Source: a bacterium
GTDB lineage: Bacteria > Desulfobacterota > Anaeroferrophillalia > Anaeroferrophillales > Tharpellaceae
Reading direction: 5' to 3'
Assembly: GCA_029932385.1 (NCBI GenBank)
Contig: JAOZQE010000005.1
Span: 1 to 41,721 of the forward strand
Length of the DNA stretch: 41,721 bases
Shown piece by piece: positions 1 to 41,721 of this stretch; the first letter of the stretch is position 1, and each line of letters opens with the position of its first letter. The translations under genes and the position numbers were made by a program. The notes below the pieces were generated by a model. The model was not told where the DNA came from. It saw nothing but the letters and a program-made list of their open reading frames with translations, and ran no database searches.

Positions 1-1
1 A

Positions 2-1351
2 AAGGGCGTCGACCTGACCCTCTTCGGGAGCAACAGATTCATCCCGACCTACTGTTACAACATGAATGACTTTGACAGCGACAAGGAAGACTTTGTAACC
101 CTGGATGAAGGCGGCTGGGGCGCGGGTTTCTTCGTCCGCAATGAACTCCGTCTCGGATTCTCCGGTAAAGGTGAGAACTTCGGTTTCCGCGTTATTCTTG
201 AGAATGACATCCACTACAGCAAAAACAACGGTGACCGTAATACCTACGGTACCTGGGGTAACACGAGTACTGACTTTGGCGCAGAGTTCGGCGTTGAACG
301 TTCAAAATTCTGGTATGACTTCGGTCCGATTCGTCTGACTACAGGTTGGGACGTAACCTGGGCTGATATCAAAACTGGTGGTCTCCTCTATGGTGATGAC
401 CATCCTTTCATTATGCTCTCCGGTAAAGTTGACAAAGTCATGGATTGGCAGGTCAACATGCTCATCATCGAAGATGCAGACGATCTTAACGGTAACTTCA
501 CCGGCAAATATCGTGATTCAGATTGGTATGCCTACATCGGCAAAATGAATTTCAAAGTTGCCGGCCTCACCCTCAGCCCGTTTGTATGTTTCAGTGACAT
601 GCGTAAAGGCTCCCAGGGTATCGGCAACTCCCAGGCTTATTATGGCGGTTTTGAAGCTTACGGCAAACTCGGCATCTTTCAGCCGAGTTTTGAAGCGGTC
701 TACGTTGGTGGTACGATCAACGATGCCTATAAGAACGGTAGCACTGATCAGGACGACTATGATATCAGCTCCTATGCTGCATATGCTTCTTTGAAGATTG
801 CTCTGATGCCTCAATTCCAGCCTTATATTGGTGGTTTCTACGTCGCTGGTGATGATGATAATACTGACAATGATGCTGAAGGTTTCGTTGGTATTACCAA
901 TATTACCCGTTATACCCCGACTTTCGGGATGGAAGGCGCTTACATGTATGAGCACATCTTTGGTCTTGGTTCACCGCTTTACGCTCTGACTCCTGAGCGT
1001 ATGGGTGGAACCGCTGCTCGTTACGGCGGTATCAGCGGAGCCGGTACTGGTGACAACCCCGGCCTCATCCATGTTGGTATGGGCGCCACCGGTAAAATCA
1101 GTGATATCTCCTACAAGGTTCAGACCTGCTACCTGTGGTTTGCCGAAGATCCTTATGCTGGCACCGCAAGAGAAGTTAGCGACGATGAGATTGGCCTGAC
1201 TATTGATGCCCAGGCTAAATATGCTCTCTCCCCGAATTTCTCGATCACCGGTACCATCAGTGGACTGCTCCCTGGTGACGGCGTTGAAGAGTTGATGGGC
1301 GAAGATGACATGGCTTGGATTACCCGTTGCGAATTCGTTTGGAAATGGTAA
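2..1351 (+). CDS. Outer-membrane beta-barrel/porin-like protein (5'-truncated by window edge)
   Basis: The frame is open from base 2 (KGVDLTLFGSTRFIPTY...) into the 62..1351 ORF. It has Gly/Asp/aromatic-rich alternating strands and a C-terminal aromatic residue (..CEFVWKW) typical of BAM substrates, and is followed by a terminator. Confidence 0.75.
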   Translation, partial: KGVDLTLFGSNRFIPTYCYNMNDFDSDKEDFVTLDEGGWGAGFFVRNELRLGFSGKGENFGFRVILENDIHYSKNNGDRNTYGTWGNTSTDFGAEFGVERSKFWYDFGPIRLTTGWDVTWADIKTGGLLYGDDHPFIMLSGKVDKVMDWQVNMLIIEDADDLNGNFTGKYRDSDWYAYIGKMNFKVAGLTLSPFVCFSDMRKGSQGIGNSQAYYGGFEAYGKLGIFQPSFEAVYVGGTINDAYKNGSTDQDDYDISSYAAYASLKIALMPQFQPYIGGFYVAGDDDNTDNDAEGFVGITNITRYTPTFGMEGAYMYEHIFGLGSPLYALTPERMGGTAARYGGISGAGTGDNPGLIHVGMGATGKISDISYKVQTCYLWFAEDPYAGTAREVSDDEIGLTIDAQAKYALSPNFSITGTISGLLPGDGVEELMGEDDMAWITRCEFVWKW

Positions 1352-1388
1352 TCAGCTTGTTAAGAACTTAAAGTTCTGAAGAATAATT

Positions 1389-1419
1389 AAAGGCCCGGCC
1401 AATTGGTCGGGCCTTTTTT
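1389..1419 (+). terminator. Rho-independent terminator
   Basis: AAAGGCCCGGCC-AATT-GGTCGGGCCTTTTTT hairpin plus T-run after the porin stop. Confidence 0.9.
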
Positions 1420-1420
1420 G

Positions 1421-1450
1421 TTGACACACTACCCGTAATGTATTACATTA
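1421..1450 (+). promoter_or_regulatory. Sigma70-type promoter with overlapping palindromic operator for the TA operon
   Basis: TTGACA (1421-1426), 17 nt, TACATT (1444-1449). The perfect inverted repeat TAATGTA-T-TACATTA (1436-1450) covers the -10. Confidence 0.7.
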
Positions 1451-1470
1451 TGCAATACGGAGGTGCAGAG

Positions 1471-1713
1471 ATGCTCACATTAAGACTTGATCCCACACTT
1501 GAACAAAATATAAATATAACTGCCAAAAGTCTCGGGTTATCCAAATCAGAATTAATCCGCAAAAGTATTCTCAGTTACCTTGAAAAGGTTGAACCCGTAA
1601 ATGCATGGGAAACCGGCAATGATCTGTTTGGAAAACATTCAAGTGGCCTCGGCAATCTATCAGCAGATCGAAAAAAATTAATCAAAACTAAAATTCAGGC
1701 AAAGAACCAATGA
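1471..1713 (+). CDS. Ribbon-helix-helix (CopG-like) antitoxin
   Basis: MLTLRLD...AKSLGLSKSELIRKSI is an RHH pattern. GGAGGT (1459-1464) favours ATG 1471 over 1438. The ORF overlaps the PIN gene by ATGA. Confidence 0.8.
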   Translation: MLTLRLDPTLEQNINITAKSLGLSKSELIRKSILSYLEKVEPVNAWETGNDLFGKHSSGLGNLSADRKKLIKTKIQAKNQ

Positions 1714-2135
1714 AAAAGATTCTCATTGATTCCGGCCCGTTAATAGCGTTGTTTGATGCTTCAGACAGATACCACCAAAAATCAATTGAGTTTATCAAAA
1801 ATAACAAATATCCTTTGCTTACAACTATCGCCTCGATAACCGAAACCCTGCATTTGTTGGATTTCAACCGGCAAGCACAAATCGACTTTTTGGAATGGAT
1901 AGATCGTGGAGCAATCGAAATTCACAATATTGAAATTAATGCCTTTCGCAGAATTAAGGAGTTAACCGAAAAATACCACGACCTGCCAATGGACTTTGCC
2001 GATTCGTGCCTGGTTTATTTAGCTGAGCAACTGAAACTTAATACGATTGCTACAATTGACCGGGACTTCACTGTTTACCGTATAGACGGGAGAAAAAAAT
2101 TCCATGTTGTTCTCTCTTTAACGGAAAAGCTATAA
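1710..2135 (+). CDS. PIN-domain (VapC-type) ribonuclease toxin
   Basis: PIN acidic motifs are present: ILIDSG (D), ITET (E), MDFADS (D), ATIDRDF (D). Confidence 0.9.
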   Translation: MKKILIDSGPLIALFDASDRYHQKSIEFIKNNKYPLLTTIASITETLHLLDFNRQAQIDFLEWIDRGAIEIHNIEINAFRRIKELTEKYHDLPMDFADSCLVYLAEQLKLNTIATIDRDFTVYRIDGRKKFHVVLSLTEKL

Positions 2136-2250
2136 ACCCTTGACAAGTAATACTCTTACCGGTAATACGCTCTAACAATCCAATAAACTATACATAAGAT
2201 CTAAATCAAATTTACTCACCTTAAACCATCAAATTCAATAAATACTATAT

Positions 2251-4041
2251 ATGACTAAATTTAAGCATCCTTTAATCGCGGTTATAATTTTACTCATTGC
2301 CTCCTTTTCACTAGCCGGCACTAAACTTCGTGCTGCGACTGACCCCTGGCAACCCCTGACCCAGACTATACAGAGCCATCTCAATCCCGGCAATCAGGCA
2401 GTGGGCAGGATCTCCCTGGTTCAGGGGACAACTGCGATCATTGCTTTGCATAACCCGCAGGTCAATATCGGCATGACCCTGGCGGTCAAAGGCAACAGCC
2501 TGCCCGGAGTCGCCCTGCCGCTACAGAATAACATTGCCCAAATTAAAATAACCCAGATTAATGGCAATCAGGGCCGCGGCATAATTCTGCCCGGCTCGGA
2601 GAAGATTCCCGCTGGCGCCCCGCTTTTTCCTCTGGCTCATAACCGGGTCTATCTCTACTCAAACTTAACCTCCCCCCGGAGCCTGCAACCGTATCAGGAT
2701 TTAACCCGGGCCCTGCAAGCGAATCGCATTCCTTTTGCAATCAAGACCTGGGAGCAGATCGCCGCCGGGGATACCCCGGGAATTCGCCCTCTGATTATCG
2801 CTTTTGAAGCTACCAACAACCTGATCTCCTGCCGCCTGACCGACCGCGAGCAAAGTCTCTTCTGGCAGAACAGTTTCAACTTGAATTTTGCCCCGCGGGT
2901 TACCCGCCGGGCCGGTGCCAGCTGGTCCCAACCTGCATATTTTGCAGCTTCATCAGCAAATTCAAACCGTAAAAACAGATCATTCACCAAAGCCTCAGGC
3001 CCGGCTCCGGGAAGTACGGCGGCCGGCAAAATTAAACTTAAAACCCCATATAAACGCCTTGTTTTCGCTGAATGTGATCAGAAACCGGGCCAGGAATTAG
3101 TCCTGCTCAATGATAAATGGCTTGAGGCTTATCACCTTAAAAACCTTAAACTTGTACCGGTTGGCCGCTATCGGTTGCCGCATAATGATATTATCCCGCT
3201 TAATCTACATGCCGGAGATTTCAACCATAACGGCCGCGATGAACTTTACCTGACGCTCGGCCGACCGGTCCTGGATATGGATAGAAATGACACCATTTTA
3301 ACCTCAATGATTGTTGAATTTACCGGCAAAATCCCCAAGCTTCTGGGTAAAGAGTACCCCTACTACTTTCGCGTCATAGAACAGCGCGACGGAAATAAAG
3401 TCCTGATGACCCAGGAGATGGATGAATATGATCAATATCTAGACCCAATCCGCTGGGGTGGATTTTATAACGGAAAGTTTGTCGTCAAAAAAGAGTATAA
3501 ACAGAGTCGCGATGTCTTCTCTCTCTACAACTTCAATTTCAGTCCCTTCGATAAAAATCATATCCTGGTCATCGATGAAGCCGGCAATGTTGCCGGATTT
3601 AATGCCCGGAATTCAGAACATTTAATTACCGCCGACAGTCAGTATGGAGTTTTTGACGAAACACCTTATATGCAAAAGCTTGAAGAAGAGATATATGAAG
3701 GTGGTTTTACGATTAAAACAACTGCTGTAACCCGGAATACGGCCCGCCGTTTTGTCAAACGCAAAAGTTACGGCAACCAGATCTTTCTCATCAAAAAACG
3801 CCGCACCATTAACCCCGAACTGCTCGATAAGGGGCTTGAACTGGTCACTGAAGAGGTGGTTAAATACGATCAAATCATCGGCCTGCAGTGGCGTAACGAT
3901 GAAATCCGCGAAACCTGGAGATCACCTAAATTTCCGCGCGATATCGTTGATTTTGCCTTTACCAAAGAGAACGGCAAAGAGATAATGGTCGTTCTGACCC
4001 GTAATAAAGATGGCAAATATGCGCTGGAATTGCTGCATTAA
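2251..4041 (+). CDS. Exported protein with FG-GAP/VCBS-like beta-propeller region
   Basis: N-terminal signal peptide. GDFNHNGRDELY and ECDQKPGQELV are FG-GAP-like motifs. The N-terminal segment resembles a FlgT-C-like beta domain. Confidence 0.6.
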   Translation: MTKFKHPLIAVIILLIASFSLAGTKLRAATDPWQPLTQTIQSHLNPGNQAVGRISLVQGTTAIIALHNPQVNIGMTLAVKGNSLPGVALPLQNNIAQIKITQINGNQGRGIILPGSEKIPAGAPLFPLAHNRVYLYSNLTSPRSLQPYQDLTRALQANRIPFAIKTWEQIAAGDTPGIRPLIIAFEATNNLISCRLTDREQSLFWQNSFNLNFAPRVTRRAGASWSQPAYFAASSANSNRKNRSFTKASGPAPGSTAAGKIKLKTPYKRLVFAECDQKPGQELVLLNDKWLEAYHLKNLKLVPVGRYRLPHNDIIPLNLHAGDFNHNGRDELYLTLGRPVLDMDRNDTILTSMIVEFTGKIPKLLGKEYPYYFRVIEQRDGNKVLMTQEMDEYDQYLDPIRWGGFYNGKFVVKKEYKQSRDVFSLYNFNFSPFDKNHILVIDEAGNVAGFNARNSEHLITADSQYGVFDETPYMQKLEEEIYEGGFTIKTTAVTRNTARRFVKRKSYGNQIFLIKKRRTINPELLDKGLELVTEEVVKYDQIIGLQWRNDEIRETWRSPKFPRDIVDFAFTKENGKEIMVVLTRNKDGKYALELLH

Positions 4042-4131
4042 CGCAGGGGAATCCATAAGTAAACGCACCTGCAAAGACACGGGATTGGGGAAAAAGGCAA
4101 TTTTTCAAGGTACCCTAGAGACTTTACCTTC

Positions 4132-4500
4132 ATGAACAATCAAACAGTAAACCGCCCCTGGGGTTCATATCGCTCGCTTTTACAAGCTGATAATCATCAG
4201 GTAAAAAAGCTTGTGGTTGAACCCGGCCAGCGTTTAAGCCTGCAGTCACATGAACGACGCTGTGAACACTGGGTTGTCACTCATGGCCCGGCCCTGGTCA
4301 CCGTGGGTGATAAGGAACAGATATTTAATACCGGCGAACATATATTTATCCCGCTTAAGGCCCGCCACCGCCTCGCCAACCCGGGAGATGATCCGATTAT
4401 AATTATTGAGGTTCAGCTCGGCGATTACCTGGGAGAAGATGATATAATAAGATACGCAGACGATTACCAGCGTGATCTCAAAAAGAGGGACTTAAAATAG
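4132..4500 (+). CDS. Type II phosphomannose isomerase-like cupin (stand-alone)
   Basis: RPWGSY...LSLQSHERRCEHWVV...HRLANPG...IIEVQLGDYLGEDDIIRYADDY matches the C-terminal PMI cupin of ManC/AlgA. Confidence 0.9.
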   Translation: MNNQTVNRPWGSYRSLLQADNHQVKKLVVEPGQRLSLQSHERRCEHWVVTHGPALVTVGDKEQIFNTGEHIFIPLKARHRLANPGDDPIIIIEVQLGDYLGEDDIIRYADDYQRDLKKRDLK

Positions 4501-4501
4501 T

Positions 4502-5578
4502 ATGCAAAAGATTTTTGGCGTAATTCTCGCCGGGGGCTCCGGCACCCGCTTCTGGCCTTTGAGCCGGCACAAAAAACCGAAACAGTTAATTCCGTTACTG
4601 ACCGGCCGCACCACCCTTGAAATTACGGTTGAGCGGCTGCTGCCTTATATTCCGGCGGCAAACCTGCTGGTAGTAACCAATCGGGAACAGTACGCTGATG
4701 TGGTCGCTAATTTAAGTCCATATCTGGAGGCGCAGCAGATTATCGCCGAACCTAGAGGACGTAACACCGCGCCGGCGATCGCTCTGGCGGCCCAGATTCT
4801 GATAGATAAAGCAGGTCCAGATGCAATCATGATGGTTTTTCCTGCAGATCACTATATCGGTGACCAGGAACGCTTTCACGCGCACCTTAAGAGGGCGGCG
4901 GAATGTGCTGCGGAAAACTCTCTTGTAACTCTGGGCATTAAACCGAATCGACCCGAAACCGGCTACGGCTATATTCAGGCAGGTGAACCCCTCGCCTCCA
5001 ATTCAGAGACAAACCTGGCGGCCTTTACGGTCAAACGTTTTGTTGAAAAACCCGACTACCGCACGGCCGCGATCTATTTAATGAATGGTGATTATTTCTG
5101 GAACAGCGGGATTTTCATCTGGAAAACCGGGGTTATTCTGGAAGAGATCAATAAAATTACACCTGATCTTGGTAAATCACTGGCATCTTTTGCCCGAAAA
5201 AACGACTCCGAAGAGGCCCAAGCCGCCCTTGAGCAACTCTACGATGAGGTTGAGTCGATCTCAATTGATGTCGGCATTATGGAACAATCACAACGAGTTA
5301 CGGTTGTACCGGCCGATTTTTCGTGGAGTGACCTCGGCAGTTGGGACTCTCTGGACGAGCTCGAACTTTCGCCCTTTTCCGACCAGCCGCCGGTAATCAA
5401 TATCGGAGCCACCGACAATACCATCTACAGTCGCAAACTCACCGCCCTGATTGATGTTGAGAACCTGCTTGTAGTTGAGAGTGATGACTCTCTTTTAATC
5501 TGCCGCAAAGGCAGTACGCAACAGGTCAAAGAGGTCGTTGCCGAACTCGACCGGAAAAACCTGAAACAGTACCTTTAA
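4502..5578 (+). CDS. manC: Mannose-1-phosphate guanylyltransferase
   Basis: Motifs ILAGGSGTRFWPLSR..KPKQ, EPRGRNTAPAI, PADHYI, PETGYGYI, FVEKP, WNSGIF and WSDLGSW. Confidence 0.92.
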   Translation: MQKIFGVILAGGSGTRFWPLSRHKKPKQLIPLLTGRTTLEITVERLLPYIPAANLLVVTNREQYADVVANLSPYLEAQQIIAEPRGRNTAPAIALAAQILIDKAGPDAIMMVFPADHYIGDQERFHAHLKRAAECAAENSLVTLGIKPNRPETGYGYIQAGEPLASNSETNLAAFTVKRFVEKPDYRTAAIYLMNGDYFWNSGIFIWKTGVILEEINKITPDLGKSLASFARKNDSEEAQAALEQLYDEVESISIDVGIMEQSQRVTVVPADFSWSDLGSWDSLDELELSPFSDQPPVINIGATDNTIYSRKLTALIDVENLLVVESDDSLLICRKGSTQQVKEVVAELDRKNLKQYL

Positions 5579-5756
5579 AACCGGCTGAAAGAATCTTGCG
5601 GAAAAATAAATTGAAAAATAATCTAAACTATGCGATAGCTTAAACTGTTTTAGAAAATGCTACTATCATGAAGCTCAGAGGTTTCCGTTGACAGCCTCCG
5701 GGCTTTATTAAAATTCAGGTTTTATTTTTACCTTTATATCTTTAGGAGAAAAGAAG

Positions 5757-6965
5757 ATGAGTCGAAAGATTTTACTGTTAAGCATTGTCATGGCTTTTTT
5801 AATCAGCGGCTGTGGCTGGCATATCCCGTTTTTTGGCAGCGATAAAGTTGAAGAAGACACACCCCTGGTACAAGACGCCGCTCAGGTGGATGAAGATCCG
5901 CAATACAGCGGCCAGCTTCAGGCTCCGGAACCGGATCCGAACCAGTACCAACAGCCGGCAAACCAGGCCCAATACGCTCAGCCGGCTGCGGCTTACGGGC
6001 AGAATCCGGGTACGGCTGCAGGCGGGGCTTTTCAGGCGGGTCAGCCCTATAATCCCAATACCAATTACGCCCTTAATGCCGGCTCCGGCTACGGCGCTCC
6101 TGCCGGTCAGCCGCAGCCTTACTATGGTGCGGGTGGCAACGGTATGCAACCGGCAGCAGCCCCTTACGGAAGCAACTTTAACGGCGGCCTGGGACAGAAC
6201 AATCCTGCTGCGAGCAGCGGCACAGCTTTCGGTACGCCCCAAAATGACAGCCTGGCTTTCAGCGGGATCAAGCGTAAAGTCCTCTATATTATCAGCTACC
6301 CGCAACGCGGCCTGACCCCAACCCCGCAGGATCAATTCAGCCAGAAAATTTATCAGCATCTGGCCCAGTCTCCGGGAATCAACCTGATCCCGAAAGAGGC
6401 GGTTGAGCGTTATAACGACGCCCACAACTCCCTCTCTTCGTCAATTGATGCCCACTCCCGGCTCAGTAAAATGGGACAGGGTCTCGGAGCTCAGGCCATC
6501 ATTCTGGAAAAAATCCAGTTTACTGCTAATTTCAACGATGGCGGAGCCTATGCGCCCCCGACCCAGCAGACTGAGATGCAGCTGATTGACACAGCGACCG
6601 GTTATCCGGTCAAAAGCTACAGCCTGAATCCCAGCACTCCGGGTGCGGCTCAGGTAATTGACGGTTTGGTAAACCATGTTCGGATGATCGACTGGAACGC
6701 TCGGGTCATCAAGGTTGAAAAGAAGCGAATTTTAATCAATGCCGGTCGTTTCAGCGGTCTCCAGGCCGGGCAGAACCTGCGGGTCTATGCCAAAGGCAGT
6801 GAGATAAAAGATCCGAAAAGTAAACTCTCTCTCGGTCAGGCTCAGGGGATTCTCAAGGGAACCGTCAAAGTAATTGACTTTTTCGGTCTCGACGGTGCCA
6901 TCTGCGAACCTCTGGCAGCAGCCGGCAAGTTCAAACAGGGTGACATGGTCAAAGCCGCAGAGTAA
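5757..6965 (+). CDS. Lipoprotein with Gln/Pro/Gly-rich linker and FlgT-C-like C-terminal domain
   Basis: Lipobox LISGC, a low-complexity Q/P/A/G/Y linker, and C-terminal INAGRFSGLQAGQNLRVY...IKDPKSKLSLG...GTVKV. AGGAG lies upstream. Confidence 0.7.
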   Translation: MSRKILLLSIVMAFLISGCGWHIPFFGSDKVEEDTPLVQDAAQVDEDPQYSGQLQAPEPDPNQYQQPANQAQYAQPAAAYGQNPGTAAGGAFQAGQPYNPNTNYALNAGSGYGAPAGQPQPYYGAGGNGMQPAAAPYGSNFNGGLGQNNPAASSGTAFGTPQNDSLAFSGIKRKVLYIISYPQRGLTPTPQDQFSQKIYQHLAQSPGINLIPKEAVERYNDAHNSLSSSIDAHSRLSKMGQGLGAQAIILEKIQFTANFNDGGAYAPPTQQTEMQLIDTATGYPVKSYSLNPSTPGAAQVIDGLVNHVRMIDWNARVIKVEKKRILINAGRFSGLQAGQNLRVYAKGSEIKDPKSKLSLGQAQGILKGTVKVIDFFGLDGAICEPLAAAGKFKQGDMVKAAE

Positions 6966-6976
6966 ATAGAACCATT

Positions 6977-8146
6977 ATGAATTATAAGGCACAGAGGCAG
7001 CTGACAGGCCTTGCACTTTCACTGATTATTGCAAGCCTGCTGCTCCTGGCAGGCTGTAATATCCCCTTTTTACCACGGCAAGAAATCGACTCATTCCCTA
7101 TGGATAATGAGCTGATTGAAACCATGGAAGTCACAGGAATCCTTTACACCTTGGTTGTCAACCCGCAGGCGGCCGGCGATCCGGACGCGCCCGCAGCAAT
7201 CTGGGTTCCGAGCTCGGCCTATCAGCGCGGCAGCTATGAAGTCTATACGGAGTATCTGCCCAAACCTGAAGAGAACCTTGAAGTTGCGAGGGCCGAACCT
7301 GCGACAGATGAAATCCCGACATCTGCTGCTCCTGGCGAAATCAGCCAGGATGAGATCACTGCCGCAGTTTTAGACCGTGAAGAAGAGCTCAAGGATAACC
7401 TTAAAGTCAACCTTAAGCTTCGGCGGCGGGCGCTGCTCTTTCCTTCCCGTATCTCAATCATCCGGCCCGAGATTGTAACTCTTTTGAGTCTTGAGCTTGA
7501 AGATAAATTACCTCTACGGGTTGATGAAACCCGGGATCCTAAACTCCTGCAACAGGGCCGCCTGCTGCTCAACCGTTCGGAAATTACGCATAAAGCCCAA
7601 AAATGGTTGCAAAATCAAGAAATTCCCACACCGTTTCAGTTTATTATCTTCCTTGACAGCAGTCCCGGCCGTAATTGCCAATTTTATACCTGTACCTGGA
7701 TTGACGCCCAGACCGGTAACCGGGTTGCCACATTCACCTTTCGCGCCAACCTTGAAGGCAAACTTTTAAGACCTCTGGTACCAGAGAATCCGGTACCCTT
7801 ACAAAATCTTATCAATTCAACTTCATGGTGGTGTAAAATCAGAAGCCGGCAAGAGGCTGATAACTATCTGCTGGAGGCCGGTCACCGCAGTGACCTTGAT
7901 TACGGCAGAGAACTTACGGTTTTCCGCAAAGCTGTGCCGATCAAAGATCCCAAAAGCCGCGACCGCCTCGGCTTTCTCTTTCGGGAAGCACTCGGTGTGG
8001 TTAACGTAGTCGACTTTTTTGCCGCAGATTCCAGCCTGGCTCAAGCTCAACTTCCTCTTAACGACAGCTTTAAGAGTGCCTGGGCCGTGGCAATGCCCAC
8101 TGAAGAGAGCGAAAAATCCCCAGCAGCCGTAATTCCGGCTGAGTGA
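6977..8146 (+). CDS. Lipoprotein with FlgT-C-like C-terminal domain (paralogue of upstream gene)
   Basis: Lipobox LLAGC. The C-terminal LEAGHRSDLDYGRELTVF...IKDPKSRDRLG...GVVNVVDFF aligns by eye with the upstream protein. Confidence 0.65.
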   Translation: MNYKAQRQLTGLALSLIIASLLLLAGCNIPFLPRQEIDSFPMDNELIETMEVTGILYTLVVNPQAAGDPDAPAAIWVPSSAYQRGSYEVYTEYLPKPEENLEVARAEPATDEIPTSAAPGEISQDEITAAVLDREEELKDNLKVNLKLRRRALLFPSRISIIRPEIVTLLSLELEDKLPLRVDETRDPKLLQQGRLLLNRSEITHKAQKWLQNQEIPTPFQFIIFLDSSPGRNCQFYTCTWIDAQTGNRVATFTFRANLEGKLLRPLVPENPVPLQNLINSTSWWCKIRSRQEADNYLLEAGHRSDLDYGRELTVFRKAVPIKDPKSRDRLGFLFREALGVVNVVDFFAADSSLAQAQLPLNDSFKSAWAVAMPTEESEKSPAAVIPAE

Positions 8147-8191
8147 CGCTTACTTACGAGTTTGTTTAATCATTTTCAAAAAGAGGTATGT

Positions 8192-9856
8192 ATGCGTTCA
8201 GACCTGATGACCAAAGGTATTGAGCGGGCACCGCACCGATCTCTCTTAAAAGCTATCGGTTATACTGACAGTGAATTAAAACGCCCGTTAATCGGTATCG
8301 CCCAGTCCGCCAATGAGGTAATTCCCGGCCATGTCCATCTGGACCGGGTCTGCCAGGCCGTAAAAGACGGTATCCGGATGGCCGGCGGCACACCGATGGA
8401 GTTTTCAACCATCGGTATCTGCGACGGTATCGCCATGGGCCATCAGGGCATGAAATACTCCCTGGCCTCACGTGAGCTGATCGCGGATTCGGTTGAAAGC
8501 ATGGCTCAGGCCTACCCTTTTGACGGCCTGGTACTACTGCCCAACTGCGATAAAATTGTTCCCGGAATGATCATGGCCGGCGCCCGGCTAGACCTGCCGA
8601 CGATTGTCATCAGCGGCGGCCCGATGCGAACCGGGGTCTGCAACGGCCGGGAGATTGATCTGATTACGGTTTTTGAAGGCATGGGAAAATTCAAGGTCGG
8701 CGATCTCAGTGAATCTGAACTTACCGAGATTGAGAATGCCGCCTGTCCCGGAGCCGGCTCCTGCAGCGGCATGTTCACTGCCAACTCAATGAACTGCCTG
8801 ACCGAGGCTTTGGGCATCGCCCTGCCCGGCAACGGCACCATTCTGGCAGTTGATGCGGCCCGGATCCGGCTCGCCAAAGAGAGTGGCGAAGCCTTGATGA
8901 ATCTGGTTGCAAAAAACATCACCATGCGCCAGATTTTAACCCGGGAGGCCTTTCATAACGCCCTCGCAGTTGATATGGCCTTCGGCGGCTCCACCAACAC
9001 TTCACTCCATCTTCCGGCAATCGCGCATGAGGCCGGGATCGAGCTGCCGCTGGCGGAATTTAACCGGGTCAGTGAAAAGACTCCGCATATCTGCAATATG
9101 TCACCCGGCGGCCCGGATCACATGGAAGATCTGCATCAGGCCGGCGGGGTCTCCGCAATCATGAAAACCCTGGCCCGACATAACCTCTTAAATGAAGAGA
9201 CCCTAAGTGTTACCGGTGAGACCCTTAAGGAAGTGCTTGCAGATCCCCGGGTAATGGTCCTAAATAATGAAACCATTCGCCCGCTGGACAACCCTTACCA
9301 TCCGACCGGCGGACTCGCGATCTTATCCGGCAATCTCGCCCCGGACGGTGCCGTAGTCAAGCAGTCGGCTGTAGCTCCTGAAATGCTTGAACATCAGGGC
9401 CCGGCTCGGGTTTTTGACTCCGAAGAGGCGGCCTTCTCGGCTATTATTAATCAGCAGATAAAACCTGGCGATGTGATTGTGATTCGTTATGAAGGCCCGC
9501 GAGGGGGCCCCGGCATGCGGGAGATGCTTTCACCGACTGCGGCTCTGGCCGGAATCGGGCTCGATAAAGAGGTTGCCCTGCTCACCGACGGCCGTTTCTC
9601 AGGCGGAACCCGGGGGGCGGCTATCGGCCATATTTCACCTGAAGCTGCCGCCGGAGGTCTTCTAGGTTTGGTGGCGGAGGGAGATCTGATCAAAATTGAT
9701 ATTCCCGGACGTAACCTGGAGCTCCTTGTTGATACAGACGAGCTTGAAAAACGCAACGCCGCCTGGCAGCCGCCGGCCGCCAAGATCAAGAAAGGTTACC
9801 TGGCCCGTTATGCCCGCCAGGTCGGTTCTGCCGCCAAAGGTGCGGTACTTGAGTAG
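8192..9856 (+). CDS. ilvD: Dihydroxy-acid dehydratase
   Basis: Motifs [53 protein letters not shown] and GHISPEAA. Start ATG 8192 follows GAGG. Confidence 0.97.
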
Positions 9857-9909
9857 ATTAAGATAATTTTTCAAGACACCCTTATAGTACTTTATCAGAA
9901 GGAGATACA

Positions 9910-10248
9910 ATGATGCCGGATTGTCTTTTTTGTAAAATTATCAACGGGGAGATTCCCTCGGATAAGGTCTATGAAGATGATATCATCTATGCTTTTAAGG
10001 ATATCAACCCCAAAGCTCCAGTTCATCTTTTGATTATCCCGAAAAAACACTACCCGACCCTTAATGACATTCCCGATGATGAGATGGGAATTATTGCCGA
10101 GATTCATAATGTGATAAAAAAACTGGCGCTTGAATTCGGCGTCGCTGAAAGCGGCTACCGAGTGCTTAGCAACGTCAATCGGGAGGGCGGCCAGGTTGTC
10201 TTCCATGTCCATTATCATCTCATCGGCGGCCGCCAGCTCCCCACCTGA
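9910..10248 (+). CDS. hinT: Histidine triad (HIT/HinT) nucleotide-binding protein
   Basis: DCLFCKII...DINPKAPVHLLIIPKKH...GQVVFHVHYHLIGG. Confidence 0.92.
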   Translation: MMPDCLFCKIINGEIPSDKVYEDDIIYAFKDINPKAPVHLLIIPKKHYPTLNDIPDDEMGIIAEIHNVIKKLALEFGVAESGYRVLSNVNREGGQVVFHVHYHLIGGRQLPT

Positions 10249-10315
10249 GTAGCAAGCTAATTACAACCCGGGACATTGGGTAATTTTCTTCCACTTCTTG
10301 CGCATAATTTTTCAT

Positions 10316-11311
10316 ATGATGCCGAAGCTTAATCTGACTCATGATTATTATACCGGTGAATATCCGAGTCTGCTTTGGGAGATGACAATCTGTCAGAGCT
10401 TAGGAGACGGTCACGGAACGTTCGCCAAGGCTCTGGAGAAACCAGCAGCCTATGGGGCTCTGGTCGCTGGATTTCTACTGGCGGAAACCTCTCTCTCATC
10501 TGACTGCCGGAGAGTAATTGAGATTGGCGGTGGCTACGGAACCCTGATGGCGGCCCTGCTGACGATTTTACAGCCGCAGCAGATCGATATGATTGATATC
10601 TCGCCGGCACTGCTGCAAAAACAGCAGGAACGGCTTAGTCAATTACCAATATCATTTCACTGCAGCGACCTTTTCAAATGGCTTCCGACCCTGAAACAGG
10701 AGAGCGTTGATCTGCTGATTATAAATGAGATTATCGGTGATTTTCCGACAATAACCGGGCTCACCAAAGCGGCTCTGGCGGAGGCTCTTAAACCACCACC
10801 GGCGGCACCGGATTCGAGCTTGAACCCGGCAACCCTAAATGATAATGACTTACTGCGAGAGGCCGGCCGCCTGATTAAGACTTACAATCTAAATCTTGAT
10901 GATCTACCCGAAACCTTCAATCTGAATTACGGCACCCTGCTCTTTATCGAACGTCTGGCAGAAACCGGAATTAAGCGAACCTTTATCACTGAACACGGCT
11001 GCGATACATATCTTCCCTATCCCTTCTCCCTCTTTCCCGCAATCCAGCCGCCAACCGACCGGAACCCGCGCCAGATTAAACTTAAAGATCACGATGAGTA
11101 CAACATCCGTTTTGACTATCTGGAGCAGGTTGCGAAAAAATTATCTTTTAAGGTCAAACGTTTCCACCTGATGGATCTGCTTAAAGTAAGATTTGACGAC
11201 GAGATCAACTATCTTTTGAGCTCGCAAAAGCCGGTGAGTGAAGAGCAGGAGATTTTCTTGGAATTTTATGAACATGTGGCTGAATATCAAGGGATTATTT
11301 TAGAACAATAA
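10316..11311 (+). CDS. Class I SAM-dependent methyltransferase
   Basis: Motif I VIEIGGGYG, acidic IDIS, and NEIIGDFP (MidA/NDUFAF7-like). The start is uncertain (10298/10316/10319). Confidence 0.75.
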   Translation: MMPKLNLTHDYYTGEYPSLLWEMTICQSLGDGHGTFAKALEKPAAYGALVAGFLLAETSLSSDCRRVIEIGGGYGTLMAALLTILQPQQIDMIDISPALLQKQQERLSQLPISFHCSDLFKWLPTLKQESVDLLIINEIIGDFPTITGLTKAALAEALKPPPAAPDSSLNPATLNDNDLLREAGRLIKTYNLNLDDLPETFNLNYGTLLFIERLAETGIKRTFITEHGCDTYLPYPFSLFPAIQPPTDRNPRQIKLKDHDEYNIRFDYLEQVAKKLSFKVKRFHLMDLLKVRFDDEINYLLSSQKPVSEEQEIFLEFYEHVAEYQGIILEQ

Positions 11312-11314
11312 AAA

Positions 11315-11386
11315 AGCTATAAGCTATAAGCCGTAAGCTTTAAGGCTTACCAACTTACAACTTATAGCTTATGACTTACAGCTTAC
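11315..11386. repeat. Degenerate heptamer repeats in inverted arrangement between convergent genes
   Basis: AAGCTAT AAGCTAT AAGCCGT AAGC..., followed by ...TTACAAC TTATAGC TTATGAC TTACAGC TTAC (reverse-complement-like units). Confidence 0.6.
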
Positions 11387-11398
11387 TTCCGCTTAAAA

Positions 11399-13306
11399 CT
11401 ACTTGCGCGCTGTCCCGTAACCGATCTTGACCACAACCTCTTTGATTTCATCTAAAACCGTAGGGTCGTCAATGGTTGACGGCATCCGATAATCTTCATT
11501 ATCAGCGATTTTGCGCATGGTACCCCGAAGAATTTTGCCGGAGCGGGTTTTAGGCAGGCGCGGCACTTCGGCCGCAACCTTGAAACTGGCCACCGGCCCA
11601 ATCTGATCGCGCACCATCTGGACACACTCTTTGGCGATATCTTCAGAAGATTTTGTGACCCCGGCCTTAAGCACAAAGAAACCGACCGGAACCTGACCTT
11701 TAAGATTATCTTCGACCCCTAAAACAGCGCATTCGGCGACATCCGGATGAGTCGCAACGATCTCCTCCATACCGCCGGTTGAAAGACGATGACCGGCAAC
11801 GTTGATAACATCATCAACCCGGCCCATAATATAGATGTAACCATCTTCATCGATGTATCCGCCGTCACCGGTAAAGTAGTAACCGGGATAAACGCTGACA
11901 TAGGATTCAACATAACGTTGATCCTGCTCCCACAAGGTCGGTAGACAACCCGGCGGCAGGGGCAGTTTAATCGTCACAATCCCCTCTTCGTTCGGACCCA
12001 TCTCTTTGCCGTCATTATCAAGGATCTTGACATCAAAACCCGGCACGGCTTTAGTTGGCGAACCCGGTTTAATCGGAAATGGCTCAATACCTAAACAGTT
12101 TGCAGCAATCGCCCAACCGGTTTCGGTCTGCCACCAGTGATCGATAACCGGAATGCCCAAAAGATCCGAGGCCCAATGGTAGGTATCGGGATCAAGACGC
12201 TCACCCGCTAAAAAGAGATACTTAAAACAGGAAACATCATATTTTTTGAGGAATTCACCATTGGGGTCCTCTTTTTTGATCGCCCGGAACGCAGTCGGGG
12301 CGGTAAAAAGAACCTTGACCTGATGTTCGGAGATTACCCGCCAGAAGGCCCCGGCATCGGGAGTACCGACCGGTTTGCCTTCATATAATATTGTGGTGCA
12401 GCCTAAAAAGAGAGGGGCGTAAACGATATAGGAGTGTCCTACGACCCAACCGACATCCGATGCCGCCCAATAGACATCACCCGGTTCAACATTATAAACC
12501 TGGCGCATGCTCTGCTTTAAAGCAACCACATGACCGCCGTTATCACGCACGACTCCTTTGGGAATCCCGGTGGTTCCTGAAGTGTAGAGAATATAGAGAG
12601 GATCAGTGGCGGCCACGGTCGTACAGCCGACCGGTTCGGCCGCATCATAAAGTTCCATCCAGTCAAAATCACGACCAGCAATCAACTCGGACTTAACCTG
12701 TGGGCGCTGGTAGATAATACATTTTTCAGGTTTTACCTCGGCCAGTTCAATCGCCTTGTCGAGCAGTGGTTTGTAAGGCAGAACCTTGGTTGCCCCTTCC
12801 AGGCCGCAGGAGGCCGAGATCATCAATTTCGGTTTTGCATCATTAATCCTGACCGCCAGTTCATTCGGGGCAAAACCACCGAAAACAACTGAATGCACCG
12901 CCCCGATCCGGGCGCAGGCGAGCATTGCAATCGCGGTTTCGGGAATCATCGGCATATAAATAATCGCCGTATCCCCTTTGCCAAGACCCTGGCCAACCAG
13001 AACCCCGGCAAACCGGGAGACCTGATCTAAAAGTTCGTTATAAGTTATCTTGCGTACCGTATTGGTCTGCGGGCTATCATAGATAATCGCGACCTGGTCG
13101 GCACGACCGTTTTCAACATGATAATCGATCGCATTGTAACAGGTATTGAGTTCGCCGCCGGTAAACCAACTATAAAAATTGGGGGCCCGGGAATCATCAA
13201 GGACTTTATCCCACTTTTTAACCCACTGCACATCTTCTGCTGCAGCCGCCCAATACTCATCCGGAGATTCCATTGACTGTTGATACAGATCTTCATACTT
13301 TCCCAT
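11399..13306 (-). CDS. prpE: Propionyl-CoA synthetase (acyl-CoA synthetase short-chain family)
   Basis: YILYTSGTTGIPKGVVRDNGGH, AASDVGWVVGHSY, LAGERLDP, DHWWQTETG and LPKTRSGK. The GERLD/DHWW variants are PrpE-like rather than Acs-like. Confidence 0.85.
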   Translation of the reverse strand: MGKYEDLYQQSMESPDEYWAAAAEDVQWVKKWDKVLDDSRAPNFYSWFTGGELNTCYNAIDYHVENGRADQVAIIYDSPQTNTVRKITYNELLDQVSRFAGVLVGQGLGKGDTAIIYMPMIPETAIAMLACARIGAVHSVVFGGFAPNELAVRINDAKPKLMISASCGLEGATKVLPYKPLLDKAIELAEVKPEKCIIYQRPQVKSELIAGRDFDWMELYDAAEPVGCTTVAATDPLYILYTSGTTGIPKGVVRDNGGHVVALKQSMRQVYNVEPGDVYWAASDVGWVVGHSYIVYAPLFLGCTTILYEGKPVGTPDAGAFWRVISEHQVKVLFTAPTAFRAIKKEDPNGEFLKKYDVSCFKYLFLAGERLDPDTYHWASDLLGIPVIDHWWQTETGWAIAANCLGIEPFPIKPGSPTKAVPGFDVKILDNDGKEMGPNEEGIVTIKLPLPPGCLPTLWEQDQRYVESYVSVYPGYYFTGDGGYIDEDGYIYIMGRVDDVINVAGHRLSTGGMEEIVATHPDVAECAVLGVEDNLKGQVPVGFFVLKAGVTKSSEDIAKECVQMVRDQIGPVASFKVAAEVPRLPKTRSGKILRGTMRKIADNEDYRMPSTIDDPTVLDEIKEVVVKIGYGTARK

Positions 13307-13488
13307 CTAACTTCCCCCTTATGATACAGTTATTATCACCCATTCAGAGAACCTAAAACAGCTCACTCAACACCACGAAAAGCGAGCTATAAGCCAACCA
13401 TGCCTATTTGCGAAAAATAGCGCATAGTCGAGCCGAATAAAATAACGGTTTACAACTAAACTATAAGGAAAAAGAAGTCAAGAGCAAT

Positions 13489-13498
13489 TTGTATACAA
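13489..13498. promoter_or_regulatory. Palindromic operator candidate TTGTATACAA (GntR/FadR-type)
   Basis: A perfect 10-bp palindrome in the prpE/acs divergent intergenic region that resembles GntR-family TGTATACA boxes. Confidence 0.45.
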
Positions 13499-13677
13499 TA
13501 TCGTATGGCAGCGGCCGTATACAGCCCCGCTATTAACCCTCTTTCTCTGTTTACGTTAACTGGCAATAAACTTTCAAAGAGCAATTCAGATAAAAATTCC
13601 TACCTTAAAAAAATCACTTTTAAACACCGAAACAGACCCTGAAAAAGATCCTCAATATTCTCCGTAACACTTTTTTC

Positions 13678-13706
13678 TTGACATTTTTATAACGCTCTTA
13701 TAAGGT
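13678..13706 (+). promoter_or_regulatory. Sigma70-type promoter for acs
   Basis: TTGACA (13678-13683), 17 nt, TAAGGT (13701-13706). Confidence 0.5.
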
Positions 13707-13896
13707 CATGGTTCTTGCATAACAAGCATATACATCGACTTATAGGAACGGTTGGGATCCGGACTTTGGTCGACTATATTTTGTATGCACTTTGTAGTCG
13801 CAACCTTTCTCCAGCTTGATCTTAAGCTTGTTGCTGAGATAAGAGAGAGATAAGGTTACAAACCTTAAACCATTCATTTCGCAGGAGGATTTTTCA

Positions 13897-15873
<1,977 letters not shown>

Positions 15874-15912
15874 TTTCTAAATTAGCAGTTGACCTGCAAA
15901 CCGCTTCAAGCT

Positions 15913-15951
15913 AAAAGGGGCGAGCCTGAAAAAAGGTTCGCCCCTTTTTTT
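15913..15951 (+). terminator. Rho-independent terminator after acs
   Basis: AAAAGGGGCGAGCCT-GAAAA-AGGTTCGCCCCTTTTTTT. Confidence 0.88.
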
Positions 15952-16063
15952 ATTGACTGTTTTTTTATTGACTGGAAGATGAATCCTGGAGCAGGACAAG
16001 ATAAGCTCCAACAGCAAACTTTATGGCTCTCACCTAAAGCCGCAAACCACCAAGGTTCTGAAA

Positions 16064-17038
16064 ATGAAAATCGGCATCACTTCAACAATTCCGGTCGAGA
16101 TTGTTTATGCCGCAGGACATACTCCCTGCGACCTTAACAATATTTTCATCTCGGCCAACAATCCTGAACAGCTTATCCGCCGAGCTGAAAATGCCGGTTT
16201 CCCGCGGACGACCTGTGCCTGGATCAAAGGAATTTACGGAGTTCTTTTAGAAGAGAAAATTGACACAGTAATCATCGTCAGTGGCGGTGATTGTAGCAAC
16301 TCGATCGCTTTGGGAGAAGTTTTAGTCGATGATGGCAAGCACATCATTCCCTTCAGCTACCCTCTGCAACCGGATGTTGCCGAGATGGAGATGGCCATAA
16401 CAAAACTCACGCAGGAACTCGGCGCTGACCCCAGCCGGACCTACAACTGCAAAGAGCAACTTGATCCCATCCGCACAAAACTTGCGGAACTTGACCGGCT
16501 CACCTGGCAGGAGAACCGGGTCACCGGTGCTGAAAATCTGCTGTATCTGGTAAGCTCAAGTGATTTCAATGGTAATCCGAAACAATTTTCCCAGCAACTT
16601 AATCAATTTATCGATCAGGCTTCGGCGAGAGAACCCCTGCAGCGGAAAATCCGCCTCGGCCTGGCCGGAGTTCCACCGATTTTAAGTAATATTTTCAACG
16701 TCATTGATAATCTTGATGCAACCGTCGTTTTTAATGAAGTACCGCGTCAGTTTGCCCTGCCCTGGGCCGCCAGAAGCTCACTTGCGGAACAGTATACTCG
16801 CTACACCTATCCCTATCAGGTCGAGCGCCGCCTCGAAGACATTGAAAAAGCCTGTAAAGAGCGACAGCTTGATGGCCTGATCCACTACACCCAGTCCTTC
16901 TGCTTCCGCCAGATAGAGGATATTCTCTTTAAGCGCAGGCTTAAAATTCCGACCCTGACCCTTGAAGCGGACCAGCCCGGATTAGTCGACGGCCGCACCC
17001 TGACCCGGATTGAGACCTTCATTGAAATGCTGGCCTAG
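16064..17038 (+). CDS. 2-hydroxyacyl-CoA dehydratase family protein (HgdA/B, subunit D-like)
   Basis: IPVEIVYAAG, GFPRTTCAWIKG, GGDCSN, DGLIHYTQSFCFR and TRIETFIEML, with three conserved Cys for a [4Fe-4S] cluster. Confidence 0.82.
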   Translation: MKIGITSTIPVEIVYAAGHTPCDLNNIFISANNPEQLIRRAENAGFPRTTCAWIKGIYGVLLEEKIDTVIIVSGGDCSNSIALGEVLVDDGKHIIPFSYPLQPDVAEMEMAITKLTQELGADPSRTYNCKEQLDPIRTKLAELDRLTWQENRVTGAENLLYLVSSSDFNGNPKQFSQQLNQFIDQASAREPLQRKIRLGLAGVPPILSNIFNVIDNLDATVVFNEVPRQFALPWAARSSLAEQYTRYTYPYQVERRLEDIEKACKERQLDGLIHYTQSFCFRQIEDILFKRRLKIPTLTLEADQPGLVDGRTLTRIETFIEMLA

Positions 17039-17177
17039 AGCTTATATTATGCCTCATTATTAGAGATTGTTTTCAATCCCGGCCTATGTTAATTTAAATT
17101 GTATAAGGGTAATTTTCTTCTACATTAACATAAATCCACAGCCGTCAGTCTCCGAACCACAAAAAAAGGTATTCCAG

Positions 17178-17867
17178 TTGGCGAAGTCAAAAAATGTCAG
17201 TACCAAAAAAAAGCAACCGGCAAAGAAGAAGAGCAGCCGGAAAAAACAACCTCAATCCCTGCTCCCGGCCCTGCTTTTTCTGGGGCTGGCCGCCGGCTTG
17301 ATTGCCGTATTATATCTCTTTTTCGGCCACTGCCCGCCGCCAGAAAAACCGACTTATCAGAAAAAAATATCCTCACAATCTGGCGCAAAAAAACTGACTC
17401 CAAAAAAACCGGTTGCTGGAATCAAGAAAAAATCAAGCCCCGATTCAACCGCTCCAACCACAACCGAGTCGTCACATTTAACAATCTATCGACTATCACC
17501 TGATTTCAGCCAAACTTTAAGCACTACCATACCCTGCAATCCTGATTTAACCAGAACCGAAAAAGCCCGCCGGATCATCCATTATCTGACTCTGCCGGGA
17601 GAACGTGATCAACCACCGCTACCCCGGGCAACCCGGTTGCGGACAGCTTCATTCAAGGCTCCGCTTATAACCATAGATCTCTCCGGCGATGTGCGCAAAG
17701 ACCTGATTAATTCAGGAGCCAATGACGAAATGCTGACCGTTGCCTGCCTGACCCACAGCCTGCTGGCAAGCTTTCCCGGATTTAATACTCTCCAGATTTT
17801 AATTGACGGAGAAAAACAGAAAACCCTTGCCGGACATATTGATATTTCAAGCCCTTTAGGATATTAA
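17178..17867 (+). CDS. Membrane-anchored GerMN-domain protein
   Basis: Lys-rich N-terminus, one TM helix, then LPRATRL..IDLS..E.LTV..L...L..LQILIDG...TLAGHIDISSP. The likely start is TTG 17178. Confidence 0.75.
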   Translation: MAKSKNVSTKKKQPAKKKSSRKKQPQSLLPALLFLGLAAGLIAVLYLFFGHCPPPEKPTYQKKISSQSGAKKLTPKKPVAGIKKKSSPDSTAPTTTESSHLTIYRLSPDFSQTLSTTIPCNPDLTRTEKARRIIHYLTLPGERDQPPLPRATRLRTASFKAPLITIDLSGDVRKDLINSGANDEMLTVACLTHSLLASFPGFNTLQILIDGEKQKTLAGHIDISSPLGY

Positions 17868-17924
17868 CTGCCGAGTAGACCAACTAAATCAACCCCTTAA
17901 AACAACGCTTAATTTTTGATTTAA

Positions 17925-17971
17925 AAATAAAAAAGGTGACTCACTACCGTTTTTCATAATGAGTCACCTTT
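17925..17971 (-). terminator. Terminator closing the minus-strand cluster (possibly bidirectional)
   Basis: Inverted repeat AAAGGTGACTCA (17932-17943) / TGAGTCACCTTT (17960-17971), followed by a T-run on the - strand, between convergent genes. Confidence 0.75.
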
Positions 17972-17997
17972 ATGCTGCTATTTTTTTACCGCGGCTT

Positions 17998-18699
17998 CTA
18001 CTTCTTCAATACCCGCCATGAACGTCGGCCTGATTTTGCCTCATAAATCCAGAAATTACCACTCGCCGTCCACAATTGCCGCAGCAATAACTCAGGCTGA
18101 CTCTGATTACTGCTACCTCTGGTTATTTCAACCAGGTAGAGATTAGCTGATGCGGACAAACCAGGCTGTAAATCAGGCCGAATCATACCTTCAGAGACAG
18201 CCTCGCTCCGGCTTATCTGGCGATCCTGAATAGTCAGATAAGACGCAAAACGGGCCGTGCCGACCTGCTCATAAGTAACAAATTCACGTTTTGTAGTTCC
18301 ATATACGAATGGCAGCGGCCGATTGAGCCAATCGCCAGGGATAATCGTATCGCTTAAAAGTACCGGCTTAGCCGAATCATACTGATTGGCACTACAAATT
18401 TCCTCATCATTAACCCAACGAAAACAGTCGGCCTGCTCCAAAGCCCAAACCGGGCTGAAATAGAACTCGGCCCGACAACCAACCTTCTGATCGCGATCCT
18501 CAACCGCAAATAAAAACCCATCCGCCCCGAGATTTTGCTGATTAAACCGCCAATGCACATTATTAACGGAACGACCCGGAACCAGGCTCTGATACTCAGA
18601 AACAATCGCATAGGAAAATTCGTTTTCGGCTTTTACAGCGGTAACATGCAATAATGGTATCAGCAATAAAATAAACAGAAAATAAAAATATCGCTTCAT
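17998..18699 (-). CDS. Exported hypothetical protein
   Basis: Sec signal peptide (MKRYFYFLFILLLIPLLHVTAVKA). Its ATG directly abuts the stop of the selenoprotein gene. Confidence 0.7.
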   Translation of the reverse strand: MKRYFYFLFILLLIPLLHVTAVKAENEFSYAIVSEYQSLVPGRSVNNVHWRFNQQNLGADGFLFAVEDRDQKVGCRAEFYFSPVWALEQADCFRWVNDEEICSANQYDSAKPVLLSDTIIPGDWLNRPLPFVYGTTKREFVTYEQVGTARFASYLTIQDRQISRSEAVSEGMIRPDLQPGLSASANLYLVEITRGSSNQSQPELLLRQLWTASGNFWIYEAKSGRRSWRVLKK

Positions 18700-20097
18700 T
18701 TATTTACTCTTCCCCGGCAAATCTTTACCGTGATTGACAATGGTCAAATCATGCTGATATGAAAAATCAGGATCGGTATCGTGGTTATGGCAATTGCGGC
18801 AACCCTTTTCGCTGACCGGAGTCATTCTCACCTCAGATGGAGCCTGGGCATGCTTACCTCCGGGACCATGGCACACTTCACACTGCACATTGGCCATCTT
18901 TGCGTTAACCTCCATCGAGACAAAGCCACCGACTGCATTCCTGTTAACCATTCCCGTAACATGACACACCAAACACTCAGGGTCATTTGCCTTGTTCTTT
19001 TTCTCAAGTGTATTAATGGCTCTGGCATGACGGGTTTTCTGCCAATTTTCAACAATTGACTGATGACAACTACCACACCAGTTACTGCCTAAATAGATAT
19101 TCACAGGCTTACGATTTTTCATGATTTTACGTTCTCGACGTTCACGCTTGGCCTTAATAATATCACGACGTTCTTTCCCATATTTCTCCACCAGAGCTTC
19201 CACCTGAGGGTCAGGTGTAACCTTTTCAGACACAACCCGGGTCAATACGGGTTGATCTACACTGAAACCTGCATCCTGACCGGCTCTTACGATATCAATA
19301 TAGGTAATATATTTGCCGCCAAAATTGCTGACAACAACTGGCTTGCCGGCAATAATTCTGGTTTTATTGTCGACCTTACCGGTCTCCCCATCGATAATCA
19401 GATCAGCATCCTTACCACAACCCGTGATAATTTCATGAATACGTTCGCCCTGGGCATGAACAATCAGAATAAAAATATCGTGTTTTATATTATTTTTAAT
19501 TCTGTTTACAGCTTTGATCGGGTCAGAAGCAACCACATCTTTAACCTCGAATAGATCCAGTAATTGTGGATCAATCACTGAAGTAACCAGGACCTTAAGT
19601 TTTCCGGAGTCTTTATTAAAACGTAGAAAAGGGACAAAATCTTCAACATTGGCACAAACCAGATCAGTTGCCGCCCGGTCAGCTACTTTATGAACCGTAT
19701 GCATATCCAACTTTGCATCCCAAGCTCCAAAACCGATAAGATCAAATTTATTGTAATCCATTGCGGCCATAATATACTTGAAATCAGTCTTGGCTAAAAA
19801 AGAATTATAATTCGCAATATTCCCGGCATTGATCATTATCGTCCGATCGAGGTCAGATTGTTGTAAAACTTGGCTAATAACCGTTGTACAGCGGGATAGA
19901 CCTCCCGCCTGATTACCGTGTCAACCACAGGGGGCGATATTGCCCTTGATGCCCCCGTAATAGAGAACTCGTAGCACACCATCGTCAGCCAACGGAGCAA
20001 CATTTGTCTTAAAAGCGGCACTGGCAATGGTTACTGACAGCAACAGAAAACAGCCTACCACTGCGATCTTGAAAAATCTCCATCCACATTTATTCAT
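18700..20097 (-). CDS. UshA-like selenoprotein fused to tetraheme cytochrome c (c554-like); UGA at 19921-19923 read as Sec; 465 aa
   Basis: ATG 20097 with GGAGA 8 nt upstream gives a signal peptide and ..IKGNIAPCG[TGA]HGNQAGGLSR.., in frame with the 18700..19836 ORF. A SECIS-like hairpin follows the UGA. Heme motifs are CGSCH, CLVCH, CEVCH and CRNCH. Confidence 0.88.
19889..19911 (-). promoter_or_regulatory. Bacterial SECIS-like hairpin
   Basis: mRNA CAG(G)CGGGA-GGUCUA-UCCCGCUG forms an 8-bp stem with one bulge. The apical loop begins with G, 18 nt after the UGA. Confidence 0.75.
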
Positions 20098-20148
20098 AAG
20101 CTAAGTCTCCGAACTATTTTCAAATTATAAAATTGTATCAAAAATTAT

Positions 20149-22578
20149 CTACCAACAGATGGCTGAAATCCTACTGGCTCCGTACATCGTTCCCAATATA
20201 GCCATGGCTGAAACATTTTCAGCCTGTTCAAGGTGCAGGGATCCTACTCCTTGAGCCATGGTTTCAGAACTGAACAAGGCCCCTACAGCATCACAGTATT
20301 TGGCCTGCGAACCAAGCTTGAGAATAACCTCTTCCAGCTCTTTACCATCAACCGCATAAGCCGTCAGTTTTATTTTCTGTTCAGTTTCGGCCCGATTGAT
20401 AAAAATCATGCCGGTCCACCAATAACTGTCACTTGCTATCTGAGGTAAATGTCGGGATGTTTCACTATGCATGGCTAAGAGCGGCAATGAGGCCGCGGAA
20501 TCACCCCCAAACTGGTAGGTCATAAAACCGGCAAACTCAGAGTCTGCGTGCAGACTCAACCAGGCCAAATTGATCTCCTCTTCACTGATTCCCCAGAGAG
20601 AACCATTCAGATCCAGTTCCACATGAGCAAAAGGTGCCAGATTAACAATATAATCTGCAAGTCCGGATACCTCAGAGTGACAGCGTAAAGTAACCACCAA
20701 ATCCTTCTCTGTAGGATTATAAAGTGAAAGTGTTGTACGCCAGCCGCTGCCGACCGCTGGATGAGGCAGTAACCACTCCTGAGCCAACTCAAGCAACGGC
20801 AATTGATCTTTAAGATAGTTCCCGGCACTCCGCAGAACCGCCCCGTCCAAACCGTTCCGCTCAGCATTAACCAGAGCCCAGCCGTTAACACTTATATTAT
20901 CAGGATAATCACCTTTTTCATATCGTACTATTTGCTCTCCGACCAGATTAACTTCCTGTTGCCGGTAAAATGTACCATCATCTTTATAATATCCTATGCT
21001 GACCTTATTCTCTTGATCATCAAGCTGAGCAAGATAGAGATCACTGCGAAACCGGGAATTGTAACGGCTGGTGAGCCAGGGGATGATCAGTCGTTTCGCC
21101 TGATTAACAGAACTTCTGGTAGAGCCGAAAAAGCGAGTCTCATCACCGACAAAGGTCAACCCGCACAAGGGTTCAGAGCTACTTACTTTCACGGCCAGCG
21201 GCTGATTTCCGAAACTGTAGTAATCTGTGACAATCGAGGTTGAGAGAACCGTTAAAAGTTGTTCATCCGCAGCCACATCTGCAAGTTTTCCCTCGCCATA
21301 AGGTAACCCTTTACTGCCAACCACTTCAATCCCGATCTTACCCTGATTCTCGATACTGGCCGCATTTCCCAACCAGTAACGACTGGTCGGAAAACCGTAA
21401 AACCAGTGCTGAAAAACCGCATCATAACTGGCGTAAAGCTGAACAGCATAACCGGTTTTATTCTCTTCATCCGGCTTCAACGTAAGCCGGTAAGTATCTT
21501 CAGCACTGTTTCCGGTAAGCGTAATTTCGTAAAGATTACGGTCAAGTTCCCGATCGACAACAACTTCTCCATCACGTTCGAGAATTACCCGCGCATGATT
21601 ACCGGCAACCTTCTGCCGATCGTAGGCAACCTTCAGTTTGATCGTTTCTCCATCCTGCAAATTTATAAAGAATACACGCGGGACAAGCGGTTGGAGCATT
21701 AACAGGTGATGCCCTGGTTTTAGTCGACTACCATAATACTCATCGTCGTGACTTAAGGCCATCTCCTTGACCACGTCATAATCTATAAACAGACGTTCGG
21801 GCCGCCGGGCAATCGGCACCCAGACAATATCAGGGTGATCCGCCATAGAAGCTCCGAGCCAGGAACCTCGACCTTTAATATAGTTGCCAGCTGCATCCTT
21901 ATCCAGTTTATAGGAGTAGTTTTTTTCAACTTCAACCGTTCCTTCATAGTCAGGAGGAATACCCTGATCGTTTGCGTGCCTGATTCGACATTGCACCTGA
22001 TCAGCATCGGCCCCGCGAACAATGGTCATCTCATAACTGTAGATGGGATAGGACCAGAATTCGTCGGAAATATCAAGATCAGCCGCAATTGCCTGGCCCT
22101 GTTCGCCGATATAGTTCAAGAGGTAACGGTGAAACGGTTCAGGGAAATAACAGTTTTCCCATAAAATTTCATCTTCCGCATGAATGGCCGAGAGAAGCCC
22201 TTTCTTATCTCCAACATTAAGGAAAATCTGGCGGGTTGCGGCCGGCTTAAAGTCCTGATGCTCAAGGATGGCGGCATTGGCCCAACCGTGACAGATTCCC
22301 CACCAATATGGAACATCGGGATCATGCCATGCTTCTTTTGCACTCTGGGTTGCGGCCGCCGGATAGTAACCACGGGTATAGAGATCATATTTTTCTATGG
22401 GCGAGGGGTGGCCATTGTAACCGTAGACAAGTTCACCCGACTGCAAAGGCCACCAGTATCCTGACCAGGGTTTGTGCGCGGCCTGGCCGCTCAAGGTTTC
22501 ACCATAAAGGGGCAATGCCAGAAACAGAACACTCACCAGAACCAATACGGCCCATATTCCGAATTTATTAATCATCAC
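20149..22578 (-). CDS. Exported transglutaminase-elicitor (GP42)-like protein with C-terminal repeated beta modules
   Basis: Signal peptide, then PWSGYWWP..SPIEKYD..WWGICHGWANAAILE..GDKKGLLS..EFWSYPIYSYE, which parallel Phytophthora GP42 motifs. The C-terminal half has about 4 degenerate W-x-G/T-L-x-x-x-N modules. Confidence 0.7.
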   Translation of the reverse strand: MMINKFGIWAVLVLVSVLFLALPLYGETLSGQAAHKPWSGYWWPLQSGELVYGYNGHPSPIEKYDLYTRGYYPAAATQSAKEAWHDPDVPYWWGICHGWANAAILEHQDFKPAATRQIFLNVGDKKGLLSAIHAEDEILWENCYFPEPFHRYLLNYIGEQGQAIAADLDISDEFWSYPIYSYEMTIVRGADADQVQCRIRHANDQGIPPDYEGTVEVEKNYSYKLDKDAAGNYIKGRGSWLGASMADHPDIVWVPIARRPERLFIDYDVVKEMALSHDDEYYGSRLKPGHHLLMLQPLVPRVFFINLQDGETIKLKVAYDRQKVAGNHARVILERDGEVVVDRELDRNLYEITLTGNSAEDTYRLTLKPDEENKTGYAVQLYASYDAVFQHWFYGFPTSRYWLGNAASIENQGKIGIEVVGSKGLPYGEGKLADVAADEQLLTVLSTSIVTDYYSFGNQPLAVKVSSSEPLCGLTFVGDETRFFGSTRSSVNQAKRLIIPWLTSRYNSRFRSDLYLAQLDDQENKVSIGYYKDDGTFYRQQEVNLVGEQIVRYEKGDYPDNISVNGWALVNAERNGLDGAVLRSAGNYLKDQLPLLELAQEWLLPHPAVGSGWRTTLSLYNPTEKDLVVTLRCHSEVSGLADYIVNLAPFAHVELDLNGSLWGISEEEINLAWLSLHADSEFAGFMTYQFGGDSAASLPLLAMHSETSRHLPQIASDSYWWTGMIFINRAETEQKIKLTAYAVDGKELEEVILKLGSQAKYCDAVGALFSSETMAQGVGSLHLEQAENVSAMAILGTMYGASRISAICW

Positions 22579-23036
22579 TTCTCTTTAATTTTATCAGTAT
22601 CAGATTTCCCGGAGACATCTGATTTTTTCTTCACAAACGGATTAATTGCAGATGCAGACGGCTTAATATACCAGTTATCAGTTTTCCAGACCCAGTTCAA
22701 CAGCAACGGCACTTTATTAAAAGTAAAACCCATCGCATTAATTTTATTCTCTATTTTAGTCTCTGCCTGCAAGCCGTCATCAGCAATCTTGATTGCGATA
22801 ATGGTGCTCTCTTTGACAACAATATTACCCCTTTTTACTCTTTCAGGTTCAAGATAAAGCTGGCGCAGCTGACCCAAATCATTTTTTTTACGGGCCTCAA
22901 TGTAGTTGTCAAGACGCTGTTTAAGAAGAATATTTTTATCAACCGGTTTCCCTCCAAGGCCGTTGCAGGCTGTAAATAAAAACGCCCCCAGTAAAATAAC
23001 GCAAAACCAGGTAACCCTCTTCTGATATATTTTCAT
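22575..23036 (-). CDS. Small lipoprotein (possible NTF2-like fold)
   Basis: Lipobox FTAC. GAGG lies upstream, and the stop overlaps the next start (ATGA). Confidence 0.7.
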   Translation of the reverse strand: MKIYQKRVTWFCVILLGAFLFTACNGLGGKPVDKNILLKQRLDNYIEARKKNDLGQLRQLYLEPERVKRGNIVVKESTIIAIKIADDGLQAETKIENKINAMGFTFNKVPLLLNWVWKTDNWYIKPSASAINPFVKKKSDVSGKSDTDKIKEK

Positions 23037-23220
23037 CTTTAGTTTTCCTCATTATCGGTATAATTAATTACGGCATCAACATTAAACCATAGTATTTTTC
23101 CAGTCAATTAAAATATTGTTAATTAAATTAATTATACATTCCTGATATCAGTAAATTTAAACTCGACAGCTATCTGTTTCTGATCTCTATCTATAAATGG
23201 ATATTTCCTGACGTTGGCAC

Positions 23221-23256
23221 AAAAAAGGAGAGGCCTTATGGCCTCTCCTTTTTTTT
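23221..23256 (-). terminator. Rho-independent terminator after the Cys-rich gene (bidirectional form)
   Basis: AAAAAAGGAGAGGCC-TTAT-GGCCTCTCCTTTTTTTT. Confidence 0.9.
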
Positions 23257-23311
23257 AATTTCAAGGATATCTTTTAACCAGAATTATCCTTTAAGTACTT
23301 CTATGGGATGA

Positions 23312-24562
23312 CTACGGCTTAGGACAATAGCCACGTATTTTACTAACACCACAACCCTCGCATGCACCCTTTGGAACCAGGTAGCCCTGAGCTAATTCGA
23401 GACCGTAACCAATAGTTACATATCCCTGAAGCCCTTGGTCAGCTACGATCTTAGCATACATCGGCGCATCAGCCGGCAGAGCCAACTCAGACAGAATATC
23501 TCCGACATTCACAGCTTCGACACTCTTCGCATCAATCTCAAGAGTCTTGCTTGCACTCTCACCGTCAGCATAAAAAGTGATCGTTGCGGTTGTGCTTGTG
23601 GCATTAGCATTTGTCAGCGCAAGACCAGTCCACCAGCCTTCACCAAACGCCATATACGGCAGACACATATAACAATCACTTGTGAAGCATTCAGAGAACA
23701 CACCGATTTCAACCAGACATTCACACAGAATCTTACAAGCGCCGGCACAGATATCGTCATTGTCAGGCATCTCAACGATCTCAACCTTGATCTTAACGGC
23801 TACGCCGAGTTGAATATCTGCTTCATTCGGATCATAGACCAGAGTCGGAATGTCGATCAGAAGGATAGACTGCAGATTCGTCATCAGATTCGTGTAGCAG
23901 GTCTGAACTGCGGTCACCCGGTTATCGTCGCAGGTAAAACAGCAGTCATCATCATTATCGTCAATATCAAACAGAGTCTGACCTGCAGTCATCGAGTAAT
24001 AATCAAGGGCGATCTTGGTAGCATCATCATCACAAGGATCAAGACAGAAATCACCACCGGTTAAACTCGGATCTTCGAATGTACCAACCCGAATCGGATC
24101 ATCAGCAAGAGGGGCAGCATCGGGACAATCAATATTACTAGCATCATCATAGCAATCCATATCATCACGGGCGACGTTGGAATTAGTCCAGTAGACACCA
24201 CCGGCAGGTTCCATAATAGTCAGACGGATCGCGTAAGATCCAGAAGTAGTAAATTCATCGATCTTTTCACAATCACAGAGCTTGAAAATGATGCCTCTGA
24301 CATTATGCTCGTCACAATAATTACCACCATCATAGTTGCTACCAAGTTCGTAATCAAACGTCGGGCACGGGCATTTAGAACCCTGAACCGGTGCACATGC
24401 CTTCAATTCGATCTGCTGGCCATAAGTCCAGGGAGCCTTAGCATTTTTGTCACATACAGCCTGAACACAAGGTTCACCGATTATGTCCGCACTAAAACCA
24501 GCAGCCACGGTCGTCAAAACGAATGCCATGGCCAGCAACAAAATTAAACTACTTTTTCTCAT
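23312..24562 (-). CDS. Exported Cys-rich (26 Cys), Asp-rich protein; candidate surface-layer/structural subunit
   Basis: Signal peptide, 26 Cys counted by hand, no CxxCH, and a C-terminal LPYM..GWWTGLALTN module. GGAGG lies upstream, and the gene has its own promoter and terminator. Confidence 0.75.
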   Translation of the reverse strand: MRKSSLILLLAMAFVLTTVAAGFSADIIGEPCVQAVCDKNAKAPWTYGQQIELKACAPVQGSKCPCPTFDYELGSNYDGGNYCDEHNVRGIIFKLCDCEKIDEFTTSGSYAIRLTIMEPAGGVYWTNSNVARDDMDCYDDASNIDCPDAAPLADDPIRVGTFEDPSLTGGDFCLDPCDDDATKIALDYYSMTAGQTLFDIDDNDDDCCFTCDDNRVTAVQTCYTNLMTNLQSILLIDIPTLVYDPNEADIQLGVAVKIKVEIVEMPDNDDICAGACKILCECLVEIGVFSECFTSDCYMCLPYMAFGEGWWTGLALTNANATSTTATITFYADGESASKTLEIDAKSVEAVNVGDILSELALPADAPMYAKIVADQGLQGYVTIGYGLELAQGYLVPKGACEGCGVSKIRGYCPKP

Positions 24563-24865
24563 CTGTTTCCTCCATTGTTTGTTAGCGATCTCCCTAAAAA
24601 GAGGGTAGATCTTTAAAAAAACTACAATTAAAAATAAAACACTTACACTTAAAATTTAGACCAAAACATTATTGGGGTAAGCTCTTACCCCGCGACACTA
24701 ACCTTCAGATTATCCTAACCTCAACCCCACCTCCTTTTTTGATCCCTCAAGCTACGCATCCTCTTAATAAATGCTGGAGTTAACGGCTCGGAGGGTCTTC
24801 GGGTCAGCCAGCGGGTCGTTTGGCATTACCCTGCTACCGACTATTAAACGATTCTAGAACGCCAT

Positions 24866-24893
24866 ACTATACGAGTCGCAATTTATTTGTCAA
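24866..24893 (-). promoter_or_regulatory. Near-consensus sigma70 promoter for the Cys-rich gene
   Basis: On the - strand: TTGACA (24893-24888), 16 nt, TATAGT (24871-24866), with AT-rich sequence upstream. Confidence 0.6.
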
Positions 24894-25088
24894 GCTATTT
24901 TTCTCAATTTTATTAGGAAAAATTAAGTAAACCAACTTTTTTTTCAAAAAATCTCTTTTTTTATGGGTAGGCCCCGCACTCCAAGGGTCGGATACGTCAC
25001 CAAAGATAAAACCCGGGGTCAACATCCTATATCCTAATAATAATTATGCAAAAACTAATCCAGAGGATAAATTTTTAACCAGATTAAA

Positions 25089-27323
25089 CTACTGATACGT
25101 CTTTTTGACCTCTTCAAGACGGTTAAGGAAAGGACGGCTGACAAACAGCGAGTCCTCTTCCTGGAGAACAACGTGCGGCGTGATAAAGAACATCAACTCA
25201 ACCGAGTGAAACTCATTACCCTCATAACCAACCAGATAGCGCAAGCCGGGAATCCGGCCGAGCCAGGGTACGCCGCTGTAGCCGTTACTCCGGCTCTGCT
25301 GGATGAGGCCACCGATAACAATCGTCTGGCCGTCGGCAACCGAAAGTACGGTCTCGGCCACCCGCTGCGAGAAGATCGGTGAATTGATCCCTTCGATAGT
25401 TTTATTTGAGAGCTGGCTGACCTCCTGATTAATCTCCATCCGCACCATACCGTTATCATTTATATGGGGGGTGACATTCAGGATAATCCCGACGTTACGA
25501 TATTGAATCGTGGTATCGGTGGTCTGAGCGGTCGAACCTGAATCGGTTGTCCGGTAACTTGAGGTTACGGTCGGAACATCCTCACCGACGTCAATTTTGG
25601 CGGTCTCACCATCGGAGGCCAGAATCTGCGGTGCCGAAAGGATATTGACCTTGTTATCCTCAGCCAGGGCCCGGACTATCGCCTTGAATCGAGTTGAATT
25701 ACTGACCAGAAAACTTAAACCGGAACCGACCAAGCTTTTTCCGCTGCCATCGATCAGGCCGAGACCGGAGTCAACCCCGATCAGACCGTTGGCATTGCCG
25801 CCGCCAAGGCCCTTCATCAGATAACTCCACTCGATGCCAAGCTTATTGGTTTCATCAAGCTTGACTTCGGCGATCGTTACTTCAATCAGAACCTGTTTCG
25901 GATAGATATCAAGTTTCTCAATAACCGGTTTGATCTTGCGATAATCATTGCCGGTGGCCCGGACCAGGATCGAGTTGGTTGTATCATCGACGACAAAAGT
26001 AACATCGCCCTCCAGGGTACCACTGACCGCGGCCCCGGGCCGGGCTTTGCGTTTATCTGCGGTGATCCGATTCTGGCGCTGATTATCCAGAATCTGCCGG
26101 CCGAGTGGTCTCGATTTATCTTTATCATCATCTTGAGTTTTTTTCTTCTCGTCGCCCGTGAAAAGACCTTCGAGAACCGCAACAATATCTTTCGCCACAC
26201 CATTTTGAATATAGTGGACAAAGATATCTTCACCCTGAGAATCCTGAGCCAGAATCGGAACCTCGCGATCGAGTTCACCAACCCACTCATCTACCAAAGA
26301 CAAAGATTCGAGATCACGGGAAAGGACAAGAATCATATTGATCCGCGGCAGAGCGAGAAAAGTCAACGAAGAGTTGGGATTACTCCCCTTACCGGCCGCC
26401 AGTCCGTAGGTTCCGGTCAGTTTCTCTAATTCCTTGACCATATCCTCGGCGTTGACATACTTTAAGAGGTAGACCCGTTGCTCAAGTCCGGCAAGCACGC
26501 TGGTATCAAAAAGCAGAAGCAGGCGTGCGACCTTACCTAGAACATGACTATAATCACTGACCAAAAGAATACCGCTTGCCTCATGGACATAGACCTGGGC
26601 TCCCTTACTTAAGTAAGGTTTAATAATGTTAACAAACTGGTCTCCGGGAAGATAACGCAGGCGATAAGCCCGAATAACCCGGCCCCGACTTTTTACCGAC
26701 TCACCCGGCAACAGGAGTTCACCCGCTTCCGCCGCCGCCGGGAGTGAAGCCTGGGGCATGATCTCCCACAACGGGCCGCGTTTAACCATGGCCACGCCGT
26801 TCATGCGTAAAACCCCATTCAATAGGGCCGAGATCTCTTCCCGGTTAAGCTCGGCATTAACCTCTAAGGTAACCTTGCCGCCAACCCCCTGATAGATTGT
26901 ATAGTTCTCTTGCAGAATATCCATAAAGAGACGTATAACTTCTACAAGGTCAGCATCGTCAAAATTCAGGGTAACCATCTCCCGACCCTTGATCTCACCC
27001 TTGATGTGATGGGTTTCCATCCCGGGAGCGGGACTTACCGCCCCGGTGGTAAAGCGTTTCAAACGCTGGTTCAGATCTTGTTCACGAACCTCAAGTTTTT
27101 CAAGCAGGTCATTTTTTTCCGTATCTTCATCTGCAACCTGATCCGATTCTTCCGTTTTCGCCGCGTTGTTCACCTGCGTCGGCGAAGGACGGTCCTTTAA
27201 AAGCCCGCCGGGAGGTAGTGCGTAGTCACTGGCCGTAGGTCGGAGAAAAGTACACGAGGTCAGCAGCAGACCGCTCATCAGAATAAGTAGTAATTGGAAA
27301 AATAATTTATGGTTTGTTCGCAT
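25089..27323 (-). CDS. gspD: Type II secretion secretin (lipoprotein-type)
   Basis: LNFDDADL (N0), KQVLIEVTIAEV, NILSAPQIL..A.IDVGEDVP, YRNVGIILNVTPHIN, GQTIVIGGLI and GVPWLGRIP. Lipobox LTSC. Confidence 0.95.
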   Translation of the reverse strand: MRTNHKLFFQLLLILMSGLLLTSCTFLRPTASDYALPPGGLLKDRPSPTQVNNAAKTEESDQVADEDTEKNDLLEKLEVREQDLNQRLKRFTTGAVSPAPGMETHHIKGEIKGREMVTLNFDDADLVEVIRLFMDILQENYTIYQGVGGKVTLEVNAELNREEISALLNGVLRMNGVAMVKRGPLWEIMPQASLPAAAEAGELLLPGESVKSRGRVIRAYRLRYLPGDQFVNIIKPYLSKGAQVYVHEASGILLVSDYSHVLGKVARLLLLFDTSVLAGLEQRVYLLKYVNAEDMVKELEKLTGTYGLAAGKGSNPNSSLTFLALPRINMILVLSRDLESLSLVDEWVGELDREVPILAQDSQGEDIFVHYIQNGVAKDIVAVLEGLFTGDEKKKTQDDDKDKSRPLGRQILDNQRQNRITADKRKARPGAAVSGTLEGDVTFVVDDTTNSILVRATGNDYRKIKPVIEKLDIYPKQVLIEVTIAEVKLDETNKLGIEWSYLMKGLGGGNANGLIGVDSGLGLIDGSGKSLVGSGLSFLVSNSTRFKAIVRALAEDNKVNILSAPQILASDGETAKIDVGEDVPTVTSSYRTTDSGSTAQTTDTTIQYRNVGIILNVTPHINDNGMVRMEINQEVSQLSNKTIEGINSPIFSQRVAETVLSVADGQTIVIGGLIQQSRSNGYSGVPWLGRIPGLRYLVGYEGNEFHSVELMFFITPHVVLQEEDSLFVSRPFLNRLEEVKKTYQ

Positions 27324-27375
27324 GCAATATCTCCATTCCGCGATTTATTACCAACGCATCAAGGTCAATCATATT

Positions 27376-28230
27376 CTACTTTCGCAACCGCTGATAGACC
27401 GGACCGAAAGGAGTGTTATGTTTTTTTAAGGTTCCCTTATTAACCATAGCTTCTTTTTCTTCAACTGAAAGTTTGCGGATCTGGCGCGAAGTCAAGCCCG
27501 AGGTTTCACTCTTTTTCCCGGCGGATACTCCGGGGGCTGAAACCTTAGCCGTTGAAGTTATAATCTTTGCCGACTTTTGCGGGACGGCCGATTTATCAAC
27601 TCTAATGTTCTTCTTATTGACGGTTTTAACCGGACGGCGGCTCTTATTATCATAGAGATTTACCGTAAACTCCTGGCCCCGTTCATCTTTTATCGTAACT
27701 TTCCGGGCTTCGACCTTAAGTACTTTATAGCTCGGCAGGTTGCGCCGAGGCAGATTGCCGCTATTTTTATCCTGAGCTTCTTCACCTTCAGCAACCAGCA
27801 TCTGCCCTTTTCGAAAACGCTTGAAATGGAGCATTGCTTTTCGGGTCTTACCGGAGATATAGGTTCCATAGAGAACCACATCCCGCCGGGTCGGGGCCGC
27901 AACCGGATCCTGAAACTCAGCTTTTTCCTCGCCCGCTACCGGTCTCGGGGCAGGAGCCTGCCAGGCTTTGCGATCGCTAGAAAAAAGATTTCTATCCGCG
28001 GTTACGGCGTAGCGTGAAACCTCGACTTTCGGCTTATCAAGTTTTGCGGTCAACTCTTTAATAGTCGCCTGAACCGTGGTTCCGGCCACTGCCGCCCCAT
28101 GCTTCTGTGAGGCAACAATCTCGATACCGGAATAACGCTTATATGTATGGCGGTCAAAAACCAGCACCAGTAGCGCTAAAACCAGAAAAAAAAGTGAGAG
28201 TCCGGCCCGGGAGGGAGCCCATTTAATCAT
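27376..28230 (-). CDS. GspC/XpsC(N)-like T2SS inner-membrane protein
   Basis: One N-terminal TM, RNLFSSDR and VVLYGTYI (HR-domain-like), in the position between gspM and gspD. Confidence 0.55.
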   Translation of the reverse strand: MIKWAPSRAGLSLFFLVLALLVLVFDRHTYKRYSGIEIVASQKHGAAVAGTTVQATIKELTAKLDKPKVEVSRYAVTADRNLFSSDRKAWQAPAPRPVAGEEKAEFQDPVAAPTRRDVVLYGTYISGKTRKAMLHFKRFRKGQMLVAEGEEAQDKNSGNLPRRNLPSYKVLKVEARKVTIKDERGQEFTVNLYDNKSRRPVKTVNKKNIRVDKSAVPQKSAKIITSTAKVSAPGVSAGKKSETSGLTSRQIRKLSVEEKEAMVNKGTLKKHNTPFGPVYQRLRK

Positions 28231-28255
28231 GCTCTTCCTCTAATACCCTTAGAGA

Positions 28256-28822
28256 TTACACGGTAAAAGCGGTAATCACTGCGTTAAAATAGTAAAACCG
28301 CTTCTCCCGGCGGCTGATGGTCTTAACCTCAACCTCATGGAGAAAGATAAATTTTTCATTGTTATTAATCTTAATCAGAAAATCTTTTATCGCTCCGATT
28401 TCAGCCCGACAGCTTAAACGCAGACGCAACATAGTTACCCCCGCCTTTTTGACGGCCGGTAAAAGCTTGGTGGTGCGCACATCGATAGAACTTTCCGAAG
28501 CCAGCTTCTGCAGCAGGTTCTGAAATTCAACCTCAGTTAAAGTCGGGGTCTCTCCTTGAATAAGTTTACGGCTTTTCACCTCCTGGTCGAATTTCTGCAA
28601 AGCCTTATCGAGGGCGGCAAACTCCTGCTGCCGAGCCACCAAGCGGCTGAATTTCGCAAACTGCAGCTCTTTTAAGGCAATATCATCATCTAAAGCCTGA
28701 CTCCGGGACTGATAAAACCCCAATCCGGCCCGGCCGATGACCAGAACCAGCAGAACTCCGACCACCGCCAGCAGAATCTCACGCCGTTTAAACAACTCGA
28801 TATAATAGTCTAATTTTTTCAT
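28256..28822 (-). CDS. gspM: T2SS protein M (GspM/PilO-like)
   Basis: RREILL..TM, a coiled coil and a ferredoxin-like C-terminal domain, in the position after gspL. Confidence 0.7.
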   Translation of the reverse strand: MKKLDYYIELFKRREILLAVVGVLLVLVIGRAGLGFYQSRSQALDDDIALKELQFAKFSRLVARQQEFAALDKALQKFDQEVKSRKLIQGETPTLTEVEFQNLLQKLASESSIDVRTTKLLPAVKKAGVTMLRLRLSCRAEIGAIKDFLIKINNNEKFIFLHEVEVKTISRREKRFYYFNAVITAFTV

Positions 28823-28887
28823 TTCACAAAAGAAATTAAAAGATTCTCAATGGCTTGCCGGCTTAAGCCGGCAGCTTCTTACCCGGG

Positions 28888-30171
28888 TTATTCAAGATCA
28901 ACAATAATCTTGAAGGTTTCGCGATCCCCTTTTTTCACCACCGGCGAATCGAAATGAACTTCCTTGAAAAGGGGTGAGTCTTCCAGAGCTTTTACCACGG
29001 TTGTCGCTGAAGAGGAAGTTCCGCTTAAATGAACCTTACGCCCTCTGATAGCTAATGAACGTAACCAGGTATCCTGCGGGATTAACTCAGTCAACTCTTT
29101 CAAGAGATCGATCGTCACAGATTGTTCATGCACCTGCTCCGAAAGGTTTTCAAAGTGTTCGATAAGCGCTTGATTCTGTTTCCTGATGCCGCTTAGTTTC
29201 TCCGCCTCCTGCCGCACAACCGCAAGTTTTTTCTCAAGCTTGTGCAGATGCCGCTGTTTACCGACAATCACGGCCAGAGGCTGCCCGATGATGGCCGCCA
29301 CCAGAAAGATAGCGGCCGCCACTTCCAACTTGAACCAGAGCCGCCGGCGCCGCAGAACATCCGGTGAGATCAGATCAATACTATAGGGAAAAGCACTCCA
29401 TTCGAGACGGAGATTTTCAGGTAACTGATCAAGTTCACTCAGTTCCAGGGCTGGACGTAGCTCCTGCAGACCGGCCCGCAGATCCCCCGCCATCGACCAG
29501 AGAAAAGCCTGCTTGAAACTTAGACCTCGATTCTCGGCCAAGGGTAAATTGTGAGCCAGAAAACTGCTGCTCTCACTCTCTTCAACAACGCCTTCACGGG
29601 CTTTAAAGGTCACGGTCTGGCCATCAAATAGAACCATCTCCCGATGGCCCGCATCACCGCCAAGATAGAGTCCCGGCACGTGCACCATCCAGGCGACAAA
29701 AAAGAGACCGGGGAAAACCGCAGAAAGATTGAAACCGGCTGCGGTAAAAATAGCAATATACTCATCAATCCGGGTTTTCGGCGCTAACGTGACCCTGACC
29801 GCCAGACGGCCATCCTCCTCTTGGCAACGATAACGCCAGTGAAGTCCTTTAATATCATGGGGGACATGGCGCATCAGTTCATAGCCGACGGCATCTTCAA
29901 GATTCTCCGCCGCCGCCAGGGGCAGAGTAAAATGAACTACGGTAAAAATATCAAGCGGCAGCCCTAAAAGCAACAGGTCATCAAGCTGCGGCGGACAATC
30001 ATTTTTAAAGGCCGCCACCGCATGCTTAAACTCTTTCGGAGTAGTGTACGCATACTCTTTGCGCTCAAATACCTTGTCCCGGCCATTCAACCCGCGCCGC
30101 AACCGGAGAAAGAGCAGACGCTCTCTTTCCACCAGCAAAAGCTTAGTTTCCGGTAACCAGGGTAGATTCAT
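28888..30171 (-). CDS. gspL: T2SS protein L (PilN-like C-terminus)
   Basis: LPLAAAENL..VGYEL...P cytoplasmic domain, a TM, and LKELTELIPQDTWL..L...G.S......LEDSPLFKEV. Confidence 0.8.
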   Translation of the reverse strand: MNLPWLPETKLLLVERERLLFLRLRRGLNGRDKVFERKEYAYTTPKEFKHAVAAFKNDCPPQLDDLLLLGLPLDIFTVVHFTLPLAAAENLEDAVGYELMRHVPHDIKGLHWRYRCQEEDGRLAVRVTLAPKTRIDEYIAIFTAAGFNLSAVFPGLFFVAWMVHVPGLYLGGDAGHREMVLFDGQTVTFKAREGVVEESESSSFLAHNLPLAENRGLSFKQAFLWSMAGDLRAGLQELRPALELSELDQLPENLRLEWSAFPYSIDLISPDVLRRRRLWFKLEVAAAIFLVAAIIGQPLAVIVGKQRHLHKLEKKLAVVRQEAEKLSGIRKQNQALIEHFENLSEQVHEQSVTIDLLKELTELIPQDTWLRSLAIRGRKVHLSGTSSSATTVVKALEDSPLFKEVHFDSPVVKKGDRETFKIIVDLE

Positions 30172-30288
30172 AAAAAAACAGGCCCTTCCTGTGCGTTATA
30201 TTAATGATAGTAGTTTACTGAAAATTCGGGGCCTGACCTGTGACTTGCAAGCATCAGACCGCAACCGACAACAAACAGAGTCAAAAAT

Positions 30289-31227
30289 CTATTTTTTCTT
30301 ATTGACTGCGAAAACCTGCCGGTACCAGCTGCCGCCGGCACCGATCGTTCCCGCCTCACTCGCACTGATAGTTACATAATCAGTATCGACCACGGTAAAA
30401 TATTGATTCAAGAGACTGAAAGATTCGGGTGCTATCAACTCACTTAATTCAGCTAATTTAAATATCGGCTTTGCAGCCCGATAAGTGACAACTTCGCTTA
30501 TCACCTCTGGAGGAAGATCATCAATCAGGGTCAACGCCTGCGGGGCGCAACTGTTGATATCCAAGCGTTTCTCCTCCCCGTAGGGTGAAAGCAGATCCAC
30601 CAGACCGGGCCGACTCCCGCTACCAACATAGATATCGTAGGTTATCCCTTTAATCAACAGCAGTTCGTTTACTACATCAATCTTCCGGTTCTTGCAACCA
30701 TAATCAAGGCCCTGCTCTTCGTAATAGTCAGCCTCAGCCCCATTCAGCCGGTGTAAAGAATCTTTATCCGTCCAATCCAGAACCGAATCAATGATACCAT
30801 CACGGGCCTCCTCATCAACCACACCGCAGACCGTGACAATTTTTCGCCAACGGTCGATTTTCAGCTCATCAAGCCTGAATTTACCGGCCTCCGTGGCAAT
30901 TTTAATCTTGACTTTTACGCCTTCGATCTCCCACTCCCAGGGCTCGTAGCGAGGATACCAGAGCTCCAATGGAGCCCCGGAAAGCTCTTCAATCTCATCC
31001 TTTTTTGCCAGCAGGGAACGGTTCGCCCGGTATTTCAGGTACTCATGATATCCCTTGGCAACAGCGGACTGCAAAAGATAGTCGCGCTCAGCCCCGAGGC
31101 GGCGATTGCGAGCCGCCTCGGCATTAAGCCGGGCCGTGGTCGCGTAATTCAGCGCCAGAATACCTAACAGCAGGGATATCCAGAATACCGCCAGCAGGGC
31201 AAAACCCCGATTATTGTCTGACACCAT
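30289..31227 (-). CDS. gspK: T2SS minor pseudopilin K
   Basis: RG|FALLAVFW, E.GK, DWTDKD..RLNGAEADYY, ELLLIKG and DINSC. Confidence 0.9.
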   Translation of the reverse strand: MVSDNNRGFALLAVFWISLLLGILALNYATTARLNAEAARNRRLGAERDYLLQSAVAKGYHEYLKYRANRSLLAKKDEIEELSGAPLELWYPRYEPWEWEIEGVKVKIKIATEAGKFRLDELKIDRWRKIVTVCGVVDEEARDGIIDSVLDWTDKDSLHRLNGAEADYYEEQGLDYGCKNRKIDVVNELLLIKGITYDIYVGSGSRPGLVDLLSPYGEEKRLDINSCAPQALTLIDDLPPEVISEVVTYRAAKPIFKLAELSELIAPESFSLLNQYFTVVDTDYVTISASEAGTIGAGGSWYRQVFAVNKKK

Positions 31228-32003
31228 TACTCTTTCTTTTTTTCATTTTTATTTTTTTCCTTTTTCTGGGGCAATTCGGGCGGAGGTTCCAGATTAAGCA
31301 GCAGGTTGCGTTGCTTGCCCGTCGTATTGCGATAACGGAAAAGGATGTTTCGGGGAAGATTTTTACGGCTGTAATTGCGGATATTATCCCCTTCGACCAA
31401 GGCCTCTTCGGCGATTTCACCCTCCGGCAAATTCAATCTTTCAGGATCGGCAACCACTGCAAAGGAAGCTTCGCCCAAACCATCCATGACCAGCAGCGAG
31501 GCTTCACTAATCTCGGAACCAAGCGCCAGCTCTTTTTCCGGACTCTTGATAAAATCCCATAAAGCTTCAACCAGAATTTTTTTCGGGCCCATCTCTTTTA
31601 CGAGATAGAGAGCCAGCCCCTCCTTATCTTCACTCTCCTTAAGATAGCAACAGGCAAAATAGAGCCCTTCGGCCCGGCGCTGACGCGCTCCGTAACCGGA
31701 GGTTGTCGCATAAAAAAGGACTCGCGGCCCTAAAGCGAAGAAAAAACCCTCGCCTTTCTCCCAGCTGAAACTGTAAGGCACGAGATGCTGCAGATCATCA
31801 TGCAGTAATCGGGTCAACGCAACTTCATGCTCACCCTGTCCGCCTTTGACCTGCTGCTTTGACCATATTCTCCCGGCGCTGGAAAAAGCCAGGTAGAGAA
31901 CCGTAACCACCAGCGCCAGAATTGTCATCGCAATGATCATCTCGATCAAAGTGAAGCCAGCGTTGTCATTACGTCTCGGCAAGATGTTTTTCTTTAAAAT
32001 CAT
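31227..32003 (-). CDS. gspJ: T2SS minor pseudopilin J
   Basis: Prepilin motif AG|FTLIEMII, plus its position in the operon. Confidence 0.75.
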   Translation of the reverse strand: MILKKNILPRRNDNAGFTLIEMIIAMTILALVVTVLYLAFSSAGRIWSKQQVKGGQGEHEVALTRLLHDDLQHLVPYSFSWEKGEGFFFALGPRVLFYATTSGYGARQRRAEGLYFACCYLKESEDKEGLALYLVKEMGPKKILVEALWDFIKSPEKELALGSEISEASLLVMDGLGEASFAVVADPERLNLPEGEIAEEALVEGDNIRNYSRKNLPRNILFRYRNTTGKQRNLLLNLEPPPELPQKKEKNKNEKKKE

Positions 32004-32436
32004 CGGTGAAATATCCGGGGTTTAGCTGACGATAGGAAACCAGGCGCAAATGCCGGCCGGGACGATTTTTATCCTGGATGGTGAAAACCAGACGATAGAG
32101 CTCACTCGTCCAACGCAGAGCGACATCTTCATCATCCGCTTCGGCATCGGCTTCGGGCTTTACATCAACCGCTTCCAGCTGCAATTCCCAGGAAAACGCT
32201 TCAATCTCACCCGACCAGGGGAATTCATCTTTACGCAGATCCCGAACCAGAAGCTCGGCAAAGGTCTGCCGGCCGACGACAATCACTTCATCAAAACCCC
32301 GGCCCCGCTGCTCAAGCCGCAGGCTGGCTCCGAAGAGCTGGAAGAAAGTAGTTACCGTGAGGCCGACAACCAGCACCGCAACCATCATCTCCAGCAGAGT
32401 AAAACCGGAATTGTTACTGGATACTCGCATCGGCAA
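31969..32436 (-). CDS. gspI: T2SS minor pseudopilin I
   Basis: Prepilin motif SG|FTLLEMMV, plus its position in the operon. Confidence 0.75.
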   Translation of the reverse strand: MPMRVSSNNSGFTLLEMMVAVLVVGLTVTTFFQLFGASLRLEQRGRGFDEVIVVGRQTFAELLVRDLRKDEFPWSGEIEAFSWELQLEAVDVKPEADAEADDEDVALRWTSELYRLVFTIQDKNRPGRHLRLVSYRQLNPGYFTDDFKEKHLAET

Positions 32437-32968
32437 CCTGTTCGGTTAATTTTATTCCACCGGTTAAAGAATCGACCTCTAAAACAGCTTGACGGCGGCC
32501 ACTTTTTAGCAATAAAGGTTCACCGGAAGCACCGCCATCGGCATAAAATGTAAAGAGAATAATCTGGGGTGCGGGTTTAGTCTCATCATCTTCCGCCACT
32601 TCCAACTCGTGCTCCGCTGCGGCCAACGCCGTCGCTTGCGCTGCGGAGAGCACCAGTTCCGCCGGAGCCGTCAGAATCATTTGTCGGCCGCGCAACTCCT
32701 CACTGAACTGTTTTTTTTTCGGATTAAAGCGGCAGATATTCGTCCGCCGCTCTAAAATTGCATAGCTTCGCGCAACCTTCAAAAAAACATGGAGCTCGCG
32801 CAGATTCGTACGCCAGCGGAAAGCCTCCCGCTGACGATAGTTAATACCTAAAAACAGGCTTAACCCCATTCCCATAACGGCGACCACAACAATCAGCTCC
32901 ACCAGGGTAAAAGCCCGGGAGTCGGAAACAGCATCGGAATTGTGCGGACAATGAGGTCGGATTCGCAT
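32414..32968 (-). CDS. gspH: T2SS minor pseudopilin H
   Basis: RA|FTLVELIVV, ARSYAI, FYADGGASG and VDSLTG, which are GspH/FimT-like. Confidence 0.8.
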   Translation of the reverse strand: MRIRPHCPHNSDAVSDSRAFTLVELIVVVAVMGMGLSLFLGINYRQREAFRWRTNLRELHVFLKVARSYAILERRTNICRFNPKKKQFSEELRGRQMILTAPAELVLSAAQATALAAAEHELEVAEDDETKPAPQIILFTFYADGGASGEPLLLKSGRRQAVLEVDSLTGGIKLTEQVADASIQ

Positions 32969-32982
32969 TAATTATCTTTACT

Positions 32983-33411
32983 TCAATTTTCCCAGCTGTT
33001 GACATCGGCCTGATCGCCATCACCACCGGACTGACCTCCAACACCGTATGAACTTAAATCATAGTCCCCGTGATCGCCCGGACTCTTATAATCATATTTG
33101 TTGCCCCAGGGATCATTAGGAATCGGTTTCGGCATGTAGGGACCATCCCAGTTTTTTGTTCCTTCAGGTTTAACCCGCAGGGCCTCAAGGCCCTGAGCGG
33201 TAGTCGGATAAAGATCGTTGTCAAGCCGGTAGGAGTCAAGGGCGGTACCTAAAAGCTCGATCTGAGCCCGGGCGGTTTTACGTTTAGCCCCGGCCACTTT
33301 CTTGAACATTGTGGGGGCCACCAGGGAGGCCAGCAAACCGATAATTACCATAACAATCAACAGTTCAATCAAGGTAAAACCTTGATTTTTAAGTTTTTTT
33401 CGTTCGCGCAT
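32983..33411 (-). CDS. gspG: T2SS major pseudopilin G
   Basis: QG|FTLIELLIVMVIIGLLASLVAP, ALDSYRLD..YP...GL.AL, WDGPY and DPWGNKYDY. AAGGAG supports ATG 33411. Confidence 0.95.
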   Translation of the reverse strand: MRERKKLKNQGFTLIELLIVMVIIGLLASLVAPTMFKKVAGAKRKTARAQIELLGTALDSYRLDNDLYPTTAQGLEALRVKPEGTKNWDGPYMPKPIPNDPWGNKYDYKSPGDHGDYDLSSYGVGGQSGGDGDQADVNSWEN

Positions 33412-33439
33412 TTTTATCTCCTTAAAATTTATTGCCACT

Positions 33440-34738
33440 TTAACCGCCCAGTTCATTAACGCTGAAGATTGCCATCAGCATCGAAACCACGATGGCGCCG
33501 ATGACCAGCCCCATAAAGAGGATAACCAGAGGTTCAAACAGAGAGGTTAAAGCTTTAATTGTAACTTTTAATTCACGGTCGTACATTTCGGCCAGTTTTT
33601 CAAGCATCTCATCGAGATTACCGGTCTCTTCACCAACCCCGATCATATGCACTGCCAATGAAGGGAAAATCGGATCAGCGGCGAGGACCTGAGAGATAAT
33701 CGCGCCCTGCCGCAACTCATTCTGAAGATGGGCCACTTTCTGTTCCAGAATCTGATTATTGATAACTCCGCCAACCACCTGCAGAGCTTCAAGGATAGGT
33801 ACGCCGCTGGCCAGCATGGCCCCTAACGTCCTGAAAAAACGGGCCAGATCCATCTTGATAAAAATGCTGCCGAAGAGCGGCAGACGCAGCTTGAAACGGT
33901 CGATCAACAGACGCCCCTGCGAACTGCGATAAAATTGACGGTAGCCCCAGATTGCGAAGATAACCCCCAACCCTAAAGCCCACCACCAGCTCTGCATAAA
34001 ATTACCGCAACTAAGCATCAGACGGGTGGCGGTCGGCAGGGCCACGCCCATATCGGAGAAAATCGCCGCAAATTTAGGTAAAACAAATGCCAGCAGGAGA
34101 ATAATTGAGGCTCCAGTTGTCAGCGTCAGAACCAGAGGATAGATCATCGCTCCGATCAGAAACTCTTTCAACTCCCGAATACCATTCAGATAGAGAGCAA
34201 GCCGGCCCAGAGCCGTATCCAGAATCCCGCCGCTCTCTCCGGCCCGGACCATGCCGATAAAAACCGGAGGGAATATCTGGGGATGGCTGCCCAGAGCCTC
34301 CCAGAAAGTGCTCCCCTCTTTAACCTGCTCACGCAGACTCTCCATAACCCGGCTGAAAAGTGGTTTTTCCACCAGTTCAACCAGAATTACCAGGGCCCGG
34401 TTCAGCGGAACTCCAGCTTTAAGGAGAAGGCCCAGATCTTCCGCAAAGCCAGCCAGTTCCTTGACTCCGGGACGGCGCCAGGGCATCTTATCGAGCCATT
34501 CGGAAAATTCCGGCATTGATCTGCCGGAGATTTTAAACCGCTGTGGCTTAGCTCTGGCAGGAGTATATGCGGCTCCCGGTACAACTTCTGCGGAGCTGTT
34601 GTCCGCAGCGGCAATCCGCAACGGAATCAGGCCCTGACGTTGCAACTGAGAGGCCGCCTGACGCTCGTCCGGTGCATGCAAACGACCGGAACTGACTTCG
34701 CCTCCGGGACTTGCCGCCTTATAACTGAACTCCGGCAT
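33440..34738 (-). CDS. gspF: T2SS inner-membrane platform protein F
   Basis: LLKAGVPL, MVRAGESGG.L, AMIYP, VGEETGNLDEML and EPLVIL. Confidence 0.95.
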   Translation of the reverse strand: MPEFSYKAASPGGEVSSGRLHAPDERQAASQLQRQGLIPLRIAAADNSSAEVVPGAAYTPARAKPQRFKISGRSMPEFSEWLDKMPWRRPGVKELAGFAEDLGLLLKAGVPLNRALVILVELVEKPLFSRVMESLREQVKEGSTFWEALGSHPQIFPPVFIGMVRAGESGGILDTALGRLALYLNGIRELKEFLIGAMIYPLVLTLTTGASIILLLAFVLPKFAAIFSDMGVALPTATRLMLSCGNFMQSWWWALGLGVIFAIWGYRQFYRSSQGRLLIDRFKLRLPLFGSIFIKMDLARFFRTLGAMLASGVPILEALQVVGGVINNQILEQKVAHLQNELRQGAIISQVLAADPIFPSLAVHMIGVGEETGNLDEMLEKLAEMYDRELKVTIKALTSLFEPLVILFMGLVIGAIVVSMLMAIFSVNELGG

Positions 34739-34740
34739 CG

Positions 34741-36420
34741 CTAAGCCCCGCTCACACGTACAACCTCTTCAAGCGAGGTTATGCCGGCCTTAACTTTGGC
34801 CCAACCGTCATCACGAAGCAGGGTCATACCATTTGCTACCGCATGCTTACGCAAAACCAGGGAGCTTTGGCTATCAAGAATCAGAGAACGCACCGCGTCG
34901 GTTACCGGCAGCAACTCAAAAATTCCGACCCGCCCGCGGAAACCGGAAAAGGAACACTCCTTACATCCTTTAGGACGATAGACCGGTTCACTTTCACTTA
35001 CGGCAAAGGGCAATTTAAGCCGCTGCAAAACTGCGGCATCAGGCACAAAAGCCTCCTTGCACGCGGGACAGAGCACCCGAACCAGGCGCTGAGCCATAAT
35101 CGCCACCAGTGAGGAGGAGAGCAGATAATCTTCAACGCCGATCTCAACCAGCCGGGTTATGGCCCCGGCAGCATCATTTGTATGCAGGGTGGAAAAGACC
35201 AGGTGTCCGGTCAAAGCTGATTGAATCGCAATGTCAGCGGTCTCCCGGTCGCGAATTTCACCGATCAGAATAACATCCGGATCCTGACGGACAATTGAAC
35301 GCAGACCATTGGCAAAACCTAAGCCCGCCTTGCTGTTGACTTGAACCTGGTTAATCCCGTCAAGTTCATACTCGACCGGATCTTCAATCGTAATAATCTT
35401 CTTATCAATCGCATTAATCGTATTGAGAGCGGCATAGAGAGTGGTTGTCTTGCCGGAACCGGTCGGCCCGGTAACCAGAATAATCCCGTAGGGCAGACGG
35501 ATCATCTCTTCGAAAGCCTGGCGTTCGGCCTCAGGAAAACCCAGGCTACCGAGACTGAATGAGATATTTGTACGGTCGAGAATACGCATGACCACGCTCT
35601 CACCGTAGACCGTCGGCAGACAAGAGACCCGGAGATCGATATCCTTACCGGAAATTTTTATACGGATCCGGCCGTCCTGGGGCAGACGGCGCTCAGCAAT
35701 ATCCATCCGCGCCATAATCTTGATCCGGGAGATAATTGAGGACTGGATATGTTTCGGTGGAGTCGCATGCTCCCTTAAGACCCCGTCAACCCGGAAACGA
35801 ACCTGAAGATTCTCGGCCAGAGGCTCAATGTGAATATCACTGGCCCCCTCCTCCACCGCCTTAGTCAAAAACTGATTGACCAGTTTAATAATCGGCGCTT
35901 CGGAAGCAAGATCCCGCAGATGATCGACATCATCACCCAGGCCGACAACTCCATCAAGCTCGGACGAATCGTCTGTTCCGGTACTCTCGGCATCGCTTTC
36001 AGCCCCGATAAAACTGGCTTTAATCCAGGCGCCAATCTTCTCTTCACGAGCCAGAATAAGCTCTATCCGCCGGCCCGGAAAAAGCTGCCGGAAGGTTTCT
36101 AAGACCAGATGATCATAGGGATCATTGACGGCTACCACCAGGGCTGGGTCACCGCCCAAAGGAAAACAGCGATGCTCTTCTAAAAAGAGCGGCGAGATAT
36201 CGGCAAAGGGGGCAATATCATAATCTGCAGGCAGTTCACTTATCTGCCGCAGATTAAGCTCTTCTGCTACCAGAGTCAGAAAATCCTCTTCCGAAACCAG
36301 ACCGAGACGAATGGCAAGCCGGTGCAAAGCTTCGCGTTCACGACCGCTGGGCTTGATTTTTTTTAAGTCCGTCGCGGAGATCAATCCCCGCTCGACCATT
36401 ACTTCGATAATGCCGGCCAT
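34741..36420 (-). CDS. gspE: T2SS ATPase E
   Basis: ASDIHIEP, MDIAERRLPQDG, Walker A GPTGSGKTT, TIEDPVE, RQDPDVILIGEIRD, TGHLVFSTLHTN, and the CPAC/CKEC Zn motif. Confidence 0.96.
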   Translation of the reverse strand: MAGIIEVMVERGLISATDLKKIKPSGREREALHRLAIRLGLVSEEDFLTLVAEELNLRQISELPADYDIAPFADISPLFLEEHRCFPLGGDPALVVAVNDPYDHLVLETFRQLFPGRRIELILAREEKIGAWIKASFIGAESDAESTGTDDSSELDGVVGLGDDVDHLRDLASEAPIIKLVNQFLTKAVEEGASDIHIEPLAENLQVRFRVDGVLREHATPPKHIQSSIISRIKIMARMDIAERRLPQDGRIRIKISGKDIDLRVSCLPTVYGESVVMRILDRTNISFSLGSLGFPEAERQAFEEMIRLPYGIILVTGPTGSGKTTTLYAALNTINAIDKKIITIEDPVEYELDGINQVQVNSKAGLGFANGLRSIVRQDPDVILIGEIRDRETADIAIQSALTGHLVFSTLHTNDAAGAITRLVEIGVEDYLLSSSLVAIMAQRLVRVLCPACKEAFVPDAAVLQRLKLPFAVSESEPVYRPKGCKECSFSGFRGRVGIFELLPVTDAVRSLILDSQSSLVLRKHAVANGMTLLRDDGWAKVKAGITSLEEVVRVSGA

Positions 36421-37823
36421 GCCCGAGCCTCCCCTAAAGCCAGCAGAAAGAAACAGAACATACGGCTGTAAGCCATCTGCATGGGAAATGAGAAAAACAT
36501 AATCACCGAAAATGCGGTCAGCGAAGCTAATATCGGCAAACGCCAGTCTTCGCCATCATCATCCGCCCTGGTTGAATATCGCAAAAGATAAAATTGCCGC
36601 CCCCAGAGCAACAGAAAGAGCAATAGGGCGGGGATACCACATTCTGCCGCCAGTTGCAAATAGTCATTATGAGCTTTACGAACCTGCATCTTATAACTAT
36701 AGAGCGGGTCATAAGCAAAACTCTTGAAATAGAGCGGATAATTATAAGACCAGTTACCGAGGCCGACCCCTAAAAACGGATGATCTTTGATCATCATCAA
36801 AGAGTTACCCCAGTGATAATAACGACATTCAAGCAGACGCGCAATACCTCCCCGTTGAAATTTATTAAAACTCCTCTTAACCCGTTTACGACTGTTGGGA
36901 AAAACCATAATCAGGCTGGCGATAACTATCAACATAAGCAAGCTGATCACCAGTAAACGCCCACCTCTTCGCACCTGACTTACTGATTCTTTAACCTCTT
37001 TTTTACGGCTCATAAACCAAAACAGAGGCACCACCAAAGCTTCTAACATCAGTGCCAAAATTGCCACCCGAGAATAATTCATAAAGAGCAGAATCAGAGC
37101 TGCAGACCCTAAAAATAGAAAAGCTATAAAAAAGATTAATTGAGGAACTCTTTTTGAGCTTCGCCACAGATGCCAATGACGCCCAGCTGCAAAAAGAACA
37201 AAAGGAATTACCAGAGCAATAAAATGGGCCGCTGGATTACGATAACCGAAGGTTGAAGCGGGACCCAGAATTGTCATCAAAAAAGGAAATTTATAACCTG
37301 TCGATTGAATCAAACCTAAACCTGAAAAGATCAACAAGCTCGTCAATAAAGCGTAAACTGCAACCCAGCGTAATCGGTTCTGCTGAAACAGATGAGCCAG
37401 TATAAATCCCAGAATCACCAATAGGATGTAATTTACCAAGAAATAAAGACCCGCCTTTACCACCAAACTTCCGGAAAGCGAAAAAGCCATCACCATCAGG
37501 AGCAGAAGAAAGATTTTTACCCCTAGATTTCGGCGCATAAAATTGATACAGGATTCCAGCTGAGAGACTTTGCGATAAATGTAAATACAGTAAAATAAAC
37601 CCAGTAAAGGTATAAAAGCAGAAATATAGATAATCTTGGGAAGATCATAAACAGTACACAAAATCCGGCCTTCAGGAGTATACCCTGAGATAAAAATAAG
37701 TGGCGTACTCACAAAAAAGACTATTAGCAACCAAGGCCATACTGTTCGCGACCAAAAATCAAAAACTATTACAGGTTCCGAAGCTACAGATTTTTTTCGG
37801 GAGGTTTTGATCTTCGCTTTCAC
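36399..37823 (-). CDS. O-antigen ligase / O-oligosaccharyltransferase (Wzy_C) family membrane protein
   Basis: About 12 TMs. Motifs STFGYRN, SR.AIL, R...W......DHPFLGVGLGNW, AHNDYLQLAAECG and FFSFP. Confidence 0.85.
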   Translation of the reverse strand: MKAKIKTSRKKSVASEPVIVFDFWSRTVWPWLLIVFFVSTPLIFISGYTPEGRILCTVYDLPKIIYISAFIPLLGLFYCIYIYRKVSQLESCINFMRRNLGVKIFLLLLMVMAFSLSGSLVVKAGLYFLVNYILLVILGFILAHLFQQNRLRWVAVYALLTSLLIFSGLGLIQSTGYKFPFLMTILGPASTFGYRNPAAHFIALVIPFVLFAAGRHWHLWRSSKRVPQLIFFIAFLFLGSAALILLFMNYSRVAILALMLEALVVPLFWFMSRKKEVKESVSQVRRGGRLLVISLLMLIVIASLIMVFPNSRKRVKRSFNKFQRGGIARLLECRYYHWGNSLMMIKDHPFLGVGLGNWSYNYPLYFKSFAYDPLYSYKMQVRKAHNDYLQLAAECGIPALLLFLLLWGRQFYLLRYSTRADDDGEDWRLPILASLTAFSVIMFFSFPMQMAYSRMFCFFLLALGEARAWPALSK

Positions 37824-38332
37824 TTGGCGCTCCGTGTTACTCGCTGATTTTCACGTTCCAATTCTACCCAAACCGGGAGCAGAGATTTTTTAAGAGGATA
37901 AATTGAACGGCTTTTCTGTAAAACTGTAAAAGCTTTTTTATTTTCTCCAAGACGGTAAGCGCAACTTCCTATAGATGTCAGGAACAAGATTGAAAGCGGA
38001 TCACCTGATAATCCCTCCTCATAACACTTCAGAGCCGCACGAAGCCGGCCTGACTGTTGATAACTATTACCGGCAGTCAAATAAGCTCTACAGATACGCG
38101 GGTAGTAACCACTATATTGAGCTCCTTTCTGCCAGGCTTGTACAGCTCTCCGGTAATCGTATCCGGCTTCCAGCAGTCGGCCCTGACGTAAGGCTGCTTC
38201 AGCAGCTTTGAATCGAGCTTCCATATGAACTATCTGTAGCCGTCGGCTAACGGTACTGATCCCAAACCAGCTCAAACCCAGAAAGACCAGGAAAAAAAGA
38301 GCCGCAACGATTAATACAGATTTTCGTTTCAT
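37820..38332 (-). CDS. Membrane-anchored TPR protein
   Basis: An N-terminal TM and TPR-like helices (AYLTAGNSYQQSGRLRAALKCYEEGL..DP). It overlaps both neighbours by 4 nt. Confidence 0.7.
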   Translation of the reverse strand: MKRKSVLIVAALFFLVFLGLSWFGISTVSRRLQIVHMEARFKAAEAALRQGRLLEAGYDYRRAVQAWQKGAQYSGYYPRICRAYLTAGNSYQQSGRLRAALKCYEEGLSGDPLSILFLTSIGSCAYRLGENKKAFTVLQKSRSIYPLKKSLLPVWVELERENQRVTRSAK

Positions 38333-39075
38333 CTCTTAAATAACCACGAAGACCACAACTGCCAGCGATGTAAACGAAACAGAACTCCCATCGCCAGACA
38401 TCCGCAACCATACTTCAGGCTCCGCCTGAAATTGATTGATGAAGCTTCAGGAAAATATTTAGTCGGACAACTTACTTCACCGATAATATAACCTAAATTA
38501 TGAATCTGCACCAGAATCTGATTGTCAAAAATAAAATCATCGGAGTTACGATGCAGCGGCAGCTGCCGCAGAAGAGAGGCTGAATAGGCTCGATAACCTG
38601 TATGAAATTCAGAAAGTTTCGTACCCAGGAGAATATTTTCCAACAATGTCAGAATCCGGTTAGCTAGATATTTCCACCAAGGCATACCTCCAGCCCGAGC
38701 CCGTCCACCCAGAATCCGCGAGGCCAGAACACAGTCATAGAGACCACTACCGATCATGGCTGCCATCACAGGAATCAACAGCGGTGTATACTGGTAGTCA
38801 GGATGCACCATGATCACAATATCGGCACCTGCCTTAAGGGCCCGCCGATAACAACTTTTCTGGTTGGCACCATAGCCTAAATTACACTGATGCCGTACAA
38901 GTTCTGACTTGGGTAGTTCGGCGGCAATCTTGGCGGTCGCATCAGAACTATAGTCATCGACAATTACAACCTGATCGACGATCTTCTGTGCCATGACCTC
39001 ATTGTAGGTTTTCACCAGAGTCGATTCTGCATTATAGGCCGGCATGACTACGACCACTTTTTTATCTCGATACAC
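38329..39075 (-). CDS. GT2 glycosyltransferase (DPM1/polyprenol-phosphate glycosyltransferase-like)
   Basis: VVMPAYN, VDDYSSD, NLGYGANQK, HPDYQY and SEFHTGYRAY. Confidence 0.88.
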   Translation of the reverse strand: MYRDKKVVVVMPAYNAESTLVKTYNEVMAQKIVDQVVIVDDYSSDATAKIAAELPKSELVRHQCNLGYGANQKSCYRRALKAGADIVIMVHPDYQYTPLLIPVMAAMIGSGLYDCVLASRILGGRARAGGMPWWKYLANRILTLLENILLGTKLSEFHTGYRAYSASLLRQLPLHRNSDDFIFDNQILVQIHNLGYIIGEVSCPTKYFPEASSINFRRSLKYGCGCLAMGVLFRLHRWQLWSSWLFKR

Positions 39076-39081
39076 GCCGCA

Positions 39082-40899
39082 TTACCCCCCTGAACCGACT
39101 TTTTTAGCCTGCAGACGCTTGAGCTGCATAAGATTGTATTGGGCCTGCTTATTACCCGGATCCAGCTGCAAGGCATAAGATAACTGCCGGGAAGCTGCCG
39201 TTAACTGACCCTGATGCGCCAGGGCGATGCCTAAATTGATATGGGTTTTTACATGATAGGGTCTAAGCTTAAGAGCTTTATTAAACAACGGCACCGACTC
39301 CTCGGTCTGACCTTTATGCAGTAAAATAGTAGCCAGATTATAATTAACTGCGGACGAGGCGGGGGCAAACGACAGAGCCTGGCGGAGAATTTTCTCAGCA
39401 TCATCAAGGCGATGTTCTTTTTTTCGCATTAACGCAAAGGCAACAAAAGCATCAATTTCTCTAATCTCCGGCTGCATCGCTTTCCGGTAGACTTCCTCGG
39501 CCTCCTGATTACGACCCTGCTCCTGCAAAGCATTGCCCCAATTAAGCAGAGCCTGACCAAAACGTGAATTCAGCTGCATAGCCCGGGAAAAAATTGGATC
39601 TGTTTCCGACCAGCGTTTTTCCTTCGCCAGGGCCTGACCCAGCAGATTGTAGGCGACCGGATTATTTTTATCCATTTTAACGGCCCGCTGAAAAAGAGTT
39701 ACGGTATCATGCCAGTAATGGGTCTGCTGCCAACTTAAGATCAGATAAAAAAATGCGGCCGCAATCACGGCCCCCGTAACCCAGCGCCGCGACCTTGCCG
39801 GAGACACTGCCGCCCCGAACCAGACCAGTGCCAGCCAAAATCCAATTGCTGGAATATAGGTATAACGATCAGCCCAGGCTTGGCCACCGACTTGCACCAG
39901 ACCAATCACCGGCACCAACGTCCCGACAAACCAGCACCAGCCTACGAGAAGAAAAGGGTAGCGCTTACGCTCACGAAAGACAAAGTAGAAAATGCCGCAA
40001 AAACCAATGCCGGAAATCACGATCCGCAACCAGGAATAATCAATCCGGTAACGATAAAGAACGGCCAGATTCTGAGGCCAGAACTGCAGCTTTACATATT
40101 CGCCGTAAGCCACCAATGCATTAACCACACGCGGCCCAATCCCAAGCTCAGCGGCGGAACTAACCGCACCAGCCTGACGTTGAGCTATAAATGTCAATAT
40201 CGCAGAAAATAAGATAAGAATAAAAAAGGGAAATTTTTCCAGAACCAACCGTTTAATTCCGGTTTTGGGATAACGTTGCAGAGGCCAGTAATCCAACAAG
40301 AACAGAAGAAACGGCAGGGTTACAGCCATAGGCTTGGCCATTAAGGCGCAGGCGGCACTGAACAGAGTCAGCAGGTAATATTGCCAACTCATCCGCTTTG
40401 CGTAGAAAGTATAGAGGATCAACGTCAACAGCCAGAAAAAAGCACAAAGCAGATCTTTGCGTTCCGCAATCCAGGCAACAGATTCGACTCGTAAGGGGTG
40501 CCAGGCAAACAACACCGTCACCAAAATGCTGCGCCAGAGTCCGCCGCGCCAACAACGGTTCAAGAGAAAAAAAAGCAAGCTCACATTGGCAAGATGCCAG
40601 GCAACTGAAGCAAGATGATGAGAGCCGCTCTTTAAGCCAAAAGCACTGACATCAACCATATGGGAAATCCAGGCCAGAGGATGCCAGTTAGCGGCATAGA
40701 AGGCTGTAAAAGACCATTTCACAGCCGCCCAGCTCAGACCATTGTTAACAACAGGATTATTAACTATATATTCAGCATCATCAAAACCGACAAAGGCAAA
40801 ATCATGCACCTGCCAGTAGGCCGCAAGGAGACCGGATAAAATTATCAATAGAGCCGGAAACGGTCTTAGTTCTCCATTTTTGATAATAAAGCCAGGCAC
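39082..40899 (-). CDS. TMTC-like GT-C membrane glycosyltransferase with C-terminal TPRs
   Basis: FVGFDD..YIVNNP (DD motif), NWHPL, HPLRVESVAWIAERKD, AKPMA and ADRYTYIP, followed by about 5 TPRs. Confidence 0.8.
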   Translation of the reverse strand: MPGFIIKNGELRPFPALLIILSGLLAAYWQVHDFAFVGFDDAEYIVNNPVVNNGLSWAAVKWSFTAFYAANWHPLAWISHMVDVSAFGLKSGSHHLASVAWHLANVSLLFFLLNRCWRGGLWRSILVTVLFAWHPLRVESVAWIAERKDLLCAFFWLLTLILYTFYAKRMSWQYYLLTLFSAACALMAKPMAVTLPFLLFLLDYWPLQRYPKTGIKRLVLEKFPFFILILFSAILTFIAQRQAGAVSSAAELGIGPRVVNALVAYGEYVKLQFWPQNLAVLYRYRIDYSWLRIVISGIGFCGIFYFVFRERKRYPFLLVGWCWFVGTLVPVIGLVQVGGQAWADRYTYIPAIGFWLALVWFGAAVSPARSRRWVTGAVIAAAFFYLILSWQQTHYWHDTVTLFQRAVKMDKNNPVAYNLLGQALAKEKRWSETDPIFSRAMQLNSRFGQALLNWGNALQEQGRNQEAEEVYRKAMQPEIREIDAFVAFALMRKKEHRLDDAEKILRQALSFAPASSAVNYNLATILLHKGQTEESVPLFNKALKLRPYHVKTHINLGIALAHQGQLTAASRQLSYALQLDPGNKQAQYNLMQLKRLQAKKVGSGG

Positions 40900-40960
40900 A
40901 AATTTCCCTTCTGCAAAAAATTATACTTTATTCAAGCTGAATTGAAAGAGTATAGCAAAC

Positions 40961-41007
40961 AAAAAAAAATATCACCATAAAAAACTGTTTTTTTATGGTG
41001 ATATTTT
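40961..41007 (-). terminator. Terminator after the edge gene
   Basis: Inverted repeat AAAATATCACCATAAAAAAA-CTG-TTTTTTTATGGTGATATTTT, with a T-run on the - strand. Confidence 0.75.
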
Positions 41008-41078
41008 CCTAATAACATTCCAGCTTAAACAAGAAGATAATTCTTCTCAGCCGACAAAACAAATTGACTTAAAATAAC

Positions 41079-41720
41079 TTACTCAAGGCCAACGACGAGA
41101 GGTGCAGACAAAGGCGGCAAGGCCTCCAGCTCCTCCATAGGATAGCCGTCATCTTCATAGTTACGCCCATTGAAAATGACTCCGACGATATCATGCTCAG
41201 CCGTAAAACTGATCGAGGCCGCCATTTTGATATCTTTGCCTTCAAACAAAGCGTTTATTTCACTGAGCAACTGTCCGTTAGCAGGAATGTCTCTGCTGAT
41301 TTCGGCCAGTTCCTTCCCGGCAGCATCATAAGCAGTCAATGTAACTGTATTCTTAACCGTACCGGGATTATTCAACAACAGCCCACTCCAGCCCCCTTCC
41401 TCACTTGAACGCAGAGGAGAAAAGAGACCGCTACGACTCCGCAAAGCTCCGGTTGAAACTGAGGCCAGCTGCCGATAATCAGATGTTCCGAAAAACTCCA
41501 TTCCGGCAATTGGCGTATCCGCCTGCACCTGCAACCAGCCAACACCATCAGGCACAAGGTCGTGAGATGCGATACTTTGGCTTTGCAATTCACCCAGCGA
41601 GAGCCCGGGAAGCGTAAGTGCTACCGGATTCTTATCACCTATATAACCGGTTAAAGTTATATTGTTGGCCTCAGCTTGAGGATTATAAAAAGCAAGGCCG
41701 CCCCACCAGCCGGAACCGTC
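41079..41720 (-). CDS. C-terminal part of a protein with tandem WWxG-module repeats (5' end outside window)
   Basis: The frame is open to the window edge: DGSGWWGGLAFYNPQAEANNITLTGY...GGWSGLLLNNPGTVKNTVTLTAYDAAGKEL... Confidence 0.75.
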   Translation of the reverse strand, partial: DGSGWWGGLAFYNPQAEANNITLTGYIGDKNPVALTLPGLSLGELQSQSIASHDLVPDGVGWLQVQADTPIAGMEFFGTSDYRQLASVSTGALRSRSGLFSPLRSSEEGGWSGLLLNNPGTVKNTVTLTAYDAAGKELAEISRDIPANGQLLSEINALFEGKDIKMAASISFTAEHDIVGVIFNGRNYEDDGYPMEELEALPPLSAPLVVGLE

Positions 41721-41721
41721 C

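Follow-up and report, generated by a model that had tools for sequence, protein, structure and literature searches.

The 41,721-nucleotide stretch analysed here (the window) carries, between positions 17998 and 41720, a locus that we tentatively read as a system of the cell envelope or of surface proteins in the uncultured Desulfobacterota order to which Candidatus Tharpella belongs, built of three layers that differ in the breadth of their conservation (rough probability 0.45). Its core consists of five genes, which encode the Cys-rich protein cys416, the lipoprotein lip153, the papain-fold protein tg809, a UshA/SoxB-like selenoprotein in which a Cys/Sec motif appears to have taken the place of a metal-site motif, and p233. 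These genes form a real, conserved and undescribed envelope cassette, and its recurrence in distant relatives points to an undescribed cell-surface system. The second layer would be the organism's canonical type II secretion system (T2SS), which lies directly upstream in the Tharpella order, and the third a set of probably periplasm-facing glycan genes (GT2, GT-C/TPR and Wzy_C) that close a Wzm/Wzt O-polysaccharide cluster.

Organization and conservation of the locus

The window belongs to a Candidatus Tharpella metagenome-assembled genome (MAG) with a completeness of 89.6%. The source organism is an uncultured bacterium of deep-sea sediment. All large open reading frames (ORFs) of 17998–41720 lie on the minus strand and form one co-oriented string, in the order GT-C/TPR, GT2, TPR, Wzy_C, a full Xps-order T2SS, cys416, lipoprotein, tg809, selenoprotein and p233 (Table 1). 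Each item in the gene list of a first-pass annotation was found in the sequence at its given coordinates, including about 24 kb of co-orientation and glycosylation genes that run straight into the T2SS, with the 3' end of the Wzy_C gene overlapping gspE by 22 nt. The secreted-protein gene at the upstream edge continues on another contig (C29), whose end overlaps that of the window exactly by 55 nt, and its 5' part, an open frame of 703 aa, has a MopE-type metal-binding motif (Pfam PF11617). The same contig bears the Wzm/Wzt and glycosyltransferase cluster, which the locus adjoins.

Table 1 Features of the locus (positions in the window)
Feature	Position	Strand	Basis
Terminator-like hairpin, end of lip153-tg809-selenoprotein-p233 operon	17932..17971	-	16-pair stem, T run
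p233, secreted, core cassette member	17998..18699	-	Alignment
UshA-like selenoprotein fused to tetrahaem cytochrome c554-like domain	18700..20097	-	P-C-G-U; TGA 19921-19923
tg809, secreted	20149..22578	-	Papain-fold GP42/TGase-elicitor-like domain, PPC/GOLD-like beta-sandwich, TM1070/ASRT-fold modules
lip153, small lipoprotein, core cassette member	22575..23036	-	Invariant lipobox Cys (alignment)
Strong bidirectional intrinsic-terminator-like hairpin just past the cys416 stop	23221..23254	.	15-pair stem flanked by A and T runs
cys416, Sec-signal protein	23312..24562	-	26 Cys in 416 aa
cys416 leader, ~300 nt	24563..24865	-	Conserved across three genera
Near-consensus sigma-70-type promoter of cys416	24866..24893	-	TTGACA, 16 nt, TATAGT; 11/12 hexamer positions
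T2SS operon: gspE, F, G, H, I, J, K, L-like, M, 284-aa protein, gspD	25089..36420	-	Profile matches
Wzy_C-family membrane protein (O-antigen ligase, polymerase or O-oligosaccharyltransferase type)	36399..37823	-	PF04932 E 2.8e-23
Small TPR protein, hydrophobic N-terminal segment	37820..38332	-	TPR_16 E 2.1e-12
GT2 glycosyltransferase, polyprenyl-phosphate sugar synthase type	38329..39075	-	PF00535 E 5.6e-20
Multi-pass membrane protein, C-terminal TPR repeats (PMT_TPR)	39082..40899	-	TPR families E 1e-20; PMT_2 below cut-off
3' part of secreted-protein gene, two terminal TM1070/ASRT-fold modules	41079..41720	-	Module HMM, two domains

The full order from PMT_TPR through GT2, TPR, Wzy_C, T2SS, cys416, lip153, tg809 and selenoprotein to p233 is covered across loci from seven other genomes of the genus, pieced together from several contigs, none of which spans all of it and many of which stop at cys416. 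The whole order recurs in other species of the genus and the association of the genes exceeds chance; synteny within a genus carries little weight, since close relatives are not independent. The same arrangement occurs, split over two contig ends, in a genome from another family of the order (G021), and the succession of T2SS, cys416 and cassette is kept in two families. Across relatives the T2SS proteins are 78–91% identical, as compared to 32–75% for the cargo block. Searches of several genomes of the genus, many of them only 61–78% complete, did not find the cassette. Nor was it found in a 98% complete relative (G019), in which the secretin orthologue is present and is followed by flagellin genes.

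Outside the order, the five-gene cassette recurs in nine loci (Desulfococcus, Desulfosalsimonadaceae, Syntrophales, Syntrophaceae, Desulfobulbia, an unclassified delta-proteobacterial MAG and three further genomes) with its gene order rearranged. Beside the tg809 homologue, a p233-like gene is present in all nine, a lip153-like gene in eight, and a Cys-rich module protein and a UshA-like gene in six each. The proposal that the genes of the locus are functionally linked is supported by the five downstream genes. PMT_TPR adjoins the cassette in three of the nine loci and within the order also in G021, and the T2SS does so in only one of the nine. Wzm/Wzt genes lie beside the cassette in four of the nine.

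The cassette proteins

The Cys-rich subunit of the first-pass annotation is cys416, with a mature form of 391 aa, a pI of 4.05 and 6.6% Cys. It consists of an N-terminal Cys-rich beta-sandwich region, a C-terminal module of the TM1070/ASRT fold and a flexible Cys-bearing tail (AF2 model, pLDDT 83.9). The module (residues 295–400) superimposes on TM1070 (1NC7) with Z 14.5 and rmsd 2.2 over 102 of 116 residues and matches the sensory rhodopsin transducer (2II7) with Z 10.9, whereas residues 30–290 reach only Z ~6.5 to pilin or adhesin Ig-like folds, a range that the tool itself calls common. Pfam domains were found on none of 42 homologues, and the protein has no haem motif.

Proteins sharing one repeated module do flank the T2SS on both sides, with five copies in the upstream fragment, cys416 and tg809 (BLASTP E 1e-5 to 5e-13; HMM). 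The module is, however, a widespread TM1070/ASRT-fold domain of secreted proteins, and specificity for this locus is not supported: it also occurs in at least six further ORFs on other contigs of the genome (HMM) and in at least 218 database proteins. Among the 120 module matches listed it is C-terminal on S8 peptidases (12), C1 peptidases (4), rhodanese (3) and others, and database carriers also include beta-helix proteins and a cellulase. It is probably related to DUF5719; PF18986 is precomputed on 14 of the 120 homologues listed, while the window's own modules lack a sequence-level Pfam match and just one of 13 modules matches DUF5719, with E 0.078 only.

With its predicted promoter, leader and terminator, cys416 is a unit of its own. 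The promoter is identical at orthologous loci. The leader is matched in 11 of 18 other genomes of the family, always as a single copy, and the 10 matches of more than 200 nt are 78–94% identical at the nucleotide level. It contains long invariant blocks; it has no Rfam family, showed no compensatory pairs and gave a fold z of −0.30. The signal peptide is nearly invariant, in contrast to the mature protein, which is just 32–75% identical among the relatives compared. Codon adaptation of cys416 (0.732) is the highest of 25 window genes and, among 1044 long ORFs, falls at the 98.7th percentile. These signals suggest that cys416 is probably a highly expressed, abundant secreted protein. Signal peptides are predicted on the secreted proteins of the locus.

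The annotation of tg809 as a GP42-like transglutaminase was upheld for family and fold (Pfam TGase_elicitor, 58.7 bits against a cut-off of 25; PDB 3TW5, GP42, E 9.4e-10 in four colinear segments) and for Cys96, which is invariant in 17 of 17 homologues, but not for the catalytic His. The His directly after the Cys is the catalytic one of GP42 (PMC10318531); it is kept in only three of the 17. Since, in addition, the cys416 family has no invariant Lys or Gln in the alignment, isopeptide cross-linking by tg809 would be a guess. Further along tg809, residues 283–388 are PPC/GOLD-like (Z ~11), residues 490–599 match 1NC7 with Z 12.2, and residues 606–802 comprise two modules by HMM. Neither lip153 nor p233 has a match in Pfam or PDB.

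The fusion of a CGU-type selenoprotein to a tetrahaem domain was confirmed, with one in-frame TGA and four CxxCH motifs. The TGA is kept in four of four orthologues, the gene has a SECIS-like hairpin (dG −22.3, z −3.18), and SelA is present in the genome. The selenoprotein part matches NF041198 (E 1.6e-54, 185 bits, under the NCBIfam equivalog cut-off of 275) and the haem part Cytochrome_C554 (E 6.4e-16); paralogues are encoded elsewhere in the genome, on contigs C52 and C78. In the distant cassettes, all four of the UshA-like genes that were read through carry the TGA in frame at the corresponding position, and NF041198 is the best family (E 2.5e-30 to 3.5e-48). The haem domain is missing from all four of these selenoproteins, so the haems are not part of the core.

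It is possible, albeit rather unlikely, that the cassette serves periplasmic handling of sulfur, selenium or metals and not a coat, with the T2SS and glycan genes as unrelated neighbours. In that case cys416, being rich in Cys, would carry or store sulfur species or metal ions on its tail or CxC/CxxC sites, the selenoenzyme would act on this cargo and pass electrons via the haems, and tg809, lip153 and p233 would be accessory. The UshA-like domain indeed also matches the thiosulfohydrolase SoxB (E 4.7e-9, and 8.6e-12 to 1.3e-19 in distant homologues), and cys416 carries nine short C-x(0-4)-C motifs. Its low-confidence tail (family pLDDT 35–37) has a conserved G-x-C-G-C-G/C motif and may be reminiscent of the Cys-bearing C-terminal arm of SoxY. 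The MopE-type motif on the upstream module protein and the absence of an adjacent T2SS at eight of the nine outside loci point the same way. Against this, the tail motif is absent from distant Cys-rich homologues, and the metallophosphoesterase metal ligands are presumably lost (motif positions compared by eye), which makes SoxB-type hydrolysis unlikely. The published Tharpellota genomes are reported to lack an identified terminal reductase, and the electron acceptor was suggested to be a sulfur compound (PMC9213671), which would suit such a function. It is not obvious, however, why a carrier would have a conserved leader of 300 nt, bear a module of surface type or be accompanied by a papain-fold protein with four such modules, and the repeated glycan-cluster context would be left unexplained.

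Secretion and glycan genes

The T2SS genes run E-F-G-H-I-J-K-L-M-(284 aa)-D from 36420 down to 25089, with the 284-aa protein in the GspC/N position. Profile matches were obtained with T2SSE (3e-146), T2SSF (6e-57), T2SSG (1.1e-37), T2SSK_1st (2.8e-12), PilN (6e-12), T2SSM_b (2.1e-9), N_methyl on the gspH, I and J products, and secretin with an N0 domain on the gspD product (2.3e-50). As no second canonical T2SS was found in the MAG, this system cannot be called dedicated, contrary to the first-pass annotation, and its adjacency to the cassette may reflect a general secreton.

Upstream, the multi-pass TPR protein is probably a GT-C glycosyltransferase of the PMT_2/TMTC-like type, judging from a PMT_2 match in residues 1–390 (E 0.01, 16.5 bits against a cut-off of 26.1). 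The best NCBIfam matches of the GT2 protein, each under its cut-off, are PpgS, AglJ, dolichyl-phosphate hexose transferase and ArnC. A contig of another genome (G015) carries the glycosyltransferase/epimerase gene of the C29 cluster immediately upstream of PMT_TPR.

A general secreton with ordinary cargo, exporting many module-bearing hydrolases for feeding, is slightly less probable again than a sulfur or metal function. Then tg809 would be a secreted protease or amidase, cys416 an adhesin or binding protein, and the glycan genes an unrelated O-antigen or exopolysaccharide set. The single T2SS, the wide distribution of the module, on peptidases among others, and the large O-polysaccharide cluster upstream agree with this, as does the best solved relative of the Wzy_C protein, a polysaccharide polymerase/ligase (PDB 7TPG, E 4.5e-7). 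The faster divergence of the cargo block is likewise typical of extracellular proteins. Ordinary cargo does not explain, however, why tg809 homologues in distant orders have cys416-like, p233-like, lip153-like and Sec-containing UshA-like genes as neighbours, nor the recurrence of PMT_TPR or the special expression signals of cys416.

Placement of the outer-surface cytochromes of metal reducers is T2SS-dependent. By analogy, the haem selenoprotein and cys416 might form a T2SS-exported redox-active surface assembly for extracellular electron transfer or redox sensing, for which the tetrahaem fusion in the Tharpella order, its paralogues and the unassigned terminal electron acceptor of the clade (PMC9213671) could be cited, but this is very improbable given the haem-less distant selenoproteins, the lack of a haem motif in cys416 and the fact that profile searches found no outer-membrane conduit genes in the locus.

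In the preferred envelope or surface-protein system, cys416 would be made in quantity from its own strong promoter and leader and enter the periplasm via Sec. There, the selenoenzyme, exchanging electrons through four haems in the Tharpella order, would oxidise or reduce the approximately 16 conserved cysteines of cys416 or modify them in another way, and tg809 would process or cross-link the protein. The T2SS would then take cys416 across the outer membrane, and the TM1070/ASRT-fold module may keep it on the cell surface, perhaps bound to the neighbouring polysaccharide. Assembly of cys416 into an S-layer would be plausible.

Comparison with known systems

The first-pass annotation regarded the combination of genes as undescribed. 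This is true of the five-gene cassette, but a glycan cluster with a T2SS and a surface-layer gene is known from Aeromonas salmonicida, where wzm and wzt flank an insertion of T2SS genes and vapA (PMC4483657). The A-layer loci (sps/aps) of A. salmonicida and A. hydrophila share with the present locus a T2SS run that starts with E-F-G-H-I-J-K-L and, behind it, one gene that encodes an acidic secreted protein of ~40–50 kDa, and both are embedded in a Wzm/Wzt-type O-polysaccharide cluster; the passages on the Aeromonas locus make no mention of a papain-fold enzyme, a selenoprotein or two small proteins (PMC4483657). The Aeromonas T2SS is a second, dedicated one, whereas no other canonical T2SS was found in the Tharpella MAG. 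Furthermore, cys416 is Cys-rich. Classical S-layer proteins have, to our knowledge, little or no Cys, which speaks against an S-layer.

The PMT_TPR protein resembles protein O-mannosyltransferases of the TMTC/PMT type in its multi-pass N-terminal domain, C-terminal TPRs and neighbouring GT2 gene, although its PMT_2 score stays below the cut-off, and its acceptor may be a protein or a glycan. Such pairs of a donor synthase and a GT-C enzyme are well known from ArnC/ArnT and Ppm1/PMT. Over its N-terminal 260 residues, tg809 is homologous to GP42 of Phytophthora sojae, including the Cys at the catalytic position, while the PPC/GOLD-like domain and ASRT-fold modules are additions. The modules share the fold of TM1070 and the Anabaena sensory rhodopsin transducer, which are small cytoplasmic proteins, whereas here the fold serves as a tandem C-terminal module of secreted proteins.

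UshA-like selenoproteins themselves are catalogued: NF041198 (CxU) and NF049981 (family 2) appear in the tables of one listing (PMC13188914) and, as COG0737 UshA-like, in those of another (PMC2398784), and these table passages assign them neither a function nor a gene context. The window protein has the CxU motif, the conserved in-frame TGA and the UshA/SoxB-like scaffold of these families, with a score below the NF041198 cut-off. Its constant neighbours, namely the tg809-like, p233-like, lip153-like and Cys-rich proteins, are a new context for such a selenoprotein.

Gene content, secretion system and neighbouring polysaccharide genes

The host genome is a MAG of 2.35 Mb in 206 contigs (89.6% complete), of which the window is one entire contig, and it belongs to Candidatus Tharpella. 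This genus was established from hydrothermal sediments at Auka and Guaymas; its description, in the sections available to us, presents a deep-branching Desulfobacterota lineage in which no terminal reductase was identified (PMC9213671). The main text of that paper contains no mention of a secretion system, selenocysteine or an S-layer. All large ORFs from 41720 down to 17998 are on the minus strand, and the left half of the window (1-17998) is occupied by unrelated housekeeping genes, including a GDP-mannose-type nucleotidyltransferase, ilvD and two acetyl-CoA synthetases. A mannose-1-phosphate guanylyltransferase-type gene located 12 kb from the locus could possibly supply a sugar donor, and four ORFs of 389-596 aa on the same side have no Pfam family at E 1e-5.

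Features of the window, with the locus in order of transcription
Feature	Coordinates	Strand	Remark
Module-bearing protein gene, 3' end	41079-41720	minus	at right end of window
PMT_TPR	39082-40899	minus	multi-pass membrane protein with C-terminal TPRs
GT2		minus	top NCBIfam matches are polyprenyl-phosphate sugar synthases
Small TPR protein		minus	
Wzy_C protein		minus	overlaps gspE
gspE-F-G-H-I-J-K, L-like gene, M, 284-aa protein gene, gspD		minus	284-aa protein gene at 27376-28230
Leader of cys416	24563-24865	minus	about 300 nt
cys416	23312-24562	minus	Cys-rich protein with Sec signal
lip153	22575-23036	minus	small lipoprotein
tg809	20149-22578	minus	GP42/TGase_elicitor-like papain-fold protein
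Selenoprotein	18700-20097	minus	UshA-like, with tetrahaem domain
p233	17998-18699	minus	secreted protein
Mannose-1-phosphate guanylyltransferase-type gene	4502-5578	plus	
ORFs without Pfam family	62-1351, 2251-4041, 5757-6965, 6977-8146	plus	four ORFs

The sequence features that the first-pass annotation read from the locus all hold: the type II secretion system (T2SS) genes are in Xps order, cys416 contains 26 Cys, the selenoprotein has a P-C-G-U motif and four of the CxxCH type, homology connects tg809 with GP42, and a repeated module is shared by proteins of the locus. The T2SS operon encodes GspE, GspF and GspG (T2SSE 3e-146, T2SSF 6e-57, T2SSG 1.1e-37), the minor pseudopilins H, I, J and K (N_methyl on three consecutive small proteins; T2SSK_1st 2.8e-12) and a secretin with an N0 domain (Secretin 2.3e-50, Secretin_N, GspD N0 2e-10). 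The 284-aa protein at the GspC position has no Pfam match and is kept with the operon within the order, and no gene for the prepilin peptidase GspO was found within the locus. When the MAG, which is 89.6% complete, was searched by tblastn with all Gsp proteins of the window, the only other relatives were T4P-like GspE/F and one distant secretin, which are read as type IV pilus-like because they are distant and unaccompanied by any other Gsp-protein match. The system had been proposed to be dedicated to a surface layer, but no extra T2SS beside a general one was found in the MAG, and it cannot be called dedicated.

The adjacency of T2SS and cassette (cys416, lip153, tg809, selenoprotein and p233) is genuine as far as the order is concerned. 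In G021, a genome from another family, gspK-D is followed 660 nt on by a cys416-like gene at the contig end, and a second contig opens with lip153, tg809, the haem-containing selenoprotein and p233, arranged as in Tharpella, and has PMT_TPR and a module protein as well. The secretin orthologue of G019 (98% complete) has flagellin genes downstream, and a search for the cassette in this genome did not find it.

At its right end (41720) the window overlaps by exactly 55 nt with the end of another contig of the same MAG, C29, and the frame of the module protein runs across. This contig carries Wzm/Wzt homologues and a series of genes for GT1/GT4, WbsX, GT2 and epimerase proteins. On a contig of the related genome G015, the orthologue of the last glycosyltransferase/epimerase gene of C29 lies directly upstream of PMT_TPR, and this independent adjacency, together with the overlap, places the locus at the distal end of an O-polysaccharide cluster. 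The joined frame (L050 8125-10233 plus the window end) would give a protein of some 900 aa that combines module repeats with a MopE-type metal-binding motif; the C29 part of the gene contains a run of N, and in G015 the gene is absent between the glycan cluster and PMT_TPR. The membrane domain of PMT_TPR matches PMT_2 at E 0.01 with 16.5 bits, below the cut-off of 26.1. Its C-terminal TPR array (TPR_2 5.9e-21 and others, residues ~390-600) is the only part that was matched in a PDB sequence search. Protein glycosylation is a putative function of the locus.

A cassette conserved outside the order

Within the genus the entire string is syntenic, with T2SS proteins 78-91% and the downstream block 31-75% identical. 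Stronger evidence for the cassette comes from nine loci outside the order, located through tg809 homologues. Six are from Desulfococcus, Desulfosalsimonadaceae, Syntrophales, Syntrophaceae, Desulfobulbia and an unclassified delta-proteobacterial MAG, and the remaining three are from phylum genomes, located with the Pfam TGase_elicitor model, whose sensitivity does not suffice for a survey (at E 1e-5 it picked out 7 of 400 phylum genomes and missed known orthologues such as that of G008). Neighbours were identified by HMM scores, with about 13,000 ORFs as background, and by all-against-all BLAST clustering. A p233-like gene adjoins the tg809 homologue at all nine loci and a lip153-like gene at eight; Cys-rich module proteins and UshA-like proteins are each found at six, CAP-domain proteins at five, Wzm/Wzt at four, PMT_TPR at three and the T2SS at one, numbers that are lower bounds since two of the nine contigs are shorter than 4 kb. 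The rearranged gene order between lineages argues for selection on linkage rather than for shared ancestry of the block. Outside the order, the five-gene cassette recurs and the T2SS accompanies it at one locus. What emerges is a conserved envelope cassette, defined in Syntrophales, Desulfobacterales-type, Desulfobulbia and Tharpellales genomes.

TGase_elicitor homologues from outside the Desulfobacterota match in the N-terminal 250 residues only, and their flanks gave no match to other genes of the window. At five loci (L023, L024, L025, L026, L065) a secreted CAP/SCP-domain protein is encoded by an ORF of about 500 aa that precedes the Cys-rich gene; the genome to which the window belongs yielded no homologue. 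The p233 and lip153 proteins have neither a Pfam match nor a sequence relative in the PDB, and a weak ESM Atlas lead connecting p233 to DUF3108 (score 0.93, recognition below the mark) was abandoned because scanning 10 members of the family against Pfam brought no confirmation.

The assignment of tg809 to TGase_elicitor (58.7 bits, cut-off 25) is accompanied by a match to GP42 (3TW5, E 9.4e-10), and its Cys96, the counterpart in the alignment of the 3TW5 active-site position, is kept by all 17 of 17 homologues. In GP42 the catalytic His directly follows the Cys, according to the part of the report consulted (PMC10318531). This 'CH' His is present in the window's tg809 but in just 3 of the 17 homologues; His150 and His248 are kept in most. 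Candidate chemistries are transamidation, proteolysis and amidase action, and cross-linking by tg809 is putative. The AF2 model, built from 5 sequences, is poor in the catalytic domain (pLDDT ~22-30 at residues 20-180) and gives no readable active-site geometry.

The best family of the selenoprotein is by far NF041198 (E 1.6e-54; 185.4 bits, under the equivalog cut-off of 275). Its in-frame TGA, within the CxU motif P-C-G-U, is kept in four of four orthologues and four of four distant cassette homologues. A SECIS-like hairpin starts 14 nt past the UGA (dG -22.3, z -3.18; 0 of 200 shuffled sequences reached this stability), and a SelA gene is present in the genome (E 8.6e-154), which makes Sec decoding possible. 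Judged by eye, the UshA-type metal-binding motifs, at what we take to be their positions, are replaced around the Sec. At its C-terminus the protein has a domain similar to tetrahaem cytochrome c554. This domain is lacking from the four distant UshA-like genes, which were read through and have NF041198 as their top family; in three of these haem-less proteins (L025, L027, L023) the final residue is Cys. The MAG encodes a second UshA-like/haem protein (C52, 17364-18686), whose 30% identity extends to the N-terminal part, and another relative with the haem domain (C78, 287-1591). UshA-like selenoprotein families appear without a function in selenoproteome surveys, as far as the accessible parts of these show (PMC2398784, PMC13188914). 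Their constant gene context appears to be new, and it provides these families with constant partner genes and hence with testable substrates.

The Cys-rich protein, its leader and the shared module

Between gspD and cys416 there is a promoter that matches 11 of 12 consensus positions, and a bidirectional terminator of 15 pairs lies 3' of the cys416 stop codon. With a codon adaptation of 0.732 relative to ten ribosomal-protein genes, cys416 ranks first among the 25 genes of the window; among 1044 long ORFs it falls at the 98.7th percentile. To judge from these signals, it looks like a transcription unit of its own that is seemingly highly expressed.

The leader is single copy and has matches in 11 of 18 other genomes of the family, two other genera included, with 78-94% nucleotide identity in the 10 that exceed 200 nt. 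On every contig that extends beyond it, the matching segment immediately precedes the cys416 orthologue. Three genera share unchanged blocks of 30 nt, and GGA occurs in several stretches. A structured riboswitch is not supported: Rfam gave no family, either at the gathering threshold or with the limit relaxed to E 10; 0 of the 56 pairs predicted by RNAalifold show a compensatory change; and the fold energy is no better than that of shuffles (z -0.30). The element may instead be a protein-binding leader or a control region at the DNA level, and its high conservation makes it a candidate new regulatory element.

The signal peptide of cys416 is near-invariant, while the mature protein is just 32-75% identical among orthologues. 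Contigs of MAGs often break inside or beside the gene (orthologues in G002, G005, G007, G013, G014, G015, G017 and G018). Assembly contigs from four DNA runs were short and covered the stretch in three, with branching at 24576, 24489 and 24687/24688; their summed depth, which as contig depth cannot rank genes, was greater in the leader and signal-peptide bins, and this is read as conserved segments common to co-occurring strains or species. Breaks and branching together suggest strain-level variation of mature cys416 beside shared leader and signal-peptide sequence. Hypervariability of cys416 alone was rejected, since the entire downstream block diverges at a similar rate.

Mature cys416 has 391 aa, 42 kDa, a pI of 4.05 and 6.6% Cys; across 33 homologues 11 Cys are invariant and 5 nearly so. 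None of the 42 homologues found carries a Pfam domain or a protein name. The AF2 model is confident (pLDDT 83.9), and the N-terminal region gave no usable match in the ESM Atlas. In this model, residues 295-400 superimpose on Thermotoga TM1070 (1NC7) with Z 14.5 and rmsd 2.2 over 102 of 116 residues, and on the Anabaena sensory rhodopsin transducer (ASRT) with Z 10.9, the next unrelated rows having Z 6.5; a tg809 module matches the TM1070 fold with Z 12.2. According to these predicted structures, the module has the TM1070/ASRT fold and is a domain that secreted proteins of these lineages typically carry. An HMM from the five local copies found at least 6 further ORFs on other contigs of the genome, in which the module is C-terminal, mostly in tandem, and preceded by unrelated N-terminal domains. 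A database search with 13 modules gave at least 218 proteins; among the 120 matches listed there were 12 S8 peptidases, 4 C1 peptidases, 3 rhodaneses and 14 with a precomputed DUF5719 (PF18986) assignment. By sequence, the modules of the window fall short of DUF5719, which 1 of 13 modules matched at E 0.078, and no discussion of this family was found in the literature searched. As the domain occurs genome-wide, it was rejected as a mark of the unity of the locus; it speaks for an extracytoplasmic or surface location rather than for an exclusive tie among the genes on either side.

Possible functions and comparison with known systems

The reading we prefer, with a probability of roughly 45%, is that of an envelope or surface system built around an abundant Cys-rich secreted protein. 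The cassette enzymes would mature cys416, and in Tharpellales the adjacent T2SS would export the matured protein next to the surface polysaccharide, these substrate relations and the export being putative.

Three alternatives are to be weighed against it. The protein may be plain cargo of the T2SS, or it may be a periplasmic carrier of sulfur or metal. Finally, the locus may serve electron transfer. A more far-reaching version of the envelope reading, which we consider improbable, is that the five genes build a new kind of surface layer or sheath, in which an abundant Cys-rich beta-sandwich subunit would be covalently locked, on the far side of the cytoplasmic membrane, by a dedicated selenoenzyme and the GP42-like papain-fold enzyme, the layer being tethered to O-polysaccharide via the TM1070/ASRT-fold modules. 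The selenoenzyme would then have turned a metallophosphoesterase scaffold to Cys/Sec redox chemistry and be wired to haems in Tharpellales. If true, this would be the first biological role for UshA-like selenoproteins, catalogued since 2008 without function. S-layer proteins are generally acidic, of 40-200 kDa, and have little or no cysteine; the pI and size of cys416 fit, whereas its 26 Cys are unlike them. The high Cys content, the absent lattice evidence and the non-dedicated T2SS weaken the S-layer claim.

For the envelope system as a whole, the significance would be a first point of entry to the Tharpellota cell surface, in an uncultured deep-branching lineage from hydrothermal sediment with a respiration that is unsettled in the parts of its description consulted (PMC9213671). 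The combination of genes had been put forward as undescribed, which is partly so: targeted searches found no literature linking the cassette parts (supplements on selenoproteomes and Tharpellota may hold relevant gene tables), but the parts are of known kinds and the glycan-T2SS-surface-protein architecture is known from Aeromonas. In Aeromonas salmonicida, according to the part of the source consulted, the S-layer T2SS genes and vapA are placed between wzm and wzt (PMC4483657). The window locus resembles this A-layer locus in having the T2SS and the structural gene together inside an O-polysaccharide (wzm/wzt) cluster. It differs in that the Aeromonas-type S-layer T2SS is an extra system beside the general one, whereas no other canonical T2SS was found in the Tharpella MAG. 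Thus, the Aeromonas-type arrangement of O-polysaccharide, T2SS and surface-protein genes also occurs far outside the Gammaproteobacteria.

Follow-up and report, generated by a model that had tools for sequence, protein, structure and literature searches.

The window, i.e., the whole stretch of DNA that was analysed (41,721 nucleotides), contains on its minus strand a reading frame that opens at ATG 20097, is closed by a TAA at 18700–18702, and has a TGA at 19921–19923 (codon 59) as its sole interruption. ATG 20097 is the first possible start because an in-frame TAG (20103–20101) is located two codons 5′ of it. The translation reads MNKCGWRFFKIAVVGCFLLLSVTIASAAFKT...NIAPCG, then the TGA (19923–19921), then HGNQAGGLSRC...TIMINAGN, and continues through an ORF of 378 aa (18700–19836). 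The ORF list cuts this gene into a 58-aa ORF and the 378-aa ORF; the latter lacks a signal peptide and starts within a conserved strand (TIMINAGN). Re-reading of the minus strand bore out the earlier note, which had described a single TGA at codon 59 of the ATG 20097 frame joining it to the 378-aa cytochrome ORF, a gene split by the ORF track, and a cytochrome without a signal peptide unless the TGA is read through. The features of the locus are as follows.

18700–20097, minus strand: complete predicted selenoprotein gene of 465 codons and a TAA stop, interrupted by a single in-frame TGA (U59)
20107–20110, minus strand: putative ribosome-binding site GGAG, 9 nt upstream of the ATG, recognized from the sequence
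20017–20097, minus strand: predicted signal peptide, residues 1–27, with a basic n-region, a hydrophobic core, and A-S-A followed by A
19921–19929, minus strand: putative active-site motif C57-G58-U59 (TGT GGT TGA), with the Sec codon at 19921–19923, from homologue comparison
19890–19909, minus strand: SECIS-type hairpin, with the 5′ arm at 19909–19903, the loop GGUCUA at 19902–19897, and the 3′ arm at 19896–19890
19138–19980, minus strand: 5′-nucleotidase/metallophosphatase-fold domain, residues ~40–320, from the family profile and Foldseek, with degenerate metal ligands
18730–19095, minus strand: tetraheme cytochrome c554-like domain, residues ~335–456 (Pfam PF13435, 1e-15; PDB 1bvb_A, 1.2e-23 with the profile)
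17998–18699, minus strand: orf233, secreted, of no known family, its ATG abutting the stop of the Sec gene; conserved downstream partner
17932–17971, minus strand: terminator-like hairpin, a 16-bp stem followed by a T run, 3′ of orf233
20149–22578, minus strand: orf809, secreted, with a transglutaminase-elicitor-like region (PF16683, 5.6e-16); conserved upstream partner
22575–23036, minus strand: orf153, lipoprotein-like (LFTAC), first gene of the probable operon, overlapping the orf809 start by 4 nt

The Sec gene is probably co-transcribed with the three secreted proteins encoded by orf153, orf809, and orf233. A homologue of the Sec gene is adjoined by orf233 in 10/30 loci and by orf809 in 7/30, to which loci L060 and L061 are added in both cases; orf153 is also kept in these two. 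In the ESM Atlas, the best lead for orf233 was a DUF3108-like one (0.93), for which recognition stayed below the threshold, and orf809 returned only its own TGase_elicitor cluster.

The read-through product consists of a signal peptide and two domains. The cleavage site of the signal peptide was placed by rule, and the structure model (pLDDT 90.6, pTM 0.86) shows a helix at residues 4–28; comparable N-termini are present in all 26 read-through homologues. With the family profile, the N-terminal domain matched PDB chains of 5′-nucleotidases (E 2.5e-29) and SoxB (7.1e-21), and the predicted model gave Foldseek matches to 3ivd_A (1.6e-18) and UshA (2ush_A, 5.5e-16). A single-sequence search of the PDB returned the cytochrome domain only, the 5′-nucleotidase chains being reached only with the profile. 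The C-terminal domain carries CxxCH motifs at residues 341–345, 375–379, 406–410, and 433–437, which are invariant, together with H357 and H416, in the homologue alignment A2.

The metal ligands of the ancestral fold are largely missing. Dimetal metallophosphatases carry DxH, GD, GNH(E/D), H, and GH motifs; at the corresponding positions, as mapped by profile alignment and motif definitions from general knowledge, the window protein has G49/K51, N93, G124-A-W-D127, and E238, and only H214 is retained. In comparison with the canonical motifs, the Asp/His of motif I is replaced by Gly/Lys, the Asp of GD by Asn, GNHE by GAWD, and the His of GH by Glu. The ligand columns are partly conserved in the family: over 67 homologues, Asp is found in 24/67, no His is dominant, Asp is found in 22/67, and His in 25/67. 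The columns of C57 and U59 (the latter as Cys), on the other hand, are invariant in 67/67 full-length homologues. These features bear on a reading to which we assign a small but appreciable probability: the product would be a selenoprotein, but its N-terminal domain would still be a metal-dependent phosphoesterase or SoxB-like hydrolase, with the Cys/Sec pair playing a structural or regulatory role. The similarity of fold and profile to 5′-nucleotidases and SoxB is consistent with such a role, as are a weak match to the SoxB model TIGR04486 (4.7e-9) and a profile alignment that puts the second Cys of the family on a Cys of the snake-venom 5′-nucleotidase chain 5h7w; the equivalent Cys in vertebrate 5′-nucleotidase is presumably disulfide-bonded. 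Yet this reading has to accommodate metal-ligand columns that are not conserved while both Cys columns are, and redox chemistry is favored because the metallophosphatase-fold domain is fused to four hemes.

The decoding of the TGA was assessed from the corresponding codon in other genomes. A related-locus search with the single protein as query gave no relatives; with alignment A3 as query, relatives were found in many phyla. Full-length matches carrying one TGA were seen again in relatives. The aligned codon in these homologous loci is TGA in 25/28 and TGT in 3/28, or TGA in 26/29 when the window gene is counted, locus L042 standing outside this count as it holds the C-terminal part only. The TGA-bearing relatives span several genera and families, and 25/26 TGA-bearing loci give read-through ORFs of 443–506 aa with hydrophobic N-termini, the exception being L035, with an early stop at 343 aa. 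The upstream 58 codons are kept as protein, the window protein and that of L031 sharing 68% identity over 140 residues (E 5.5e-68). Among 80 named public loci from many phyla, some records of which may duplicate genomes already in the relatives' set, the aligned codon is TGA in 39/80 and a Cys codon in 41/80, and nothing else occurs. The genome to which the window belongs contains two paralogues with TGA at the identical codon. At the protein level, a database search gave 5469 representative proteins at E ≤ 0.001, many of them related through the cytochrome domain alone; the motif lies within 118 of the 204 proteins retrieved in all, and it reads C-x-C in 116. P0082, a fragmentary homologue of 287 aa, has Arg at the Sec column. 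Apart from this fragment, the comparison returned Cys or TGA at the position, neither Trp nor a variable residue, which is the pattern the earlier note had named as support for Sec.

The same data weigh on the possibility that the TGA is a true stop, either in a pseudogene with a recent nonsense mutation or an assembly error, or between two genes, one for a peptide of 58 aa and one for a cytochrome of 378 aa. Standard gene calling does yield two ORFs, TGA ends other genes in the window, and close relatives are present in public databases only as the 378-aa form: the nearest proteins (P0002–P0008, 378–389 aa, covering 80–82% of the query) all start past the TGA, and 25/26 of the best database matches begin no earlier than query residue 74, P0082 again being the odd one out. 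However, a true stop does not account for the recurrence of TGA at this codon in 25/28 other loci and in 39/80 named ones, or for the conservation of the upstream 58 codons as protein. Moreover, the 378-aa ORF would begin in a conserved strand and be without the signal peptide on which attachment of heme c depends in cytochrome c maturation. The earlier note had also raised a sequencing error or recent nonsense mutation; contigs X2 and X4 from public runs (depths ~28 and 36) carry the same TGA with no variant, although these runs are possibly the source of the assembly. Taken together, a true stop is very improbable. Two further runs were searched; the public runs listed included none of RNA. 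Run X5, which is independent, gave no contig across 19774–19927, so the codon lies outside its coverage, and run X6 gave short pieces of 90–95% likeness over the motif and hairpin, which probably derive from relatives or paralogues.

Directly downstream of the TGA, the transcript can form a 7-bp hairpin (GGCGGGA / GGUCUA / UCCCGCU) over the codons for A-G-G-L-S-R. The stem begins 11 nt past the UGA and the GGUCUA loop 18 nt past it; the GC stem with a G-starting loop described in the earlier note is thus real, but the 18-nt offset given there applies to the loop and not to the stem. The folding check recommended there recovered the 7-bp hairpin, but the energy of the 76-nt stretch is unremarkable (z = −1.24; 27/200 shuffles fold equally well or better). 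An Rfam scan of 19500–20300 at E ≤ 10 found no SECIS family, its three matches (one lncRNA family, two of snoRNAs) being due to chance. What supports the hairpin is therefore the comparison of relatives and not its fold energy. With the alignment register set by the hairpin of the window itself, the stem positions pair in 83.5% of 182 cells, as against 29.7–47.8% when the partner is slid, and 0/500 shuffles match the observed pairing or covariation, the kin compared being not independent. The closing pair is A-U in 9 relatives, C-G in 9, U-G in 4, and other in 4; in place of the window's 6-nt loop, some relatives show one of 4 nt (GGUC). GGTC is located at +19 to +22 in 23/26 TGA forms, the Gly at this place being encoded by GGT in 24/26, compared with 4/41 Cys forms. 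The stem's conservation is in part at the protein level, since the sequence beneath it encodes the conserved peptide AGGLSR.

As in SelB-dependent genes, the hairpin lies directly 3′ of the UGA, has a G-containing apical loop, and stands at an fdhF-like distance, the last being judged against the distances generally accepted for bacterial SECIS elements. In both Escherichia coli fdhF and the window gene, the TGA is followed by CACGG, and GGTC is found at +19 to +22 atop a G+C-rich stem. The fdhF element contains a bulged U, and the GU bases of its loop contact SelB; the window stem differs in being a perfect 7-bp helix capped by a loop of 6 nt. The earlier view that the geometry fits bacterial SECIS elements agrees with this spacing and GGUC and with the compensatory changes by which the hairpin is kept.

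The genome, which is 89.6% complete, contains all components of the Sec machinery that the earlier note had proposed to look for: profile matches to selB (400.8 bits), selA (587.9), selD (373.1), and tRNA-Sec (selC; 72.1) all lie above the curated cut-offs. ARAGORN identified the tRNA as tRNA-SeC with anticodon tca, and selD itself contains one TGA. Elsewhere in the window, TGA is an ordinary stop, closing 3/25 long open frames, among them a lipoprotein-like ORF just 5′ of ilvD and a glycosyltransferase ORF. The TGA at 8144–8146 was considered as a possible second Sec codon, since ORFs 6977–8146 and 8162–9856 share a frame; it was rejected because the downstream ORF is a complete IlvD and the upstream one an unrelated lipoprotein-like ORF. 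That a standard amino acid is inserted at the TGA of codon 59, by a recoded code (Trp or Gly) or near-cognate read-through, deserves hardly any credence: any inserted residue would open the frame, but TGA terminates unrelated genes, the homologous residue is not Trp or Gly but Cys, giving the hallmark alternation of Sec and Cys, the Sec system is complete, and the downstream hairpin is conserved with fdhF-like geometry.

Collectively, the Sec/Cys alternation, the covariation of the hairpin, and the Sec machinery support the main claim of the earlier note, a hidden selenoprotein with an in-frame UGA, and the TGA at 19921–19923 very probably encodes selenocysteine in an enzyme of the periplasm. 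The hairpin, 11–30 nt past the UGA, would recruit SelB with Sec-tRNA(Sec). Sec decoding would therefore yield a single 465-residue pre-protein and not a 58-aa peptide and a leaderless cytochrome. The signal peptide would direct it to the periplasm, where the four hemes c would be attached. The mature protein is predicted to be a two-domain oxidoreductase in which a long helix connects a 5′-nucleotidase fold of the UshA/SoxB metallophosphatase type, with its canonical dimetal ligands mostly lost, to the tetraheme cytochrome c554-like domain. Cys57-Gly-Sec59 would lie in the loop right after the first strand, adjoining the ancestral active site. The C-x-U pair may be the catalytic redox center, which would cycle via a selenenylsulfide or bind a substrate that is a chalcogen or metal(loid); electrons may travel to or from it through the hemes. 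Judged from sequence and models, we hold with high confidence the explanation as a whole, i.e., Sec decoding, a periplasmic two-domain oxidoreductase, and a divergent paralogue within the UshA-like CxU proteins.

Family assignment points the same way. The best NCBIfam match is NF041198 (UshA_like_PCGU; E 1.6e-54, 185.4 bits), in line with the link to UshA-like CxU (seleno)proteins drawn in the earlier note. The equivalog cut-off of 275 bits is not reached by the window protein or by its orthologues L031–L040 (184.6–260.9 bits), whereas C78, the canonical paralogue encoded in the same genome, reaches 357.5; the N-terminal part (window 19564–19989) contributes 31.2 bits compared with 145.5 for the C-terminal part. 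The window protein is regarded as a divergent paralogue because of its 185 bits against the cut-off of 275. With its C-x-U/C-x-C column, Sec/Cys alternation, COG0737-type fold, and multiheme c554-like domain, the gene product falls, by sequence comparison, within the UshA-like (seleno)protein family in its broad sense. This family, with its CxU motif, has been listed in reviews since 2008, in passages cataloguing it in PMC2398784 and in tables of PMC9312934 and PMC13188914. Since it is already catalogued there, the gene is not a new kind of selenoprotein, and the novelty implied in the earlier note was set too high. A literature search found no paper on the function of the family.

It is conceivable, if rather doubtful, that the clade is a functionally distinct, systematically mis-annotated subfamily that has wholly lost the phosphatase metal site and, with a conserved extracytoplasmic module, performs an undescribed Se-dependent periplasmic redox reaction. 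The module may comprise orf416 (Cys-rich, secreted), orf153, orf809, the Sec-tetraheme enzyme, and orf233, and is seen in Thermodesulfobacteriota MAGs from marine-sediment and hydrothermal metagenomes. Its substrates could be, for example, species of sulfur, selenium, or metal(loid)s, or else protein thiols on which the transglutaminase-like partner also works. In this window the gene is mis-called, as gene callers cut a real gene in two. The subfamily is invisible to standard annotation because its close relatives in the databases searched are only leaderless proteins of ~378 aa, and it falls below the NCBIfam cut-off that would rescue it. More broadly, a widespread family appears to combine four hemes with a Cys/Sec redox pair on what was once a phosphatase scaffold, and three Sec-bearing paralogues in one 2.3-Mb genome, together with the conserved neighbors, offer handles for finding the substrate.

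Among known systems, the UshA-like proteins of NF041198 (the COG0737-type selenoprotein of the GOS survey) share with the window protein the P-C-G-U motif, Sec/Cys alternation at one column, and the combination of a 5′-nucleotidase-like N-terminal and a cytochrome c554-like C-terminal domain. The window's group differs in having its own conserved neighbors, orf809 and orf233, which were not found in the short flanks available beside the same-genome paralogues. The dimetal metallophosphatases UshA, CD73, and SoxB resemble the window protein in the fold of residues ~40–320 and in their periplasmic or extracytoplasmic location, but the window family has degenerate metal ligands and an added invariant C-x-C/U, and the C-terminal nucleotide-binding domain is replaced by the tetraheme cytochrome. 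The latter is of the same type as cytochrome c554 of Nitrosomonas (PDB 1bvb). ExtKL (NF040886) and MccSep (PDB 9wt8) likewise combine c-type hemes and Sec in one polypeptide; however, their matches (19 bits and E 0.005, respectively) are at the level of the heme motifs only, and the predicted Sec of the window protein sits in a separate non-heme domain.

On the minus strand of the window, a frame of 465 codons with a single internal TGA encodes a UshA-like region followed by a tetraheme cytochrome.

18700-20097, minus strand: candidate selenoprotein gene, ATG 20097 to TAA 18702-18700; sole internal stop TGA 19923-19921, codon 59
20110-20107, minus strand: ribosome-binding GGAG, 5' of ATG 20097
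19909-19890, minus strand: SECIS-type hairpin with a perfect 7-bp stem, GGCGGGA / UCCCGCU, and a GGUCUA loop

Read from this strand, the translation is MNKCGWRFFKIAVVGCFLLLSVTIASAAFKT...GNIAPCG, TGA, HGNQAGGLSRC...; two codons 5' of the ATG, the frame is closed by a TAG. The sequence confirms the earlier note in that the frame from ATG 20097, with its one TGA, runs into the cytochrome ORF. As the note had also stated, mechanical ORF listing divides the gene, giving pieces of 58 aa (19921-20097) and 378 aa (18700-19836); the latter starts at the Met of TIMINAGN, within a conserved strand, and indeed has no signal peptide.

This UGA very probably encodes selenocysteine (Sec) in the UshA-like cytochrome fusion. 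A search of 60 related genomes (E <= 1e-20) gave matches in 38, the window's own genome included, and the majority of the full-length matches contain "1 TGA". When the first 140 residues were aligned to the 30 retained loci, 29 spanned codon 59, L042 contributing its C-terminal part only; of these 29 (window counted), 26 have TGA there and three have TGT (L052, L055, and L058). The surrounding peptide is conserved, with 68% identity to the relative's locus L031 over 140 residues. Named public loci were drawn from many phyla (Thermodesulfobacteriota, Nitrospinota, Nitrospirota, Krumholzibacteriota, Latescibacterota, Fibrobacterota, Acidobacteriota, and others), and some may duplicate genomes of the related search; all 80 align across the motif, with TGA in 39, a Cys codon in 41, and any other codon in none. 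The Cys that the earlier note had proposed to look for at the UGA position, or TGA itself, is present in 29/29 aligned loci of the first set (window counted) and 80/80 named loci.

Among database proteins, the C57 and U59 columns are both invariant Cys in 67/67 full-length homologues, chosen from 204 retrieved proteins for N-terminal coverage and similar length. To undo this selection, all 204 were then aligned: 86 stop short of the motif, being truncated at the N-terminus or consisting of the cytochrome alone, and 116 of the 118 that cover it have C-x-C (CGC in 103, CNC in nine, and CSC, CRC, CEC, and CHC in one each). The exceptions are P0057, an ordinary 5'-nucleotidase (E 7.7e-6), and P0082, with C-G-R. 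The latter, a 287-aa database fragment close to the Sec forms, has C-G-R-P in place of C-G-U-H and is the only motif-covering family member without Cys or Sec at that column; its Arg may stem from mutation of TGA to CGA, from an error, or from inactivation of this copy. In the window itself, the codon is matched without variant by contigs from two public runs (depths 27.8 and 35.8), both of which may be the assembly's source; the one clearly independent run leaves the codon uncovered.

A recoded genetic code is excluded because TGA stops unrelated genes of the window: it is the ordinary stop of 3/25 open frames of at least 250 codons, and a glycosyltransferase ORF closes with TGA at 38329. At 6977-9856 (plus strand), a 389-aa lipoprotein-like ORF is followed in the same frame by ilvD (dihydroxy-acid dehydratase; start ~8162-8190); this stretch was rejected as a split gene, since a genuine TGA stop at 8144-8146, immediately ahead of ilvD, separates two genes. 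The 2.35-Mb genome, in 206 contigs and 89.6% complete, holds the Sec machinery that the earlier note had proposed to look for: selA (profile score 587.9 bits), selB (400.8), selD (373.1), and a tRNA-Sec scoring 72.1 bits, identified by ARAGORN as a tRNA-SeC (anticodon tca). The selD gene (G000:C99:4142-5068, minus strand, locus L010) has an in-frame TGA (…AAAGUAAKIG…) and then a hairpin; therefore, the organism's selenophosphate synthetase is itself a selenoprotein.

Downstream of codon 59, the hairpin stem begins after 11 nt and the GGUCUA loop after 18 nt. The stem and G-starting loop described in the earlier note stand, except that its figure of 18 nt applies to the loop rather than the stem. 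The folding energy of the region is unexceptional (z = -1.24; 27/200 shuffles equally good), and an Rfam search of it gave no family match. GGTC occupies +19..+22 in 23/26 TGA-bearing loci, and 24/26 use GGT for the glycine encoded there; the equivalent codon is GGT in only 4/41 Cys forms of the wider named set. This GGT bias of the Sec forms is a synonymous-site preference, for which selection on the protein gives no explanation. The window's 7-bp helix was scored on an ungapped alignment of the 26 TGA loci, which are kin sequences, in the window's register and over codons of the conserved A-G-G-L-S/A-R: 83.5% of 182 cells are paired, against 29.7-47.8% with the partner slid by 1-3 columns, and the observed pairing or covariation score was reached in 0/500 shuffles. 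The closing pair is A-U in nine loci, C-G in nine, U-G in four, and unpaired in four, and in one subgroup the register is shifted and the loop is a 4-nt GGUC. The Sec forms of more distant phyla differ in the sequence that follows the UGA (GGTC in just 10/39); this divergence 3' of the UGA fits lineage-specific SECIS shapes and suggests that the same gene family has different ones outside Thermodesulfobacteriota. Sec forms beyond that phylum (within L070-L137) were seen without the GGUC loop, many sharing ...GGCGGGTTGGCCCGGAGGGCC... 3' of the UGA.

The best NCBIfam match is NF041198 ('UshA_like_PCGU', UshA-like (seleno)protein; E 1.6e-54), and the selenoprotein hypothesis of the earlier note, with its link to UshA-like CxU proteins, was right. 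A CxU 'COG0737, UshA-like' selenoprotein family, counting 76 sequences with Sec and 92 homologues with Cys, appears in the 2008 GOS survey (PMC2398784), and the family recurs in a 2022 review (PMC9312934) and in a 2026 review citing NF041198 (PMC13188914). With this selenoprotein family already on record, the window gene is a new and divergent member of it that has gone un-annotated. Scored as read-through translations, the window protein reaches 185.4 bits against NF041198, under the curated 275, and its orthologous group 184.6 (L031), 202 (L032), 220 (L033), 224.9 (L037), and 260.9 (L040). The 'LCGU' group gives 206.6 (L043) and 191 (own-genome contig C52); only the canonical group exceeds the cut-off (own-genome contig C78, 357.5; L057, 325.6; L059, 342.9). 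The window protein and its orthologues thus represent a divergent paralogue that the equivalog model would not rescue, which fits the nearest public proteins, some from NCBI, being 354-393-aa truncations. The genome's two further paralogues, C78:221-1537 (plus strand, PCGUHKNPRGGLAK) and C52:17391-18671 (minus strand, LCGUHKKQAGGLAR), have TGA at the same codon, and of these the C78 copy alone passes the cut-off.

The gene lies within a conserved cassette.

17932-24893, minus strand: cassette from orf416 to the terminator past orf233, also in L060 and L061
24893-24866, minus strand: near-consensus promoter upstream of orf416 (consensus scan)
23221-23254: palindromic terminator between orf416 and orf153 (consensus scan)
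17971-17932, minus strand: terminator-like hairpin after orf233 (consensus scan)

Many loci being short, orf233 is directly downstream of the homologue in 10/30 and orf809 directly upstream in 7/30. The whole order orf416-orf153-orf809-Sec gene-orf233 is repeated in L061 and L060, named Thermodesulfobacteriota/Ca. Tharpella MAG records; within short flanks, none of these four partners was found beside the C52 or C78 paralogue. The placement of the terminators and promoter, from the consensus scan only, suggests that orf153-orf809-Sec gene-orf233 form an operon. The orf416 product is acidic and Cys-rich with a signal peptide, that of orf153 is lipoprotein-like, and orf809 has a transglutaminase-elicitor-like region (TGase_elicitor, PF16683, 5.6e-16); family searches with orf416, orf153, and orf233 gave no match. 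Upstream, the secreted-protein cassette adjoins a type II secretion secretin, GspD (25089-27323, minus strand; TIGR02517, 409 bits).

Pfam recognizes in the window protein the C-terminal cytochrome alone (PF13435 Cytochrome_C554, 1e-15). A profile of 68 family members matched 5'-nucleotidases (5h7w_A, E 2.5e-29), UshA (1ush_A, 7e-24), SoxB (2wdc_A, 7.1e-21), and cytochrome c554 (1bvb_A, 1.2e-23). In a confident AlphaFold2 model (pLDDT 90.6, pTM 0.86), residues ~1-310 superpose on 5'-nucleotidases (3ivd_A, 1.6e-18; 2ush_A, 5.5e-16), and a long helix (297-328) connects this part to the heme domain, whose CxxCH motifs at 341, 375, 406, and 433, H357, and H416 are all invariant. The profile alignment places C-G-C/U in the loop directly past the first strand, after the phosphatase DxH position. 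The DxH ligands are G49 and K51 in the window protein (Asp in 24/67 homologues, no dominant His), the GD ligand is N93 (Asp in 22/67), the GH ligand is E238 (His in 25/67), and the GNHE motif reads G-A-W-D at 124-127. Poorly kept ligand columns beside two Cys columns invariant in 67/67 lead us to read the domain as a re-used phosphatase scaffold, which would now serve a Cys/Sec redox site connected to four hemes. A redox role for the C-x-U site is moderately probable. Full-text literature searching returned no paper on the function of the UshA-like family, publications merely listing it. Three points are mildly new: a subfamily that scores under the curated threshold, phosphatase ligands that have been lost, and a cassette of secreted proteins that is conserved; the value of the gene is in its annotation and a biochemical question, and it would not surprise a specialist.

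The N-terminal domain of the window protein has its fold in common with 5'-nucleotidases, UshA, and SoxB, but their canonical metal-ligand columns are poorly kept here. The recoding site resembles that of Escherichia coli fdhF (NC_000913.3), in which CACGG comes right after the Sec codon and GGTC sits at +19..+22; the window has the same letters at the same spacing. In fdhF this loop is the site that SelB binds.
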